A stretch of DNA of 64,000 nucleotides from Chitinophagales bacterium (lineage in GTDB: Bacteria > Bacteroidota > Bacteroidia > Chitinophagales > JADIYW01). Both the position numbers and the translations under genes were made by a program. The stretch spans positions 145,273 to 209,272 of the forward strand of contig JAMLHJ010000001.1 in assembly GCA_023957245.1 (NCBI GenBank), in the 5' to 3' direction. Below are positions 1-64,000 of this stretch, piece by piece (position 1 is the first letter of the stretch; each line of letters starts with the position of its first letter). A model generated the notes under the pieces. The model saw only the letters and a list, made by a program, of their open reading frames with translations. It searched no databases and was not told where the DNA came from.

Positions 1-110
1 AGATAGGAATTGGGTCATTAGACTCATGAGAAAATACCCTCGAAAAATGATAGGCATTTAAAATATTGCTACAATAAATTGTACAAAATCAACAGTTAAT
101 GGAAAAATTC

Positions 111-1346
111 TTATCTATTATTTTTGTTTACTTCAAAGTTCTTAATTATAGTCCAAAATTCAGGAAAGATTAATTCAAAATTCTCTTTTCGATATTGATC
201 TCCTCTTCTCATTTCATCAAAAAAAGCTTGAAATGGAACATTTGATGAAATATCCAGAAAGTCATAGATATTTTGAATCGTTCGATTGTGTACCTTACGA
301 ATACTATTATTAATTACTATCGTCCTTAACTTCTGTTTTATAATCCGTTTGACTTCAATTGGAAGATTTTTAATTGAAAGCGCATAAGGACCATGTAAAA
401 AGTTAAAATATATATGCATTCCAGGAAAGTCACGCTCAAATCTTTCAATAATTTCTGGAATATAATAAATATTGAAAATACTGATTGTGCAACAAATTTT
501 AGATTCTATTTTGCTTTTATCTTGAAACCCCGAAATCTTTAGATAATTCAAAATATTTTCTCTCACTTTTTCCCAAACAGCACCTTTCCTTTGATAATCA
601 AACCTTTTGTCAATATCATCTAAACTAAAATTAAGCAGGACTTTCTTGAAAGATTGCAATATAGTAACCCATTGCTCATTATAAATCGTCCCATTGGTAT
701 TTATAAGTAATTGAATATTTTTGCTATATCCATTTTCAACACAATAGGTAAGTATTTCTAGCGTTTCTTGATTATACATCGGCTCACCACCAAATAGACC
801 TAATTCTATTATTTCGGGTAATACCTTACGAATATCATCAAGATTAGCATCAGTAAGATTATGATGAGTTTCTGCTTCTTGCCCTAAAGTATCTTGTGCT
901 TCTTTAATCCATTTACTACTATATGTAGCACTACAGATTCGACATTTCAGGTTGCAAATATTACTAATATATAAATCTAATCTTTTTAGATGTGGATTTT
1001 TAAGAATTTCTTTCTTAAGTAGATAATCAAAAGAATCCAATCTCATAGATAAAATACCACTACCTTCTTCTTCTAAACAAACCTGACAAGCAGGGTGAAT
1101 TTGTCCATTAAGAAATCGAGCCCTTAAATCTTGCATATCAGAAGAATAAAATGCATCTATCAATGAATCTTCTTCTGTAGTCAGTTCCCTTCCGTAATCT
1201 TTTAAATTATCAGTCCATTTACAACAAGGCTTGTACTTTCCATCAGCTGTTAACATCATATTGAAAAATGGATAGACACAAAGACGAGGATAATTTCTCT
1301 CCTTAATGATTTCTCTATTTAGAAATTTAGGAAGTTTCCACATCAT
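111..1346 (-). CDS. Radical SAM protein with N-terminal twitch/SPASM-like domain
   Basis: CNLKCRIC radical SAM motif. N-terminal C-x2-PF...DG...PCC and C-x2-C cluster. GGEP motif. Start overlaps the stop of the upstream gene (ATGA coupling). Confidence 0.85.
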   Translation of the reverse strand: MMWKLPKFLNREIIKERNYPRLCVYPFFNMMLTADGKYKPCCKWTDNLKDYGRELTTEEDSLIDAFYSSDMQDLRARFLNGQIHPACQVCLEEEGSGILSMRLDSFDYLLKKEILKNPHLKRLDLYISNICNLKCRICSATYSSKWIKEAQDTLGQEAETHHNLTDANLDDIRKVLPEIIELGLFGGEPMYNQETLEILTYCVENGYSKNIQLLINTNGTIYNEQWVTILQSFKKVLLNFSLDDIDKRFDYQRKGAVWEKVRENILNYLKISGFQDKSKIESKICCTISIFNIYYIPEIIERFERDFPGMHIYFNFLHGPYALSIKNLPIEVKRIIKQKLRTIVINNSIRKVHNRTIQNIYDFLDISSNVPFQAFFDEMRRGDQYRKENFELIFPEFWTIIKNFEVNKNNR

Positions 1347-2725
1347 GATACTATCTTTTTAGGCAACAATTGTTGTAAAATATCAGAAATGGGCATTGAA
1401 TATAAGTGAGATATGCTATATTGACCTTCATTTATATATAACTCTAATTGTTTAAGATAAGTTTCTTTTAATACAGACTTCCTACCTATTGTAAGATAAT
1501 TATCTTCATCAAAATATGCCATAAGTAATTGTTCCATAGCAGAATAGACTTCATCAAATGTATGTGTAGTTACAAATTCTATACGTCTATTCTCTTCCAA
1601 TCTAGCCTCTCTACTCCAAACTTTAACTTGGTTTTCAACAAAATTTTTAAAATGTAAAATATTCTTATGATGAATAGGGTTTGAAGACTCAAAATCAATA
1701 CTAGATAAATATAGATAGGCAGATTGTAACTCATCAGCAGACATTTTCCACATTGATTGCTCAAATGGATAAATCACTGTATTCAACCAAAGTTGAACTT
1801 CATTTTGGTTACAAAAATAAACCATTAAAGGTATTTCTTTCCAATTAGACCTCATCGGATTGGAAGATACTCCTAAATAAGTATGATGTGCTTTAGCATG
1901 ATTAGCTAATTGATTGAAGTTATTCATTAGCTTTTGAAAATTACCTCTTAGTCGAATTTTTTCGTAGGTTTCTTCAACTACTGAATCTATAGAAACAATT
2001 AAATGACATTTTAAATGGTTTAGAACTCTTTTTACTCTTTCATTATAGACATTTCCATTAGTGGTTATAGTGATTTGAATTTCAGGATTAATCTCAATCA
2101 TCTGCTCCCAAATATCAAAATAGATATCAATTAAGAAAGGTTCTCCTCCCAAAAATTTAGCTTCCTTTAAATGAGGAATAAATTCCTTTAACTGTCTGAC
2201 AAATTCGTAATCATAAGGAGTTGATAAAGGCGGCAATTGTTCTCTATTCTTCCGTATAGAAGATGACAATTCACCCTTACACATAATGCATTCAAGATTG
2301 CAAGTGTTGCTCAATTCAAATTCTATAATAGTAGGATAGTCGCTTAGAGGATAATCATTGTCATAAAGCTTGCTTAGGACGGTTTCAAAGTTGTGGTTAT
2401 TGATATTTTTAAGACAAGTACTACAATGCTTATTAAGCTCAAAATGTTGAATACCCCTCCTTATTGACTGTAATTTCTGGCTATTCCAAATTTCTCTAAT
2501 AGATTTTTCTGGATAGCTGTCTTGTTGATCCAATGTCAGCCAACATGGCGCAGCTTGTCCAGAGACATTAAAATATAAGCTATTAAATGGCGCATGACAG
2601 ATATACTGTTTGTTCTTAATGCTTCTTGACTTCTGATAATCTTTGAAATCATCTGGAACATTCATCTTATTAGATGAAAACTGAGAGCGTAATTTATTAA
2701 ACAAGGTCTTCAAGTTTATAAACAA
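1343..2725 (-). CDS. Radical SAM protein with N-terminal twitch/SPASM-like domain (paralog of 111-1346)
   Basis: CNLECIMC motif, N-terminal CHAPF...PCW...CSTC, GGEPF, and VSIDS/YEKIR core motifs. Confidence 0.85.
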   Translation of the reverse strand: MFINLKTLFNKLRSQFSSNKMNVPDDFKDYQKSRSIKNKQYICHAPFNSLYFNVSGQAAPCWLTLDQQDSYPEKSIREIWNSQKLQSIRRGIQHFELNKHCSTCLKNINNHNFETVLSKLYDNDYPLSDYPTIIEFELSNTCNLECIMCKGELSSSIRKNREQLPPLSTPYDYEFVRQLKEFIPHLKEAKFLGGEPFLIDIYFDIWEQMIEINPEIQITITTNGNVYNERVKRVLNHLKCHLIVSIDSVVEETYEKIRLRGNFQKLMNNFNQLANHAKAHHTYLGVSSNPMRSNWKEIPLMVYFCNQNEVQLWLNTVIYPFEQSMWKMSADELQSAYLYLSSIDFESSNPIHHKNILHFKNFVENQVKVWSREARLEENRRIEFVTTHTFDEVYSAMEQLLMAYFDEDNYLTIGRKSVLKETYLKQLELYINEGQYSISHLYSMPISDILQQLLPKKIVS

Positions 2726-2909
2726 TAAGGATTCTCAATTTATTCAAAAGCATATAAAATTACATGAAAAGCATTTAATGATTTTTTTATTATATTTAGG
2801 TCTTACTTTAAAAATCAACAATGACATATAAATATACAAAGACTTTTTTTAGAAAGAAAAAGATAGCTTGCTATAAATAGCCCCTTTACTATTAAAATTA
2901 ATTTTCTTA

Positions 2910-3464
2910 ATGAGCGAGAATTTACTTATCAGATTTTCAATAAGCATAATTGTTTACTTTGTTTTTAATTATCTTATTTCAAAAAATACAAATAAGGAAG
3001 AGAAGGAATTAAGTGAAGCCTCTCTACCGCTCTTATATAAGAGTAAATTGTCAAAATTATTCTCCCCTTTTTTTGATACACATCTATTTAAATACTATGC
3101 TAATTACCTTCATGCACTTGAAGACTTACAAGATAAAAGTGCTATAAATAAATATTGGGTTTCCCTACATCTGTACATTCCGCTATTGATTGTAGTTAAA
3201 ACCTATTCTTTTATATCAGCGTTCATTTTGAATGGTCGAGAAGCTTTATTTATCAATTTTACTAGCCTTATATTCATTGTGCTCACTTTTTATTTCAATA
3301 GAAAAATCCTTAAGCCTTTAAATATCTTTACTGTTGATAATAATGACAAAAACAATAAATACATACTACTATCTCCTTTTATCATTATTGTAGGCATCAA
3401 TGGATGGATTCTGCATACTTTTCTTTATTATATCTTCATAGATAAGCTTGAGAAAAAAGAATAG
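2910..3464 (+). CDS. Hypothetical membrane protein
   Basis: 184-aa ORF with about 4 hydrophobic segments filling an otherwise empty gap. No family motif recognised. Confidence 0.5.
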   Translation: MSENLLIRFSISIIVYFVFNYLISKNTNKEEKELSEASLPLLYKSKLSKLFSPFFDTHLFKYYANYLHALEDLQDKSAINKYWVSLHLYIPLLIVVKTYSFISAFILNGREALFINFTSLIFIVLTFYFNRKILKPLNIFTVDNNDKNNKYILLSPFIIIVGINGWILHTFLYYIFIDKLEKKE

Positions 3465-3614
3465 AAATATCCTACCTTTAATTGACATCAATAATTTGAC
3501 TACACTTATGTATTATTTTCAATAATGCAAATTGATAAAAAATTATGCAACAACTTTAAAATACTATATAAAAAGTAGTAATATAGCTATAGGCAACTCA
3601 ACTATAATTAAATA

Positions 3615-5225
3615 TTAATTTTCTTCAAATTCTACCGCTGGAATATATTCCTTTTGCGTCAAATCATAAGGTGTAGTATCTTTGGGATATACGGCATGCC
3701 ATTTCTTCTTCATCCCCATTTTTCTCAAAATAAAATAAGTAATATGAAACAAATAATATTTGGCATAAGCAAAAAAGTCTGGATTGTAAGAGATAATTCC
3801 ATTGAATAAATCTGCAGAAAAATTTATCATTCCTTTTATAGGATTAGGAATCCACATGACATGTTGAATTTTGAATCTTACCCTTATAAACTTGGGAAGT
3901 AATGGATAAAGTCTAAATAATACTTCATAGGCTTTATATTTTTCAACTATTTCTGGATTCTTAATATTTTCAGGATTTCTAAAAAAATAAAAATCCTCTC
4001 CCTCATTCAACCTTTCGGCTTCTTCTGGTGTCACTATTCCCTCATCTATACCTTGTTGCAACAACTCTGTTCCTGGTAAAAAACAAGTCCAAAATGTCTG
4101 AATTCTCTTAGGGCAATGGTTAGCGTATAAAATCCTAGCAATTTCTTGCGCTTCTATTGCCTCTCCTGGCAATCCAAACATGTGATCTACCTTAACATTT
4201 AATCCTGCATCCAACATCACCTTCAAGGAGTATTCTACTTGATCACTACGTTCATTTCTTCTTAAATTCTTTACTTTGAAGCCCTCATCCATTGTCTGAA
4301 TACCCATTTGTATCCATCTACATCCAGCATCTACAAGCCATTGAGCAATCTCTTCATCCATATATCTTGGATGAGTTAAACATTGAAAAGGCACTCCAAT
4401 TTCTTCTTTATACCTCACAAGAAATTCTTTTAACCATTTCTTGTTCACTGTAAAAATATCATCTTCAAAGTCTATCCATTTCAACTTTTCATATCGCTTC
4501 TTGGCATATTTCAACTCATCAAGCATGTGATCTATACTTCTGGAACGAACATATTTGCCTTTACTTTTTTTATCATCAGGCAATTCAGCAAAAAAATTAT
4601 TAAAACAAAAAGTACATCTATATGGACAACCTCTAGTCGCCATCGTCAAATACCTATATGGAATAAAAATATAAGGATCCCAAATCTCTTTAGTGAAAGG
4701 AGGTAGAGTTTCTAATGCTTGATAAAATGACAATTGTTTACCAGCTACTATATCTCCTTTTGGATTCTTAAATTTTGTATTGGGAATAGGTGTAAAATAA
4801 TCTTTATTCTCTATTGCTTCCAACAAAGGAATAAAACACACTTCGCCCTCTCCTACTACTACATAATCTACTTGAGGTCTGACTATAACTCTATCTGATA
4901 CCGCTGATGGGTGCACACCACCAAAGATAATTTTGACATCTGGATAAACTTCTTTAGTGCGCCTAGCCATTTCAAGCATCCATTGATAAGTAGCTGTCAA
5001 AGAAGAGAATACCAATACATCAGGTCGCTGTGCGATTATTTGCTCAAAAGTCTCCTCAGTATCATCAAAAAATTTATTAAGCCAAGGGATTTCCAAATTA
5101 AATCTATCATGGAATAAGGCAACATTATATGCCAAATTTACTTCGTGTCCAGCTCTCTTAGCCATATTTGCTAGCAAGCTAACAGCCAATTGTTCAGAAC
5201 CTAAAGCAACAAATGTAATCCTCAT
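3615..5225 (-). CDS. Cobalamin-binding (class B) radical SAM protein, copy A
   Basis: N-terminal B12-binding Rossmann-like domain (GGVHPS...VGEGE), RGCPYRCTFC, EDDIF and MGIQT motifs. Confidence 0.9.
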   Translation of the reverse strand: MRITFVALGSEQLAVSLLANMAKRAGHEVNLAYNVALFHDRFNLEIPWLNKFFDDTEETFEQIIAQRPDVLVFSSLTATYQWMLEMARRTKEVYPDVKIIFGGVHPSAVSDRVIVRPQVDYVVVGEGEVCFIPLLEAIENKDYFTPIPNTKFKNPKGDIVAGKQLSFYQALETLPPFTKEIWDPYIFIPYRYLTMATRGCPYRCTFCFNNFFAELPDDKKSKGKYVRSRSIDHMLDELKYAKKRYEKLKWIDFEDDIFTVNKKWLKEFLVRYKEEIGVPFQCLTHPRYMDEEIAQWLVDAGCRWIQMGIQTMDEGFKVKNLRRNERSDQVEYSLKVMLDAGLNVKVDHMFGLPGEAIEAQEIARILYANHCPKRIQTFWTCFLPGTELLQQGIDEGIVTPEEAERLNEGEDFYFFRNPENIKNPEIVEKYKAYEVLFRLYPLLPKFIRVRFKIQHVMWIPNPIKGMINFSADLFNGIISYNPDFFAYAKYYLFHITYFILRKMGMKKKWHAVYPKDTTPYDLTQKEYIPAVEFEEN

Positions 5226-5431
5226 TAAAAATCTATTATTAAGATTGGGTATAAATAGAGCTTTAAATATAGTACTTTATTAAAAAATAAAAACAAATCA
5301 GGCTCATTATCTATAGTTAAACAACAATAATACTTATGAATATAGCATACATTCTGACTTTAAAAAGTTTCATTGTATATATTAATAAATTCAAAAAAGA
5401 TATATGAATCTCTTATTTTTAATCTTTTGTT

Positions 5432-7051
5432 ATGTATATATTAGGTATTAATGGAGGTGTTCGACTAGGATACAGAGATGCATCAGCTGTATTACTCAAA
5501 GATGGAGAAATAGTTGCAGCTGTGGAAGAAGAAAGACTCAATAGAATCAAATCTTCACCTCACCAATTACCAGAGAAAGCTATTAGACAAGTTGTAGAAA
5601 TTGCTGGTATCCAAATAGAAGAAGTGGCTATTGTGGCTACTCATGGAAGCTCTTGGGGCGAACAATATGAATCTGTATTAAAGAATTTCTTTCATACAAA
5701 TTTTGATTTCATTCCAAATATCATGCGTTTTCATCATCATGATTGTCATGCTGCAGGAGCTTACTTTTCCTCAGGATATGATGAAGCATTGATTTTTACT
5801 TTTGACAACTCAGGTGATGGAATTGGTACACAAATAGCTATAGGAAAAGATAATTCTATTGAAGTCATTGAGCGGATAGAGCGACCTAATAGTTTGGGTA
5901 TGTTTTATGGAATGGCGACTCAATTTTGTGGGTTTGTGCGAGATAGTGATGAATTCAAGCTGATGGGTTTGGCTCCTTATGGACAAGCTACAATTGACTT
6001 ATCTGATGTTCTCAGAATTGATGAAACTGGGTTTCAATTAAATTTGGATTATCTCCAAAAAATAGAGCCTGGTCAACCTCAACCTAGTGTACAACAAGCA
6101 ATTTTCAGCGATAAATTCATTGAAAAGTATGGTAAAGGTCGAATTCCCAATCAAAAAATCTCTCAATTTTATAAGGATTTTGCAGCCTCAGCTCAACAAC
6201 AATTAGAATTGGCAATAGTCACTTTAATCAGAAAATATATTTCGAAAACAGGTATAAAGAAAATCTGTATTTCAGGAGGTGTAGGGCTGAATTGTGCTGC
6301 CAATAAAATTATTTTAGAGGTTCCTGAACTAGATGCATTATTTGTGCAACCAGCTTCAGGAGACGCAGGAATATCTCAAGGTGCAGTATATTTAGCTTCC
6401 TTAACTCAAGAGATAAAACCACTCAAAATCGACAATGTATATTGGGGAAAGTCATATACTGATGAAGATATTTTTTTAGCAATCAATCAATTGGGCTTAA
6501 AAGCTAAGAAAATTGAAAAACCTGCAAAACTGGCAGCTCAATTAATAGCTGAAGGTCAAGTGATTGGATGGTTTCAAGGTAGAATGGAATTTGGACCTCG
6601 TGCCTTGGGTAATAGAAGTATATTAGCCAATCCTCTGTTAGAAAATATTCAATCTCAAGTCAATCAAATAATTAAATTTAGAGAGGGTTTTAGGCCTTTT
6701 TGCCCTTCGTTATTAGAGGAAGATTTTGATTTGTACTTTGAAGGGAAACAAAAGATAGCTCCGTATATGACCATTAATTATTCTGCAAAGCCAGAAGTAA
6801 AGAGATTATTACCAGGAGTGATTCATATAAACAATACAGCCCGAATACAAACTGTAAATTCTTCTCAAAACCCGCTCTACTATGAACTGCTTCAAGAACT
6901 AAAGCGACTGACAGGTCATGGGATAGCATTGAACACTAGCTTTAATGTCAATCATCAACCCATTGTAGAAAATCCAGTACAAGCTATTTCTACTTTTTTT
7001 GGCTCAGGGCTTAATTCACTAATTATTGGAAATTATTGGATAACAAAATAA
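5432..7051 (+). CDS. Carbamoyltransferase (NodU/CmcH/TobZ family), copy A
   Basis: DASAVLLKDG...AAVEEERLNRIK, HHDCHA, KLMGLAPYG, WFQGRMEFGPRALGNRSILA, NTSFN. Confidence 0.92.
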   Translation: MYILGINGGVRLGYRDASAVLLKDGEIVAAVEEERLNRIKSSPHQLPEKAIRQVVEIAGIQIEEVAIVATHGSSWGEQYESVLKNFFHTNFDFIPNIMRFHHHDCHAAGAYFSSGYDEALIFTFDNSGDGIGTQIAIGKDNSIEVIERIERPNSLGMFYGMATQFCGFVRDSDEFKLMGLAPYGQATIDLSDVLRIDETGFQLNLDYLQKIEPGQPQPSVQQAIFSDKFIEKYGKGRIPNQKISQFYKDFAASAQQQLELAIVTLIRKYISKTGIKKICISGGVGLNCAANKIILEVPELDALFVQPASGDAGISQGAVYLASLTQEIKPLKIDNVYWGKSYTDEDIFLAINQLGLKAKKIEKPAKLAAQLIAEGQVIGWFQGRMEFGPRALGNRSILANPLLENIQSQVNQIIKFREGFRPFCPSLLEEDFDLYFEGKQKIAPYMTINYSAKPEVKRLLPGVIHINNTARIQTVNSSQNPLYYELLQELKRLTGHGIALNTSFNVNHQPIVENPVQAISTFFGSGLNSLIIGNYWITK

Positions 7052-7059
7052 CAATCACA

Positions 7060-8748
7060 TTACTCTACATTATAAATTAGTATCTTATCACTTTCAAAAA
7101 GAATAGGATACATGGATAAAGCGTTTTTATAATAAGACAATTCTCTTCCATCATTCATCAATGGGATATTATATTTATGAATAACTATCCTCTCTAAATG
7201 ATTTATTGAAATCAATGAGTCCAATTTTTCATTATTATTCATCTGAAAAATTAGTACTTGATTCTTTATTCTAGTATTAGGAATAAAAGCACAATCTCCG
7301 TTTAGCGAATTAGATTTATTCAATGTTTGAAGAAACATATATTGATGCTCAATAGCCATTTCTGTGTCTGAATCAGGAAGTTGTTTTGCGTTTGTAAAAA
7401 AAGGGATATAGAGTTGAGTATAGATAGAAGATGGCAAATTCAGCACAATTCTATTCTCTAATGAATAGGAATTAGATGTTTCAAAAAGCCGATTTATAGT
7501 TTTTTGAGATGGATAAATTCTCAGTTGAGACGGGAAATTTTCAATAATTGCAACAGTTATTAATAATATCACTACTTTTTTAAAACCCAATTCTTTTTCT
7601 ATTTTTTGCATGATATAGCACCATCCCACTATGATAACAAAAATGATAAAAATATATAGTCTGATTTTTATCCTAATCAATGAACCTAATCCCAAAAATT
7701 CATACAAAGGAAACATCGGTGCAAAATATCGTTGTTGTCCCAAATTTATAAATGAGCCAAGAGCTAATAATAAAATCAATAAAAACAACAACCAGAATTT
7801 CAAACCAACTTTTAAGCGATACAGTCCATACAATCCTATGATAGGAGTAATAATTCCAATACCAGCAGCATGAGTTTTTTCATTCCAATAATCTTTGGCA
7901 TACAATAATTTATTGCCTAAAAAAGTATTGGCTTGATAAACTATAAAATCTATCAACCGAAGCCCAGTATCATTGGCTCCTGTAATATTTAAAAAATTAA
8001 AACTTTGAGAATTATCATTCTTAATAAATAGAAAATAAAAAATTGGACTAATTAGGAATACCACTATAAAAAATGAAACAATAGTATTTATAAGAACTTT
8101 CTTATTCAATTTGTAATTTTCAAATAGTTCAAAAAGTAAATAATAAGCCCAAATTAGTCCTGTCAAAAAAAACATATAGCTTGAGAAATACAACTGCAAT
8201 GCTAAAAACAAAGCTCCTTTATAAATTAATCTGTAATCACCTTGGTCAAAATATCTCTTCAAGTAACTCAAAGAGAAAAGCCCAAAAGCCCAAAAAAGCC
8301 CATCTAAATTATCAATATTGGCTTGCAAATAATTGCTACATGCAAATAATAATCCACCAATAAATGCCCACTTTACTTGAAGTCTGAATATTTTAGTTAA
8401 ACAATAAAACCCAAAAGCATTGAGTGAAAAAACTAATGAACAAATCACCCAATATATCCATACTGGTGGTAGATTCATTGCTCTTAGAGGAATATATACC
8501 AATGAAAAACCTACTGAAAGATTGCCTTGAGAAAGAAAACTCTTTGAAGGATAAAGTATTGTGCCTATTCCATCAAATGAAAACCCGTTAGCTATGAAAT
8601 TATATAGATACTCATTTGTTGCTAAATAAAACCAATTGTCAATTTTACCAGGAAGCGAACCTTGAATGGGTAATTGTATAAAATAGATTCCTATAATTAA
8701 ACAATATAAAAGAAATACTGCTTTCGAATTTTCAAAACTAAATTTCAT
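7060..8748 (-). CDS. Polytopic membrane protein, GT-C/YfhO-like putative glycosyltransferase
   Basis: More than 10 hydrophobic segments, an acidic/aromatic motif (IDNWFY) after TM1, and a soluble C-terminal domain. Family is inferred. Confidence 0.5.
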   Translation of the reverse strand: MKFSFENSKAVFLLYCLIIGIYFIQLPIQGSLPGKIDNWFYLATNEYLYNFIANGFSFDGIGTILYPSKSFLSQGNLSVGFSLVYIPLRAMNLPPVWIYWVICSLVFSLNAFGFYCLTKIFRLQVKWAFIGGLLFACSNYLQANIDNLDGLFWAFGLFSLSYLKRYFDQGDYRLIYKGALFLALQLYFSSYMFFLTGLIWAYYLLFELFENYKLNKKVLINTIVSFFIVVFLISPIFYFLFIKNDNSQSFNFLNITGANDTGLRLIDFIVYQANTFLGNKLLYAKDYWNEKTHAAGIGIITPIIGLYGLYRLKVGLKFWLLFLLILLLALGSFINLGQQRYFAPMFPLYEFLGLGSLIRIKIRLYIFIIFVIIVGWCYIMQKIEKELGFKKVVILLITVAIIENFPSQLRIYPSQKTINRLFETSNSYSLENRIVLNLPSSIYTQLYIPFFTNAKQLPDSDTEMAIEHQYMFLQTLNKSNSLNGDCAFIPNTRIKNQVLIFQMNNNEKLDSLISINHLERIVIHKYNIPLMNDGRELSYYKNALSMYPILFESDKILIYNVE

Positions 8749-8749
8749 A

Positions 8750-9856
8750 TTACCTATTTTGGAAACTGTCGAAAACGCTCAAAATATATTGAATGTCTTC
8801 ATGCGAAAGATTAGCATGCAAAGGGATACACAATACTCGCCCACTGATAGATTCAGAAATAGGCATTGGCTGATAGTCAAATCCTAATTCAAAAACAGTA
8901 TTAAGTGATGGTTCAAAATACCTTTTGGATTGTATTTGATTTTTCAATAAAAAAACTTCCAATTGATTCCTTTCCTGCTCATCCTTGCAGATCAACGGGA
9001 AATAACTATAATTACTCTCTATTCCTTCTCTATATTTTGGAAAACACCAATTGTACTTTGTGAAAAAATCTACATATTGATAATATATTTCCTTTCTTCG
9101 ACTTCTATCTCTCTCCCAAGACTCAAGATTACATAATCCAAAAGCGGCATGAATCTCACTATTCTTCCCATTAAGACCAACATTATAGGGAGTCATCTGT
9201 ACATCCAAACCAAAATATCTCATGTTAAATAAATCTTCATACAACTGTGAATGATGAGTCAATAAAGCTCCACCTTCAACTGTATTTAATACTTTATAAG
9301 CTTGAAAACTCAATGCTGACACATCTCCATAATTGAAAATAGACGCTTCTTTATATTGAATACCAAAACTATGTGCCGCATCATAAATAATTGGAACACT
9401 ATATTTAGTAGAAAGATATTCCAATGCTTCTACATCACATATATTTCCCAAAAGATGAGTAGCTACAATCGCCTCATACCTATCCCCTTTCATTAACACA
9501 TCTTCTACTCGATTGGGGTCGATAGATAAAGTCAAAGTTTCAATATCTGCAAAAATAGGTTGACAATCATTCCATAAAATCGATTGAAGTGTCGAAATAA
9601 ATGAAAAGGGTGTAGTTAAAATTTTACCCTTTGATTTCAACCCATGTATTGCCATCATCAAAGCTGTATGGCCACTATTAACAAATAAAGCAAATCGAAC
9701 CCCTAAGACTTCTTTCAACTTCTGTTCAAAATCCTTCACTAAAGGACCATTATTAGTAACAATTGAATTTTGATATATTTGATCTATATAATGGAGTAAT
9801 CTCTCCTTGGGAGGAAGTGATGTATGAGCTACCAGTATAAATTCTCTATCTTTCAC
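8750..9856 (-). CDS. DegT/DnrJ/EryC1/StrS sugar aminotransferase (VioA-like)
   Basis: TNNGPLV, TPFSF, YDAAHSFG, SFQAYKVLNTVEGG (PLP lysine), GLNGKNSE. GTG start. Confidence 0.88.
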   Translation of the reverse strand: MKDREFILVAHTSLPPKERLLHYIDQIYQNSIVTNNGPLVKDFEQKLKEVLGVRFALFVNSGHTALMMAIHGLKSKGKILTTPFSFISTLQSILWNDCQPIFADIETLTLSIDPNRVEDVLMKGDRYEAIVATHLLGNICDVEALEYLSTKYSVPIIYDAAHSFGIQYKEASIFNYGDVSALSFQAYKVLNTVEGGALLTHHSQLYEDLFNMRYFGLDVQMTPYNVGLNGKNSEIHAAFGLCNLESWERDRSRRKEIYYQYVDFFTKYNWCFPKYREGIESNYSYFPLICKDEQERNQLEVFLLKNQIQSKRYFEPSLNTVFELGFDYQPMPISESISGRVLCIPLHANLSHEDIQYILSVFDSFQNR

Positions 9857-10538
9857 TTGGAGATACTTTATGAAAAAATCTTACTTGGACAATCGTAAAA
9901 ATAACCTTAATTAATTCAAAAAAAGAAAGTTTACTTTCTCCAACTCGAGTATAATAATCTATATCTACTTCTTTTATCGAGTATTTGTTTCTATATGCTA
10001 TACCCAATAAATCAAATTCTACATCAATACCATAGACTTGTATCTTATTTACAAATTTGTTGACCTCTAAAACTCTAAAGCCTGATGCTGGATCTTGAAG
10101 CTGCTTTGAGAATAAAATATTTAAAACGATAGTAATAAGAAAATTCAAAACTCTTGACTTCAAAGTCATATTTCTTCTACTTCTATTGCCTACCACCATA
10201 TCAAATTGATGTCTAAATACAAGTAAATCTTTAATCTGACTAGTTGGATAAGTCATATCACAATCCATATAAACGATATACTTATAGCCATTTTTACTTG
10301 CATATTTTAATGCCAAATCTAATCCAAAACCTTTACCTTTCCCTGGTCTGTGTATAATTGGGATTTGAAACTTTCTTGCTATCTCAATACTACCATCAGT
10401 AGAACCTCCATCTGTTATTACTAAAGAATATCCCTGCTCAATTATAGATAAAATCATAGCCTCTATTGCTTCAGATTCATTGAAAACAGGCAATACAACT
10501 ATAAAATCATCTTGATTTAGAATATTATTGGATTCCAT
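9846..10538 (-). CDS. GT2 polyprenol-phosphate glycosyltransferase (DPM1-like)
   Basis: LPVFNE, DGGSTDGS, GKGFG, DCDMTY, DPASGFR, RVGESKL. Start moved to ATG 10538 (MESNN) from the track's 10565. Confidence 0.85.
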   Translation of the reverse strand: MESNNILNQDDFIVVLPVFNESEAIEAMILSIIEQGYSLVITDGGSTDGSIEIARKFQIPIIHRPGKGKGFGLDLALKYASKNGYKYIVYMDCDMTYPTSQIKDLLVFRHQFDMVVGNRSRRNMTLKSRVLNFLITIVLNILFSKQLQDPASGFRVLEVNKFVNKIQVYGIDVEFDLLGIAYRNKYSIKEVDIDYYTRVGESKLSFFELIKVIFTIVQVRFFHKVSPSER

Positions 10539-11592
10539 TAGTCGCATTATGAAGAATTGAATCATTTGAATAGATAATACTATATATCTGCTTTGCCATC
10601 ATCATACATCCACTATCTGTCAAATGACAAATATCATTATAATATGTTTTATTTTTTGGAATTATAGAATTCAACTCTATGAAAAAGACTTTGCTACTAT
10701 CCTTCCATGAACTCAAAATTTGATTATGAGCATCTACACAACTAGGTATATATCTATAATCTCCGTATATTTCAGTAGGCCATTTCTGCTCTTGATAATC
10801 CAACTCCTTCTTATAAAACCTTGTAAGACTATAATCATTGGGGGAATAATAAGCATAAGTGCTCAAGATTAAATTCTGATTAGGCACTTTGTTCTGAATG
10901 GCGTAAATCTCTTTCAAATTCTTGCTAAATGAAGTTATTGTTTTTATTTTTTTACCTTCTTCCCAATAACTGGCATCTAATACCTTATTATCTTTCACAA
11001 TATAATAAGGAGGAACATGAGGAGATTCCTTAATGAAGTTGAATAATTTTGTAGCAATAAAATTGAAACAAAAAGGCAATATAGAAATATGATTTTTGAT
11101 ATATTGCATATACAAATCAACTTCTTGGTAATACATAAAATGACGATAATCAATATCAAAATATTCCTTGGGAATATTATTGGCTCTGCAATCATTGAAT
11201 CCATCGTAAATGAATGTATAATCAAATTTTAAATCTGCTAAAAATTGTCTTTTTATTCTAGAGTCAAAAGAAGTCTGACCAGACCGTGCTAAATTATATA
11301 CTCTTATTTCCCTTTCATCATGTTTCATAGTCCTATTGATACTCCTCAACTCAAAATCCAAATCACAATATAAATCGGCTGTTACTGCACTTCCTCCTAA
11401 AACTAAGAGTTTTATCTTACTTTTATCTTCATAATATTTCTCTTTAACTCCATTTAATTCAGGATAAAAATGATATATCATGTTCTCTTTAGCAAATAAT
11501 GGCGTATCCCAAGCTATATAAAAATACAAACGAGCACATACTTCTAATAAAAAAAATATAAATAATAAATATAAGCCCAATCTGACTTTCAC
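10525..11592 (-). CDS. SGNH/GDSL-family hydrolase or O-acyltransferase with N-terminal membrane anchor
   Basis: Block I LGGS, block II NLARSG, block III DGFND, block V DICH. N-terminal hydrophobic helix. Confidence 0.7.
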   Translation of the reverse strand: MKVRLGLYLLFIFFLLEVCARLYFYIAWDTPLFAKENMIYHFYPELNGVKEKYYEDKSKIKLLVLGGSAVTADLYCDLDFELRSINRTMKHDEREIRVYNLARSGQTSFDSRIKRQFLADLKFDYTFIYDGFNDCRANNIPKEYFDIDYRHFMYYQEVDLYMQYIKNHISILPFCFNFIATKLFNFIKESPHVPPYYIVKDNKVLDASYWEEGKKIKTITSFSKNLKEIYAIQNKVPNQNLILSTYAYYSPNDYSLTRFYKKELDYQEQKWPTEIYGDYRYIPSCVDAHNQILSSWKDSSKVFFIELNSIIPKNKTYYNDICHLTDSGCMMMAKQIYSIIYSNDSILHNATNGIQ

Positions 11593-11720
11593 TGATAGTA
11601 TTTTATAGACAACAAGTTAAGTAATCTAAGAGAATTTAAAATATTTACTTTGTATAACGACCAAAGAAAAATATAAATCATTTCAATTTACATTATATTT
11701 AGGCTCAATAGTAATTTAGA

Positions 11721-12803
11721 GTGGAAAATAGAATACAGAAGTATAAAAATTATTTTCAAGGGAAAAGAGTATTAATAACTGGAAATACTGGCTTTAAAGG
11801 ATCGTGGCTAACTTTATTTATACTTCAGTTAGGCTCAAAAGTATTTGGCATATCCAATGAGCATCACAATAATGATATCCTTTTTAAATCTAGTAACATT
11901 AAAGAAAATATCCAACAATACTATTTAGATATCAATGATTTAAAATCATTAAAAGAGGCCATTAATGAAATTCAACCTGATGTAGTTTTTCATTTAGCAG
12001 CACAATCAATTACGCTAGAAGCATATAAAAATCCAATTGAAACTTTTCGTGTCAATGCTTTGGGACTTGCCAACCTATTGGAATGTTTTAGAAATTACAA
12101 AAAAAAATGTGACCTTATCATTATCACAAGTGACAAATGCTATAAAAACAATGAATGGGTATGGGGATATAGAGAAAATGACATTTTAGCTGGAGAAGAT
12201 CCATATAGTGCATCCAAAAGTATAGCAGAAATAATATTTAACTCTTATTATCAGACTTATTTCAAGTATCAAGATGACGTTCAAATGGTAAGTTGTCGAG
12301 CAGGAAATGTTATTGGTGGTGGAGATTGGAGCACTGGTCGTATTGTTCCAGATTGTATGAGAGCATGGAAAAATAAAAAAACATTAGAAATTCGTTCTCC
12401 CAAAAGTATCAGACCATGGAATGATATTCTAGACGTTATCTATGGATATACAATTTGTGCATCATTAATTAGAGAAAAATCTCTCAATGGAGAGTCTTTT
12501 AATATTGGCCCTCAACAAAATAAAGAATTGACAGTACTAGAATTAATAAATGGTGTATGGGAAAATTGGCCAGAAAAAGATTTTTTACATTTTTCTGTTA
12601 CTGAAGACAATCAAGTAGTTGAAAATGCATTTTTAAAACTGAATACTGATAAAATTGAACATACATTAAACTGGAAGCCACAGACTGATACTAAAGAAAT
12701 GTTTAAACGTACAGCAAAATGGTATTGGGAATTCCAACAACGACCGAATGAAATCAGAAACTATACAGATAATATTATCAGTGATTTTATTTCAAACCTA
12801 TGA
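11721..12803 (+). CDS. rfbG: CDP-glucose 4,6-dehydratase
   Basis: TGNTGFKGSWL, VFHLAAQ, TSDKCY, DPYSASK, RAGNVIGGGDW, RPW. Confidence 0.9.
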   Translation: MENRIQKYKNYFQGKRVLITGNTGFKGSWLTLFILQLGSKVFGISNEHHNNDILFKSSNIKENIQQYYLDINDLKSLKEAINEIQPDVVFHLAAQSITLEAYKNPIETFRVNALGLANLLECFRNYKKKCDLIIITSDKCYKNNEWVWGYRENDILAGEDPYSASKSIAEIIFNSYYQTYFKYQDDVQMVSCRAGNVIGGGDWSTGRIVPDCMRAWKNKKTLEIRSPKSIRPWNDILDVIYGYTICASLIREKSLNGESFNIGPQQNKELTVLELINGVWENWPEKDFLHFSVTEDNQVVENAFLKLNTDKIEHTLNWKPQTDTKEMFKRTAKWYWEFQQRPNEIRNYTDNIISDFISNL

Positions 12804-14023
12804 TAGATATTATTCATAAGTGTAGGTGCTGTGAAAGTAAAAACATTATACCAATCCATGATTTTGGAAAAGTACCTATTGCAGATCATTTAACAACAGA
12901 AAATACCCATATAGAGACTTTTCCATTATCCACAGTATTTTGTACAGATTGCTTCCATTTTCAAATCCTAGAAAACATTGCACCTACTATCCTATTTCAA
13001 AATAACTACCCCTATTATTCATCAAAAATTCCAGAAGTAGTACAACATTTTAAAACTACTTATCTTTCAATTCTTAAAAATATCTCAATCAATTCGGATG
13101 ACTCTATCATCGAAATAGCAGCTAATGATGGTGTATTAATTACACAATTTAGCTCTCATTCAACTCAACTTGTAGCTATTGAACCATCTAAAGAACACGC
13201 TCTCATAACTCAGAAAAAGGGAATTCAAACTTTTAATCAATTTTTCAACAAAGAAAATGCAACTACTATCTTCAAACAGTTGAGAAAATATCCAAGATTA
13301 ATTCTGGCTTGCAATGTTTTAGCCCATGTACCTGACCCTAAGGATTTTGTAGAAGGCTTGACTATTCTTTCTGATTATGAAACAAATATTGTTATAGAAG
13401 TTCCTCATGCTTTGCCCATGTTCAAAAATGGTCTCTTCGATGTAATATTTCACCAACATTTCTCTTATTTTAATTTATACTCAATCAAAAAATTATTTGA
13501 AAAATATCATTTTTTCATAAATCACGTTGAACAAATTGACACTCAAGGAGGAAGTTTAAGAATTTACATTTCAAAAAATAAAATTAAAGACAATACTATT
13601 CATCTGATTTTAAAAGAAGAGCAAGATTTCCATCTTTATGATTTACAAATATATCATCAATTTTCAGAAAGAATAAAACAGTTAAAAATTGACACCATAC
13701 TACTTCTTCAAAACCTAAAAAGTAGTCAAAATACAGTTGTTGGTTATGGTGCACCAGGAAAAGCTTCAAATTATTTAAATTATTTTGGAATCAATAAGAT
13801 TTTTTTTGATGCCTTAATTGATATAAGCCCATCTAAACAAGGTAAATATTTTCCCAATACTGATTTAAAGATTTATTCTTTAGATTATTTCAAAGACCAT
13901 GAAATTGACTATATATTTATTCTTTCATGGAATTATGCAGAAACAATCATATCCAATCTCAACTATCTAAGAGAAAAAGGGACAAGATTTATTATAGGAA
14001 TACCTCAATTAAATATTATTTAA
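12800..14023 (+). CDS. NDP-hexose C-methyltransferase (class I SAM with N-terminal Zn motif)
   Basis: CRCC and CTDC zinc motifs, EIAANDG, NVLAHVP, HQHFSYF, GGSLR, GYGAPGKA, KQGKYFP, LSWNY. Confidence 0.88.
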   Translation: MIDIIHKCRCCESKNIIPIHDFGKVPIADHLTTENTHIETFPLSTVFCTDCFHFQILENIAPTILFQNNYPYYSSKIPEVVQHFKTTYLSILKNISINSDDSIIEIAANDGVLITQFSSHSTQLVAIEPSKEHALITQKKGIQTFNQFFNKENATTIFKQLRKYPRLILACNVLAHVPDPKDFVEGLTILSDYETNIVIEVPHALPMFKNGLFDVIFHQHFSYFNLYSIKKLFEKYHFFINHVEQIDTQGGSLRIYISKNKIKDNTIHLILKEEQDFHLYDLQIYHQFSERIKQLKIDTILLLQNLKSSQNTVVGYGAPGKASNYLNYFGINKIFFDALIDISPSKQGKYFPNTDLKIYSLDYFKDHEIDYIFILSWNYAETIISNLNYLREKGTRFIIGIPQLNII

Positions 14024-14049
14024 TCGAATTTCAAAAAATCTATATTGAA

Positions 14050-15393
14050 TTACCTTGCTTGAAATGAACGTTTATTATTTATTTCCTGCTGGATACTTTG
14101 ATCTAAAGAAGGCTTGGACATACTAAACAAGAAATTATAATGCGCTCTATAAAGAGCTGACAATGAACCATATTCAATATATGGATATCCATATTTTTCA
14201 CAAAGTGGTTTCACAATCTTCCTTAACTCTCTCAGATTTTCTACTGGAACAAAAGCATTAAGATGATGCTCTATCTGAATATTAAATCCACCAGAAAGAA
14301 AAAACCAAAATTTACTATTTGGAGCAAAATTAGTAGTATTGTGACAGACATAATATGCAAACTTATTCTTCATCTCATCAGGAATCTCCTGATTGGCTAT
14401 AGGTGTAAAATGATTGATTGCAGCACCCATATACACAAATGAGAATAAAATACATTGAAAGAGCAAATACAGCCCTAGAAAATGAAGAAAACTACCATGC
14501 AAAATCCAAGGTAAAATCAAAAACACCAGTACAGTTACCAAGATAGAAACATTGTGATGCAATGCTACTCTTCTATTCTTATTCTTCCAAAAACTAGTAA
14601 ATATCCCTCCAATTGTAGTAATAATATTGGCATAGAACATATACCACAAGAACGATATGCGATGTTGTATCTTATGAATCGTCCTATGTTGAACTAGCCC
14701 AGAATACCGTACAAAATGAGAAAAAGCCATTACTTCATAATCATGATCTGGATCGCCAATCTTGATATGATGACTATTGTGTTCATATATTAACGCTCTT
14801 CTGGAAATAAATGGCCATAATATTGGCCAAACACCAATGAGCAAATAACGCAATAATTTATTCTCTGGAAAGACTCTATGTGTATGTTCATGAGCTAGCA
14901 AACCAAATAATGAAGTAGATAATAATGCTTGAATGACGACGAGAGGAATCGCCCATCCAATATTCAATTTAAAATAAAATACACTAACAACAATTGCTAT
15001 ATTCAATAATAAAAAGCTGGCTCGAATTGTATGAAATATTCTTTTTTTTTCCTTTTTGACTTGAAATAAATTTTTACGTTGACAAGCTTTAACTAATTCA
15101 TCAAAAAATGGTTCTTCAAATGCAGCCTCATCTACTCTCTCATGCTCTGGTAAAATACCTATTTTATAAGGACTCAGGTATTCATATATTTTATTATTTC
15201 TGCCATGCCTAGTCTGAAAAAAACTAGTTGCATCTTCCCCTGCCCTACTCAATAAAATTTCAGAACCTCCAGGGTGTTTTTGAAGAAAATCAGTGATATT
15301 ATAAACTTGATTAAAAACAATAATCCAACAATCTTTTGAAGAATTGTGAAGAAGAATCTCAGATTTAGAAAATTCCTTTACATGATTCTCCAT
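14050..15393 (-). CDS. Cytochrome b5-fused front-end-type fatty acid/sphingolipid desaturase
   Basis: N-terminal b5 domain (DCWIV...HPGG...AGEDAT..F..H). His boxes HEHTH, HNSHH and QIEHH. Confidence 0.88.
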   Translation of the reverse strand: MENHVKEFSKSEILLHNSSKDCWIIVFNQVYNITDFLQKHPGGSEILLSRAGEDATSFFQTRHGRNNKIYEYLSPYKIGILPEHERVDEAAFEEPFFDELVKACQRKNLFQVKKEKKRIFHTIRASFLLLNIAIVVSVFYFKLNIGWAIPLVVIQALLSTSLFGLLAHEHTHRVFPENKLLRYLLIGVWPILWPFISRRALIYEHNSHHIKIGDPDHDYEVMAFSHFVRYSGLVQHRTIHKIQHRISFLWYMFYANIITTIGGIFTSFWKNKNRRVALHHNVSILVTVLVFLILPWILHGSFLHFLGLYLLFQCILFSFVYMGAAINHFTPIANQEIPDEMKNKFAYYVCHNTTNFAPNSKFWFFLSGGFNIQIEHHLNAFVPVENLRELRKIVKPLCEKYGYPYIEYGSLSALYRAHYNFLFSMSKPSLDQSIQQEINNKRSFQAR

Positions 15394-15519
15394 AGCAATT
15401 GATATCTTTTATACACCTTTAAAAAATCATTAGATTAGAAAATAAAAGTAATATAATTATATCAGATTAGAGAGACTGATGAAGTTATTACAATATTAAG
15501 GATAAAATTATCCTATTTA

Positions 15520-16299
15520 TTAAGGCAAAAACTTCACTCTTCTTTGGATAGGCAAATATAATCTCCAGATAGCTGAAAAAATCTTACATAAAGGTTCATG
15601 AGTAAACTCAGGTAAAGCTCTGAATATTGGCCATTGCTTATAAAAATATATAAAACTTTGACTTCCCAAACCACGTGCACAGATTTCGTTTTTGCGATGT
15701 TCTATAGCTTTTGGCACAAAATCAAACATTAATATAAAACGTCTCCCATCAGTATTATTCCACACCCAATGTTGAACTACATTCATAAAGCAAAACATTT
15801 TACCTTCCTCCCAACCATGTTCTTCTCCACCAGCATGAATTGCTATTTCAGGATATGGTGCAGGGACAATCAAGCCTAAGTGACCGCGAACTATACCATT
15901 GGTGTCACCATAGTGAGGATTAATTTTAGTGTGAGGGGACAACATATTGATACTTGTAAAAACAATATTTGGTATCTGATTTATAATGCTCATTGTAAAA
16001 GGAAACTGAGCCATATTCTTATGATAATACCTATTGAAACTCTTTAAATACATCAAATTCCAATATCCTCCTTCCACTTCTGCAGGAGAAACAGAACTCA
16101 TGACCTTATGGTTCTTATGTTTATTCTCATAAGCAAGGACTTCATCTCTTATTTTCTCCCAATTATCCACTAAAGGTTGTAACTCTGGAAAATTTTCAGG
16201 ATCATAAAAAGGTTTATGTTTACCATGATACTCTTCATGAGGTGGGCGTAAAAAAACTAGCTCTTCACCTTCTGGCCACTCATATTTCACCTTAATCAT
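15520..16299 (-). CDS. Aspartyl/asparaginyl beta-hydroxylase (AspH/LpxO-family Fe/2OG dioxygenase) 1
   Basis: NWEKIRDE, PHYGDTNG.VRGHLGL.VP, WEEGK, HWVWNNTD..R.ILMFD. Confidence 0.85.
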   Translation of the reverse strand: MIKVKYEWPEGEELVFLRPPHEEYHGKHKPFYDPENFPELQPLVDNWEKIRDEVLAYENKHKNHKVMSSVSPAEVEGGYWNLMYLKSFNRYYHKNMAQFPFTMSIINQIPNIVFTSINMLSPHTKINPHYGDTNGIVRGHLGLIVPAPYPEIAIHAGGEEHGWEEGKMFCFMNVVQHWVWNNTDGRRFILMFDFVPKAIEHRKNEICARGLGSQSFIYFYKQWPIFRALPEFTHEPLCKIFSAIWRLYLPIQRRVKFLP

Positions 16300-16457
16300 A
16301 ACTGAATTTCTTATTGAAATAAATGTAATAAGAAGTAGTGAAAATTATAAGTAAAATTGAGCTTAATTTTAAAAAATGACACTTTTTATACTAAAGTCAA
16401 ATACTTATTATTGAAAGTATAGCAAATCAATTACCTTAGTCAAATAAGTATTTCAAA

Positions 16458-17450
16458 TTGTATCATGTTGCACTTATAGGATATGGATATTGGGGAGTAA
16501 ATCTCCTTAGAAACCTTAATAGCAATATAAAGGTTTCAAAAATAACAGTATGTGATATTAATGATGAAATGTTGCTTGTCGCAAAAAAGAATCATCCTAA
16601 TATCCAGACAACGAAAAGCCTTGATGAGATATGGACAGACTTGTCAATTGATATTGTAGTGATTGCTACTCCCACCTCAACTCATTATTCTCTAGCTAAG
16701 CAAGCATTAGCTTCTCACAAACATACCTTAGTTGAAAAACCACTTTGCACAGATTCATTACAAGCGACAGAATTATTTGATTTAGCTAAAAAAAATAATA
16801 AAATACTATTTTGCGACTTGACATTTCTATATAATGGAGCTGTTGAATATATCCATAATTATATCAGCAATTGTCATATTGGCAATATAAAGTATATTGA
16901 TTCAACGAGAGTCAATTTAGGTATATACCATGCTGATACAAATGTAATATGGGATTTAGCAACACATGATATTTCTATTATACAAAAAATAATACAGACA
17001 GGACCTATTCAAGTAAGGGCTATCAGTAATCAATCTTCTAATAAGAACATTGACTTAGTATATATCTTTTTATATTATCCTAATGATATGCTAGTACAGA
17101 TCAACTGTTCATGGGCTTCTCCAACGAAAATAAGGCAAATGATTATAGGAGGAGAAAGCAAAATGATTATCTATGACGATGTAGAACCTACTCAAAAAAT
17201 AAAAATCTATAATTATATAAAGAGTGATAATGATAGAAATTCAACATTGACAGATTATAGATTAGGAGATATTTTAGTTCCAAAATTTTCAACTGAAGAG
17301 CCCTTGAAGAAAATGTTTGAAGATTTTTTTCAGTGTATTGAACAAAAACAATATATCCATGTCTTTCCGAACGATATTATTGAAATTATCAGAATTTTGG
17401 AAAAAGCTGAAGAATCATTGAATAAAAATGGAGAATTAATTGATTTGTGA
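16458..17450 (+). CDS. Gfo/Idh/MocA-family NAD-dependent oxidoreductase
   Basis: IGYGYWG.NLLRN, HTLVEKPL, WDLATHDIS, SWASP.K.R. TTG start. Confidence 0.88.
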   Translation: MYHVALIGYGYWGVNLLRNLNSNIKVSKITVCDINDEMLLVAKKNHPNIQTTKSLDEIWTDLSIDIVVIATPTSTHYSLAKQALASHKHTLVEKPLCTDSLQATELFDLAKKNNKILFCDLTFLYNGAVEYIHNYISNCHIGNIKYIDSTRVNLGIYHADTNVIWDLATHDISIIQKIIQTGPIQVRAISNQSSNKNIDLVYIFLYYPNDMLVQINCSWASPTKIRQMIIGGESKMIIYDDVEPTQKIKIYNYIKSDNDRNSTLTDYRLGDILVPKFSTEEPLKKMFEDFFQCIEQKQYIHVFPNDIIEIIRILEKAEESLNKNGELIDL

Positions 17451-17458
17451 TATTTTTA

Positions 17459-18154
17459 TCAATTGACTTTATACTTTGAAACTGTCAAATACAAGTGAAA
17501 TACTTCCATAATAGCTTTCTTTAACGTATTCCAACTCCCTCCCTTTGCTTGACCAAATTCTCTTCTCAGATATTGTGAAGGATAATCAAAATGACGATAT
17601 CCTTGTTTAATTAGTTTAGCACAAATTTCTGATTCTACTAAAGAACTATTTAATTGTCTATGTTGCTTACTCAATTGTTCTAATCTATATACTTTTATCC
17701 AATTGACATCAGGAACATTCAGCTTCAAAATTCTTTTGTTGAACTGTTGATTAAAACTAGTAAGAAAACTTCTATAAAGATTATAATCTTTTGACAATCT
17801 GTAAAACGTAACAAATTCATTAAATCCAAATTCATTGACATTGCTTAATTCATTGACATCAAACTGTCCATCTCCAGGAACTGCACATACGTATTGATTT
17901 ACAGCCAAATCGTATCCTTTATTTAATGCGTTCCCTATACCTTGATTATACTCCAGATTTATAATCGATAAATTTGAGAATTTTCCAATAAACGATTGTA
18001 TAACATCAGCAGTTTTATCTGTACTGCCATCGTTGATAATAATAATTTCAGAGCCAAAATAATTAGGTGTAGATAGCCAATTAATTACATCTTGAATAGT
18101 TTTAGCAATATTAAATTCTTCATTGTAACAAAAAATAATAATACTCCACTTCAT
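17459..18154 (-). CDS. GT2 glycosyltransferase (DPM1-like)
   Basis: CYNEE, INDGSTD, NQGIG, PGDGQFD, R..GQAKG. Confidence 0.85.
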   Translation of the reverse strand: MKWSIIIFCYNEEFNIAKTIQDVINWLSTPNYFGSEIIIINDGSTDKTADVIQSFIGKFSNLSIINLEYNQGIGNALNKGYDLAVNQYVCAVPGDGQFDVNELSNVNEFGFNEFVTFYRLSKDYNLYRSFLTSFNQQFNKRILKLNVPDVNWIKVYRLEQLSKQHRQLNSSLVESEICAKLIKQGYRHFDYPSQYLRREFGQAKGGSWNTLKKAIMEVFHLYLTVSKYKVN

Positions 18155-18214
18155 TTTAAAATATTGAACTATTTATAGACTGCTTTGAGTTTTAAAAAAT
18201 AATGGTTATCAAAA

Positions 18215-19855
18215 TTACACACTAGAGACATTTGATTTCTCTTCCTTTCGTTCAGTATTGCTTTCATTCAATTGGACAACTTTTCCATTCAAGTATAAAA
18301 CTTTTGGTATAGGAGTATTAGCATACACCTTAGCAATACGATAATTACTATATCCAATTTTTCTTAAGTAGAACTTGAAAATATTCTTTAAATAAAAAAT
18401 AGCATAAGTAGAAAATTCGACATTCATATCCTTAAATCCTGCATAAACATCTATAATCTGCCCTAAAAAATTTTTGATAGGTCTTGGTATCCATGCGACT
18501 GAACTTTCAGTCATTCTTTCTCGTATAAATCTTGGCATTGATGGAAGAATTCTATAAATAAATTCATAATTAACATAAATTCTTACCAATTCAGGATTTT
18601 TAATATTGTCTTGATTTCTAAAGAAATAGAAATCTTCACCATGATTCAATCGCTTCAATTCCTCATCATTGACAATACCATCTTTATATGCTTCAAATAG
18701 CATCTCTGTCCCTGGCAAAAATGCAGTCCAAAAGGTTTGTATTCTATAAGGAGTATATTTTTTGTATAAATTCAAAGCCTTTTCTTGCGCATCAATTGCT
18801 TCCCCTGGAAGAGCCAACATTTGATCAACTTTAACTTTCAATTTATATTTTTTCATTAATTCCAATGCTAATATAATCTGTTCAGATTTTTCCCTTCTTT
18901 GTAAAATATTGGTTTTAAAATCTTCATCCATAGACTGAATACCCATTTGAATCCATTTACAACCAGCATCACTCAAAGCTTTTGCAATTTCTTCATCAAA
19001 ATATTTTGCATGAACTAAAATATTAAATGGTAAAGCTATTTCACGCTGATATACTTCACAAAATTCTAGCAACCATTGTTTATCTACAGTAAATACATCA
19101 TCTTGAAAATCAACAGATTTCAATTTATATCTTTCTTTTGCCCATTTTAATTCTCCAATGACATGAGCAACACTTCTATGTCGGACGTACTTACCCCTTT
19201 TCCCTTCTGGCAAACGAGCAAAAAAGTTATTAAAACAAAAAGTACATGTATAGGGGCAACCACGAGAAGCCAATATCAAATAATTATCTCGTAGATTGAC
19301 GTAAGGTTCCCAAATCGTTTTTTCTGGATATGGAAACTCATCTAATTCCTGATGAAAACCGACTTGTCTTCCTTTGACTAATTGACCATTATTATCCAAA
19401 TATTGAGTATTATTGATTGGTAATCCTCTCCCTCCAGCTTGAATATCTTCCAAAATATCCAAAATAGCTTGTTCCCCTTCTCCTACTACTGCATAGTCAA
19501 CTTCATCATAAGATAAGCAAACTTCTGGAACAGCTGAAGTATGAACTCCACCAAAAATTGTTTTAATATGTGGATGATGCTTTTTTACTTCCTTTATTAT
19601 CTTAATTGACCATTGAAAAGTGGCAGTCAAGGCTCCAAAAGCAATTACATCAGGTTTTTTCTCAATAATGTCTTTTATAATGACATTAGTTTCATCAAAA
19701 AAACGATTCAACCATGGTATCTCCAAATTAAATCTATCGTGGAATAATGAAGCTGTAAAAGCTAAGTCAATTTCATGACCTGCTTCTTTTACAATCGATG
19801 CTAACTGACTAATTCCTAACTGTTCAGAACCTATCCCAAGAAACAATACTTTCAT
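18215..19855 (-). CDS. Cobalamin-binding radical SAM protein, copy B
   Basis: RGCPYTCTFC and a B12 domain. Shares long identical blocks (LFHDRFNLEIPWLN, GEDFYFFRN) with 3615-5225. Confidence 0.9.
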   Translation of the reverse strand: MKVLFLGIGSEQLGISQLASIVKEAGHEIDLAFTASLFHDRFNLEIPWLNRFFDETNVIIKDIIEKKPDVIAFGALTATFQWSIKIIKEVKKHHPHIKTIFGGVHTSAVPEVCLSYDEVDYAVVGEGEQAILDILEDIQAGGRGLPINNTQYLDNNGQLVKGRQVGFHQELDEFPYPEKTIWEPYVNLRDNYLILASRGCPYTCTFCFNNFFARLPEGKRGKYVRHRSVAHVIGELKWAKERYKLKSVDFQDDVFTVDKQWLLEFCEVYQREIALPFNILVHAKYFDEEIAKALSDAGCKWIQMGIQSMDEDFKTNILQRREKSEQIILALELMKKYKLKVKVDQMLALPGEAIDAQEKALNLYKKYTPYRIQTFWTAFLPGTEMLFEAYKDGIVNDEELKRLNHGEDFYFFRNQDNIKNPELVRIYVNYEFIYRILPSMPRFIRERMTESSVAWIPRPIKNFLGQIIDVYAGFKDMNVEFSTYAIFYLKNIFKFYLRKIGYSNYRIAKVYANTPIPKVLYLNGKVVQLNESNTERKEEKSNVSSV

Positions 19856-19978
19856 TATAAAAACTTCACTACGTAAAAATGAATAAATTTAAGTAATTGT
19901 TATATAAATTGTCAAATAATAACGAATACAGTTAGTCGTAATGTTTTGAAAAATGTAAGATATCACAGAAATATTGAG

Positions 19979-21001
19979 TTAAAAAGAGCCTGAAATATAA
20001 AACACAGTAATAATACTACCCTGAACTGATCTTTTAGCAACAACCAAAAACTCATTATGGAATTTTATGGGCATTGAAAATATCAATTCATTTTGAAGAT
20101 TACCAACACTTTGTATTGAGCAATATTTTATTTCTTTAAACTCAAACTTATCAATTGACTTCTTTACAAAAATATCAGCGTAGAATAATATTTTGTTCAA
20201 TGAAAAATCATTTGATTGGACTACCATATTGTCTTCTTGCGTCAAAGACAACATGGGCAAAATATGAAAAACATTTTCTGAGCCAATAGGTCTAAAACCT
20301 ACATCTTGAAATATTTTCTGAACATAAGCATTCTCATTTCTTGCACCAAATGCAAAATGAGATAAACCATTATCAACACAAAAATTTTTGATATACCTGA
20401 GCATATCTAAAAAATAGCCTCCTTTGCGAAAGGGTTCTAATATCCCTCCAATGTGAGACTCTAACCCTCCATCAATAATATTTAAAGCAAAAAAACCTAC
20501 ATAATTACCATTATGATTCATAAATAAGATAGAATTTTCCGATCTAAAACTATTTAAGTTGTTTCTTTTGTAAAACTTAAAAACACTTTCTATTTCAGAA
20601 TCCTTGTTGACAAGATGTTTCAAGTATGGCGTTCTATAATAACCTAAAGGATAGTCTCCCCATGTCCCTTTTAACATTTCCATGAGCAATTCTTCTTGTG
20701 AACCATCATACACCTCATAAGTCATATCAGGATGAACAAACTCGCCCTCAGGCTTACTTTTAATAGGAGTTTTGTATCTTCTTATACTGCCAGAAAAGAA
20801 AAACGGCATACCCATCAAATGTAGCTTATCAGATGCTAACTCATCTTCTGCTGGAATTTTCAATCTACACAAATCATATTGCCCCTCAACAATCTCTTTC
20901 AAAAGTGATGTAGAATCAAAATTATCCTCATTATATCTACTTACTTTAAAACCTAAAACATCCGTTTCATTTTGAGACAGCCAGACTTTCTTATCATCCA
21001 T
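19979..21001 (-). CDS. GNAT-fold acyltransferase, WecD-like
   Basis: N-terminal ETDVLGFKVSR resembles the WecD partial domain. C-terminal GNAT core with RKGGYF (acetyl-CoA loop) and N..VQKIFQDVGF. Confidence 0.55.
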   Translation of the reverse strand: MDDKKVWLSQNETDVLGFKVSRYNEDNFDSTSLLKEIVEGQYDLCRLKIPAEDELASDKLHLMGMPFFFSGSIRRYKTPIKSKPEGEFVHPDMTYEVYDGSQEELLMEMLKGTWGDYPLGYYRTPYLKHLVNKDSEIESVFKFYKRNNLNSFRSENSILFMNHNGNYVGFFALNIIDGGLESHIGGILEPFRKGGYFLDMLRYIKNFCVDNGLSHFAFGARNENAYVQKIFQDVGFRPIGSENVFHILPMLSLTQEDNMVVQSNDFSLNKILFYADIFVKKSIDKFEFKEIKYCSIQSVGNLQNELIFSMPIKFHNEFLVVAKRSVQGSIITVFYISGSF

Positions 21002-21046
21002 ACTTCTATATCTTTACTGGTCAAATATACAAATCTATAAACAGGA

Positions 21047-22330
21047 TTAACGAACATAATCTCTCTTTAAGCTCTTTGAATAGGCATGATAATCGACTTG
21101 TATTGTATGTCGCAATGATGAGTAAAAATTATTAGCAATATATTCATCATGCTTCAATATTTCTTTATTCATTTCGTCTGTATTGGGCAAGATAAAATCA
21201 CCTTTCAATAAAGATACAACCCACTTTACTTGTTCTTCTATTGTTCTTGTCAAGGAATAATTAGGTTGTATAAATCCTAAAAAAAAGATTCTGTTCTCAT
21301 TAGGAAATACAATTCTTTTATAGAGTTTCAATTGATTTGTCTTCTCAATCTCTTTATTGTTATATAATTCATCACTCAAAAAAGGAATAGAGATTTTATA
21401 TCCAGTGCTTGCGATCACTGCATCATAATTTTGACTATAATTATCAGTAAATTCAATAATATTATTCTGAATTTTCTGAATTCCTGATCTAAAATGTATT
21501 CTACCCTTACTTAATAAAGGAAAAATTTCAGATGAAACAGTTGAATGATGATCTAATAATTTATAACTAGGTTTAGGAATACCCAGTTGTTGTTGATTAC
21601 CTGTAGAAAGCTTCAGCACTATATGCCCTATCCATCTTTTTAAAAATTTGGGTAAAGGAATAGGGTTATTTGTAGATAAATCTCCCAATGGCTTCCCAAA
21701 AACAAAATGAGGATAGATATAAGCACTATTTCTTGTTGAAATATCTACTTTAATATCTGTATGTTTTGCTAAATCACAAGCAATATCAACAGCAGAATTA
21801 CCTATTCCTATCACTAAGACTGACTTGCCACGAAAATCATCTGCACACCTATACTTAGATGAATGTAAAAAGATGCCACTAAAATCTCTTTCGATCTCTT
21901 TGGGTATTTGCGCCAAATCATGATGACCAGTAGCAATAATGATATAGTTATATTCGATTTCAATCGAATTGTTTAATTTAACTATAAAAATATCGTCCTG
22001 TTTTTTAATATTTACAACTTCTGTATTAAATGAAATATGTTGAAGAATATCATAATGAAGAGCATAGCTTTTGATATAATCTAGCATCTCTTGATGAGAA
22101 GGGAAAATAGGAAAACTCTCAGGCATAGGAAAACTCTCCCATTCTGTAGCACTTTTTGTGGTATTGATATGCAGAGAATCATAGATTTTTCCATTTTCAA
22201 AATTCCACAATCCACCAATATTGTTTCCCTTTTCAAAACAATCAAACAATATATTGTTCTGCTTTAAGTATTTACAAACTATTAATCCAGCAATTCCTGC
22301 TCCTATAACACAAATCTTCTTTGATTCCAT
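21047..22330 (-). CDS. Flavin-containing monooxygenase (class B FMO)
   Basis: GAGIAG FAD site, FMO fingerprint FSGIFLHSSKY, GIGNSA NADPH site, STGY. Confidence 0.9.
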   Translation of the reverse strand: MESKKICVIGAGIAGLIVCKYLKQNNILFDCFEKGNNIGGLWNFENGKIYDSLHINTTKSATEWESFPMPESFPIFPSHQEMLDYIKSYALHYDILQHISFNTEVVNIKKQDDIFIVKLNNSIEIEYNYIIIATGHHDLAQIPKEIERDFSGIFLHSSKYRCADDFRGKSVLVIGIGNSAVDIACDLAKHTDIKVDISTRNSAYIYPHFVFGKPLGDLSTNNPIPLPKFLKRWIGHIVLKLSTGNQQQLGIPKPSYKLLDHHSTVSSEIFPLLSKGRIHFRSGIQKIQNNIIEFTDNYSQNYDAVIASTGYKISIPFLSDELYNNKEIEKTNQLKLYKRIVFPNENRIFFLGFIQPNYSLTRTIEEQVKWVVSLLKGDFILPNTDEMNKEILKHDEYIANNFYSSLRHTIQVDYHAYSKSLKRDYVR

Positions 22331-22425
22331 ACGATTAAAGACAATTTATCTTCAATTATTAGCATAAACTTTTCTAAATTTACAAATTAAGAATAAAAAT
22401 TTATTTTCTAAATTAGGAAATCAAC

Positions 22426-23223
22426 ATGGAAAGTTTGCAAGACTCTAATTCTCTACTTACAAACGACGTGTATTCAACCGAACCTATATATTACACATAT
22501 AGAGGAAAATGGTATAAAGGCCATTTTCCCACCTATTATGATAGCCATGAATTTAGATTTAATAAGGATTTTGAAGATAATTATCTAACAATCAAACAAG
22601 AATTCGAATCCTATTATTCTCATTCAAAAAGTAAAATAAAAACATTCTATATTCCACATGATTTCACAATCGATGGCTGGAAGATTTTGACTATTTGGGG
22701 ATATGTCAACCATAAAATTTTTATTTTAAGACACTTCCCAACCATTAAGAAGCTACTCAAAAAATATCCTGAAATTATATCTATGCAAATTAGCATTTTG
22801 CAACCCAACACTAGAATAAAGGCACATTTTGGAGGTAGCAATGCTCTTGTTAGGCATCACCTTGGAATACATATACCAGGAAAGGCTCCCGATTTAGGAT
22901 TCAACTTAAAAGGTGAAGTCAGAGTATGGGAAGAAGGAAAAGTATTATCTTTCTGTGAATCTCACAGACACTATGTATGGAATTTCACCAATCAAAACAG
23001 AGTAATTTTAATGTATGATAGCATCCATCCATTATATAAGAAGGAAAAACACTCTGTAGTGGCTGGTGTGACAAGTATTTTAATCATGGTTATTTTATTG
23101 AAAAAGTTACCGTGGCTGGGCAAAGTTTCACCTCGATTAGAAATTTTGTTACATAAAATATTATCTGCTTGTATTTTGCCTATCTTTATCATTAGAGATA
23201 TTGTTAAAAGACCTTTTATGTGA
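22426..23223 (+). CDS. AspH/LpxO-family Fe/2OG dioxygenase 2
   Basis: AHFGGSNALVRHHLGI, WEEGK, HRHYVWN, hydrophobic C-terminus. Confidence 0.85.
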   Translation: MESLQDSNSLLTNDVYSTEPIYYTYRGKWYKGHFPTYYDSHEFRFNKDFEDNYLTIKQEFESYYSHSKSKIKTFYIPHDFTIDGWKILTIWGYVNHKIFILRHFPTIKKLLKKYPEIISMQISILQPNTRIKAHFGGSNALVRHHLGIHIPGKAPDLGFNLKGEVRVWEEGKVLSFCESHRHYVWNFTNQNRVILMYDSIHPLYKKEKHSVVAGVTSILIMVILLKKLPWLGKVSPRLEILLHKILSACILPIFIIRDIVKRPFM

Positions 23224-23230
23224 TTTTCAA

Positions 23231-24214
23231 TTACTGAATATTAATACCCATATCCTGATTTTGAATCTCTACATCATCTTGATTAATTATTGCAGCAAGT
23301 TCATCCCCAACAAGGTGATGAGCAATTTTATTTGGATGACTATCTAACCTATTGACAACCAGCAAATGAGGAGGGCATTCTTAATTATTTTGCTGACATT
23401 CAATACTTTAACTCCTTGAAGCGCAAAAAAGTTACAAATTTCATCTACATAAAGAGTATTGCTAAATTCTATATTTGTGAGCTCTGGGAAGACTAAAACA
23501 TATAGAGTTTTTTTATTTGACGAACAGTAGTCTATGATTTCTTGTAATTCTTTTTTATGCTCTGACATGATAGTTTCAGATTTCCACAAAGCAAGATATT
23601 TTTCATATTTATCAAAGTCTATCCAATATTTTGGAAACATCCAAAATATAGTATTTGCAATATAGGAGAAACTGAGTAATGGATTTTTTAAAATGGTATT
23701 CAGTTTATCTTCATCTAAGGGAAGCATATCCTCTTTGCCTATTTTTTTTATAGTTTCATCAAAATCATTCATATAATATTGATAAACAACAATATCAGAT
23801 GTAGATGCAATTTTTTTTAAGATTATCGAGTTGTTTTTGAGAACCATTGTTCGGTTGTCCCAGATTTATTATGTTGGCTGAAAATTGAAGTCTTTCTCCA
23901 CAAACTTTATCATACCTATCTTTAATAGATTTTAAACCGATACCAGATGTGAAGGAATCTCCAATGAAAGCAATCGTCTTTTTTGCTGTCAAATTAAATT
24001 CATAATCACGAAATCCGTGAGAGTTTAGAGGATGATAATATATCATTATCCAATTTAATCTTAATAGAGAGGAGCCTCCCATACTGACAGGAGCAATAGT
24101 TAATATACCTTCCACTACCAAAATAGAAAAAAATAAGACTTTAAATAACTCTTGAAACTTTATAGTATTTTTAACAATAAATAGTAATCCAACAATAGCA
24201 GTTAATCTAATCAA
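23231..24214 (-). pseudogene. SGNH/GDSL hydrolase gene broken by two frameshifts (pseudogene or sequencing error)
   Basis: Frame 1 has NSHGFRD and FIGDSFT. An extra A in the A8 run (T8 at 23811-23818) shifts to DIVVYQYYMND. A second shift near 23381 hides VVNRLDSHPNKIAHH, ending at TAA 23231-23233. Confidence 0.8.
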
Positions 24215-24330
24215 TATATAAGGTATCCAAATTATAAATAGGCTTTGTTTATCGTTATTAATTATAGCCAGTTGCTAAATTCAACTTACAAATACAACAT
24301 TAAGTGAAGATAAAAACTCTTTAGCTTCTT

Positions 24331-25935
24331 TTAATGCTTATCATTCATATTGTCATTTAAAACTAAATCATCTTTAAATTGAATATAATTCACATAATTT
24401 AGAGAGTCATTGTCAGACAGTTTCATTCTTTTTTCTATCAAAGCTATCGCATCATCAGTTTTATATTTTTCATTAAAATCCACAAGATCTTTTTTCAATG
24501 CTTTAAGAACATATTGGCTTGACATTAATGCATCGCCTCCTTCTTTAGCCATCTTAGCCATTAATAAATAATAATAAGTGTGCGTTGGGAAAAACTCTTT
24601 TATTTTCAATTCATTTGCTTCTTTCAATGTTAAAACTGCTTGATGGATATCTCCATTGTTATAATAGACCTCAGAGAGTTTATACATCAAATCCTTAGTA
24701 GGAAAAACCTGATTATTATGTTCTATTAAAGTAATAGAGTTTTGCCAAAAATTTAGTTGGCGAACACTTACATAAAATAAGTAAATTGCAAATAGAGAGA
24801 GAATTATCAATCCTTTCCTATTCAATATTTTCAGTGTAAGAAATGTAATAATTAAAAATATTCCAGGAGATGCTAGCATAAAATATCTGTCTGAAGTATT
24901 CATCGGAAAATCAGAAGAAAAAATCAGAATAACACTTGATGGGACTAATGCCAATAAATACCATAACAACGAATAAGCCAATATAATCTTCTTAATCTTT
25001 ATACTCCAATAGACTAATAGTAGTAATATTAATGGAATACTACTATATAATACATAATAAAATACTCTAAAATTGTCATGAGTATCAATGGGGTTAAAGA
25101 TTATATAAGGTCCTATAAATATCTTCTTTATAAAAATACCAAAACTAGAAAAGATAATTAGCACATGCTGAAAAGGAGAATATGAGAAATCTTGCCTTAA
25201 AAAATTTCGTTCTCCAGCTTTCACATTCATCCATACAAAAAACAAAGAAATAATAGCTATTGGAATAATAACCATCATTGACTTTTGAAGTTGAATCTTT
25301 TTACTTTTAAAATAAAATCTTTCAATAAAAATCAAAAATGATACAAAAGGGAAGAATGCTACAGAGGATGCCTTAGAACCAAGTGATAAAGTATAGAACA
25401 AAATGGCTATCACTAAATATCTCCAATGAGAATTTCCAATGAGGTATTTATAGTAGTTTATTGCTGACCATATCAGAAAAAGAAGGCTTAAAATCTGTCT
25501 TCTTCCAGTAGGAAGCGCAACTGACTCTAGCTGCATGGGGTGAACAACAAATAATACAATGGATAACAATGCTACCAGTGGAGAAATACCAACTAAGCTC
25601 AATAAATAATACAATAGCGAACCTGTTACAAACAATAAAACCAGATTCTCTATTTTCATATACTTTGCTTCATTTCCCCAAATAGCCACATCTATAGCAA
25701 AAGAAGTAAAAGTGACTGGCAGATAAAACATATCTTTGGTGTCATTTACCCAAATCTTTGTAAGATTTTCTCTATTAAATTCTTGAACTAATGGATTTTC
25801 ATATATACCCCAATCGTCATCCATCGTATCAAAAAAACTATTGGAAAATTGATTAATATAAACGACTCCGATAAAAATAAATACCAAGAATAGCATAATT
25901 TTCCCAGCTCGATATGTCAATAGAAAGTCCTTCAT
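24331..25935 (-). CDS. GT-C membrane glycosyltransferase, TMTC/protein O-mannosyltransferase-like with short TPR-like tail
   Basis: DDDWGIYENPLV after TM1, Y.PVTF.SFAID, F.VHPMQ.ESVA, DRY, W.NS..L, helical C-terminus. Confidence 0.7.
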   Translation of the reverse strand: MKDFLLTYRAGKIMLFLVFIFIGVVYINQFSNSFFDTMDDDWGIYENPLVQEFNRENLTKIWVNDTKDMFYLPVTFTSFAIDVAIWGNEAKYMKIENLVLLFVTGSLLYYLLSLVGISPLVALLSIVLFVVHPMQLESVALPTGRRQILSLLFLIWSAINYYKYLIGNSHWRYLVIAILFYTLSLGSKASSVAFFPFVSFLIFIERFYFKSKKIQLQKSMMVIIPIAIISLFFVWMNVKAGERNFLRQDFSYSPFQHVLIIFSSFGIFIKKIFIGPYIIFNPIDTHDNFRVFYYVLYSSIPLILLLLVYWSIKIKKIILAYSLLWYLLALVPSSVILIFSSDFPMNTSDRYFMLASPGIFLIITFLTLKILNRKGLIILSLFAIYLFYVSVRQLNFWQNSITLIEHNNQVFPTKDLMYKLSEVYYNNGDIHQAVLTLKEANELKIKEFFPTHTYYYLLMAKMAKEGGDALMSSQYVLKALKKDLVDFNEKYKTDDAIALIEKRMKLSDNDSLNYVNYIQFKDDLVLNDNMNDKH

Positions 25936-25944
25936 ATCACAATC

Positions 25945-27486
25945 CTAAATTTTCTTATAAATAGTAACTTCAAACTTTTTGTCCAAAAAAAACTGTCTTC
26001 CATACTTCGTACAGTACTCAAATGTATAAGCTGGATGTGACATAAAATGTTTTTTTTCTAATACTTTTTTGTAGCCTGTTGGTTTTTTAAAGGGAGTGTA
26101 GCTTTCTGTGAAGTTATCAGGATAGTGAAAGAAAAATCCAAAGTTTTGCAAAATTAAATCTCCTTTGATTCTCGGTTGAAACTGTGTTTTAGGCATCCAT
26201 AATTTAGGCACATCTATATCATTGCCTTCAAAATAGTATTTTTTATAGTTATACTCGATACCTGGTTTGAGTTCGTAAACAAATTGATAGTGATCTGGCT
26301 CATTTTCAAATAATCCATAATTATAAATAAGACTGCGTGGGTATCCTATATCATTTAGTTCTTTTACAACAAAAACTCCATTGAGAAATGCAAATATAAA
26401 AAAGGGTATCATTAAGACTTTATGTCTTTGAATAATCATTAAAACAGCAACGACTATAAAGGGTAAATACATGTGAAAGACTCTACCATAAAAAACCATT
26501 TCTTTAGTTAATACTGCATAAATTCCATAAATGAGATATGCAGTCATTCCTGAATAAAGAAAAAGTTTAGCTTTACTGGAATATCGCTTTCTATAAAAAA
26601 CAGAGTATAACAAGCCCAACATGCATAGAAAAAACATGAGATACCCCCACATGCCTTCTACCGACGATAAATAAATATATGCGTATTTGAGTGTCTCCTC
26701 AGGACTACCATGAAAAATAGTAGTCGAAAACAATATGGTAAAGTCTATGTAAGAGTGTCCGCTTAAAGATGATATTCCCTGAAAGAACAATAGTAAAACA
26801 AAAGCAGGTAAGCTAAGGCTAACAGTACATAACGCTATTGTTTTCAAAGTTTTTGTTTCAAGCCTAAATATTCCTATTATCCATATAATTAAGAACATCA
26901 TGAAAAAACCATAGTAATCAAAATAGGCAACAGCACTTAGAATTCCCGCTACCCAATAATCCTTCCAAGTCAATTTTTCTTTTAACAAAATCAACAAGGC
27001 AATTAGATGTATTAAAAATGAAGATTCGTAGGAGTTGATATGACGGATATATAAATTACTATTAATAAAAGAAGCTAACAAAAGCATACCTAATAAAGAT
27101 AAATTCCTGTCAAATGATAATCTGTTGAGTATTTTATAAAAAACATAAGAAATGCCCATAACAACTAATAAATTGAAAAACGCCACTGAAGCTAATGCCT
27201 GCGTACTTTCCATAGGCATGTTTATCCATGATGCGTACCATTTCAAAACAAATACTTGCGGCAGTCTATATAGAGTTTCAAAATAAGTACTCCACATGAC
27301 AAAGACTTGATTATTCCAAGCATCCGCATCAAGTTGTAAAAGTTTATCAAACTGTTTTAACAACTCTAAAAAAGGAATTTCATCTGGATCATCAAGATGT
27401 CCTTGTCCTAATAGAGATAGACGACCAATAAATATTCCCAAAAATATTAGCCAAAACAGCAACTTATCAGAAATATTCACTTTCAA
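25945..27486 (-). CDS. GT-C-like (ArnT/PMT_2-like) membrane glycosyltransferase
   Basis: LDDPDE acidic motif after TM1, about 11 TM segments, soluble C-terminal domain. Confidence 0.55.
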   Translation of the reverse strand: MKVNISDKLLFWLIFLGIFIGRLSLLGQGHLDDPDEIPFLELLKQFDKLLQLDADAWNNQVFVMWSTYFETLYRLPQVFVLKWYASWINMPMESTQALASVAFFNLLVVMGISYVFYKILNRLSFDRNLSLLGMLLLASFINSNLYIRHINSYESSFLIHLIALLILLKEKLTWKDYWVAGILSAVAYFDYYGFFMMFLIIWIIGIFRLETKTLKTIALCTVSLSLPAFVLLLFFQGISSLSGHSYIDFTILFSTTIFHGSPEETLKYAYIYLSSVEGMWGYLMFFLCMLGLLYSVFYRKRYSSKAKLFLYSGMTAYLIYGIYAVLTKEMVFYGRVFHMYLPFIVVAVLMIIQRHKVLMIPFFIFAFLNGVFVVKELNDIGYPRSLIYNYGLFENEPDHYQFVYELKPGIEYNYKKYYFEGNDIDVPKLWMPKTQFQPRIKGDLILQNFGFFFHYPDNFTESYTPFKKPTGYKKVLEKKHFMSHPAYTFEYCTKYGRQFFLDKKFEVTIYKKI

Positions 27487-27505
27487 CCTTAATATAATTA
27501 TATAC

Positions 27506-29482
27506 TTAATACAATTTAGGCATTTTATCTACAACGTCCAGCACCTCAGAACCATTCATATCTAAGTGGTCAAAATACCATTTTAGCGACTCGTATCGTG
27601 GCTGATTTTCTTCCATCACCAAATCAAAAGCTTCCTTTCTCGTTAAAACACCTTCTCTAATCTGCCTAGAACGAAAGGAATCATTCTCTGTAAATCCTTG
27701 TACCTGACAATAAATATAATTATAAAATGCAGATGAACCATCATCTGTTCTCCACATCTGTGAGGTTTCAGAAGACTTTTCCCAATTGTATTCATTGACT
27801 AAAGTCTGATTAATCAAATCCTCTTTCCAAGGAATATAATGCCACAAATACAAGTAATCATGTTGCTGAATATATGTTGAAAAATAAGCTAAACTTGTAT
27901 CCCAAAAGGAAGAGTTGAAATAAGCTGGATTTTTCAAATACCTCCACCCATAAAAAGAAAGTAATTTTAATTTATCTTTAGTAGGTAAATAATGTATCAC
28001 TCCTCCAGGGTCAGCATCTTTGATACCACAATGACCATTTTTAAACTCTTCTTTTTCAAATTCATTTCCTCTAAAGAAAAACATCAATTTTATATTGTAT
28101 TTCTTCATTAATTGGTCAGCATAGAATTCACATTGTTTATCCCCTTGCATAAACAATGGAACCATTCCCAAATGTGGATCTTTCATCCAAGCCAAAATAT
28201 TTTTCCTAATATGCTCTCTTTTCTTAGAAATATCTGCCGAAAGTAAAAGGTGCTCAACTCCCAATTGACCCAACATTCTAGCTTGGTTTCTTCTTGCTAA
28301 ATCTGTCACCATACCCCAATCATAAGTATATGCCATAGGATTCATACCTAATTCCTTTTTGAGATAATGCAAACCATAAGAGCTATCTCTACCTCCACTA
28401 AATGCCGCAATGCAATCTGGAGAACCATCTTTACTCCTATACTTTTCTAATTTTTCTTCTAAAGTAGCTTTTCCTTTATAAAGAATAGGTGTGTGATCAT
28501 TACAAAAATTGCATACTCCAAAGCTATCAAAAGATATAAAAGGAGTAGAAATAGGAAGCAGACACTTTGAACATCTTTTCTGATTCATTATCCGATTAAA
28601 ATCTATCGAGTGAGTTTTCAGTTGTTGGATACTATTGACAAATTTCAATGTTGGAGAATCTATGTTTTTCCATTGAACTTCAATTTTCCTAAATTCGTTA
28701 GTAGTTTTTGGCAGTTTCTTAGGATATTCTAAAGAATCACTATTAAATTCTTCTTCTGAAACTATTTTCCCTTCTTGAAAACACAAAAAATTTCTAGGTT
28801 GCAACTTTTTTATTTCCTCAGTTTGAAGAGTAAATGATGCTATAATTTCATCTAAAAATATTTTTTCTGATGCAAAATAGATTCGACTTGTTTGAGTATC
28901 AACGCAGTAATACAAAGAGCCAGTATTCGTATAAATAAAGACGCTTTGAGTTGCCAAATCCACCAATGCAAAACTTGCTGAACCTTCAATTATATTGTCC
29001 AGCATTTTGATAGCCTTTGAGATGCCATATTGCTTGGAGTAAACTGATAAATATTCTAAAAGCACTTTTGAATCCAAAGAAGGCAATTCTAAATGAGGAT
29101 AAGTATTCTTCCATAATACTTCAGGATTAGTAATAATGCCATTATGTACTAAAACATAAGATAAATCCTCTGTTATTAAAGGTTGATTATTATCATTGTC
29201 ATTCTGTGAACCATGAGTGGCTAATCGAGAATGCCCAATAACTGCTAAGACTTCTGAATCTCTACTTTTTGAAAGAAAACTTTGATATTCTTCTGATATT
29301 AATAAATCTTCCCCTACAATACCAGATTTCAATAAAACAATCTCATCATTATTATTAATAGTCAATAACCCAGATGCTTCCTTACCTCTTGAACTAGATA
29401 GATTCAGTAGTTTAGCAATAATTTCCTCCAGCTTGTTATAAGATGAAGGATATTTATTTAACACACCAAAAATTCCGCACAT
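27506..29482 (-). CDS. Fusion of Ntn (class II) glutamine amidotransferase and N-acetyl-sugar amidotransferase (WbpG-like PP-loop)
   Basis: N-terminus MCGIFG...GHSRLATHG...HNGIITN. C-terminal half CSKC...CNFC, FSGGRDSSY, A..NQ. Confidence 0.8.
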   Translation of the reverse strand: MCGIFGVLNKYPSSYNKLEEIIAKLLNLSSSRGKEASGLLTINNNDEIVLLKSGIVGEDLLISEEYQSFLSKSRDSEVLAVIGHSRLATHGSQNDNDNNQPLITEDLSYVLVHNGIITNPEVLWKNTYPHLELPSLDSKVLLEYLSVYSKQYGISKAIKMLDNIIEGSASFALVDLATQSVFIYTNTGSLYYCVDTQTSRIYFASEKIFLDEIIASFTLQTEEIKKLQPRNFLCFQEGKIVSEEEFNSDSLEYPKKLPKTTNEFRKIEVQWKNIDSPTLKFVNSIQQLKTHSIDFNRIMNQKRCSKCLLPISTPFISFDSFGVCNFCNDHTPILYKGKATLEEKLEKYRSKDGSPDCIAAFSGGRDSSYGLHYLKKELGMNPMAYTYDWGMVTDLARRNQARMLGQLGVEHLLLSADISKKREHIRKNILAWMKDPHLGMVPLFMQGDKQCEFYADQLMKKYNIKLMFFFRGNEFEKEEFKNGHCGIKDADPGGVIHYLPTKDKLKLLSFYGWRYLKNPAYFNSSFWDTSLAYFSTYIQQHDYLYLWHYIPWKEDLINQTLVNEYNWEKSSETSQMWRTDDGSSAFYNYIYCQVQGFTENDSFRSRQIREGVLTRKEAFDLVMEENQPRYESLKWYFDHLDMNGSEVLDVVDKMPKLY

Positions 29483-29636
29483 AAAAAGTCAATATTTAAA
29501 GCCTCCGACATGAAAGGTATATTTCAAAAATAGCAGAATATATAGACTAAATAAAAAATCACCCATAAATTATTCAACAACTTCTTTACAAACATTATAT
29601 TTGAATAATTCTGTTTCTAAACTTCATGCAAATTAA

Positions 29637-31370
29637 ATGGCAAATCAATATATTTTAGGCATCAATGGTTTAGGAATATCTCCTAGTGCTTGCCTAATTA
29701 AAGACGGTCAATTAATCGCTATGGTAGAAGAGGAAAGATTCACAAGACAAAAAAACTCTAATAGTCTAATGCCTGGCAATGCTGTTGCCTATTGTCTAAA
29801 AGAGGCCAATATTTCAATAAAAGATGTTGAACAAATCGCATTTGCTTGGGATGCTAATTTCTATAAATATAAAATCTATTGGTTCTTAATCAAACAATTC
29901 ATTAAAAGGTTTTTTGAGCTAAGATCTTCATCATCAAATATTTTAAGAGTTTTTCAAGAAGTTATCAAATATCATCCTCTTCAAGTCAAAAATCAGATAA
30001 GAGAGATGTTCCGTACACATGGGATTAGTGATAAATTGCCACCTATTCAATTTGTATCACATCATTATACTCATGCTACATCTACATTTTTTGCTTCTCC
30101 CTTTAATGAAGCTACAGTTCTTGTCATTGATGGTAGCGGAGAAAATCTTTCTACAAGTATTTGGAAAGGAGAAAATCATCAATTAAAACTAATGGACAAA
30201 TATTTTATCCCTGATTCATTAGGATGGTTTTATCAAACTATGACTGAATTTCTTGGTTTTACTCCCAATCATCATGAAGGCAAAGTCATGGCATTAGCTG
30301 CTTATGGTAATTACAATAAGGATATTGACGAAGCACTAAAAAAAGTGTTGCAAATATTTCCAAATGGCAGATATCAGTTCAATCCTTCCTATTCATTTTC
30401 AGGGAAAAATGAAAAAGGTGTAGTGTTTAGCACCCAATTAGAAAATCTTTTAGGCCCTTCGAGGAAGCCAAATGAAGAAATTACTCAATTTTATAAAGAT
30501 ATTGCCTTTCACACTCAAGGCTTATTAGAAAATGCTGTCAAGTCTATCCTATTAAATATTTCAACAAAAAAGTGGTATTCTCCAAATATTTGTATTGCTG
30601 GAGGAGTAGGACTTAATTGCAAGATGAATGGAAAAATCGCTTCATTATCTGTTGTAAATGACATATTTGTCCCTCCATTTTCAAGTGATATTGGAACTTC
30701 TTATGGGGCAGCCATTGCTATAACAAACAAAAAAATTGAACCATTAAATCATGCATATTGGGGACCAGAGTATAATGACAATTATATCTATGAAGTGCTC
30801 AAAAAATATAATATTCCACATCAAAAAGTAGAAGATATAGCAGGTGCAGCTGCACATTTATTAATGGAAAACAAGATTATTGCATGGTTTCAAGGAAGGA
30901 TGGAGGTAGGAGCCAGAGCATTAGGAGCTCGATCTATTATTGCTAATCCTACCATCTCAAGTAATAAAGATTTTATCAATAAACATATCAAAAATAGAGA
31001 AACTTGGCGTCCTTTTGCTATTTCTATTTTAGAAGAACATAAACATCAATTCATTGACACTTCAATTGATGCACCTTTTATGTCAATAGCATTTGATGTC
31101 AATGAGTATGCAATCAATAATATTCCTGCAGCTATTCATATTGACAATACAAGCAGACCCCAATTTGTAAAAAAATCAGCCCTGCCCATCTATTGGGAAC
31201 TAATTAATAGATTTGGAGAACTTTCAGGAGTATATGCCTTATTAAATACTTCTTTTAATCTGAAAGAGGAACCCATAATCTGCTCTCCTGAACAAGCAAT
31301 AAGATCCTTTTATACATCTGAACTTGATGTATTAATTATGGGCAATTATCTCATTTTCAAACCACAATAG
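29637..31370 (+). CDS. Carbamoyltransferase (NodU/CmcH family), copy B
   Basis: MVEEERFTR.K, HHYTHA, IDGSGE, EGKVMALAAYG, WFQGRMEVGARALGARS, NTSFN. Confidence 0.92.
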   Translation: MANQYILGINGLGISPSACLIKDGQLIAMVEEERFTRQKNSNSLMPGNAVAYCLKEANISIKDVEQIAFAWDANFYKYKIYWFLIKQFIKRFFELRSSSSNILRVFQEVIKYHPLQVKNQIREMFRTHGISDKLPPIQFVSHHYTHATSTFFASPFNEATVLVIDGSGENLSTSIWKGENHQLKLMDKYFIPDSLGWFYQTMTEFLGFTPNHHEGKVMALAAYGNYNKDIDEALKKVLQIFPNGRYQFNPSYSFSGKNEKGVVFSTQLENLLGPSRKPNEEITQFYKDIAFHTQGLLENAVKSILLNISTKKWYSPNICIAGGVGLNCKMNGKIASLSVVNDIFVPPFSSDIGTSYGAAIAITNKKIEPLNHAYWGPEYNDNYIYEVLKKYNIPHQKVEDIAGAAAHLLMENKIIAWFQGRMEVGARALGARSIIANPTISSNKDFINKHIKNRETWRPFAISILEEHKHQFIDTSIDAPFMSIAFDVNEYAINNIPAAIHIDNTSRPQFVKKSALPIYWELINRFGELSGVYALLNTSFNLKEEPIICSPEQAIRSFYTSELDVLIMGNYLIFKPQ

Positions 31371-33107
31371 ATGTCAGGAATTACCGGGTTTTATCTGCAA
31401 AACGAAAAGGGAAAGTTGCAAATCGCAATAAAAAATATGCTTGCCACTGTTCAACATCGAGGCAAATATCACCAATCTATATATACTGATTTTCATCCAT
31501 TTTATATTGCTCATGCCTCTTCTGAAGTTTCTTCCAACAATAATGAAATAAACATTTCTGGGAACAAATACCTTTTTTTTCTTGATGGCTACATTTCCAA
31601 CTTCAAACAAATTAAAGATTCTTTAGCAATTCCATCTGATGATATTTCAATCATTATTTTGAATGCATATTTGAAATATGGCAAGAAAGTATTTGGAAAA
31701 TTAACAGGGAAATTTGCTATCGTAATTTATGATCATTCCCAACAGGAAATTATATTAGCTAGAGATTATTTAGGTCAAAAACCTTTATACTACACACAAA
31801 AAAAAGGATTTGCATTCTCTTCTGAATTGAATGCATTCAAGGAGGTATTAGGTGAGTTGCAACTATCTATGCAAGGTATGAACGAATTTTTGAGTATTGG
31901 ATATACTTTACAACCTCATACTATTTATGAAGATATTTTCATCATTCCACCTGCTTCGTACTTAGTCTATAATATTTCTAGTCATTTAGTTCAAATAGTA
32001 GAATACGAACAAATTGGCCATTATTATGCCAATAAGCATCAAGATAAATATGCTGATATTCTTCAAAATGTAAATGCGATATTTCAAAATTCATGTAATA
32101 ACTATCCACAAGCAGACAATAAATTAGCTGTTTTTCTAAGCAGTGGACTTGATTCATGTGCTGTACTTTCTGCTATACACAAGAATAAAAACAATAATAT
32201 TCTTGCACACACTATCTCTTATGGCAAATCAAAGTATGATGAAAGTATATTGGCTCAAAAAATAGCTCAACATTATAATGTACAACATCAAATAATTGAC
32301 TTATCTCAAATTGACAAAGAAGATTTTGACAGATACCTGCAAACTACTGACTATGTAAATTTTGACAATTCTTCATATCCCATTTATCTTTTGTCTAGAG
32401 TAGCTTCTCAGAATGTAAATTTGGCTTTAACAGGCGATGGCGGGGATGAGCTATTTGGAGGATATACAACTTACAAAGCAGACACAATTAATCAAATAAT
32501 TAAGCCAATTATTCCTCTAATAAAAAAATCTATTTTTCAAAAATCAATCCTAAAAATAACTAGTAACAAGAATGATAAATTGGGTTTTGCTACTAAAATG
32601 AATCGTTTTCTAAATGGAATTGATACAGATATACAAAAAGCCCATTATCAATGGAAACTTATCTTCAATCCACAACAGAGAATATCTCTATTGGGCGAAA
32701 AGTATAAAGAACTTATATACGATACAGACCCATTTTATAAATTCCAAAGAATCTATCATCAAGTGCCACACTTGGAGCAAAAAGACCAACATATCTATGT
32801 TGATATGAAAACTTGGTTTGCAGATAATAATCTAATTAAGTTGGATCGTTCTACAATGGCATATTCATTGGAAACATACGCTCCTTTTCTTGATAAAGAT
32901 TTATTTAAATATGTAGCAGCTTGCCCTTCAAAATATAAAAACAATAAACAAATTTTAAAGGACGTATTAAAAAACACACTCCCCAATTATATCATCAAAC
33001 GCAAAAAGTCAGGATTCAATAGCCCTGTCCATCAATGGTTTGATATTCAAGAAGATGAATTTGAATATTACACTCAACTTCTTTATTTTAGGAAATATAC
33101 TTTATAA
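31371..33107 (+). CDS. asnB: Asparagine synthetase B-like amidotransferase lacking the catalytic N-terminal Cys
   Basis: HRG, RDYLGQKPLYY, FLSSGLDS, LTGDGGDELFGGY, DRSTMAYSLE..PFLD, KKSGF. Begins MSGITG instead of MCGI.G. Confidence 0.8.
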   Translation: MSGITGFYLQNEKGKLQIAIKNMLATVQHRGKYHQSIYTDFHPFYIAHASSEVSSNNNEINISGNKYLFFLDGYISNFKQIKDSLAIPSDDISIIILNAYLKYGKKVFGKLTGKFAIVIYDHSQQEIILARDYLGQKPLYYTQKKGFAFSSELNAFKEVLGELQLSMQGMNEFLSIGYTLQPHTIYEDIFIIPPASYLVYNISSHLVQIVEYEQIGHYYANKHQDKYADILQNVNAIFQNSCNNYPQADNKLAVFLSSGLDSCAVLSAIHKNKNNNILAHTISYGKSKYDESILAQKIAQHYNVQHQIIDLSQIDKEDFDRYLQTTDYVNFDNSSYPIYLLSRVASQNVNLALTGDGGDELFGGYTTYKADTINQIIKPIIPLIKKSIFQKSILKITSNKNDKLGFATKMNRFLNGIDTDIQKAHYQWKLIFNPQQRISLLGEKYKELIYDTDPFYKFQRIYHQVPHLEQKDQHIYVDMKTWFADNNLIKLDRSTMAYSLETYAPFLDKDLFKYVAACPSKYKNNKQILKDVLKNTLPNYIIKRKKSGFNSPVHQWFDIQEDEFEYYTQLLYFRKYTL

Positions 33108-33121
33108 TTCTAGATTAAAAA

Positions 33122-33985
33122 ATGCCGAAAAATATTTTCACAATTGACTATGAAGATTGGATGACAACTAGTCATTATAAGGCAGTTGTTAAAGACACTA
33201 ACAAAAAGTATCTCTTAGAAAAACCTACTCATCAATTATTAGACTTATTGGAGCGTCATCAAGTTAAAGCAACTTTCTTCGTATTAGGTCAGGTAGCAAA
33301 AGATTGTTCACTACTTATTAGGGCTATTAACAATAAAGGACATGAAATAGCTAATCATGGATATAGCCATACACCTATACATTTTCTTTCTCCAAATGAT
33401 TTCATTCATGAGCTCAGAGAAACCAATAAAATATTAGAAGATATTACACAAAAAAAAGTAAAAGGATTCAGAGCACCATTTTTCTCTCTCAATCAAAAGA
33501 GCCCTTGGGTAATAGATACACTTATAGAAGAAGGTTTTGTTTATGACTCAAGTATTTTTCCTATGAAAACACCCAGATACGGAGTCAACAAAGCCCCCTT
33601 AAAACCATATTATATCTCTTCAGAAAATATATTAAGACACTCTCAACAACAAGAATTAATAGAGTTTCCCATATCTATTTATAAAAGTAATTTTTTAAAA
33701 ATACCCAGTGCTGGTGGAATTTATGGTCGATTCCTACCTGAGAAAATTTTCCTTAAATTATTGAAAGAAATTCATAAGCAAAATCTCATTCATCTATATA
33801 TTCATCCTTGGGAATTAATTAATAAAAGGGAATTAGCTCCACATCCAGGATGGATAAAGAATATACTTGCAAACTATAATTCTGAACAATATATAAATAA
33901 GTTGGAAAAGGCAATTCAGCTATTTCAATTTACAAATATTGAAACTTGGATTGCTGAAAATAAGAGCTATTTCAATCAGTATTAA
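33122..33985 (+). CDS. Polysaccharide deacetylase (CE4, DUF3473-type)
   Basis: FTIDYEDW, ATFFVLG, HEIANHGYSH, GFRAPFFS, YDSSIFP, YIHPWE. Confidence 0.88.
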   Translation: MPKNIFTIDYEDWMTTSHYKAVVKDTNKKYLLEKPTHQLLDLLERHQVKATFFVLGQVAKDCSLLIRAINNKGHEIANHGYSHTPIHFLSPNDFIHELRETNKILEDITQKKVKGFRAPFFSLNQKSPWVIDTLIEEGFVYDSSIFPMKTPRYGVNKAPLKPYYISSENILRHSQQQELIEFPISIYKSNFLKIPSAGGIYGRFLPEKIFLKLLKEIHKQNLIHLYIHPWELINKRELAPHPGWIKNILANYNSEQYINKLEKAIQLFQFTNIETWIAENKSYFNQY

Positions 33986-34839
33986 CCTCTGTTAGACTTC
34001 AAATATCGTTGCTTCCAAAAAAACATTTTTGCCATTAAAAAAGATATTTTTGGAATCACCAACAAGACATTCATTTTACTTACTCTTTCTTTTTTATAAA
34101 TTGGAGTTATTGGAACTTCTATAACTCGACTATTCAATACACTTAATCTGACCAAAACATCATTGACATAGCCATATTTATTATAAATAGCTGAGATATC
34201 TATTTTCTTTAAAGTAGATAGATGAATAGCAGTAAAACCAGATTGAGCATCCTCAATAAAATGATAACCAGAACAAACTCTTGTAAAAAATGCAAGGACA
34301 TATATACCTATTAAACGAACAAACGGAATAATTTGATTAAAATTTGGATGACTGAGTCTATTACCTTTAGTATAATCAGCTTGTCCATTAATGACTGGCA
34401 TACATATTTGTTCTAATTCTTTTGGGCACATCTGACCATCTCCATCCATTGTAGCGATACAACTAGTATTGAGCAATTTAGCTATTTGATACCCTGACTT
34501 CACTCCTGCTCCTTTACCTAGATTGGTTGAATGCTGAATGATGATATACTGTGTACCATCATTATATAGATTTATCTCATCACACAAGCATTCGATTTCT
34601 TTTAAAGAACCTATATAAGTCTTACTTTTCGCTTCTGACCTAGAATCAATATTATCTTTAGCTACCAAAACACTCTTGTCAGTACTTCCATCATCTACTA
34701 GAATAATAAAATCAACAAAAATTGGAATCGTGCTTATGACCTCTGACAGACTTTTCTCCTCATTAAAAAAAGGAATAATTAAAGTAACTTTCTGTTGATT
34801 AAGCATAAAAACAAAATACTGCTGAGTATTATTATACAA
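33982..34839 (-). CDS. GT2 glycosyltransferase (DPM1-like)
   Basis: IPFFNEE, VDDGSTD, N.GKGAG, DGDGQM, KGNR, DAQSGFTAI. Confidence 0.85.
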   Translation of the reverse strand: MYNNTQQYFVFMLNQQKVTLIIPFFNEEKSLSEVISTIPIFVDFIILVDDGSTDKSVLVAKDNIDSRSEAKSKTYIGSLKEIECLCDEINLYNDGTQYIIIQHSTNLGKGAGVKSGYQIAKLLNTSCIATMDGDGQMCPKELEQICMPVINGQADYTKGNRLSHPNFNQIIPFVRLIGIYVLAFFTRVCSGYHFIEDAQSGFTAIHLSTLKKIDISAIYNKYGYVNDVLVRLSVLNSRVIEVPITPIYKKERVSKMNVLLVIPKISFLMAKMFFWKQRYLKSNRG

Positions 34840-34881
34840 ATATATGAAGCAAGATAAAAATTAAATTAACATTCCCATACA

Positions 34882-35640
34882 TTATAAGTTAATTTCCCTA
34901 ACTGGCGTATGAGATTTAATGGTATCTGTAAATTGTAATTGATATTCATTGATTATTGTCTTCATATAAGGAGAATGACTATATAAATAAAATAATACCT
35001 TATTAAATAGATTTAATGGAAAAGGAAATTTTCTAAATAAGTCTAGATACAAAACTGCTCTGATTTCATCAGTATTATTTTTAACCTCATGCTCAAAAAC
35101 TTCATCAAAATATATTGCTTCCCCAGCTTCAAAAAAATATTGCTTACCATCCACTCTAATCCAACAATCTCCACCCTTCTTGACTGACAAAGTAAAAAGA
35201 CATCTCATCACGCCTTTATAAACTCCGAAATGAGGTTTTATATGTTTATAAGGCAATAACACTGAATACATTGCACTTGTACAACCTGGAATCTGCTTAA
35301 TTACTTCAAAAGTATTTGGGCACAATCTTATATTTCTTTCAAAAGTATTATTCCACATCAAAAATGGGAAGGCCTTCCATTGATTATCAATTCCAATATC
35401 TGTATTGACTTTATAAAAATCCTCTATATTAGTCAAATCATTACTGAGATAAACTTTTTCAAACTCTTCTTTGATTATCTGTAAATTATCCTTTAATAAA
35501 TTATCAAATGGCACTTTAGAAGCATCTATAACATCAATATCTCTGCCTATAAGATTTACACAGCGATTAAATAGCCAAATTAAAAACAAACCAGGGAACA
35601 ATACAATGTTATACCAAATTCCTCTCTCTACTTTTTCCAT
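34882..35640 (-). CDS. AspH/LpxO-family Fe/2OG dioxygenase 3
   Basis: IKEEF, AMYSVL.P..HIKPHFGVYKGVMR, FDEVFEHEV.N.T...R.VLYLD. Confidence 0.88.
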   Translation of the reverse strand: MEKVERGIWYNIVLFPGLFLIWLFNRCVNLIGRDIDVIDASKVPFDNLLKDNLQIIKEEFEKVYLSNDLTNIEDFYKVNTDIGIDNQWKAFPFLMWNNTFERNIRLCPNTFEVIKQIPGCTSAMYSVLLPYKHIKPHFGVYKGVMRCLFTLSVKKGGDCWIRVDGKQYFFEAGEAIYFDEVFEHEVKNNTDEIRAVLYLDLFRKFPFPLNLFNKVLFYLYSHSPYMKTIINEYQLQFTDTIKSHTPVREINL

Positions 35641-36444
35641 TTATCTTTTCTTAAATTTTAAAAAAGAAGCAATTTTTGAAATATCAATTCCGAATTTTTC
35701 TTGTAAAAAGAATAAAAAGTAAAATGGTATAATAAAAATATTAAACAATAATTTTGTCAGCCAAATAGGAATATCTTTCAATCTAGGAAACTTAGTAGTA
35801 AACATCTTCATTGTAATAATTGCTAAAGATGCAGCACATAAATATGTTTTTTTATCGACATAATCTGGATGAACAGTATCCACTAAAAGTACGATTCTAT
35901 GCTTATCTGTATTATTCCAAGCAAAATGCCTATGTGATTCACTAAATGCAAAAACTCCACCTTCTTCCCAACATTTATTTTCAGTCCTCACTCTTATTCC
36001 TAAATCTGGATATTTACCTGGAATAAAAATCCCTAAATGATACCGAAGCAATGCATTACTACCTGAAATGTGTGCCTTTATTCTCGTATTAGGATTTAAC
36101 ACACTGATTTGTGCACCTACCATATTGGGAATCTGCTTTAAAACACTATTAAGCTTAGGAAATTTATTAATATTATCAATATTCTTTAAAGTAAATCCAT
36201 AAAAATTTAAGACTTGCCAGTTGATATTATGATAGTTATGAGGAACATACATAGGCTCAAAACCTGGTCGGTTTGAATTATAATAGTCAATTATCTCATC
36301 TCTTATTTCTTCAAAATTATCCTTGAGTAGCTTTGTTGTAATAGTATTCTCAACATTGACAAATGATGGTAGTTTTCCTTTATACCAATTGCCATAAAGA
36401 TTAAAATATATAGGTTCTCGTTTCAAAATAGCTGAATAATTCAC
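35641..36444 (-). CDS. AspH/LpxO-family Fe/2OG dioxygenase 4 (close paralog of 22426-23223)
   Basis: PNTRIKAHISGSNALLRYHLGI, WEEGG, HRHFAWN. GTG start. Stop abuts the start of the next gene. Confidence 0.85.
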   Translation of the reverse strand: MNYSAILKREPIYFNLYGNWYKGKLPSFVNVENTITTKLLKDNFEEIRDEIIDYYNSNRPGFEPMYVPHNYHNINWQVLNFYGFTLKNIDNINKFPKLNSVLKQIPNMVGAQISVLNPNTRIKAHISGSNALLRYHLGIFIPGKYPDLGIRVRTENKCWEEGGVFAFSESHRHFAWNNTDKHRIVLLVDTVHPDYVDKKTYLCAASLAIITMKMFTTKFPRLKDIPIWLTKLLFNIFIIPFYFLFFLQEKFGIDISKIASFLKFKKR

Positions 36445-36566
36445 TCCTTAAATATACTAAAGAATATAAATAATCTACATGAAAAAGAATACGAAAGAAG
36501 AAACATGGACAAATAACTCCTTTTTAAATAAAATGAGAAGAATAACTTACAATAAAACAATAGAAG

Positions 36567-37634
36567 TTGCTGTTCGATTTATGGAAACTACTATCTTTAA
36601 TAAAAAATATTATTCCCATGAGACCTGCAAATGTCAATACTTTTGATTGGTGGTTATATAACATTATGTTTTTCATTGAACACTTTATAGGTACAAAACT
36701 TTCTCACTCGCTTTTTAATAATCTTCATAAAAAGATACAGAATAGAATAAGTCATTCTGATGGTATTGAACAGCGAGCTATAGTGTTTCCTACTGCATCT
36801 ATTGAATACAATAGTTTCGAAGAATTCAAATCAAAAAATCCCGACTACTATAAGTCGATAGCAATATTTAGAGGAGTAACCAAAGATTGGGAATCTACAA
36901 AAAAATGGAATAAAGATTTTTTTAAAAATGAATATGGTGCAACAAAAATTAATTTAATTGATAATGCTGGATTAGTGGATCCAGAAGTAGAGAATAAATT
37001 TAAAGAGACCAATTTTAAAGATTATTTCGATGAGGCAGAAACTGATAAAAGTAAATACCTGCGATTTTCAAGGATACTAGACCACAATCCTCACTTGTTA
37101 AAAGATTTGGATATGGATTGGCTAAGACAATTTAATCACGGAAAAACAGATGGAGGAACATATATGTTTATCGGCGAAGGAGGAACTAAAACTCCTATGC
37201 ATAATGCAATTGCCCACACCTTATTTATTCAAGTCAAAGGAGATAAAAAATGGACAATATACGCTCCTAATGAAAGATTATTTTTGGATGCTAGGGCTGA
37301 AAGATTTCCATATTTCCGTACAGATGCAAATCCTCATCAATTAAACGATCCCAATTTCCCTCTATTAAAATATACTCAGCGATATGAATTTGTAATAAGT
37401 GAAGGAGATGTCTTGTGGATGCCTTCATTTTTTTGGCACTATGTCGAAAATCTCTCTTCAAATATTGGTGTTGCATATAAATTTACTAAAACTTTCGATT
37501 CTTTAAAAAACACCAAAATGCTAACAATATTGACTTATCTACAGACAAAACCTACTTTAATTTCTTACTTTATTAATAATAGATTTAGAAAACAAGACAA
37601 CCAATTTTCTAAAAAAACAAGTCAATATTCTTAA
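36567..37634 (+). CDS. JmjC/Cupin_8 Fe/2OG-type oxygenase with non-canonical HxA motif
   Basis: W..DFFK..YG, MFIGEGGTKTPMHNA, Q.KG.KKW, EGDVLWMPSFFWHYVEN. TTG start is uncertain. Confidence 0.8.
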   Translation: MLFDLWKLLSLIKNIIPMRPANVNTFDWWLYNIMFFIEHFIGTKLSHSLFNNLHKKIQNRISHSDGIEQRAIVFPTASIEYNSFEEFKSKNPDYYKSIAIFRGVTKDWESTKKWNKDFFKNEYGATKINLIDNAGLVDPEVENKFKETNFKDYFDEAETDKSKYLRFSRILDHNPHLLKDLDMDWLRQFNHGKTDGGTYMFIGEGGTKTPMHNAIAHTLFIQVKGDKKWTIYAPNERLFLDARAERFPYFRTDANPHQLNDPNFPLLKYTQRYEFVISEGDVLWMPSFFWHYVENLSSNIGVAYKFTKTFDSLKNTKMLTILTYLQTKPTLISYFINNRFRKQDNQFSKKTSQYS

Positions 37635-37636
37635 TA

Positions 37637-39418
37637 TTAAGGATTCTTTTCAAATGTATCCAAGTAATAATAATTAAAATCATAGCGACCTGGCATAAGA
37701 GAATAATGAATTTGATTTAGTGCTGATAAATTAGGGAGCTTCTTGAATCTCAATTTATAATTATGCATCTCTAATGCATATTCTTCAATAAAATTATGAC
37801 GAAGTTCTTCTGTCATCACAAAGACAAACTTTTCTTTATTCTGAGATATACAATCATAAAAGCTAATAAAATCTGAACATTGACATATTCGATTTAATGC
37901 TCTTACATTATCAGGAACAAAGTTACTCCATGATTCAAAATGAGTAATATATTTATTGGTAGCATTTAGTTCTACTTTCCCTAATAAAGATGTATGCAAT
38001 AAAGAAAGTGACCAGATATCAAAAAGCAATATTTTATCCGTAAAAGAATGGTTAATTTCTGTAATAAAATTTCTTTTCAATTCTTCTTCATGTTTTCGAT
38101 CAATACTAATCTGTATATATTTATTATGCTGATAAGCAATTATAGGCACTAAAACGAATAGTATTAACCATTTTCTCTGATTACTTAATGATTTTATTTG
38201 AAGTTGAGAGAGCGTAACTAGTGAAACAAGTGAGATAATTGTAATACTAGGCAAGGCAACTCTAGACTCCAATTTATAAAATAGTAAAACAACACTTAAT
38301 AATCCTATAATTGCTATAAGAAAAGCAGTGTGATTATATATTAACTGTGGATTTTTTCTTTTATAAAATACAAAAAACAACACTCCTAATATGAAATTTA
38401 TAAAAAGTAAGAATATATAATTATACCACCAATTTGAACCCTCAGAATATTCCTCATTATAACCATCCTTAGCTTTATGTACTTCATAAGCAACCTTTAA
38501 TGGGATATTTCTCAGATTGTAAATAGAGTACAATTTGTTAGAACCCCATTTAGAAAGTAAAGAATCTGAGATTAAAGTAGAATCTGGCCAGTAATATAGA
38601 AAAATAGATTTATATCTGAAATCACTATTAGATAATTCTGAAAATGATTCGTTGTACACATTTTTCCCATCTGTTAGGTTTTGGATATGGGAGATTTTTT
38701 CAACATTAGCTTGAATTTCAGGGCTTGTTTGTATTTTATAGATTAAAACACTTAAAAATACCGTGAAGACAAATAGCTTTATCACCTTATAAGAAGCTTT
38801 ATCTTTGTATCTCCATAAATAGATTATGAAAGGTACTGTCCATAAAAGGGCAACTTCTAATCTATTCAGAAATCCGAGCAAAAGAAATATTAAACATAAA
38901 AATATTTTTACTTTTCTTTTAATAGATGGTAAATCATACTCTAAAGTATTATGTAACAGTAAAACTGACACACCAACGAGCAATATTGATGTTTTAGTGA
39001 AGTTGACAAGTATAATACTATCCATCCAAAATAATAAATAGAAACTTGCAATAAAGAAGATAAAAAAAAATAGGTTGTTACGATAAAAGTTGTTGAACAA
39101 TCTTGTAAGCAAATAGATTAACATTGTAGTTGCTACAGTCAGATAAAAAACCGAAAAATAACCATACCATGGTTTATCAGGAATGAGTTTGTACAGTTCA
39201 TAATATAGTCGTGATATAAGTACTTGATTGGTGTACATTTGCTTAGCAGGAGCAGCCAAACCAATACCCTTTAAATAATTACTCTGCAATACATCATCAA
39301 TCCAACCATAGTGAAAACCATAAGTGAAATAGGTTATAATTAATAACAAACACGATAAGATTATTGATGTTAGGAGGCGATGCTCAGTCAAATAACGATA
39401 AAGTTTATTATTCAGCAT
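37637..39418 (-). CDS. Polytopic membrane protein, putative GT-C glycosyltransferase
   Basis: WIDD acidic motif after TM1, about 11 TM segments, soluble C-terminal domain. Family is inferred. Confidence 0.45.
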   Translation of the reverse strand: MLNNKLYRYLTEHRLLTSIILSCLLLIITYFTYGFHYGWIDDVLQSNYLKGIGLAAPAKQMYTNQVLISRLYYELYKLIPDKPWYGYFSVFYLTVATTMLIYLLTRLFNNFYRNNLFFFIFFIASFYLLFWMDSIILVNFTKTSILLVGVSVLLLHNTLEYDLPSIKRKVKIFLCLIFLLLGFLNRLEVALLWTVPFIIYLWRYKDKASYKVIKLFVFTVFLSVLIYKIQTSPEIQANVEKISHIQNLTDGKNVYNESFSELSNSDFRYKSIFLYYWPDSTLISDSLLSKWGSNKLYSIYNLRNIPLKVAYEVHKAKDGYNEEYSEGSNWWYNYIFLLFINFILGVLFFVFYKRKNPQLIYNHTAFLIAIIGLLSVVLLFYKLESRVALPSITIISLVSLVTLSQLQIKSLSNQRKWLILFVLVPIIAYQHNKYIQISIDRKHEEELKRNFITEINHSFTDKILLFDIWSLSLLHTSLLGKVELNATNKYITHFESWSNFVPDNVRALNRICQCSDFISFYDCISQNKEKFVFVMTEELRHNFIEEYALEMHNYKLRFKKLPNLSALNQIHYSLMPGRYDFNYYYLDTFEKNP

Positions 39419-39435
39419 AATAACAATTAAATCAT

Positions 39436-40557
39436 CTAAAGCCCTAAATAGTTAGGTGTTGATTTGAATTCATCTTCATACTCTTTATTGACACTCCTCA
39501 TCAATAAAGCTTCTCTAATCATCTTCCCTTGCCATTTCTGACCAGCTCCAGTACAAGTCAACAAACAAGGCATTTTACATTTTCCAAAATGAACTAATGA
39601 AGTAAGATAGTCAAGTCTTTTAGAACTTACCCAAATTTCATCTAATGGTTTATCACTATAAATATTCCCGATTTCTTGAGTACAAGTCATACAATGTCCA
39701 TGCTCAAATATAATAAGGAGAATAAACCATACTGGTAAACAATAATTTAAAGCTTCACTTTCTAATTCTTCTTTATGAAACACAAATTTCTGAAACGTTT
39801 TATAGTACCCATTATTAAATTTTTTGTCTTTCTTTATCAGCGTTGCCATGTGAAAAGCAAAATCTTCCTCTAACTCCTTTTTCTTGATATCAAACAAAAC
39901 ATCTTTGTTAGATGCTTCATCAAATCCTTCGTAATCATGAATTGGTTGAAACTTAACTTCATCTGCCCATTGTCTAAAAAAATCAACATATTCACTCACT
40001 TCATGATAATTATCTTTCATCACAACACCACGAATAAGAATATAAGGCTTCTTCTTATCACCTCTATTTTCAATAATATACTTAACACCCTCCAGAGCCT
40101 TCTCAAATGAACCTTTACGCCCTCTTATTTTATCATGTAATTCAGCAATATGACTATCAAAACTAATAGCTAAATAATCAATTTCATTTTCAATTAAAAA
40201 ATCTGCGTACTCTCTTAAATGAAATCCATTTGTATTCAGCATTATTTTCTTTCTTGCATTCTTAAGAATAAGAATTAACTCTTTGATATTGGGTACTAAA
40301 AAAGGCTCTCCTCCACTAATATCAACAACCATAGTTTTTGATTGAGCAATCTTGTGAGCGGCATAAATCAATTTTTCAGTATCAATTTTATCCCTATTGA
40401 GATGATGAGAACAATGCATACATTTCAGATTACACCTTTTAGTTAATCTCCATAATGTAATGGGTGGAGACAATTTCTTATATCCACTTATAAAACTAAG
40501 GTTCTTCATGCATTGACTATAAAAAGCAATCTTCTCTTTCTTTGATAAGAAATCCAT
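39436..40557 (-). CDS. Radical SAM protein with Cys-rich C-terminal SPASM/twitch-like domain
   Basis: CNLKCMHC, SGGEPF, NTNG, ISFDS. C-terminal C...C..C, IGN, EIW and C...C...C. Confidence 0.85.
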   Translation of the reverse strand: MDFLSKKEKIAFYSQCMKNLSFISGYKKLSPPITLWRLTKRCNLKCMHCSHHLNRDKIDTEKLIYAAHKIAQSKTMVVDISGGEPFLVPNIKELILILKNARKKIMLNTNGFHLREYADFLIENEIDYLAISFDSHIAELHDKIRGRKGSFEKALEGVKYIIENRGDKKKPYILIRGVVMKDNYHEVSEYVDFFRQWADEVKFQPIHDYEGFDEASNKDVLFDIKKKELEEDFAFHMATLIKKDKKFNNGYYKTFQKFVFHKEELESEALNYCLPVWFILLIIFEHGHCMTCTQEIGNIYSDKPLDEIWVSSKRLDYLTSLVHFGKCKMPCLLTCTGAGQKWQGKMIREALLMRSVNKEYEDEFKSTPNYLGL

Positions 40558-40616
40558 TCTGTGTAGCTAATAATAACTATTTAAAGATAAGTTTATTTAT
40601 TTCAAAAATCTATTTG

Positions 40617-41282
40617 CTATCTAAATCCTTTATGCATTTGAAAAAACATTTGCATCTTTTTCATAAATGTATAATTAGATTTCCCTTGAAATCTTGGATA
40701 ATAAGCTACTTCGAGATATTGAACATCCAAATTCTCAAAATAGCGATTAAGATGTCCTTCAAAATGTGTATACATGATAAATCTATCTTTATCGAATACT
40801 ACTGTGCGTTTAAAAATTTTAAAACTATCAGTAATAGGCTTCTTCCACAACTTATTAAGGAATCTGTTACGCAGATTTGCAAATCTATTATTCTTGCCTT
40901 GTATTTTGTACTTCTGAGGAGAAATTCCAAATACAACATCGGCATTAGTCTCTAAGATAAATTGGTATAGTTTTACAATATCGCTTGGACAGTACTCTAA
41001 ATCATCGTCAATAGTAACTATATATTTTCCAATACTTTTTGAAATTCCAAAAGCTGAAGTCCCTGGTAATCCAATATTTATTGAATTAAAATAAGATCTA
41101 ACAAACTTATATCTATCTGACAATAAACCTATTACCTCCTTAGTCCCATCATTACTAAAATCATCAACTAAAATCACTTCAAACAACACATCTAAAGAAC
41201 CGATAAATCTCTGAATCCTATTCAACATTTCAGGCAATATCAGCTTACTTTTATAAACTGGAATAACAATAGACAATTCCAC
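40617..41282 (-). CDS. GT2 glycosyltransferase (ArnC/DPM1-like)
   Basis: VIPVYKS, VDDFSNDGT, IDDDLEY, R..GKSNY. Confidence 0.82.
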   Translation of the reverse strand: MELSIVIPVYKSKLILPEMLNRIQRFIGSLDVLFEVILVDDFSNDGTKEVIGLLSDRYKFVRSYFNSINIGLPGTSAFGISKSIGKYIVTIDDDLEYCPSDIVKLYQFILETNADVVFGISPQKYKIQGKNNRFANLRNRFLNKLWKKPITDSFKIFKRTVVFDKDRFIMYTHFEGHLNRYFENLDVQYLEVAYYPRFQGKSNYTFMKKMQMFFQMHKGFR

Positions 41283-41285
41283 AAT

Positions 41286-42146
41286 CTATCTATAAATAAA
41301 TTTAATTAGACGAAACAAACTTTTCTCTTCATACAAGTTCTCACCTCTTTCTAAAACATAATCATGTAACGTTCTCAAATTATATTGAGGAATATAAGGA
41401 TACATATGATGAACTTCGTGATAACCAAGTGAATATGGAGTAAAGAAGAAACTGAGAAATGGAGAAATAATTAAGCTTCTAGTCTGTACTCCTTCAGGCA
41501 AATTAAAATGTTCAGTATATGCTCTCAATCTATTTAATGTTTGAAACACTGTAATATAAGGTACTATCCATAAAAATATAATCACTTGTAATATTGTATT
41601 ATCACTAAAATAATAGAACATGAAAATTGCTAACAATAAACCTACAATCCAAAGCCTTTCATTAGGATTTTTTAAACATCCATAAAGTTTATATTTCAAG
41701 AAGTTATATCCACTCAAATCACCCAAAAGAATTCCAATAAAAGTTCTTTTTTTTAAAGGAAATTGAAATTCTGCATATCTTGACAATTGAAATTCTGGGT
41801 CTTTATCAGTAAGAAAGTTCTTGTGATGACTAAAATGATTATTTCTCATTTTTTGGAGAGAAATAAAAATTGGCCATGCAAGAAAAAGCCTTACTACCCA
41901 ATCATTAAGTATTTTATTTTTACATAATAAATAATGTATTCCATCATGGATTAAGCTATAAAATGCATACATCCTTGTTCCAATAACAAAGATGAATATG
42001 GGTAACAAATAATAGGAAATAGGTTTTAGAAAAATAAATAATAAAAAACAAGAAATAATAATCACCCATTCAAATAAAACAATAAATAAAGACTTCAGTT
42101 GATTCAATTTGCTCAATGAGCGAATATTTTCATCTAGGACTCTCAT
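41286..42146 (-). CDS. Membrane fatty acid desaturase-family protein
   Basis: His boxes HDGIH, HFSHH and HEVHH. DPE and EH motifs. Confidence 0.85.
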   Translation of the reverse strand: MRVLDENIRSLSKLNQLKSLFIVLFEWVIIISCFLLFIFLKPISYYLLPIFIFVIGTRMYAFYSLIHDGIHYLLCKNKILNDWVVRLFLAWPIFISLQKMRNNHFSHHKNFLTDKDPEFQLSRYAEFQFPLKKRTFIGILLGDLSGYNFLKYKLYGCLKNPNERLWIVGLLLAIFMFYYFSDNTILQVIIFLWIVPYITVFQTLNRLRAYTEHFNLPEGVQTRSLIISPFLSFFFTPYSLGYHEVHHMYPYIPQYNLRTLHDYVLERGENLYEEKSLFRLIKFIYR

Positions 42147-42262
42147 AACATCTACTAAAATACAATTTATTGTTCAAATTCACTTACTTCAACTTATAAG
42201 ATAAATACTTATATCTCTTGATTTCAATAGTTTTAATAACTTCATAGCTTTCAATCTCAATA

Positions 42263-43717
42263 ATGAATTCAAAGCTAAAAAAGTTTGCACCACTTATCAT
42301 ATCTATTATAGTTCTTGTAATAATTGCTTTAGCATCTATACTATTTTTCTATAAAGAGAAGATACTAGTAGATACAGGCTATAGAGTATTTTATATGATT
42401 AATGCTGATGACTTTTGCTTTTCAAATAACAGATATATTCTTATTTTAAACCAATTAATTCCCCTATTGTTATACAATGCCTCATACTCTCTTAAAATAA
42501 TTATACAAACACTGACCATCAGTGATATTCTTTTTTACACAATAGGCGCACTAATTTCACATTTTCTATTCAAACAATATTTATACACACTCATTTTTCC
42601 CTTAGGATATGTTTTCATGTTTGGGTATATTTATTTTCACATCCCAGACAATGAGATTCATTTACAAACGGCCTTCATATATATTCTGGGACTTTGGTAT
42701 ATAAGTGGATATCCATTAACAATAACTTCTTGGGTAGGTATTTTTATAACACTTATTATAATACTTCTTGGGCATCCTATTGGGATTCCTTCCTCAATAG
42801 CCCTAGTAGGTTTAATTTGGTTGAGACACCCACTTTCAAAATTAAAAACGACAATATTACTCCTATTAATTTTATGCCTAGCATTTTTAAGATGGTATAT
42901 ACAAGATGCTTATGAAACTTCTGTTATCAATAATATAAATAGTAATGCCATCTTTTCAAATATGAGTGAGAAATTCAATCAAATCCTATTTATAATTAAA
43001 ACCCATCCCTTCTTCACTCTTTTCTTTTTCTTTTTATATATCAGACTTTTTCAAATCCAAAAATATAAAGAGTTAATACTCATTTCAGCTCTCATTCTAC
43101 TCAATTTCAGCTTACTATTTACTCAAAAAAATGGAGCTTATTTTGAACCATATTTAGTGCCATTAAGTGGTGTACTATTGATTATGACCTTTAAAAATGT
43201 GCTTCAACCATTATATAATAAACAACCCATTGTTACCATCTCCATTCTAATATTATTCTTTATTACTGAAATATCTGCCATTGCACCACACTATAAAAAA
43301 TATCATCAGAAAGTGCAATTCGTTGAAAGTTTGATTCAAAAATCTGATGCATATCCCAAAAATCAACGCTTTTTGTACGACAACAATATAGATAGTACAA
43401 AAAATTTTGAAAGCAGTTTTGAATATGCTTCTAGTATGTTACTTAGCACATTAAACGGAAAGTCAAAAGTATTTATCCCTACTAATAGTATTCCCAATTC
43501 TATTGGCTCGATATTGCCTTTTTTAGATACACAAACAAAAAAGGTTCTCTTTCCTGACTCAACAAATATTCATTCAACTGCGCAACTTATTCACTATGCA
43601 AATATTTTTTACAATGAAGAATATAAATATATTAATGCTCCGCAAGTCTGGTTTTCAGGTCAATTAAATGAAAAATACTTTAAAATGAATACTACTGAAT
43701 TTATTCTCTTAAAATAA
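42263..43717 (+). CDS. Polytopic membrane protein, possible GT-C
   Basis: About 11 TM segments, acidic residues (DTG...NADDF) in the first loop, soluble C-terminal domain. Confidence 0.4.
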   Translation: MNSKLKKFAPLIISIIVLVIIALASILFFYKEKILVDTGYRVFYMINADDFCFSNNRYILILNQLIPLLLYNASYSLKIIIQTLTISDILFYTIGALISHFLFKQYLYTLIFPLGYVFMFGYIYFHIPDNEIHLQTAFIYILGLWYISGYPLTITSWVGIFITLIIILLGHPIGIPSSIALVGLIWLRHPLSKLKTTILLLLILCLAFLRWYIQDAYETSVINNINSNAIFSNMSEKFNQILFIIKTHPFFTLFFFFLYIRLFQIQKYKELILISALILLNFSLLFTQKNGAYFEPYLVPLSGVLLIMTFKNVLQPLYNKQPIVTISILILFFITEISAIAPHYKKYHQKVQFVESLIQKSDAYPKNQRFLYDNNIDSTKNFESSFEYASSMLLSTLNGKSKVFIPTNSIPNSIGSILPFLDTQTKKVLFPDSTNIHSTAQLIHYANIFYNEEYKYINAPQVWFSGQLNEKYFKMNTTEFILLK

Positions 43718-43762
43718 CATTACAGTAGTATTCATCCCAACTTTATAAAAAACTCCAACTAT

Positions 43763-44968
43763 TTACAATTTGTTCAAAACAAAGTACTTATAATAAACAA
43801 CCTTAGGAATAATATTCAACTTGGAAAGTAACTTTATCACTCCTCTAAATGGCCTTATCCAATTAAACATCGTATTATAATCTCTGAAGTCTTTAGTAGG
43901 CAATGCCATCCATTCTTCAAACTGTTCTTTTGTCACCCCTAGCTTTTTCAGACAAGCATCAATCACTACTGGGTCTTCAATCTTATATATCCCATGTGCT
44001 CTTTTTATTGCTTCTTCTCTTGACAAAAATCCAGAACGTACCAGTGCTGCATCACTATTCATGTTCATATCAACATCAAATTTTACTCGATGAACATACT
44101 TAATTAAACTATGGTATAAATCATCAAAATAATGTGCTCCAGGATAAATCCAATCCAATTCCTCCTCAATCTTTTTCTGAGCTTCTGGACGAATATAGTC
44201 CCAATAATATAAGGGTGTATATGTCCTTATACCTTTAATAAATGAATAATAAAACAATTCTTTGACCCCAAAATTGTACCCTGGTTGGTATGGAGACCAT
44301 TTTGCTAATTTCAAACTACCAAACTTTTTATGAACATCACGAAGATAATCTCCATCAAAAAACGACCACACCAAAGGTTTGGTACCTTCAGTTCTAAATG
44401 ATTGTCCTATAAATACATACTTAATACCTTCTTTAGCAGCTTCACTATATAAAGAAGACGCAATACCAATATCAGTACCCATATTCATGTCAGGCGTAGA
44501 TGCTTTTAAAAAATCAATTTTCAACTCTTTAGCTTCTTCCCAATCTGATACAACATTTCTGAAATCCACACCTAAAATCTTACAGGCTTTTACCATATTA
44601 TCTGTAGCAATAGGATTGTCAAACCAATCATCAAAATGAACCGCTAAAGGTCTCAATCCCCATATTTTCACTAAAAAATAAAGTAAATAAATACTATCTC
44701 GACCTCCACTCACTCCAGCAACACAATCATATTTTTTCCCTTTACCTTGTTTTTTAACTTTAGCAAAAAGCTCAGTTAATATTTTCAAACCTTTTTCACC
44801 ATTAGGAAAAATATCTTCCATCATATCATGAAAATGACAGTAATTGCATTCACCAGACTTGTCAAAAGTAATATAAGGAATACTAGTATCCTGACAACAT
44901 CTAGTACAAACTTGCCCTCTATGACTATCGAGATTTAGGTCAGAGGATATTGAATAAGAAGTTTCCAT
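43763..44968 (-). CDS. N-acetyl sugar amidotransferase (WbpG-like PP-loop ATPase)
   Basis: CTRC...FD.SG.CNYC, YDCVAGVSGGRDS, LRPLAVHFD, GQSFRTEG, SREEA. Confidence 0.88.
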   Translation of the reverse strand: METSYSISSDLNLDSHRGQVCTRCCQDTSIPYITFDKSGECNYCHFHDMMEDIFPNGEKGLKILTELFAKVKKQGKGKKYDCVAGVSGGRDSIYLLYFLVKIWGLRPLAVHFDDWFDNPIATDNMVKACKILGVDFRNVVSDWEEAKELKIDFLKASTPDMNMGTDIGIASSLYSEAAKEGIKYVFIGQSFRTEGTKPLVWSFFDGDYLRDVHKKFGSLKLAKWSPYQPGYNFGVKELFYYSFIKGIRTYTPLYYWDYIRPEAQKKIEEELDWIYPGAHYFDDLYHSLIKYVHRVKFDVDMNMNSDAALVRSGFLSREEAIKRAHGIYKIEDPVVIDACLKKLGVTKEQFEEWMALPTKDFRDYNTMFNWIRPFRGVIKLLSKLNIIPKVVYYKYFVLNKL

Positions 44969-45022
44969 GCAGATTATTTATTTCATAAAAATAAAATAAT
45001 TTCCTCAACAGTTCCAAATACT

Positions 45023-46138
45023 TTATTTAAAAAAATTAAAAATATTTTCAATTATTTTTTCCTGTTCTTCATTTTTTAATAGAAAATATTGAGGAAGTCT
45101 TAATAATTTAGCACTTTCTTTAGAAGTATTAATATCTTCTCCTGAGAAATACCCATGCTTTTTCCCATAGGGAGATGTATGTAATGGAGTGTAATGAAAG
45201 GTGGCATCTACTCCATCTTTTCTCAAATAATCAATCAGTTTATTCCTTTCATTTAGATCATTTAACTTTATCCAGAACAAATGTCCATTGTGTTGGGCAT
45301 ACTCAGGAACTTTTGCAAGTTTTATTTTACCCTCATTCTCTAAGACTTGTAATTCCTTAAAATAAAAATTCCAATTACTGACATACTTATCCACTATCTC
45401 TTCTGTATGCTCTAGTTGAGCTTGAAGTATAACAGCGAGATGTTCAGCAAGAAGAGAATTAGTTCCTACATGTTGCCATTCATAAGAAGATACATGACCT
45501 TGCATGAATAACTTCTTATTTGTTCCAAAATAATAAGATTGGACAAATGAATTCATAAAATCTATATGATTGATAGTTATACCTCCACCTTCGTCACAAC
45601 TGATATTTTTATAAAAATCAAAACTCAATGTAGAAATATCTCCACAAGTCCCAAGATAAGCATCTCGATACTTTGCATCTATCCCATGAGCATTATCCTC
45701 TATTAGAACTAATGAATTTTGTCGGCAAATATTTCTTATCCTATCATAATCACATGCAACGCTCCCATAGTTAATTGTAATAACAGCAACAGTATTCTCA
45801 TTTATAGCATTCTCTATAGCACCTGCACTAATATTCATCGTATCAGGTTCACAATCTACAAATACACATTTTAACCCATTAATAACCACAGAATTAGCTA
45901 AAGAAACAAAACCATAAGATGGAATAATCACTTCCTTTCCTTTAGGAAAACCAAGAGTCATCAACGCTAAATTAAGCGATTGGGTACAAGATTTAGTAAG
46001 AAAAAAATTCTGATAAGAATATTTTTCAACCAAATATTTTTCAACCAAATTTCTGGGATTGATAACTTTTCCTTGATAAAAATTATTTAGGCTTCTTAAT
46101 TCATCTGCCAAATGGTTCTTTTTGAAAAAGGGTATCAT
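45023..46138 (-). CDS. wecE: dTDP-4-amino-4,6-dideoxygalactose transaminase-like (WecE/RffA)
   Basis: TKSCT.SL, IEDNAHG, LGT.GDI..LSF...KN..C.EGG, GT..FF.G.V..Y.W...G.N, HNGHLF, FHY.PLH.SPYG. Confidence 0.8.
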   Translation of the reverse strand: MIPFFKKNHLADELRSLNNFYQGKVINPRNLVEKYLVEKYSYQNFFLTKSCTQSLNLALMTLGFPKGKEVIIPSYGFVSLANSVVINGLKCVFVDCEPDTMNISAGAIENAINENTVAVITINYGSVACDYDRIRNICRQNSLVLIEDNAHGIDAKYRDAYLGTCGDISTLSFDFYKNISCDEGGGITINHIDFMNSFVQSYYFGTNKKLFMQGHVSSYEWQHVGTNSLLAEHLAVILQAQLEHTEEIVDKYVSNWNFYFKELQVLENEGKIKLAKVPEYAQHNGHLFWIKLNDLNERNKLIDYLRKDGVDATFHYTPLHTSPYGKKHGYFSGEDINTSKESAKLLRLPQYFLLKNEEQEKIIENIFNFFK

Positions 46139-46281
46139 CTAAAACTAACAATATCAAAATTGTTACAAGATAATGAAATGTGAGTAATTAATTCTAAATT
46201 ATGCTTTTTACAACACTATTATCTCTATCCAACTAATATTTGCTTACTTAAACTATTGCTATATTTTTATAAAAAAGTATA

Positions 46282-46917
46282 TTAAGCACCATTCACAACA
46301 TCTTGAAAACTTTGCACCATCTGTGCAGGTATTGCTGTTGAAAAAATAGCAGAAGATACAGCTACACCATAAACTCCCAATTTCAATAATGAAGGAACAT
46401 CTTCCAAACGAATACCTCCTATCGCAATAATCGGAAAATTGATGAGATTATCTTTCATTTCTGTAATGAACTCTTTATACTTCTGAAGCCCTAGAGTTAG
46501 ATTCATACTCTTTTTAGTAGGCGTAAATTTATATGGACCTATAACGGCATAATCAGCTCCAGAATGACTCAGCTCAATAATATCTTCAATCGAACTCCCA
46601 GTCCCTCCTATTATCTTATCTTTTCCCAACAAGGCTCTCGCAGAATGTATCGGCATATCATCTTTCCCCAAATGCACACCATCTGCATCTACTTCTATTG
46701 CCATCTGGACGCTATCATTAATAATTAATTTAGCACCATAATTTCTACAAATCCCAACTGACTCTTTGGCAATAGCACGCCACTTCTCACAATTTGTATC
46801 TTTAATTCTCAGCTGTATCCATTTGGCTCCACTTTTACAAGCCAATTCAACTTGTTCTATATGTGGTAAAGTATCCAAATCTTGTGTAATCACATGCAAT
46901 TTGCTAATCATCTCCAT
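46282..46917 (-). CDS. thiE: Thiamine-phosphate synthase
   Basis: WIQLR.K, LIIND, DGVHLGKDDM, IIGGT, GP..FT.TK, AIGGI, GVAVSSAI. Confidence 0.88.
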   Translation of the reverse strand: MEMISKLHVITQDLDTLPHIEQVELACKSGAKWIQLRIKDTNCEKWRAIAKESVGICRNYGAKLIINDSVQMAIEVDADGVHLGKDDMPIHSARALLGKDKIIGGTGSSIEDIIELSHSGADYAVIGPYKFTPTKKSMNLTLGLQKYKEFITEMKDNLINFPIIAIGGIRLEDVPSLLKLGVYGVAVSSAIFSTAIPAQMVQSFQDVVNGA

Positions 46918-46992
46918 TACGCATTATTCAAATCTAGTTAATCAATTATTCCCTTTTGTGCCACAATATCTTTGCCACAATATCCAATTTTA

Positions 46993-47589
46993 TTAAATAT
47001 TGCCATTTCGTCTGCTTTTAAATCTTTCAACAACACTATCTGGCTCATTCCACAAATATTGGGTATAATCATACGCACAAAGATAATCATCATACTGCTC
47101 ATTATCATCAGAATACTTTATCGACAAACAAGTAGTTGATTGTTCCCTTTTTGTTATATACTCCACCCAATTATGGTTCATATACTCCTCATTTTCTAAT
47201 ACATCCAAAGAAGTTTCTACAATAATCAAATCAAATTTTGAATCATACTTCCTCAGACTCTCTAAATCATTAACGACAAGAACACTCAATTTATTTTGAG
47301 ATTTTAAAAGTCTAATATTTTCAAACAAATCTTTATCTGACAACTGATTAACTATATCCATATCAAAAACAAATCCTCCTAAATTCAAATCATGCAATAA
47401 TTGAAAATCATAAGTCAGTATTTTTGATTCATACCCATAAGGAAACTGTTCGATATAAGCATACCAATAAGACATCTCAATTCCTGACTTCCTTAAAATC
47501 AAATGATCTATTCCTAAATCGAAAAGTGCAGAAATCTTTTCAATTTCTGTATGAATGTCTATTTCAGGTGTAAAGATAATTCCTTTCAT
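46993..47589 (-). CDS. Degenerate ThiE/TenI-like protein
   Basis: IIFTPE...E...I..LF..G...L.LRK matches the Bacteroidota thiE-like paralog. Lies directly upstream of thiE. Start moved to ATG 47589. Confidence 0.5.
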   Translation of the reverse strand: MKGIIFTPEIDIHTEIEKISALFDLGIDHLILRKSGIEMSYWYAYIEQFPYGYESKILTYDFQLLHDLNLGGFVFDMDIVNQLSDKDLFENIRLLKSQNKLSVLVVNDLESLRKYDSKFDLIIVETSLDVLENEEYMNHNWVEYITKREQSTTCLSIKYSDDNEQYDDYLCAYDYTQYLWNEPDSVVERFKSRRNGNI

Positions 47590-47606
47590 ATTTGAACTGC
47601 TATTCT

Positions 47607-49208
47607 TTATTCTGGATGATAAATTCCCCATCTATTGACATTTGCACTTGCAAAATCTGGTTTATACTTCTCGGGAATATTTCCTTCCAACATAGAACCT
47701 ACTTCAGCCGAAGGGAATATTTCTTCGTAAGTCATCATCTTATTTAGATAAACTCTACGATAAATATGTGAACGAGTCAGATTTTTCATTTCATCCAATC
47801 CAGATGCACCTAAAAGTTCAACAAAATTTTTAATTGTAGCTTTATGATAATTTGCCAACCTGACTTTTTTATCATCTACAACTAACCCTACTGTCAATTT
47901 TGGATCATGAGTCGTAATACCAGTTGGACATCTATTGGTATTACACAATAATGCTTGAATACATCCTATTGCTACCATCATAGCACGAGCCGAGTTACAA
48001 GTATCTGCACCTAAGGCTATCGTTCTAGCAATATCAAATCCCGTTATCATTTTTCCAGACGCAATAATTTTAATATGCTTTCTGATATTCAATCCATTCA
48101 AAATATTTTGAACAAATGCCAAACTATCCAGTAATGGCGCACCTACATAATTTGAAAACTCTTGAGGAGCTGCACCTGTACCACCTTCTCCTCCATCTAC
48201 TGTAATGAAATCTGGATAAATATCCAATTGAATCATCGCCTGACAAATCGAAATAAACTCACTCTTATGTCCTATACAAATCTTAAATCCAACTGGTTTT
48301 CCACCAGAAAGCTCTCTTAGCTGTTGAATAAATTTTACCATCTCTAATGGCGTACTAAATGCGGAGTGATATGGAGGTGAAGCTACAATCGTATGCGGTT
48401 GAATATGACGAATCTTGGCAATCTCTTCAGTATTTTTAGAAGCTGGGAGTATTCCTCCATGACCAGGCTTAGCACCTTGAGAAAGTTTCAATTCAATCAT
48501 TTTCACATTTGAAATCTTAGCTTTCTCTGCAAATAAATCAGGAGAAAAGAACCCTTTTTCATCTCTACAACCAAAATACCCTGTTCCTATTTGCCATATC
48601 AAATCACCTCCATGTTTCAAATGATAAGTACTAATGCCTCCTTCTCCTGTATTTTGGGCAAATCCACCTATTTGAGCTCCTGCATTCATAGCTTCAACCG
48701 CTTGAGAGCTTAACGCTCCATAACTCATAGCTGAAACATTGAAAATACTAGCAGAATAGGGTTGTTTACAATCTTTATTGCCAAAAATAACCCTTGGATT
48801 ATGGTCTAATTTTTCAAAAGCTTTAGGTGCAATAGAGTGGCACATCCATTCATATCCTTCTGCATAAACATCCAACTGTGTACCAAATGGTATTGTATCT
48901 GTTTCATTTTTAGAACGCTGATATATAGTAGAGCGATCCACTCTATTGATAGGTCTTCCATCTATATCTGACTCAACAAAATATTGGTAAATTTTTGGCC
49001 GCAATTCTTCCATTACATACCTCAACCTACCAAACAGTGGATAGATACGTCTGATAGTGTGCTTGGTCTGGAACATGTCTATATAACCCATAATGGTCAA
49101 TATCAAAACGATAATAAATATGACCCACCAATTTTTATCCATATAAAGAGACAATCCTAAGGTTACTGCTAAAAAGAAACTAGAACCTATCACAAAATCA
49201 CGACGCAT
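47607..49208 (-). CDS. FMN-binding glutamate synthase family protein
   Basis: SAMSYGALS, NTGEGG, IWQIGTGYFGCR, ELKLSQGAKPGHGG, ITVDGGEGGTGAAP, CIQAL.CNTN.CPTGITT. Confidence 0.92.
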   Translation of the reverse strand: MRRDFVIGSSFFLAVTLGLSLYMDKNWWVIFIIVLILTIMGYIDMFQTKHTIRRIYPLFGRLRYVMEELRPKIYQYFVESDIDGRPINRVDRSTIYQRSKNETDTIPFGTQLDVYAEGYEWMCHSIAPKAFEKLDHNPRVIFGNKDCKQPYSASIFNVSAMSYGALSSQAVEAMNAGAQIGGFAQNTGEGGISTYHLKHGGDLIWQIGTGYFGCRDEKGFFSPDLFAEKAKISNVKMIELKLSQGAKPGHGGILPASKNTEEIAKIRHIQPHTIVASPPYHSAFSTPLEMVKFIQQLRELSGGKPVGFKICIGHKSEFISICQAMIQLDIYPDFITVDGGEGGTGAAPQEFSNYVGAPLLDSLAFVQNILNGLNIRKHIKIIASGKMITGFDIARTIALGADTCNSARAMMVAIGCIQALLCNTNRCPTGITTHDPKLTVGLVVDDKKVRLANYHKATIKNFVELLGASGLDEMKNLTRSHIYRRVYLNKMMTYEEIFPSAEVGSMLEGNIPEKYKPDFASANVNRWGIYHPE

Positions 49209-49545
49209 AACAATATTATTTATCTCATTTCAATTTAATGATAAATAATATAATAACAGAAACTTTTCAGTTTTAAAAACAAATAATTGCAAGTTTTAAT
49301 ATTTTTTTAGAGCATCCACACCGTAAATAAATGTTTCAATCATTGTTCTATATAGGCTGAACCACAGTTCGGCAAACTCAAGCACCAGATTATTCATCTT
49401 ACAACATTCCCACATTTCCAAATCTCCACATCATTTCATTGCTTCATTATTAAACTATTACACAAAAGACACTAAGAAGGCACAAAAGACGCAAAGCAAA
49501 AAAATTGTGAAACTCTGTACTTCATTGTGAAACTTTGTGGAATAA

Positions 49546-49750
49546 CTTAGCGTACTTTGCGGTTGAAATTCTAGATAGTATCAGCTATTTCTTCAAAACT
49601 CGACTTCGTCTCAAACAGTTGAAGAAATCACGCTTTCTTCGTATAGTGGGTGCCCAGCTTCAAAATCTATGGAGCAGGACGCATTCGCAATGTGTAATAC
49701 TACCTATCACTCCGTGTCTTTTGTGTAGAAACTTAGTGTACTTTGTGGTT
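49546..49750. repeat. Dispersed CTTAG(C/T)GTACTTTG(C/T)GGTT REP-like motifs
   Basis: Copies at 49546-49564 and 49732-49750, further copies at 50036 and 56683, and an inverted variant near 49462. Confidence 0.65.
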
Positions 49751-49790
49751 AAATTGTATTTCTTAGAGCAGAATGCCCAAATAGAGCAAT

Positions 49791-49863
49791 GTCATTCCTG
49801 CGGAAGCAGGAATCTCATGAAAGGTAAAATTAGGTTGGAGATTCCCATTTTCATGGGAATGAC
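49791..49863. repeat. REP-like palindromic doublet (GTCATTCC...GGAATGAC) with an ATTCCC-N8-GGGAAT core
   Basis: Hairpins ATTCCTGC-ggaa-GCAGGAAT (49794-49813) and ATTCCCAT-tttc-ATGGGAAT (49841-49860). Terminal inverted GTCATTCC/GGAATGAC. Confidence 0.8.
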
Positions 49864-50004
49864 AAAACTAGGAGATAGGGCTTCGACAATCACCAGTATT
49901 TTTCATTCGTACTTCGTACTTTTAATTTTTAAATTTTTACTCTTCTCCATGGTTTCAGCAGGGCTCAACCACCAGCGTTTTCACATCTTCACATTACTTA
50001 ATTG

Positions 50005-50163
50005 CTTCATTAAACTCCGTGAACTTTGTGTAAGACTTAGTGTACTTTGTGATTAGTTTTGGATGACGATATTCTTGAAATCAATAAATGGGTAGCACCT
50101 ACAGAGCAATAGTTGGTCGTTTATTTATTATTACCTAGCGGTAGCCTCTAACGAGGCAAACTC
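50005..50163 (+). repeat. 159-bp direct repeat, copy 1
   Basis: Aligns without gaps to 56652-56810 with about 6 mismatches by eye. Confidence 0.9.
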
Positions 50164-50241
50164 TATTACCTAATTCGTAACTCATAATTTCATTGTCTTG
50201 GCTCTTGATTCTTGATTCTACCCAAATCAAATATCAGTAAA

Positions 50242-53200
50242 CTATTTCTCTACATACTGTCCTACCTTCAAAAGTGTCTCTAGCTTTGAAAGTCTGGCTT
50301 CCATTTCTGCTTTTTGGGCTTCAAGAGATAACTTTATGTCTGCATTGTCAGATTTCAAACTAGCATTATCTGCTTTCAATTGTTCATTCTCTTTACTGAG
50401 TTCTTGGATAGCTTTCACCATAGGGGCCATGAGGTCATTATATCTCAAACTATACATTCCATCATCATCTTTTGTAATGACACCAGCTGGATCAACACCT
50501 GCTTTAAGGAGTGCATCTTCCACTTCTTGAGCTATAAATCCATATTCTGTATGATGGCTTTCATCATTTTTACGAGTATAAGCAACAGGTTTCAATGAAT
50601 TGACAAAAGCCAATCCTAATGGGGTGGAAATAATATTTTCTTTCCAACGACGATCACTCGTCACTGTCCATGCTACTTGAATACCAGCGTAGGAAATCAT
50701 TCCGTCACCTAAACGGATTTGATTGCTCCCAGTAAGATTGGGAACTTGTGCATTATACCCAAGAGCTATATTATTATCTCCACTCGTCAATAAATTAAGG
50801 GCTGAAGCTCCCATTGCTGTATTCCTTCTGCCAGTATTGATTTTACCTAGTGCATCATAGCCTGTTGCGGTGTTAAAAGACCCTGTACTATTCAATAATG
50901 ACCGTGTCCCAATCGCTGTATTATTTCCTCCTGTGACATTCATCAGCAAGGCTTGATATCCATGAGCTGTATTAGCATATCCAATCGTATTATTGAATAA
51001 AGCCTTACTTCCAACAGCAGTGTTTTCAGTACTATGAAATGACAATGATGCTCCTAAACCATTATTGAATAATGCGCTATCTCCTATAGCTACTAAATTA
51101 CTTCTAGTAGTATTAGAAGATAAAGCACTTTTGCCTATTGCTATGTTATCTTTACCTGTTGAATTATATTGTAATGATTGGAATCCACTCGCAATGTTAT
51201 CATTTCCTGATGTATTAGAATATAAAGTCTGATCACCACTCGCAATGTTACCACTTCCTGTTGTATTAGAATATAAAGCCAAATATCCACTAGCAATGTT
51301 TAGATTTCCTGTTGTATTAGAAAATAAAGCCTGAGAACCACTCGCAATGTTACCACTTCCTGTTGTGTTAGCATATAAAGCCTGAAAACCGCTCGCAATG
51401 TTTTGATTTCCAGTTATGTTGGAATATAAAGCTAGAGAACCGCTCGCAATGTTATAACTTCCAGTTGTATTGCCATTCAAAGCGAGATAACCATTGGCTA
51501 TATTATCACTTCCAGTAGTATTTGCAGCCAAAGCATAAGCACCATTGGCTATATTATTGCCACCAGTTGTATTAGAAAGTAAAGATTTAAGACCGTTGGC
51601 AATATTATGCTGCCCTGTTGTATTATTATATAAAGCACTATCACCCATAGCTATATTATAAGAGCCTGATGTGTTTCTAATAAGACTTTTAAAGCCAATA
51701 CCTATATTATGGTTCCCATTAACATTAGAATTTAAAGCCCAGTCGCCTATAGCAATATTATAAGAACCTATTGTGTTGGAATATAATGCACTAAAGCCAA
51801 TTCCTTTATTACAAGTTCCAGTTGTATTTGTCATTAAGGATTGAGTTCCTAGAGCAATATTATAAAATGCTGATGTATTACTTCTCAATGCTAAATATCC
51901 AAATGCTAAATTATTCTGCCCAGATACATTTGAAATCAAAGCTCTATGACCTATTGCTACATTATAACCTGCTAGGTTTGAATACAAAGCACTATCGCCC
52001 ATAGCTATATTATAATCTCCTCCCACATTTGAATATAAAGAGCGAACACCAACAGCAACATTAGAAATACCCACTGTATTACTATATAATGCTTCTGCAC
52101 CTATAGCTGTCTGCCCAGAAACAGTTGAGCTACTATTCAAAGCACCTTTTCCTATGGCGGTATTAGCAGTTCCAGTGGTATTGCTAAAGAGCGATTGAAA
52201 ACCTAAAGATACATTATCATTACCAGTGGTATTAGCATTCATTGATTCTCTACCCACAGCGGTGTTGGCTCTACCTGTTGAGTTACTAAACATCACATTA
52301 TCACCGATTGCAGTATTAAAATACCCAGAGGTGTTATTATATAGAGAACGGTGACCAGTTGCAGTATTATTATATCCAGTAGTATTGGTATTCATAGACT
52401 CTTTACCCAAAGCCGTATTCTCTTTTCCTGTTGTATTGCCAAACAAAGTGCGAAATCCAATTGCCACATTATCACCTCCAGTAGTGTTATTATATAATGA
52501 TTGACCACCAAAGGCAGCATTTCCATTACCAGTAGAATTGGTATAAAGTGCTTCACTACCCACTGAAGTGTTACTAAATCCTGTGGTATTATTAAAAAAA
52601 GATTGATAGCCAATAGATACATTATCATTTCCAGTGGTATTTTTCAACATTGAACGAAAACCCAATGCTGTATTCCTCCGTCCTGTAGTATTATTATACA
52701 TGGAACTATTGCCTATAGCTGTATTATAATATCCTGAAGTATTATTAAACATTGCATCATTACCTACTGCTGAGTTTTCATAGCCAGAAGTATTGCTACT
52801 CATGGCATTGCTTCCTAATGCTGTATTGTAATTTCCATTTACATTACTATACATGGCACCAATACCAACAGATGTATTATAATATCCTGTGGTATTTTTA
52901 AATAATGCTTCTTTACCTAAAGCAGTATTTGCGGTACCTGTAGAATTATTAAACAAAGAGCGAAAACCAGTAGCAGTATTATAAAAGCCAACTGTATTTG
53001 CAAAAAGAGCTTCAACTCCATTGGCTGTATTATTATATCCAGTAGTATTGCGATATAAAGATTGATAGCCAGTTGCAGTATTACTATCTCCTAATGTATT
53101 TAACCTTAAAGCAGCCGCTCCATAGGCAGTATTATAATTTCCTGCAGTATTAGCGTACAAAGCCCTATCTCCAGATGCTGTATTATAATTTCCAGTTGTG

Positions 53201-54033
53201 TTTGCATACAAAGCCTGATTACCTATAGCCATATTATTATTTCCAGTCGTATTAGAATACAATGATTGATTACCAATAGCTGTATTCAGATTGCCTGCAG
53301 TATTGGTATATAAAGACATATACCCAACTGCCGTATTATGATAACCATCTATATTAGACATTAATGTCTGATATCCAATGGCTATATTTCTATAACCTGA
53401 TGTATTATTATTTAATGCTTGAAAACCCGATGCAACATTTTGATTACCTGTGGTATTGGAATATAAAGAATAAAAGCCAGTTGCCGTATTGGAACTTCCT
53501 GTGGTATTGGAATATAAAGAATAAAAGCCAGTTGCCGTATTGAAACTTCCTGTGGTATTGGAATATAAAGAATTAAAGCCAGTTGCCGTATTGTAACTTC
53601 CTGTGGTATTTCTATTTAAAGATTGATTTCCAATAGCCGTATTGTAACTTCCTATGGTATTGGAATATAAAGAAGCCGTTCCACTTGCCGTATTGTAATT
53701 TCCTGAGGTATTGAAAAATAAAGACCTATACCCAACTGCCGTATTATGATAACCACCAATATTAGACATTAATGTCTGATAACCTACCCCGACATTTAGA
53801 TTAGTTGATTTATCATCGCTATTCCCTGCCTGAAAACCTAAAAACACACTTCCATCCCCAGTAATTCCTATTCTACCTGCTTTTTGGTTGGCCACTCTAA
53901 AATTGAGTGGAATATTATCGGTCGTTCCTATGAAATGTGTACCATCGACATTTACTGCCATAAGTACTCCAAGTAAGTTCCAGGTCTGTAAACTCAGAAC
54001 GTACCCATTGGGGTAATGCTTTCGTGCCAGCAT
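50242..54033 (-). CDS. Tail-fibre-like trimeric protein: about 60 17-aa Asn/Gly/Thr repeats plus C-terminal Peptidase S74 chaperone and coiled coil; 5' end disrupted
   Basis: Repeat unit G..N(T/I)A.G..(A/S)L.SNTT. S74 motifs SDRRWKENI, LKPVAY, GFIAQEVE, LRYNDL...VKAIQEL. The first ~25 codons of the track ORF appear to be out of frame with the ancestral N-terminus. Confidence 0.85.
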   Translation of the reverse strand: MLARKHYPNGYVLSLQTWNLLGVLMAVNVDGTHFIGTTDNIPLNFRVANQKAGRIGITGDGSVFLGFQAGNSDDKSTNLNVGVGYQTLMSNIGGYHNTAVGYRSLFFNTSGNYNTASGTASLYSNTIGSYNTAIGNQSLNRNTTGSYNTATGFNSLYSNTTGSFNTATGFYSLYSNTTGSSNTATGFYSLYSNTTGNQNVASGFQALNNNTSGYRNIAIGYQTLMSNIDGYHNTAVGYMSLYTNTAGNLNTAIGNQSLYSNTTGNNNMAIGNQALYANTTGNYNTASGDRALYANTAGNYNTAYGAAALRLNTLGDSNTATGYQSLYRNTTGYNNTANGVEALFANTVGFYNTATGFRSLFNNSTGTANTALGKEALFKNTTGYYNTSVGIGAMYSNVNGNYNTALGSNAMSSNTSGYENSAVGNDAMFNNTSGYYNTAIGNSSMYNNTTGRRNTALGFRSMLKNTTGNDNVSIGYQSFFNNTTGFSNTSVGSEALYTNSTGNGNAAFGGQSLYNNTTGGDNVAIGFRTLFGNTTGKENTALGKESMNTNTTGYNNTATGHRSLYNNTSGYFNTAIGDNVMFSNSTGRANTAVGRESMNANTTGNDNVSLGFQSLFSNTTGTANTAIGKGALNSSSTVSGQTAIGAEALYSNTVGISNVAVGVRSLYSNVGGDYNIAMGDSALYSNLAGYNVAIGHRALISNVSGQNNLAFGYLALRSNTSAFYNIALGTQSLMTNTTGTCNKGIGFSALYSNTIGSYNIAIGDWALNSNVNGNHNIGIGFKSLIRNTSGSYNIAMGDSALYNNTTGQHNIANGLKSLLSNTTGGNNIANGAYALAANTTGSDNIANGYLALNGNTTGSYNIASGSLALYSNITGNQNIASGFQALYANTTGSGNIASGSQALFSNTTGNLNIASGYLALYSNTTGSGNIASGDQTLYSNTSGNDNIASGFQSLQYNSTGKDNIAIGKSALSSNTTRSNLVAIGDSALFNNGLGASLSFHSTENTAVGSKALFNNTIGYANTAHGYQALLMNVTGGNNTAIGTRSLLNSTGSFNTATGYDALGKINTGRRNTAMGASALNLLTSGDNNIALGYNAQVPNLTGSNQIRLGDGMISYAGIQVAWTVTSDRRWKENIISTPLGLAFVNSLKPVAYTRKNDESHHTEYGFIAQEVEDALLKAGVDPAGVITKDDDGMYSLRYNDLMAPMVKAIQELSKENEQLKADNASLKSDNADIKLSLEAQKAEMEARLSKLETLLKVGQYVEK
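53447..53599. repeat. Three near-identical 51-bp tandem units inside the fibre gene
   Basis: Units start at 53447, 53498 and 53549 (CCTGTGGTATTGGAATATAAAGAA...) and differ at only 1-2 positions. Confidence 0.85.
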
Positions 54034-54270
54034 TGCGATAAAAACCTATTGCCACTATTGAATTTACCTTGCGCTTCATAAGATCGAATTCAAGTTGCCA
54101 ACCATCGGAAAATGTGGTGCTGGTCCATCTCTGGAAGGTAATACTATACATTTGCGCTAGCTGCCAACCGTGGCACTAATAGTCCTCCTCCTACGTTGGG
54201 TGATGTCAAATCTGGCGCTGCACTTGAATCAAGGTCTCTATTTCCTCGTATTAATGAAACACTACTGCGC
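53950..54270 (-). pseudogene. Frameshifted remnant of the fibre gene N-terminus
   Basis: DSSAAPDLTSPNVGGGLLVPRL and GFYRNAGTKALPQW lie in different frames. They resemble the usual D.SA.LD..S...GLL.PR and GFYY...W N-terminus of these Bacteroidota proteins (recalled pattern, not searched). Confidence 0.55.
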
Positions 54271-54689
54271 TCCTAGCTGTCTGAATACTGCCTGTAGCTA
54301 GTGTGGTGTAAAATATCGTTCGTATTATTGGGTAATAGTTGTTGGTAGTTAGATGGGGTTGGAATTACTTCTTGCTTCTCCTCTTTTACTTCTCTTATAT
54401 CCATAGGTTCGACAGCATTTATAACAGCATTTCGACAGCTCAATGACCGTCTAAACCACTAGCTTTTTTGTTCATGAAAATCATAGCTCACAATTTACCT
54501 TTCATTCTTCTCCATGGTTTCGACATTTCAGCAACATTTCAGCCAAACTCAAATGGCCATCTCAATGACCGTGCTCCCTACCATGCTTTATTCCTGCAAT
54601 TCTTAAATTTCATTAATGTGACTCTTGGATTCCATAGCTCTTGATTCATAGTTCTTGATTCTTGATTGTAAAAATATAAAGTTTTGAAC

Positions 54690-56292
54690 CTTAATTTGTT
54701 ACCTGCTCTCTATCTCTGCACCAAAATATATGTTCCTGCAGCTACTCCTCTCAGAATAATCTATCCGTACTTTGTGCACTGAGCAGATATTGTCCTCATC
54801 ATGAAGTGGTACTTTTATATCAAATGGTTTGGACTTTATAAATATATCATCTGTCGGGTTGGGATATACGCAAAAATCTCGCGTAGTTCGTCTGTCAACT
54901 GAGCTGTTACTACATTGGAAAGTGTATGGGTATCATCATAGTCGATAAGTCGTAATTGATAGTAATAGGGGGGATATTATCTTCATTTTGTCTGTAATAA
55001 TATTGTTGAGGTGTATTACGATTGCCATGCGAGAACTGTGCCTATCTTCTCAAAGTCTGCATCGGTAGAGCGTAACACTTCCAAATCTATCTGCATTCTT
55101 CTCCGGCTATTCATCCATTTTCAGTTCTATCTGGTACTTGCTCCTGTTGGCTGCAGCAGTGAGGTTTATCAGCTCTACAGGCAAAAAGGATGATGTCCCT
55201 GTAGCAAGCTTCCTTCCGCCAATCCCTCCTCCCTCATAGATGCCTCACTGGAACAGTATCTCTCGTTCTTGCATCCCAGTCCGTATATAAACAGAAATTG
55301 TCTGATATAAATGATCTTCTACCATCTTCATTTCATTGAATATTCAGCCATGCGTTTGCTGGGTACGGTCAGGTACTCTACAAGTATCTTCTTAGGCTCT
55401 GCATCATTCCGCCTTGATTGCATATAGCAGTAGGTTCAGTATACCTAAAATACAATGAGAAGAAGCGATGGGAGTAGAAAATATCCCCAATAATGGTCTG
55501 TCAGACATTCAAACATCCTTTGCTGAAGGCTCTGATATACAACTGTCCCATAAGGAACAGATTGAAATCCTAGAACTACACTCTCATAGCTAGCAGGTGT
55601 AAGGTGTGTACTCGCGTCCCATTCACCACTCTCAATCACACATGCATACTCTGTACACTCGTAGGATAATAATCCATCAGCTTGATGTTGGCTATATCAC
55701 ACCCCTAAGACGTACATATTTATGGATAGTCTGCACTGCTCGTTTCAGTGTACCGTGCTGGCTAATGACATTAAAAAATCTTGTCGAATCATAATTTTTA
55801 TGGCGATATCTGCATGAAAACATTATTCTAGCGGTATCTCTGCACTAGGAAACTGTACTTTGCACCACATTGCTTCCAAAGTCGAAGGTGCGCATCACCC
55901 AATCTGAGCCTGCGTTATATCTATGTTATAGTTTGGACTTCCATCCCATTTCTAGATAAGAACTAGTATGTACTCAATATTGTCAGTTACTATTGCCTTT
56001 TAAGTCATCCATCAAGAACATTAATTCCCAAATTGGAAATATCTCCAGATATATGCATAGTACCTGAATTATTAGATTCACTTATTCCAGATTTGACTAT
56101 GAAATCATCGATTCCTGTAATATGGGTATTAGCTGTTAATCTTAATTTACTATCATTAATGACAATATCTCCTGCATATCCGTTTGGAATATGGCAAGTA
56201 GTGAAAAATATAAATAATCCGACATAATGTATAAATCTACTCACACAATAATTTTTAGTTATCAAAATAGTGACTTGTGTCACATATTTCAT
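54690..56292 (-). pseudogene. Decayed T9SS type A sorting-domain secreted protein
   Basis: Fragments across frames with many stops: hydrophobic N-terminus and AGDIVIND..., EVLRSTDADFEKIG (~55040-55080), YYYQLRLIDYDD (~54935-54968), VYPNPTD (~54850-54869), GVAAGTYIL. Ends are approximate. Confidence 0.65.
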
Positions 56293-56511
56293 TAAGCAAA
56301 ATATATGAAGTTTCCAAAAAATACAACTAGAAATAGTAGAAATTTGTGTAAAAACAGCATCGTTACACAAATTTCCTAGTAAAAACCCACCTTAGTTGGT
56401 AAAAAATGTAGTTGAAATATAAAAAATTAGAATTTCAATATTCACAACATCATATTATCTCTATATCAATAAGAATTAATTTTAAGGAATATTTTACCAT
56501 CATTTCACTTT

Positions 56512-56633
56512 AGATGTTGAAGTATAATTCGGCATGACGTGTTGGAATAGCATGAACAAATACCGTCACCCTGAATTTATTTCAGGGTCTCTTTAGCCAA
56601 ATTGTTCTATAGATGCTGAAACAAGTTCAGCAC
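56512..56633. repeat. REP-like palindromes (GTCACCCTGAATTTATTTCAGGGTCT / AGATGCTGAAACAAGTTCAGCA family)
   Basis: Hairpins CCCTGAA-tttat-TTCAGGG and GCTGAA-acaag-TTCAGC, plus a degenerate half-site at 56512-56538. Confidence 0.75.
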
Positions 56634-56651
56634 TGTACTTATTGCTCAGTA

Positions 56652-56810
56652 CTTCATTAAACTTAGTGACCTTTGCGTAAGACTTAGTGTACTTTGTGGT
56701 TAGTTTTGGATGACGATATTCTTGAAATCAATAAATGGGTAGCACCTACGGAGCAATAGTTGGTCGTTTATTTATTATTACCTAGCGGTAGCCTCTAACG
56801 AGGCAAACTC
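56652..56810 (+). repeat. 159-bp direct repeat, copy 2
   Basis: Matches 50005-50163 and is followed by a TTCATTAT x3 microrepeat (~56833-56860). Confidence 0.9.
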
Positions 56811-56876
56811 AACCACCACATCTTCACATTACTTCATTATTTCATTATTTCATTATTTCAATTAATTTAGCAGAGT

Positions 56877-57245
56877 ATGTTATACGTCAAAGAAGTTGAA
56901 AATAAAGGACGAGGAATATTTACCTCTGATCATATTTCAAAGGGAACAGTAATTGAAATTTGTCCAGTTATTGTTTGCCCAGCACAAGACAGAAAATTGA
57001 TAGACCAATCATTTTTGTTCAACTATTATTTCCTTTGGGAAGAAGATTTACAAAGCACTGCTATTGCATTAGGATATGGAAGTTTATACAATCATAGTTA
57101 TCAGCCCAATGCGATTTATCGGACATACTATGAAGATCAAATCATTGAATTTATTGCTTTAAGAGATATTTTACCACATACTGAAATCACTGTCAATTAT
57201 AACTATGATCCAGACGATCAAACTCCAGTTTGGTTTGATGAATAA
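56877..57245 (+). CDS. SET-domain protein (putative lysine methyltransferase)
   Basis: KGRGIF, LGYGSLYNHS..PNA, LRDI...EITVNY. No post-SET Cys cluster. Confidence 0.88.
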   Translation: MLYVKEVENKGRGIFTSDHISKGTVIEICPVIVCPAQDRKLIDQSFLFNYYFLWEEDLQSTAIALGYGSLYNHSYQPNAIYRTYYEDQIIEFIALRDILPHTEITVNYNYDPDDQTPVWFDE

Positions 57246-57286
57246 TCCACAACAGCATAAAGTAAAAGATTTTCAATTATTTAGTA

Positions 57287-60200
57287 CTACTTAGGCGTAC
57301 TCAGCATCTTGTCAAATTTCTTGAATACTTTCAACCATTGAGGGTCAGACTCTTTGATTTCATGCCAATTCTCTACTGCTTCACTTTTTACAGTATCGAC
57401 TCCAAATACAATATCATTCATTGTTACGGCTGCCACAGATTCATCAATTTCACCACCACCTAAAAATTCATCAACAAAAAATCTTTGAAGTTCATTCAAA
57501 GTTCCATAAGTGTGAAGAAGTGACATTTCCAATTGAGTATCAAAATACTTTTCCAGCTTAGTCAAATATTCACCACTCATCATGGAATCAAAACCTTGCT
57601 CTCTCAATGATTTATTAGGATCTATTTTCTGGCCTGGCAACAATCCCAAAGTTTCGGCAGCTTCCAATTGCATAATTGCCATTAAATTTTCCTTTGACAC
57701 CTTGACATGCTTAGCTTCAGCTTTTACTAGCCCTTTTTCTACCTCCTCAAATGTTTCTTCTGATGAGACAGCTTCTTGTTTTATCGTATCAGCAGGTAGA
57801 TTTCTTACAGGATTTTCCCAATAAATCTGACGTTGCCAAGCATAAGTAGGCAATTGAATCCGATTATTATTCTGACCTTCAGATAGATGCTCCCAATTTA
57901 TTTTCAATACAGAATGATAGATTTTTTGTAATGCTGACACTTTCATATCAGAATAAACAGCATCTTTTTTTGTAGAAGCAATCCATGTTTTATTTTCAGT
58001 AGAAATTATTTTTCCTGCCAATCCTATCAAGGTAGTGCCTGGCCCCACTTCTATAAAATGCTGAATACTCAATTCTTCATCTAAATATTTGATATCATCA
58101 GCAAATCTTACAGTGCCTCGTAAATGTTTAGAAAAATATTGTGGAGTTAAATCTTCAACACTTAATTCTTTACCAGTAACATTAGAAATAACAGGAATTT
58201 GCAATGGTTTGAATTGAATCTTCGCCACCTCTTCTTCAAATTTCCCTAAAATAGAATCCATCTGATAAGAATGAAATGCATGAGAAACGGTCAAAGCAAT
58301 AGATTTAATCTTAGCTTCTTTCATCGTCTCAATCAGTTGTTGAACGGCATTTTTCTCTCCAGAAATAGTGATAGCTTTTGGAGCATTGACAGCTGCAATA
58401 TTCACCAATCCATTGGTCTGCTCTGTATAATGTCTGACAGTATCTTCATCTGACAAGACTGCCGCCATTGCCCCTTCTCCAGCAGGTAGCGATTGCATCA
58501 AATAACCTCTCACAGCTACCAATCTTAAAGCTTCTGGAAGTGAAATAGCTTCTGCTATTGTCAATGCTACAAACTCGCCAATGCTATGTCCAACTAATGC
58601 AGTAGGTCGAACACCTCTACTTAACCACAATTGAGCTAAGGCGTATTCTACAACAAATAGTGCAGGTTGTGTATAAAATGTCTGATGAATGAGTTGTTCA
58701 TCTGCATTTCCCCACAAGATTTCTTTAATAGAAAGAGGTAAAATCTTATCCAAAATTTCAGCACATTGATCAACTGCATTTTTAAACACTATCTCTGTAT
58801 CATAGATATCTTTACACATTCCATGATATTGAGCCCCTTGTCCTGAAAACAAAAACGCCAATTCTTTAGTGCCTATACTTTCTTGAGTATATTGATAAGT
58901 ACCTTTTTCATTAGCAACAAATAATTCAAGTTCCTTCTTTGCATCTTCAAAATTGGAAGCAATCACACTCAATTTGGTATCAAAATGATTTCTTCCTACT
59001 TGAAGCGTATGAGCTAAATCTGAAAAATTATTTTTAGAAATATTCTCCCAATTACTCAAATATTTTTGAATCAAATTTTTCAACGAATGCTCACATTTTG
59101 CACTCCAAACTAGCAATTGATTGCCTTCATTCTCCTTGACTTTTATTTCAGAATGTTCGGCAGCTTCAAATATCATGTGAACATTTGTGCCACTATATCC
59201 TGAAAGATTAATTGCTGCACGAATTGGGCTATTTCCTTGATTGACATTGATTACTTCAGTAGGTACTTCAATCGGAATCTTAGACCAAGGAATATCTTCA
59301 TTGGGAGTATTGAAATAAATATTAGGTGCTATTTGTTTATTTTTCAAAGTACCAATTACCTTAAAAAGCATAGCCATACCTATTGTGGCTTCAAGGTGTC
59401 CGATATTAGGTTTTAGAGAACCTACATAGATTTTATGATTTGTACCTTTATAACCATTGGCTATGGCTTGAATCTCCATAGCATCTGTAAATTTATTACC
59501 AATACCATGAGCTTCGACAAAAGCAATATCACTCGGCTGAACTCCTGCATCTTGAATCGCCAAGCGAATAGTTTCTAATTGCACTTGAGGATTTGGAGCT
59601 GTAAATCCATTACTCAATCCATCATGTTTGACAGCTGAACCCAGAATATAAGCATGAATATTATTTTTACTCTGAATGGCAATACTCTTTTTTCTTAAAA
59701 CTACAACACCACAACCTTCTCCTCTGACATACCCATCAGCATCATTAGAAAAAGCACGACATTGACCTGAACCTGACAAAGAACCCAACTTAGATAAGCC
59801 CACAAATAATTCAGGTGTCAGTAAAAGATTAGCAGATGCAACAATTGCTGTTTCAGCTTCTCCTCTATTCAATGCTTGACTAGCTAAGTGTAAGCCCACG
59901 ATAGAAGAAGCACATGCTGCATCTAGGGCAAAATTAGGACCTTGTAAGTCATATAAATAAGAAACTCTTCCCGAAGCTGTCGCAAATGGTATTCCAGTCG
60001 CATCATACACATCAACAGTATCTAACCGACCCGAACGCAATCTTGCTTGAATATAATCACTATTTCCTATTGCAATATAAACTGCAGTAGTTGTACCTTT
60101 CAATGAGTCAGCAGGAATATTAGCTTCTTCCAAAGCCTCATATACGACTTCCAAAATCATCCTTTGCAATGGATCTAAAGACTTGGCTTCTCTTGGAACT

Positions 60201-60550
60201 ATTCCAAAAAATCCAGCATCGAAAGCTTTTACATCATTAGTTAAAAAAGCTGCAGAACGAGCATTGGTATGTCCAGGCCTCAATGCATCAACGTCATAAA
60301 TCGCATCATTATCCCATCTATCTTTCGGTATTGGGCTAGATAAATCTTTCTTTTCAATCAAAGCAGACCATAAAGATTCCAAATTCTCAATTCCTCCTGG
60401 AAATCTACAACCCAAACCCACAATAGCGATAGGTTCTTTATCAGGCTTTGCTCCTTGAAGTTGAACTGCTTGAAGTTCAGCTTCTAACCTTTTTATTTTA
60501 ACTAGAGATTTTTTTAATACCTCTTGCATTTGATTGATTTGATCGGACAT
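57287..60550 (-). CDS. Single-module type I PKS (docking-like helix-KS-AT-ACP)
   Basis: EPIAIVG.GCRFPG, KS triad DAACASS / EAHG / NIGHLE, AT GHSIGE and HAFHS (malonyl-type), ACP GFDSMM. No KR, DH, ER or TE motifs. Confidence 0.92.
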   Translation of the reverse strand: MSDQINQMQEVLKKSLVKIKRLEAELQAVQLQGAKPDKEPIAIVGLGCRFPGGIENLESLWSALIEKKDLSSPIPKDRWDNDAIYDVDALRPGHTNARSAAFLTNDVKAFDAGFFGIVPREAKSLDPLQRMILEVVYEALEEANIPADSLKGTTTAVYIAIGNSDYIQARLRSGRLDTVDVYDATGIPFATASGRVSYLYDLQGPNFALDAACASSIVGLHLASQALNRGEAETAIVASANLLLTPELFVGLSKLGSLSGSGQCRAFSNDADGYVRGEGCGVVVLRKKSIAIQSKNNIHAYILGSAVKHDGLSNGFTAPNPQVQLETIRLAIQDAGVQPSDIAFVEAHGIGNKFTDAMEIQAIANGYKGTNHKIYVGSLKPNIGHLEATIGMAMLFKVIGTLKNKQIAPNIYFNTPNEDIPWSKIPIEVPTEVINVNQGNSPIRAAINLSGYSGTNVHMIFEAAEHSEIKVKENEGNQLLVWSAKCEHSLKNLIQKYLSNWENISKNNFSDLAHTLQVGRNHFDTKLSVIASNFEDAKKELELFVANEKGTYQYTQESIGTKELAFLFSGQGAQYHGMCKDIYDTEIVFKNAVDQCAEILDKILPLSIKEILWGNADEQLIHQTFYTQPALFVVEYALAQLWLSRGVRPTALVGHSIGEFVALTIAEAISLPEALRLVAVRGYLMQSLPAGEGAMAAVLSDEDTVRHYTEQTNGLVNIAAVNAPKAITISGEKNAVQQLIETMKEAKIKSIALTVSHAFHSYQMDSILGKFEEEVAKIQFKPLQIPVISNVTGKELSVEDLTPQYFSKHLRGTVRFADDIKYLDEELSIQHFIEVGPGTTLIGLAGKIISTENKTWIASTKKDAVYSDMKVSALQKIYHSVLKINWEHLSEGQNNNRIQLPTYAWQRQIYWENPVRNLPADTIKQEAVSSEETFEEVEKGLVKAEAKHVKVSKENLMAIMQLEAAETLGLLPGQKIDPNKSLREQGFDSMMSGEYLTKLEKYFDTQLEMSLLHTYGTLNELQRFFVDEFLGGGEIDESVAAVTMNDIVFGVDTVKSEAVENWHEIKESDPQWLKVFKKFDKMLSTPK

Positions 60551-60728
60551 TATCTAGTTTTGACGATTACAAATATAAGAACTTCAAGTCTAAGAAGAAC
60601 GATAATCAATATAATGGATAAAATAGGTAAATAAAATCAGCCTTTAATTACTTATTTGGCACAGTTTATGGTTAAAGAATGACATAGAATTTTTATCTTC
60701 ACCTCATCAACTAATAATTCAAACAAAT

Positions 60729-61544
60729 ATGAAAAAACTATTCCTAGGACTTGTTCTTACCGCTGGAGTTTCAGGAGCTTTACAAGCTCAAAATGTGAAT
60801 GAAGTCACCAAGAAAATTTTAGATGCTTGTGCTGATGCTAAAAGTATCACCTATGATTTTTTTGCTTATGAAAGATTTGCAGGAACAAAAAAAATCAACT
60901 CTGAGGTTGTATTCAAATACCAAGCTTCTCCTTTGAAAATATTTGCAGATGCAAAAAAACCTACTGCAGCAAAATTGTTATACATTCCTGCAGAAACACC
61001 AAAAGTTCAAGTAAAAAAAGGTTTGACTTTAAAACTAGACCTTCATAGCGGCATGTTAATGAAAGACCAACATCACCCTTTGAATCAAGCGGGTTTTGGA
61101 ACTTTTAAAAGAATTATTGAGCAAAGTATCAGAAACAAAGGCCTTAATGTAAATTCTCCTGAAATTGCAGATTTTGTAAGAATAAAAGGGACTGTTACTT
61201 ATGATGGAAAATCTTGTTGGGCAGTAGAAATTCTTGATGATGACTACAAAATCATCAAACATACAGTAAAATCAGATGAAACTTCAATTTGGAAATTGGG
61301 TTACAAACTATCTTTACCTGAATATAAAATCCAACAATTGAATGGTATCAAAGAAGAATTGACTGTAGGTCAAGTGATTAAAGTACCTTCTTCTTATGCT
61401 AAGAAAACAACTGTTTATATAGATAAAGCTACTTACTTGCCTATCTACCAAAAAATGGAAGATGACGAAGGTATCTATGAAGTATATGAGTTCAAAAATC
61501 TAAAAACAAACGTGAAGTTTGATGCAGATGATTTTACGTTCTAA
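60729..61544 (+). CDS. Exported LolA-like/DUF1571-type protein with LysM-like insertion
   Basis: Signal peptide MKKLFLG...ALQA, HTVKSDET...LNG......VGQVIKVP, and YIDK..YLP....D..G.YE.Y.F.N..N. Confidence 0.65.
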   Translation: MKKLFLGLVLTAGVSGALQAQNVNEVTKKILDACADAKSITYDFFAYERFAGTKKINSEVVFKYQASPLKIFADAKKPTAAKLLYIPAETPKVQVKKGLTLKLDLHSGMLMKDQHHPLNQAGFGTFKRIIEQSIRNKGLNVNSPEIADFVRIKGTVTYDGKSCWAVEILDDDYKIIKHTVKSDETSIWKLGYKLSLPEYKIQQLNGIKEELTVGQVIKVPSSYAKKTTVYIDKATYLPIYQKMEDDEGIYEVYEFKNLKTNVKFDADDFTF

Positions 61545-61566
61545 AAACTCTTCTAATAATTATATG

Positions 61567-61599
61567 GAGGCATGCTGTTAGCGTGCCTCTTTTGTTTTT
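61567..61599 (+). terminator. Intrinsic (Rho-independent) terminator
   Basis: GAGGCATGC-tgtta-GCGTGCCTC hairpin followed by TTTTGTTTTT, 22 bp after the stop of 60729-61544. Confidence 0.8.
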
Positions 61600-61702
61600 A
61601 AGATATGACAAATCTCTCGAACCATTCATTAAATATTTACTGACCAAAAACACTTCCAATAATAATTTTAACCTTAATATTGGTTACTATTTCTATTTTC
61701 AA

Positions 61703-62287
61703 ATGCAACAACAATACTTTCTAATTTACAAACCTTTTGGAATGCTTTCACAGTTTTCTGGTGAAGAAATGAATTTATCACATCTGAACTATTCATTTCC
61801 CAAAGATGTTTATCCAGTAGGTCGTTTAGATAAAGATAGTGAGGGCCTGTTGATCTTGACCAATGACAATTTATTGCAACATCGCATGACAGATCCCAAA
61901 TATCAGCACGAAAGGACTTATTTTGTTCAAGTTGAAGGAATACCCGACAATAAAGTAATTCAACAATTACAAAATGGAGTGACTATCACATTGCCTAATA
62001 AAAAGAAATATCAAACTTTACCTGCAAAAGCTACTCTCATTGAAATACCCCAACTTCCTCCTCGAAATCCTCCAATAAGAGAACGGAAAAGCATTCCTGA
62101 CTCATGGTTAAGCATCACACTTATTGAAGGTAAAAATAGACAAATACGAAAAATGACAGCTCAGATAGGATATCCGACTTTAAGATTAATAAGAGTACAA
62201 ATTGAAAACTTAATTATCAAAGACTTAAATCCTGGAGAAGTCATAGAATTCACAAAAAATGACATTTATTCAAAACTAAAACTTTGA
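61703..62287 (+). CDS. rluE: 23S rRNA pseudouridine synthase (RsuA/RluE family)
   Basis: YKPFGMLSQF, VGRLDKDSEGLLILTND, Y.VQVEG, RNPPIRERK, EGKNRQIRKMTA..G.PTLRLIR. Start moved to ATG 61703. Confidence 0.85.
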   Translation: MQQQYFLIYKPFGMLSQFSGEEMNLSHLNYSFPKDVYPVGRLDKDSEGLLILTNDNLLQHRMTDPKYQHERTYFVQVEGIPDNKVIQQLQNGVTITLPNKKKYQTLPAKATLIEIPQLPPRNPPIRERKSIPDSWLSITLIEGKNRQIRKMTAQIGYPTLRLIRVQIENLIIKDLNPGEVIEFTKNDIYSKLKL

Positions 62288-62349
62288 TTTGGTTTAATAT
62301 TTGATTTGTAAAAAAGGTAAATTTTAAACAAAACTTGCATTTAGACATC

Positions 62350-63801
62350 ATGAAACAATCTCTTTTCATACTATTTACACTTGCCTTTTCATTGGGCAAT
62401 TACGCACAAGGGAGAAACTTTGACATTCAAATCAAAGTCAAAGGAATGGAAAACCAAATGGGAATTCTCGCATATAATCATGGCGCACAAAAATTTATTG
62501 CTGACACCCTATACTTCAATAATAAAGGTATCGTTGAAATCAAAGGCGATAAAAACTATAGCGACGGCATATATTTGATTGCTTTTCCAAGCATGAATCT
62601 CAATTCATTTGAATTTATTATCAGGGAAACAACTTTTCAATTGGCTACTGATACCAATAATTTAGCACTAAATATGGTGGTCAAAAATTCTTTAGAAAAT
62701 CAAATTATGTACAATGATTTGAAAGAAGCAGTAAAGACTACTCGTATAATGGATAGTACAAGTGCCATATTAGCTGATTCGAATACGACAATAGCTACTC
62801 GAAAAAAAATTGAAGAAGAAAGAAAAAAAATAAATCAAGAATATACAGATAGGCGGATTGAAGTGATTAATCAAAACCCTAAAGCACTTTATAACAAAGT
62901 ACTGAGTGTCATGAGAGATGTGCCCATTCCTGAATTTCCAGAAGACAAAGAAAATCCAAGTAATAATGTGAGATACAATTATCTAATTCACCATTATTGG
63001 GACAATATAGACTTCAATGATGAAGCACTTATAAAATCTCCCGTTGTCATTCCAAGAGTGCTGAGCTTTTTGGATCAGATATACCAACATCCAGATTCTA
63101 TTTCAAATGCTATAGATATCATATTGGAGAAAGCATCTGTTAATCAAGAGACTTTCAAAATTTTATTAAATGAAATCATTGGCAAGTATGCAAAGAGTAA
63201 TATTATGGGCCAAGAATCCATATATGTACATCTTTTGGATAAATATTTTCTTATCGGGAAAACACCTTGGGTTGACCAAACAACAATAGACAAAATGCGT
63301 GAAAGAGCAGATGCTCTCAGACCTACTCTTATTGGCAAGACGGCTCCCGATATTACAGTTTACGATTTGAATAATAGGATAGTCAATTTTTCTCAATCCA
63401 TTAAAAATAACAATTACACGATTTTGATTTTTTGGAATTCAGAATGTAGCCATTGCAAAAAAGAAATTCCTGAAATCATGGAAATATGGAAAGATAGTCT
63501 TCAAAAACAATACAATGTGGGTGTATTCAGTGTATCCACAGAGATTGAGAGAGAACATGCTCAAAAGTTTGTCGATGACAATCATCTCAATAATGAATGG
63601 ACTAATGTTTACGACCCAACTGGTGAATCAAATTTCAGAAAGTTATATGATATCAACGCCACACCAGTCGTTATCATCTTGGATAAAGAGAGAAAGATAT
63701 TTGCGAAGAAAATAGCAGTACAAGACATTCCTTATGTCATTTCCGTCTATGATGAATACCATAAAACTCATCCTAAATCAAAAAATAGCTCATCAAAATA
63801 G
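62350..63801 (+). CDS. Exported TlpA/redoxin-family protein (DUF4369/DUF5106-like N-terminus)
   Basis: Signal peptide, HYWDNIDF, GKTAPD, FWNSECSHCKKE (CxxC), YDI.ATP...ILD. Confidence 0.8.
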   Translation: MKQSLFILFTLAFSLGNYAQGRNFDIQIKVKGMENQMGILAYNHGAQKFIADTLYFNNKGIVEIKGDKNYSDGIYLIAFPSMNLNSFEFIIRETTFQLATDTNNLALNMVVKNSLENQIMYNDLKEAVKTTRIMDSTSAILADSNTTIATRKKIEEERKKINQEYTDRRIEVINQNPKALYNKVLSVMRDVPIPEFPEDKENPSNNVRYNYLIHHYWDNIDFNDEALIKSPVVIPRVLSFLDQIYQHPDSISNAIDIILEKASVNQETFKILLNEIIGKYAKSNIMGQESIYVHLLDKYFLIGKTPWVDQTTIDKMRERADALRPTLIGKTAPDITVYDLNNRIVNFSQSIKNNNYTILIFWNSECSHCKKEIPEIMEIWKDSLQKQYNVGVFSVSTEIEREHAQKFVDDNHLNNEWTNVYDPTGESNFRKLYDINATPVVIILDKERKIFAKKIAVQDIPYVISVYDEYHKTHPKSKNSSSK

Positions 63802-64000
63802 CTCCACAAACTTGGGAGCTTAAATTATCCCATCCATGAGGAGAAAGTCCTTCTACAATAGCTGCTACAATGGCAGCTATTATTATTTTCAACATATCTG
63901 TAGGATAGCCATAAACTATCAATGATAGATAAAAAGCCAATGCACTTACAATAAATACAGCAAAAGACCCCTCTAAACTTCTATAGCTCTTCACTTCACT
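63773..64000 (-). CDS. Partial (5' end beyond window) phytol/dolichol kinase or CTP-transferase-like membrane protein
   Basis: RSLEGS.A and A..E......DNL motifs with hydrophobic helices. Frame is open to the window edge. Confidence 0.6.
   Translation of the reverse strand, partial: SEVKSYRSLEGSFAVFIVSALAFYLSLIVYGYPTDMLKIIIAAIVAAIVEGLSPHGWDNLSSQVCGAILMSYFLI

Follow-up and report, generated by a model that had tools for sequence, protein, structure and literature searches.

A species-variable locus of an uncultured Bacteroidota bacterium, rich in radical SAM and oxygenase genes, that probably builds or decorates an envelope glycan

The described systems closest to the locus reported here are the three-component extracytoplasmic systems, represented by Gtr O-antigen glucosylation and by the PPPRS/MATE/GT136 pentofuranose system of Citrobacter youngae (Kelly et al. 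2024, PMC11127046). In these systems a polyprenyl-phosphate monosaccharide is synthesized in the cytoplasm and a dedicated GT-C carries out transfer after export, an arrangement that the modules proposed below would share. Further likenesses are auxiliary cytoplasmic enzymes able to edit the lipid-linked donor, small mobile modules behind antigenic diversity, and the adjacency of GT2 and GT-C genes, which our island keeps. Unlike these systems, the island has no recognised GtrA, SMR or MATE flippase, its putative GT-Cs belong to orphan families without Pfam or PDB sequence matches, several modules are stacked at a single locus, and its auxiliaries are radical SAM enzymes and O2-dependent oxygenases rather than one epimerase. 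Mycobacterial arabinogalactan and LAM synthesis (UbiA-type DPPR synthase, PpgS with Rv3779, Emb/Aft GT-Cs) likewise employs several GT-Cs on polyprenyl-phosphate-sugar donors, as we propose for the island, which also encodes a UbiA-family membrane protein at its left end, PpgS-like GT2s and a membrane protein with AftD among its fold matches. However, phylum and envelope differ, DprE1/E2 homologues are lacking from the island, and its UbiA-family protein matches no DPPR/PPPRS model, which separates it from both the DPPR synthase and the PPPRS system. No described pathway like that of the island was found in the literature, in agreement with a preliminary description of this DNA, and its combination of radical SAM and iron-oxygenase chemistry is undescribed for any surface glycan.

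The island belongs to an uncultured wastewater Bacteroidota bacterium, and near-identical copies are present in metagenomes from several studies. Within the 64,000-nucleotide stretch analysed (the window), the preliminary description had delimited a 46-kb unit at 111-46138 (coding density 95%), which proved to be the right-hand part of an island of ∼82 kb and ∼72 genes. Only the 3′ end (1..61, +) of one N-terminal-twitch radical SAM gene, which encodes 542 aa and begins upstream, falls within the window, so the island extends leftward; its left end lies at about window coordinate -36340, ∼36 kb further upstream, and position 111 falls inside an array of eight N_Twi radical SAM genes. A prophage flanks the locus on one side and thiE on the other, where thiE, a 212-aa protein and a Glu_synthase-domain protein form a conserved anchor outside the island (46282..49208, -). 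Congeners keep this right-hand anchor and carry different, reshuffled modules beside it, with 0 to 7 N_Twi radical SAM copies each. In congener L027, for example, the anchor genes are 71-95% identical and the adjoining WbuX gene 82%, after which the sequence diverges.

We consider the island a species-variable, O-antigen-like or capsule-like locus that builds or decorates an envelope glycan via several three-component (GT2, flippase, GT-C) periplasmic modules, a reading to which we assign a probability of roughly 60%. The single pathway with a single product envisaged earlier is probably not what the island encodes: other genomes conserve each sub-module separately, with 25-80% identity and in differing order and combination, and content varies among congeners at a fixed site. 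A mosaic of sub-modules is the more probable arrangement.

The upstream ∼36 kb encodes an ABC exporter of Wzm/Wzt type and seven PhyH dioxygenases, and it adds another six radical SAM genes with N-terminal twitch, further pairs of GT2 and GT-C genes and numerous genes for membrane SGNH proteins, bringing the membrane-anchored SGNH proteins of the island to ∼10. An exporter had been thought absent. It pairs an ABC-2 permease with an ATPase that is extended at its C terminus, as in ABC-dependent O-antigen and teichoic pathways (Wzm/Wzt, TagG/TagH), and among NCBIfam models TagH, Wzt, KpsM and Wzm match it best, with every Wzm and Wzt match, like every GT2 match, scoring below the equivalog cutoff. 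Unlike those pathways, the island showed no polymerising multidomain GT or recognised chain terminator. Standard O-antigen genes in this flank were to have told against the earlier interpretation, and the exporter does so in part; no wzx, wzy or wzz and no homologue of a characterised O-antigen locus was found. The seven PhyH genes are arrayed between Wzm and Wzt, all except one on the exporter strand, and we know of no characterised locus with such an arrangement. Wzm and the PhyH array occur together in congener G005 as well, and G010 has a PhyH array with no Wzm match within the region examined. A point against the O-antigen-like reading is that neither an initiating phosphoglycosyltransferase nor a polymerising Leloir GT is among the island's genes; the genome has two Bac_transf and three Wzy_C genes at other loci.

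Pfam and NCBIfam profiles confirmed the inventory of 37 genes at 111-46138, a count that holds when 23344..24214 is read as one frameshifted gene. The gene classes listed in the preliminary description were all recovered (five radical SAM, five Fe/2OG-type, one FMO, two desaturase-family, two carbamoyltransferase, three amidotransferase, two DegT, one weak GNAT, one deacetylase, two SGNH and four small GT2 genes), and the intergenic gaps again yielded no plausible RiPP precursor ORF. The observation is thus confirmed, and its interpretation partly supported. The theme of a lipid-linked envelope glycan fares well: the six small GT2s of the island have polyprenyl-phosphate sugar synthases (ArnC, GtrB, DPMS, PpgS, AglJ) as best matches, and at least one adjoining membrane protein is predicted to be a GT-C. 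Of the five GT-C-like proteins claimed, five large polytopic proteins without Pfam matches do exist, one with fold support and another as a tentative candidate.

The better supported of these, a 562-aa protein (7060..8748, -), gave a structural model with pLDDT 93.9 whose best 20 PDB matches are all GT-C at probability 1.0, among them PglB, STT3, AglB, ALG12 and AftD, and we confidently predict a GT-C fold. It shares one operon (7060-10565) with a DegT/DnrJ/EryC1 sugar aminotransferase (8750..9856, -) and a small GT2 (9846..10565, -), the latter a putative polyprenyl-phosphate sugar synthase because AglJ, a dolichyl-phosphate hexose transferase and PpgS are its best matches. The small orphan family of the 562-aa protein comprises 241 representatives with a near-invariant Asp after TM1. 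In four unrelated contigs its members directly adjoin a 216-234-aa ArnC/GtrB-like GT2, often with a dehydratase, C-methyltransferase or NTP transferase gene as well. Just beyond the operon lie a SGNH/GDSL gene with an N-terminal TM segment (10525..11592, -), an NDP-hexose 4,6-dehydratase/epimerase-family gene (11721..12803, +) and an NDP-sugar C-methyltransferase gene (Methyltransf_13/14; 12800..14023, +), which is fused to a dehydratase in L114.

A second module consists of a 286-aa FA_desaturase-family di-iron protein (41286..42146, -), a small GT2 with ArnC, DPMS and GtrB as best PDB matches (40617..41282, -), a radical SAM protein without B12 domain or N-terminal twitch (39436..40557, -; 75% identical in L107), a 593-aa membrane protein (37637..39418, -) and a Cupin_8/JmjC oxygenase in which HxA replaces HxD, as in the L107 orthologue (36567..37634, +). 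All five genes occur in identical order in L107, and four of the five recur near each other in G003. An invariant GW(I/F)DD after TM1 and eight best Foldseek matches that are all GT-C, albeit from a weak model, tentatively suggest that the 593-aa protein is a GT-C. The remaining polytopic proteins are a 534-aa protein that may be a GT-C, Wzy-like or other (24331..25935, -), a 513-aa protein with a 44% identical copy in G002 (25945..27486, -) and a 484-aa ORFan (42263..43717, +) with zero homologues found among 5.8 billion proteins; none of the three has a Pfam match. The other two GT2s of the 46-kb part are a small one that partners a GFO/IDH/MocA oxidoreductase (16458..17450, +) both here (17459..18154, -) and in L107, and a PpgS/AglJ-like protein (33982..34839, -).

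Sugar tailoring, as previously claimed, is well represented by dehydratase, C-methyltransferase, aminotransferase and amidotransferase genes. The last include a glutamine amidotransferase fused to a WbuX-type N-acetyl-sugar amidotransferase (27506..29482, -), an asparagine-synthase-type AsnB (31371..33107, +) and a separate WbuX-type protein (43763..44968, -), whose L027 copy lies next to thiE. A NodU/CmcH/TobZ-type carbamoyltransferase (5432..7051, +), a second carbamoyltransferase (29637..31370, +), a polysaccharide deacetylase with DUF3473 (33122..33985, +) and a second DegT aminotransferase, the final gene of the island (45023..46138, -), complete this set.

The density of radical and oxygen chemistry is unusual for the genome. 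In 2.7% of its length the island holds 11/20 radical SAM, 7/7 PhyH and 4/4 Asp_Arg_Hydrox genes; the 46-kb part (1.5%) has 5/20 Radical_SAM (binomial p ∼1e-5) and 4/4 Asp_Arg_Hydrox (p ∼5e-8). Its five radical SAM proteins are two of N_Twi type, two B12-binding and the plain one described above. The first (111..1346, -) scores 301 bits against NF033640, above the cutoff, with the SPASM/twitch Cys motif N-terminal to CxxxCxxC, and its paralogue (1343..2725, -) 145 bits, below it; no characterised member of NF033640 was found in the literature. One B12-binding protein, probably of the C-methyltransferase class, is 80% identical in congener G005 (3615..5225, -). The other (18215..19855, -; 78% identical in L107) adjoins a 340-aa weak GNAT-like protein (19979..21001, -) here and in L107, where the two are divergent; a flavin-containing monooxygenase follows (21047..22330, -). 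The Fe/2OG-type proteins are the JmjC oxygenase and four Asp_Arg_Hydrox proteins, of which one is LpxO/OlsC-like with scores far below equivalog cutoffs (15520..16299, -), one has C-terminal TM segments (22426..23223, +) and two are adjacent (34882..35640 and 35641..36444, both -).

We infer the substrates, acceptors, flippase and order of steps as follows. In each module, cytoplasmic enzymes (4,6-dehydratase, C-methyltransferase, DegT, WbuX/AsnB amidotransferase, carbamoyltransferase) would produce an unusual nucleotide sugar, which a small ArnC/GtrB-like GT2 would place on polyprenyl phosphate. The polyprenyl-linked sugar would then be flipped across the membrane; the sole candidate flippase is an orphan 184-aa protein with four predicted TM segments and no family match (2910..3464, +). 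Outside the cytoplasm, a module-specific GT-C would pass the sugar to the acceptor glycan. Radical SAM enzymes of all three kinds (N-terminal-twitch, B12-dependent, plain) as well as the O2-dependent PhyH, LpxO-like, JmjC, FMO and di-iron membrane enzymes would be cytoplasmic or cytoplasm-facing and may methylate, oxidise, epimerise or hydroxylate nucleotide-sugar donors, polyprenyl-phosphate-sugar donors or, prior to its export, the substrate of Wzm/Wzt; membrane-anchored SGNH proteins may add or remove acyl groups after the export step. Radical SAM enzymes are oxygen-sensitive, so placing them in one pathway with at least 16 O2-dependent enzymes counts against this scheme. Editing of Und-P-sugar donors in the cytoplasm, ahead of GT-C transfer, is established in other systems (PMC11127046), and sugars are known substrates of Fe/2OG enzymes (PMC13374393).

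It is unlikely that the island instead remodels lipids, with hydroxylases, desaturase-family proteins, FMO and SGNH proteins acting on lipid A, aminolipids or sphingolipids at their acyl chains or head groups and the GT2/GT-C proteins glycosylating those lipids, in parallel to the Arn and Francisella Flm systems that add sugars to lipid A. The Asp_Arg_Hydrox proteins do match no NCBIfam models except OlsC and LpxO, but at 80-91 bits against cutoffs of 450-500 bits, and the nearest solved structures, as for 35641..36444, are protein aspartyl/asparaginyl beta-hydroxylases. One FA_desaturase-family protein carries a fused cytochrome b5 (14050..15393, -), but the other best matches the arginine hydroxylase GntB (below cutoff), so family membership implies no lipid substrate; LpxO-like and desaturase genes co-travel with GT2/GT-C pairs. 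As in the Arn pathway of lipid A aminoarabinose synthesis (ArnB, C, A, D, T, E/F), DegT, GT2 and GT-C genes share an operon, a sister GT2 has ArnC as top PDB match and a deacetylase-family gene is present, recalling ArnB and ArnD. However, ArnA and ArnE/F are missing, no GT-C candidate falls in the ArnT/PMT sequence families, and the 4,6-dehydratase and C-methyltransferase genes indicate a C-methylated amino-deoxyhexose rather than Ara4N. Wzm/Wzt, NDP-deoxysugar genes and O-antigen-typical amidotransferases suggest a polymer, and such differences between congeners would be unexpected for core lipid pathways.

A protein acceptor for the same machinery also seems improbable. Bacteroidota possess general O-glycosylation systems, and the GT-Cs could resemble oligosaccharyltransferases (O- or N-) or PMTs acting on surface or T9SS-secreted proteins, with the island diversifying a protein-linked glycan; T9SS-tagged genes occur inside and next to it. 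The oligosaccharyltransferases PglB, STT3 and AglB top the fold matches of the 562-aa protein, and two GT2s have AglJ, which serves in S-layer N-glycosylation, as their top NCBIfam match. Yet Foldseek order among GT-C families (TM ∼0.5, 11-13% identity) does not reveal which acceptor is used, members of the 562-aa family have no counterpart to the large C-terminal periplasmic domain found in these targets (640-870 aa), and Wzm/Wzt favours a polymer route.

A secondary-metabolite cluster that makes an oligosaccharide resembling aminoglycosides or orthosomycins is very improbable: twitch and B12 radical SAM, DegT, GFO/IDH/MocA, carbamoyltransferase, C-methyltransferase and PhyH-type enzymes are the usual toolkit there (precedents are BtrN, GenK/GenD1, TobZ and HygX-type enzymes), and a PhyH paralogue has SnoK, SnoN and EvdO2 among its closest solved structures (E 1e-8 to 5e-4; low identity), but no cyclitol synthase, GT1/GT4 Leloir glycosyltransferase, resistance or regulator gene was seen in the island, which has instead the polyprenyl-phosphate-type GT2s, GT-C candidates, O-antigen/teichoic-type exporter and anchored SGNH proteins, and species-dependent content at a fixed site typifies surface-antigen loci. 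The sugar-acting tailoring enzymes of aminoglycoside, anthracycline and orthosomycin pathways (BtrN, GenK, SnoK/SnoN, HygX/EvdO) share superfamilies with the island's proteins, whereas the island's twitch is N-terminal and its setting an envelope-glycan locus.

The tie of N_Twi radical SAM genes to envelope glycans is not universal, since L116 has such genes without glycan neighbours and a phage-like contig (L117) has them too. A frameshift in an A8 tract (23811) splits the TM-SGNH gene at 23344..24214 (-), and with the A7 allele known from another metagenome it is a single open frame.

The genes between positions 111 and 46138 form the right-hand part of an island of about 82 kb that runs from about -36340 (negative coordinates lie upstream of the window) to 46138. 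Pfam and NCBIfam scans of every open reading frame of at least 100 aa in 111-46138 agreed gene for gene with the inventory of the preliminary description. The radical and oxidative enzymes comprise five radical SAM proteins, four Asp_Arg_Hydrox proteins, one Cupin_8/JmjC protein, one FMO and two FA_desaturase-family proteins. They are accompanied by two carbamoyltransferases, three amidotransferases, two DegT aminotransferases, one weak GNAT, four small GT2s, one polysaccharide deacetylase, two SGNH genes and five polytopic membrane proteins of 484-593 aa that had no Pfam match, even at E<=5. Coding density is 95%, and intergenic gaps do not exceed 206 bp. The right border is thiE at 46282. 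The left border previously set at 111 proved to be the edge of the window and not of the island; the same kinds of ORF run on to about -36340. This upstream part begins with a UbiA-family membrane protein (-36340) and holds a GT32-like protein, a Wzm-like ABC-2 permease and a Wzt/TagH-like ATPase, together with seven PhyH dioxygenases, of which one is a methyltransferase fusion. Also present are six further radical SAM genes with an N-terminal twitch domain (N_Twi), a sulfotransferase and about eight SGNH proteins anchored in the membrane. One GT2 adjoins a 556-aa paralogue of the 562-aa membrane protein (7060-8748), and another accompanies an NTP transferase. The window covers C1:145273-209272 of a genome of 3.09 Mb in 23 contigs at 33.4% G+C, versus ~30% for the island. 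As delimited, the island occupies 2.7% of the genome and contains 11 of its 20 Radical_SAM genes, all seven PhyH genes and all four Asp_Arg_Hydrox genes (p about 7e-13, 1e-11 and 5e-7, respectively). The extreme density of radical and oxygenase genes remarked on earlier is clustering far beyond chance.

In our reading, several three-component periplasmic glycosylation modules are stacked in the island around a single polymer that leaves through the ABC exporter. Cytoplasmic enzymes would build an unusual nucleotide sugar, a GT2 would transfer the sugar to polyprenyl phosphate, the lipid-linked sugar would be flipped across the membrane, and a module-specific GT-C would attach it to an envelope glycan. 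The radical SAM enzymes and oxygenases depend on SAM and a reductant or on 2-oxoglutarate and O2. As they have no signal peptides, their site of action must be the cytoplasmic face, where they would work on nucleotide sugars, polyprenyl-phosphate sugars or the Wzm/Wzt substrate. The SGNH proteins have N-terminal TM segments and would act after export. Und-P-sugar editing ahead of GT-C transfer is known from ORF13 in Citrobacter, DprE1/E2 and ArnD (PMC11127046), and Fe/2OG enzymes acting on sugars also have precedent (PMC13374393). The nearest structures to one PhyH paralogue include SnoK, SnoN and EvdO2. All substrate assignments in this scheme are ones that we infer.

The exporter is of the kind expected for an ABC-dependent O-antigen pathway, with an ABC2_membrane match of 49.9 bits and ABC_tran matches. 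In NCBIfam it comes closest to TagH, Wzt, KpsM and Wzm, with every score under the equivalog cutoff. The PhyH array lies between wzm and wzt (-34169 to -25385). Similar arrays occur in two related genomes, at 22.7-27 kb of G005:C32 beside a Wzm homologue and at 32-34 kb of G010:C2, where the region fetched gave no Wzm match. Inspection of the upstream flank for core genes, as proposed in the preliminary description, thus yielded a Wzm/Wzt-like exporter but neither an initiating phosphoglycosyltransferase nor a polymerising glycosyltransferase, the cytoplasmic glycosyltransferases of the 82 kb being only small GT2s and one GT32-like protein. Bac_transf genes sit on other contigs. No acceptor was identified in the island; one could come from the genome's other polysaccharide loci, which encode two WbaP-type transferases, three Wzy_C proteins and a second ABC-2. 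No island protein matched a GtrA/SMR-type or MATE flippase in Pfam or NCBIfam, and the only candidates for this role are an orphan 184-aa protein with four TM segments (2910-3464) and the 484-aa protein (42263-43717), an ORFan with zero homologues found.

The loading step is represented by six small GT2s of 221-285 aa across the island. Their best matches are ArnC (PDB E 3e-10), DPMS, GtrB, PpgS, AglJ and a dolichyl-P hexose transferase, with all scores below equivalog cutoffs; by these best matches they resemble enzymes that load sugars onto polyprenyl or dolichyl phosphate. For the transfer step, the strongest candidate is the 562-aa protein. A search of 1.84 billion proteins gave 241 representatives of its family, almost all of ~560 aa; the family has a near-invariant Asp after TM1. 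An AlphaFold2 model from an alignment of 87 homologues (pLDDT 93.9, pTM 0.94) returned GT-C proteins for all of its 20 best Foldseek PDB matches, at probability 1.0 and TM-scores of 0.43-0.56; these include PglB, yeast and human STT3, AglB, ALG12 and AftD. The 593-aa protein (37637-39418) has only three homologues in 5.8 billion proteins, with which it shares an invariant GW(I/F)DD motif after TM1. Its model is weak (pLDDT 61.8), and the eight best fold matches are all GT-C (DPY19, AglB, ArnT), making it a tentative GT-C. PDB sequence searches with either protein, or with the 87-sequence profile of the 562-aa family, returned noise only, so the GT-C class of the 562-aa protein is visible by fold comparison alone. 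Profile comparison of this family with the 593-aa protein and with the 534-aa (24331-25935), 513-aa (25945-27486) and 484-aa proteins gave no similarity, and the GT-C label was withheld from the last three. Of the five GT-C-like proteins counted earlier, the 562-aa protein stands by fold and the 593-aa protein tentatively. The 562-aa and 593-aa proteins form orphan families.

Gene neighbourhoods elsewhere show that GT2 and GT-C genes travel together. Gtr-like systems encode their GT-C beside the GT2. In the window the 562-aa gene lies one gene away from its GT2, and on four unrelated contigs, among them L111, L112/L113 and L114/L115, each homologue directly adjoins a GT2 of 216-234 aa. The larger of these contigs also encode an NTP transferase, an NDP-sugar dehydratase and a dehydratase-C-methyltransferase fusion; the fusion is 44-47% identical to the separate window genes at 11721 and 12800. 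From family functions, the gene set of module 7060-14023 would be predicted to make a C-methylated amino-deoxyhexose. Block 8750-14023 is found again in the congener G003 at 39-49% identity, and block 25945-36444 in its sister G002 at 40-66%. A five-gene module at 41286-36567, consisting of an FA_desaturase-family gene, a GT2, a radical SAM gene, the 593-aa gene and a convergent JmjC gene, recurs in the same order on the metagenomic contig L107 (49-75% identity), and four of the five genes cluster again in G003. Beside the module, L107 carries the pairs B12-radical SAM plus GNAT-like and GFO plus GT2. The JmjC/Cupin_8 protein (36567-37634) reads TPMHNA, with HxA in place of HxD/E. The same change is kept in its 65%-identical orthologue (L107:8041-9048), so the loss of the carboxylate ligand is conserved and not an error; a second Cupin_8 on L107 has a canonical HQD.

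The genome's eight N_Twi radical SAM genes all belong to a single array, which extends across window position 1, and six of the eight exceed the 170-bit cutoff of NF033640. Their twitch/SPASM Cys motif is N-terminal to CxxxCxxC, and the four N-terminal Cys and CxxxCxxC are invariant in all eight. As the copies share only 19-30% identity and have kept every cluster cysteine, they are old paralogues. The family has at least 1,694 metagenomic homologues, and our literature search found neither a described function nor a characterised homologue. The arrays are flanked by TM-SGNH genes in all four fetched related genomes that have one (G002, G003, G005 and G038) and on contig L108. N_Twi genes are not always in a glycan context: contig L116 has one pair among unrelated neighbours, and L117 (ENA contig k141_3040446, 39 kb) is phage-like, with many small unannotated ORFs, thymidylate synthase and DHFR, and has a tandem array of four radical SAM genes that includes at least one N_Twi gene. 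DegT, NDP-sugar dehydratase and GFO/IDH/MocA genes beside the L117 array still point to amino-deoxysugar chemistry, and these may be viral sugar-modification genes for DNA or the host surface. Some homologues of 620-665 aa (e.g. P0185-P0189) carry TPR repeats, which hints at protein-protein docking in part of the family.

The island is not a member of any characterised system, in keeping with the earlier statement that it matches no recognised pathway; radical SAM-rich O-antigen loci were not found described in the literature. Its proposed working resembles a Wzm/Wzt pathway joined to three-component systems of the Gtr, Arn and GT136 kind. Unlike the Gtr and GT136 systems, however, it has no recognised flippase, and its GT-Cs belong to orphan families. 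The ArnA and ArnT-family signatures of the Arn lipid A pathway are absent: there is no formyltransferase or UDP-GlcA decarboxylase, and no PMT/PMT_2 match even at E<=5. The LpxO/OlsC assignment falls short of the curated cutoffs of 500 and 450 bits, the one copy scanned (15520-16299) scoring 80-91 bits; the nearest solved structures to a second Asp_Arg_Hydrox copy are protein Asp/Asn beta-hydroxylases. Filing under the PPPRS/MATE/GT136 pentofuranose system was rejected because the UbiA-family protein, which hits generic prenyltransferase models at only 28-41 bits, matches neither DPPR synthase models nor a PDB structure; no HAD/PRP domain was seen. Finally, a RiPP cluster with radical SAM/SPASM maturases was rejected because, as first reported, there is no precursor ORF. 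The gaps hold only low-complexity ORFs of 23-27 codons, and the neighbours are sugar and SGNH genes.

Within the reading of stacked glycosylation modules, the radical SAM and iron-oxygenase enzymes might edit sugars already linked to a lipid carrier, either polyprenyl-P-monosaccharide donors or the finished polymer held by Wzm/Wzt. What the GT-Cs attach would in that case be sugars beyond the reach of any nucleotide-sugar pathway: C-methylated, oxidised, epimerised or perhaps halogenated. We give this scenario roughly three chances in ten. If true, it would be a glycan counterpart of RiPP maturation, and the N_Twi proteins would be a new class of carbohydrate-modifying radical enzymes. Taken to its extreme, the scenario would have many orphan GT-Cs building most of the glycan outside the cytoplasm, in the manner of mycobacterial arabinan, but here in a Gram-negative member of the Bacteroidota. 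The usual view is that surface glycans owe their diversity to nucleotide-sugar pathways and Leloir glycosyltransferases, and to our knowledge radical SAM and Fe/2OG chemistry on sugars has so far been known almost only in antibiotic pathways. Judging by this island and those related to it, an entire bacterial family may diversify its envelope by such chemistry. The island offers compact modules of 5-7 genes and three orphan families (N_Twi, the 562-aa GT-C and the 593-aa protein), with a bearing on phage-host and floc/biofilm ecology in activated sludge, where the organism recurs.

Within the family, relatives of the island occur only here and there, and elsewhere in the phylum there are almost none. 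N_Twi genes are present in 17 of 41 relatives' genomes versus 2 of 151 in an even sample of the phylum, and copy numbers in congeners are 0, 7, 4, 1 and 4. Searches of the genome collection with the N_Twi alignment and then a single protein gave nothing usable, and the flanking Glu_synthase-domain gene served as anchor instead. It identified the MAG 'Chitinophagales bacterium ACE_NR_BACT6' as the nearest named relative, with identities of 95% for this gene, 71% for a 212-aa gene, 90% for thiE and 82% for the first island gene, WbuX. Past WbuX, the island-type genes of this MAG differ in both set and order. The island is stable within the species, with near-identical copies in metagenomes of activated sludge, bioreactors and biofilm from several studies; in one run, 28-47.5 kb are covered at ~99% identity. 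An RNA search returned three runs of unknown type whose thin and fragmentary coverage has no bearing on expression.

Finer variation is also present. The TM-SGNH gene at 23344-24214 is split by a frameshift at an A8 tract (~23811), seen in sequencing runs X1, X2 and X10. A contig from run X3, of another study, has A7 and a single open frame of 304 codons with the GDS motif intact; the tract may be either a strain polymorphism or a switch for phase variation. The island has twice the genome's density of homopolymer tracts, a figure confounded by its higher AT content. A second TM-SGNH gene (-17336 to -15863) also looks split; its TM part (318 aa) and SGNH part (199 aa) overlap by 83 bp, with a T7 tract close to the overlap. 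A variant X3 contig joins 30571 to 33207 with 18 other letters between. It would lack the whole AsnB-type gene, along with the 3' part of the preceding (second) carbamoyltransferase gene and the start of the following deacetylase gene, which suggests micro-diversity of the island within the population. At its left end the island adjoins a prophage (about -67000 to -36400), recognisable by portal, capsid, tail and tail-fibre-like ORFs. Inside the island (-18919..-17395), a 379-aa Peptidase_S74 (endosialidase-chaperone) protein precedes a distinct 104-aa ORF that weakly matches a T9SS tail. Another S74 protein, of 1263 aa, lies at 50242-54033. Outside the island, a lone type I PKS module (KS-AT-ACP, 1087 aa; 57287-60550) sits beside a SET-domain protein (56877-57245).

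Follow-up and report, generated by a model that had tools for sequence, protein, structure and literature searches.

Four genes of the AspH/LpxO/OlsC family (AspH1 to AspH4), which lie in a 64,000-nucleotide window of a Chitinophagales genome, probably encode membrane-associated tailoring hydroxylases of an envelope-decoration island that act on membrane-bound or lipid-linked intermediates, a reading to which we assign a probability of roughly 55%. Membrane-associated hydroxylases had been proposed in a preliminary description of the window, and a tailoring role fits the gene context. Four intact open reading frames match PF05118 (Asp_Arg_Hydrox; gathering score 22.6 bits) with E-values of 7e-38 (AspH1), 5e-31 (AspH2), 2e-35 (AspH3), and 3e-34 (AspH4), and all cover the profile completely (positions 1-157, 108-130 bits; Table 1). 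The earlier assignment of four AspH/LpxO-family dioxygenases is borne out by these matches (E 1e-31 to 1e-38) and by the two-His site. A search of the whole low-GC, 100%-complete Bacteroidota genome (3.08 Mb) returned exactly these four matches, and since all of them are confined to one 21-kb stretch, their clustering is not due to chance. Four in one locus had been called unusual, and indeed four copies occur in 2/401 genomes of the phylum sample, which contradicts the idea that such multiplicity is common in Bacteroidota. The four-copy state recurs in the same bacterial family, where only 20 of 45 genomes carry any PF05118 copy.

Table 1. Features of the window discussed in the text (positions in the window).
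Feature	Position	Strand	Description
Tailoring island	111..46138	.	variable; envelope-sugar/lipid; stops before thiE at 46282
Desaturase-family gene	14050..15393	-	cytochrome b5-fused fatty acid desaturase family; 126 nt downstream of AspH1, same strand
AspH1 (P0001, 259 aa)	15520..16299	-	PF05118; HYGD...QHWVWNNTDGRR; amphipathic C terminus
Flavin monooxygenase (FMO-like) gene	21047..22330	-	divergent from AspH2
AspH2 (P0002, 265 aa)	22426..23223	+	PF05118; HFGG...ESHRH; C-terminal transmembrane-grade hairpin
GT2 (285 aa)	33982..34839	-	42 nt downstream of AspH3, same strand; polyprenyl-phosphate sugar synthase type
AspH3 (P0003, 252 aa)	34882..35640	-	PF05118; HFGV...FDEVFEH; N-terminal transmembrane-grade segment
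AspH4 (P0004, 267 aa)	35641..36444	-	PF05118; rare HIS variant + ESHRH
JmjC/Cupin_8 oxygenase gene	36567..37634	+	divergent from AspH4

The stop codon of AspH4 directly abuts the start codon of AspH3, and putative operons link AspH4-AspH3-GT2 (gaps of 0 and 42 nt) and AspH1 with the b5 desaturase; AspH2 is monocistronic. Because AspH4 and AspH3 are merely 32% identical over 154 residues, this adjacent pair is not a recent tandem duplication. The careful tree places AspH2 and AspH4, previously described as close paralogs, as sister lineages (support 100/91), but they share only 39% identity across 238 residues, and AspH2, which has a long branch, is fast-evolving. AspH1 has orthologues with 59-62% identity in one sampled genome (G040) and in one Chitinophagales MAG.

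The first metal motifs read NPHYGD (AspH1), KAHFGG (AspH2), KPHFGV (AspH3), and KAHISG (AspH4), and thus never HxD/E, as had been noticed before. However, this absence is neither special nor a hint of halogenation: Gly occupies the His+2 position in 165/169 relatives, and HxG is found in every Bacteroidota singleton with a readable motif, in human AspH (HTG), and in the OlsC references that pass the NCBI cut-off (HRG). The HIS of AspH4 is kept as HFS in its orthologue in G039. HRD was seen, among the references read, in LpxO only. Judged from these motifs, the AspH/OlsC branch of PF05118 normally lacks HxD, with LpxO as the exception among the rows read. The two iron-binding His and the Arg residues at His1+9 and His2+10 (His679, His725, Arg688, and Arg735 of AspH) are present in AspH1-4 and in 166/167 relatives. 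The position of AspH Asp721, a second-sphere acid holding the iron-bound water (PMC10915816), corresponds to His2-4, which is acidic in 155/167 relatives and is Glu in AspH2, AspH3, and AspH4; AspH1 has Asn and therefore lacks the second-sphere acid, and the His690 equivalent is Leu in AspH3. The earlier counter-argument, a carboxylate supplied from another position, thus holds in part: three of the four proteins have the acid, but it is not a ligand.

AspH1-4 would accordingly be active Fe(II)/2-oxoglutarate hydroxylases with an AspH/OlsC-type active site, in which two His bind the iron, Gly (Ser in AspH4) replaces the Asp/Glu ligand of other 2-oxoglutarate (2OG) oxygenases, and two conserved Arg hold 2-oxoglutarate. 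In AspH2, AspH3, and AspH4, the Glu at the Asp721 position would hold a water molecule that completes the coordination of the iron. The same vacancy could be read as the chloride site of a 2OG-dependent halogenase, given that HxG/HxS replaces HxD/E as in the SyrB2, WelO5, and BesD types (Ala/Gly for the carboxylate) and that AspH1 lacks the second-sphere acid as well. Yet nearly all relatives share the motif, as do AspH and OlsC, which are hydroxylases; chloride elicited no halogenase activity from AspH (PMC6817910); and the Glu at the water-holding position in three paralogs weakens this reading further. Beyond PF05118, the Pfam search of AspH1-4 gave just sub-threshold Cupin_1/Cupin_2 and Pro_sub2 matches and none to a known halogenase family. 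Halogenation is very improbable.

The fold points to AspH as well. Human AspH was the sole match of the PDB profile search (E 7e-38), and the AlphaFold2 model of AspH4 (pLDDT 93.8) comprises an AspH-like barrel and a C-terminal helical hairpin (193-218, 227-251). The top 11 Foldseek matches of this model are all AspH (rmsd 2.6-3.0 over ~190 columns), and the comparison with the AspH oxygenase domain gives E 8e-15, a TM-score of 0.80 (normalised on 5apa), and ~25% identity. According to the model, which covers AspH4 only, the fold is the double-stranded beta-helix of the AspH oxygenase domain. Human AspH (PDB 5apa, 5jqy, 6yyu) resembles AspH1-4 in the two-His site, the 2OG-binding Arg pair, and the second-sphere acid position, and has Gly at His+2 as AspH1-3 do. 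In contrast to human AspH, the four proteins lack both the TPR domain and an ER-type topology, carry other residues in place of Arg686 and Lys666, extend at the C terminus by ~55-80 residues that AspH does not have (the helical hairpin in the AspH4 model), and come from a gene context of bacterial sugar and lipid tailoring.

These differences bear on the possibility that AspH1-4 are peptidyl beta-hydroxylases, which would modify Asp/Asn or other residues of a RiPP, a non-ribosomal peptide, or a surface protein in the manner of AspH on EGF domains. AspH is the sole solved relative, a JmjC protein-hydroxylase-like gene adjoins, the SPASM and B12 radical SAM genes of the island are of kinds typically found in RiPP tailoring, and an array of five relatives in Alteromonas follows an NRPS. 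However, the TPR domain of AspH is needed for its EGF-domain substrate (PMC6817910), and proteins of 252-267 aa without a TPR match do not offer it. Moreover, the substrate-carboxylate binders of AspH, Arg686 and Lys666 (PMC10915816), are not kept: the former position (His1+7) is I, L, V, and L in AspH1-4 and I/V in 115/167 relatives, and the latter (His1-13) is not conserved, with Met in AspH3 and Gln in AspH4 (for these two by hand count from the motif alignment). There is no NRPS in the island, sugar enzymes dominate it, and a peptidyl substrate is improbable.

The hydrophobic or amphipathic tails described earlier, with an N-terminal one in AspH3, are confirmed. Scored as 19-residue Kyte-Doolittle maxima, transmembrane-grade segments are found in the C-terminal tails of AspH2 (2.11) and AspH4 (2.02) and at the N terminus of AspH3 (residues 12-31; 1.73). 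AspH1 has no such segment (maximum 0.58), and its strongest amphipathic helix is the C terminus (residues 239-256, muH 0.64). The proteins would therefore be held at or in the cytoplasmic membrane by an N-terminal anchor (AspH3), a C-terminal helical hairpin (AspH2 and AspH4), or an amphipathic C-terminal helix (AspH1), and would presumably act at its cytoplasmic face. A comparable arrangement is known from LpxO (NF033391; Salmonella), the lipid A 2-hydroxylase, which shares PF05118 and is a membrane-anchored 2OG oxygenase acting on an inner-membrane-bound lipid. LpxO references are ~300-340 aa long, have transmembrane-grade segments at both the N and C termini, and, unlike AspH1-4, carry the canonical H-R-D motif (KHRDP and PHRDP); one of the two (L062) passes the LpxO cut-off with 532 bits, and the other (L063) stays just below it with 406 bits.

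Such likeness could mean that AspH1-4 are ordinary lipid acyl 2-hydroxylases of the LpxO/OlsC/OlsD kind, acting on lipid A, aminolipids, or sphingolipids, and that their position in a glycan island is incidental. In NCBIfam, OlsC (top for all four) and LpxO score best, the membrane anchors resemble those of the LpxO references, desaturase genes adjoin, and the PF05118 genes that Bacteroidota typically have in single copy resemble AspH3/OlsC. OlsC (NF052565; Rhizobium tropici, Brucella microti), which hydroxylates the ester-linked acyl chain of ornithine lipids at the 2-position, is similar in size to AspH1-4, and references passing its cut-off read HRGP...FDDAFEH, i.e., an HxG motif with an FDD-type second-sphere acid. 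The Flavobacterium ornithine-lipid 2-hydroxylase is, moreover, still unidentified (PMC12971839), and the phylum sample offers candidates for it in its single-copy OlsC-like genes.

Orthology of AspH1-4 to LpxO or OlsC was considered and is ruled out. AspH1-4 score 80, 49, 88, and 53 bits with the LpxO profile (cut-off 500) and 91, 83, 136, and 93 bits with the OlsC profile (cut-off 450). The notion of routine LpxO orthologs therefore fails (48-88 bits), and taken together, scores of 48-136 bits against cut-offs of 450-500 argue against ordinary lipid 2-hydroxylases. The phylogeny proposed earlier gives a divided picture. In the careful tree, AspH3, the paralog nearest OlsC, falls into a 21-row clade together with the references for LpxO and OlsC, and it occupies a subclade neighbouring the OlsC clade of cut-off-passing references (95/89), which leaves out all four proteins. 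AspH1, AspH2, and AspH4 lie within a separate 32-row clade (99/98) that has no reference enzyme among its rows. The 100%-complete genome has no match to PF13444, the OlsB/OlsF/GlsB-type N-acyltransferase, whereas the controls from B. thetaiotaomicron and E. coli match. Furthermore, the patchy presence within the family would not be expected of a core function in membrane lipids, genes like AspH3 retain a GT2 neighbour in three genomes, and AspH1-4 belong to a variable island beside GT2 genes. Homology is in any case an unreliable guide to the substrate, since in Brucella a gene that homology had labelled lpxO turned out to be olsC (PMC5767591). An ordinary lipid 2-hydroxylase role is thus somewhat unlikely.

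The island itself leads back to envelope tailoring. Its sugar genes comprise five small GT2s, two DegT aminotransferases, a polysaccharide deacetylase, a 4,6-dehydratase, and a GFO oxidoreductase, accompanied by two carbamoyltransferases, AsnB/WbuX-type amidotransferases, two desaturases, a C-methyltransferase, five radical SAM genes (two of them B12-dependent, with the SPASM type present), and five polytopic membrane proteins that match nothing in Pfam and for which a single language-model lead hints at a GT-C-like nature. The GT2 downstream of AspH3 matches PpgS best, with AglJ and ArnC also among its best matches, all below cut-offs. Among ten GT2s scanned (three from the window and seven beside AspH-like genes elsewhere), the best NCBIfam match was ArnC for 7, AglJ for 1, and PgfS for 1. 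All these GT2 matches are far below equivalog cut-offs. The adjacency of AspH-like and GT2 genes recurs at several loci, among them L050, L054, L055, L056, L058, and L092; no GT2 lies within 2.5 kb of AspH2. A neighbouring desaturase is also seen at L054 and L056, and JmjC/Cupin_8 homologues occur near PF05118 genes at L004, L011, L027, L028, and L056. In genomes of the same family (L050-L057), AspH-like genes are shuffled with GT2, B12 radical SAM, desaturase, and polytopic membrane genes. The island would thus make modified sugars on polyprenyl phosphate, using the ArnC/PpgS-like GT2, DegT, the deacetylase, and the GT-C-like membrane proteins, and it additionally encodes acyl-chain desaturases. 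Each paralog would most likely place a hydroxyl group on an intermediate bound to the membrane, which could be an acyl chain or else a sugar, acylated or amino, carried by a lipid; the paralogs may divide this labour regiospecifically.

A bolder, and rather unlikely, version holds that AspH1, AspH2, AspH4, and the 32-row clade form a distinct class of membrane-associated 2OG oxygenases, which would hydroxylate polyprenyl-phosphate-linked amino sugars or their N-acyl groups before GT-C transfer across the membrane to an acceptor, each paralog with its own ArnC/ArnT-like module. To our knowledge, no oxygenase described so far modifies lipid-linked glycan donors in this manner. Within Bacteroidota, members of the clade retain an adjacent ArnC-like polyprenyl-phosphate sugar synthase, and knowing the substrates of AspH1-4 would make the large and variable envelope-decoration islands found in environmental members of the phylum easier to interpret.

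Multi-copy arrays of this clade without a reference enzyme among its rows occur in tailoring clusters of several phyla. In uncultured Bacteroidota, a cassette of a GT2, a GNAT, three AspH-like genes, and an FAD halogenase (L017, L018, L019, L021, L025, L028, L058) resembles the island in having several PF05118 paralogs beside an ArnC-like GT2, and two of its three AspH-like genes belong to the 32-row clade, in other subclades and not as orthologues. The cassette has FabH, SDR, ACAD, AMP-ligase, and halogenase genes, but not the DegT, carbamoyltransferase, and radical SAM sugar genes of the island. With relatives in pathways as different as NRPS clusters and this FabH/halogenase cassette, context is not transferable between clades. 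Tandem PF05118 arrays are also found in Flavobacteriales and, in lipid and lipopeptide settings that speak for the main reading, in Alteromonas, where the five relatives after the NRPS are tandem and HlyD/ABC genes are present too, and in Acaryochloris, where FAAL genes and an aminotransferase lie nearby.

The four genes AspH1 to AspH4 of the window are genuine, and their preliminary assignment to the AspH/LpxO family is correct: their products match the Pfam family PF05118 (Asp_Arg_Hydrox) over about the whole profile, with E-values of 7e-38, 5e-31, 2e-35 and 3e-34, respectively. The enzyme family is already known, and the four genes are further members of it. The translations have NPHYGD, KAHFGG, KPHFGV and KAHISG as first metal motifs, and QHWVW, HRHYV, FEHEV and HRHFA around the second iron-binding His. 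A search of the whole source genome (a 3.08-Mb, 100%-complete assembly) returned exactly four PF05118 matches, all inside 21 kb of the window. AspH2 and AspH4 are 39% identical; the adjoining AspH4 and AspH3 share only 32% identity, which argues for four old lineages and against a recent array.

Genes and loci discussed in the text (positions refer to the window unless a comparison locus is named)
Feature	Position	Strand	Description
AspH1	15520-16299	-	intact ORF
AspH2	22426-23223	+	intact ORF
AspH3	34882-35640	-	intact ORF
AspH4	35641-36444	-	intact ORF
340-aa protein	19979-21001		no Pfam match, weak RimI/GNAT hit
JmjC/Cupin_8 gene	36567-37634		
Tailoring island	111-46138		see the following six rows
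Small GT2 genes	in island		five
Polytopic membrane proteins	in island		five, without Pfam match
DegT aminotransferases; polysaccharide deacetylase	in island		two; one
Carbamoyltransferases; AsnB/WbuX-type amidotransferases	in island		two carbamoyltransferases
Radical SAM genes; desaturase-family genes	in island		five, two of them B12-dependent; two, one cytochrome b5-fused
FMO, JmjC protein, C-methyltransferase, 4,6-dehydratase, GFO oxidoreductase	in island		
Alteromonas sp. a30 locus	L006:318-18588		five tandem PF05118 genes at 7617-11465
Acaryochloris marina MBIC11017 locus	L022:4561-14692		three tandem OlsC-like genes

The absence of the HxD carboxylate had been put forward as a special feature of these proteins, which did not hold up. 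Full HMMER searching of 1.84 billion proteins gave 8,217 hits (E <= 0.001); 150 representatives of these, together with homologues of AspH3 (21 hits in a word-indexed search, one with an informative name), made up the set of relatives. The residue two positions after the first His is Gly in 165 of 169 relatives, Ser in three and Asp in one, and HxG is present in every HMM-found Bacteroidota singleton with a readable motif, an unbiased sample. Human AspH binds its iron through His679 and His725 only (PMC6817910), and AspH3 aligns with it at both places (PHFG on PHTG, FEHEV on FEHEV). OlsC references above the NCBI equivalog cut-off (507-509 bits, Pseudolabrys) have the motifs PHRGP...FDDAFEH. 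That HxG extends across the whole PF05118 family was nevertheless rejected, because LpxO references that pass their cut-off carry HRD: this motif was found in Tahibacter soli (532 bits, passing) and Dyella jejuensis (near the cut-off), whereas all other PF05118 rows examined are HxG or HxS. HxG is thus the AspH/OlsC state and LpxO the exception, and a missing carboxylate is ordinary for the AspH/OlsC branch. Within the family, the canonical triad seems to be limited to the LpxO lineage, itself nested inside an HxG clade of the tree. The orthologue of AspH4 in a congeneric genome retains the Ser of the first motif.

In AspH, the vacant coordination site is filled by a water molecule held by the second-sphere residue Asp721, and a D721A exchange abolishes about 80% of turnover (PMC10915816). 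The equivalent position, four residues before the second His, is acidic in 155/167 relatives and is Glu in AspH2, AspH3 and AspH4. Unlike these three paralogs, AspH1 and its orthologues (in loci L053 and L004) have Asn there, and an Asp three residues after the first His, the latter shared with 120 of the 169 relatives; this combination may indicate a different completion of the iron site in AspH1 and its two orthologues. Mutual substitution of the two acids was considered and rejected, as both are present in 110/167 relatives. The Arg residues for 2OG binding are invariant. Halogenation is among the less likely activities, and the hint of it from the absent carboxylate is weak: HxG is the usual state in the AspH/OlsC branch, three of the four proteins retain the second-sphere acid, and AspH itself was not seen to halogenate in the presence of chloride (PMC6817910).

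Structurally, the closest relative is AspH. The AlphaFold2 model of AspH4 (71 input sequences, pLDDT 93.8, pTM 0.91) predicts an AspH-like fold with a beta-helix core and, C-terminal to it, two long helices modelled with confidence (residues 193-218 and 227-251). In a Foldseek search with this model, ranks 1-11 are all AspH (E = 8e-15, TM 0.80 on 5apa); further 2OG oxygenases enter the list only from E = 1e-7. Cpz10 was rejected as nearest structure: its entry 7v4f is at rank 12 (E = 1e-7 vs 8e-15 for AspH), and a PDB profile search matches AspH only. Peptide hydroxylation, which this resemblance might bring to mind, is again less likely. The substrate-carboxylate-binding residues of AspH are not kept, the Arg686 position being hydrophobic in all four proteins, and none of them has a TPR domain match in Pfam, so, strictly speaking, they are not protein hydroxylases of the AspH type. 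Hydrophobic or amphipathic ends, noted in the preliminary description, are indeed found on all four. Hydropathy scans place transmembrane-grade segments in the C-terminal tails of AspH2 and AspH4 and at residues 12-31 of AspH3; AspH1 has none, and its most amphipathic helix is the C terminus. Relatives as a rule carry a C-terminal segment of about 67 residues, which is transmembrane-grade in 39/152.

In the main rival reading, the enzymes would simply hydroxylate acyl chains of core membrane lipids, in the manner of LpxO and OlsC. In a careful tree (IQ-TREE, 59 rows, LG+C20; a quick tree of 110 rows was concordant), AspH3 falls in a 21-row clade (support 98/99) together with the OlsC and LpxO references, inside neither group. 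AspH1, AspH2 and AspH4 belong to a clade of 32 rows (99/98) that contains no reference enzyme and in which AspH2, on a long branch, is sister to AspH4 and its orthologue (100/91). The four proteins score 83-136 bits against the OlsC NCBIfam model (cut-off 450) and 49-88 bits against that of LpxO (cut-off 500). A classical OlsC role is also disfavoured because the 100%-complete source genome has no match to PF13444 (the OlsB/OlsF/GlsB N-acyltransferase family), which is matched in a Bacteroides thetaiotaomicron control; the usual aminolipid route may therefore be absent. Since a Brucella ‘lpxO’ turned out to be olsC (PMC5767591), the substrate cannot be deduced from homology within this family.

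The four genes lie in one tailoring island, whose five GT2 genes are ArnC/PpgS/AglJ-like. Best NCBIfam matches among the GT2 proteins are to ArnC, PpgS, AglJ or PgfS, all under the equivalog cut-offs. ArnC, PpgS, AglJ and PgfS are polyprenyl-phosphate monosaccharide synthases. The five polytopic membrane proteins have no NCBIfam match either; for one of them, a protein atlas gives a resemblance to PMT_2/GT87 clusters, as a lead only. Together with the lack of Wzx, Wzy and initiating-transferase families among the island proteins scanned, this suggests not a classical capsule or O-antigen locus but several Arn/Gtr-like modules, in which a sugar is loaded onto polyprenyl phosphate and then transferred in the periplasm. 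AspH4, AspH3 and a PpgS-like GT2 gene form one tight unit (gaps of 0 and 42 nt), the b5-desaturase gene follows AspH1, and AspH2 is by itself, opposite the FMO gene. We propose that each of the four enzymes would act at its own position on membrane-bound intermediates of the island pathways, with acyl chains, or acylated or amino sugars on polyprenyl phosphate, as candidate substrates.

Congeneric and confamilial genomes contain the same kinds of genes in reshuffled order: GT2 genes adjoin AspH-like genes in five loci (L050, L054, L055, L056 and L057), desaturase genes in two (L054, L056) and B12 radical SAM genes in one (L053). A DegT-AspH-GT2 trio recurs even outside the family (L092). In five further loci (L004, L011, L027, L028, L056), PF05118 genes have a homologue of the JmjC/Cupin_8 gene in their vicinity, so the two types of oxygenase are found together repeatedly. 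Relatives of the 340-aa protein are found beside AspH-like and GT2 genes (L005, with two copies, L050, L055 and L056). A literature search for PF05118 or ‘asparaginyl beta-hydroxylase’ jointly with glycan gene clusters found nothing relevant.

Four copies in one locus are unusual for the phylum, as had been supposed. PF05118 is carried by 38/401 sampled Bacteroidota genomes, and only two, this one and another of the same family, have four copies; within that family, the gene is present in 20/45 genomes, with three to seven copies in five others. Arrays also occur elsewhere. In Alteromonas sp. a30, the tandem genes directly follow a C-A-T-C-A-T-TE NRPS and precede genes for a second NRPS, a P450 and HlyD and ABC exporters; the locus resembles a lipopeptide-type cluster, uncharacterised so far, that includes five hydroxylases. 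The Acaryochloris trio, also present in four further Acaryochloris assemblies, is flanked on either side by a FAAL-type AMP-ligase; genes for a class I/II aminotransferase and LPG_synthase_TM are close by, and the locus looks like a lipid-building cluster. In Lysobacterales, a kinase-like gene and HlyD/ABC genes come after three copies; in Flavobacteriales and other Bacteroidota MAGs, three copies are accompanied by GT2, GNAT and FabH genes and a FAD halogenase. The typical single-copy PF05118 gene of the phylum sample (L078-L094) is OlsC-like (HRGP or HKGP, with FDD) and has no glycan genes nearby. The gene for the Flavobacterium aminolipid 2-hydroxylase is yet to be identified (PMC12971839), and these single-copy genes are candidates for it.
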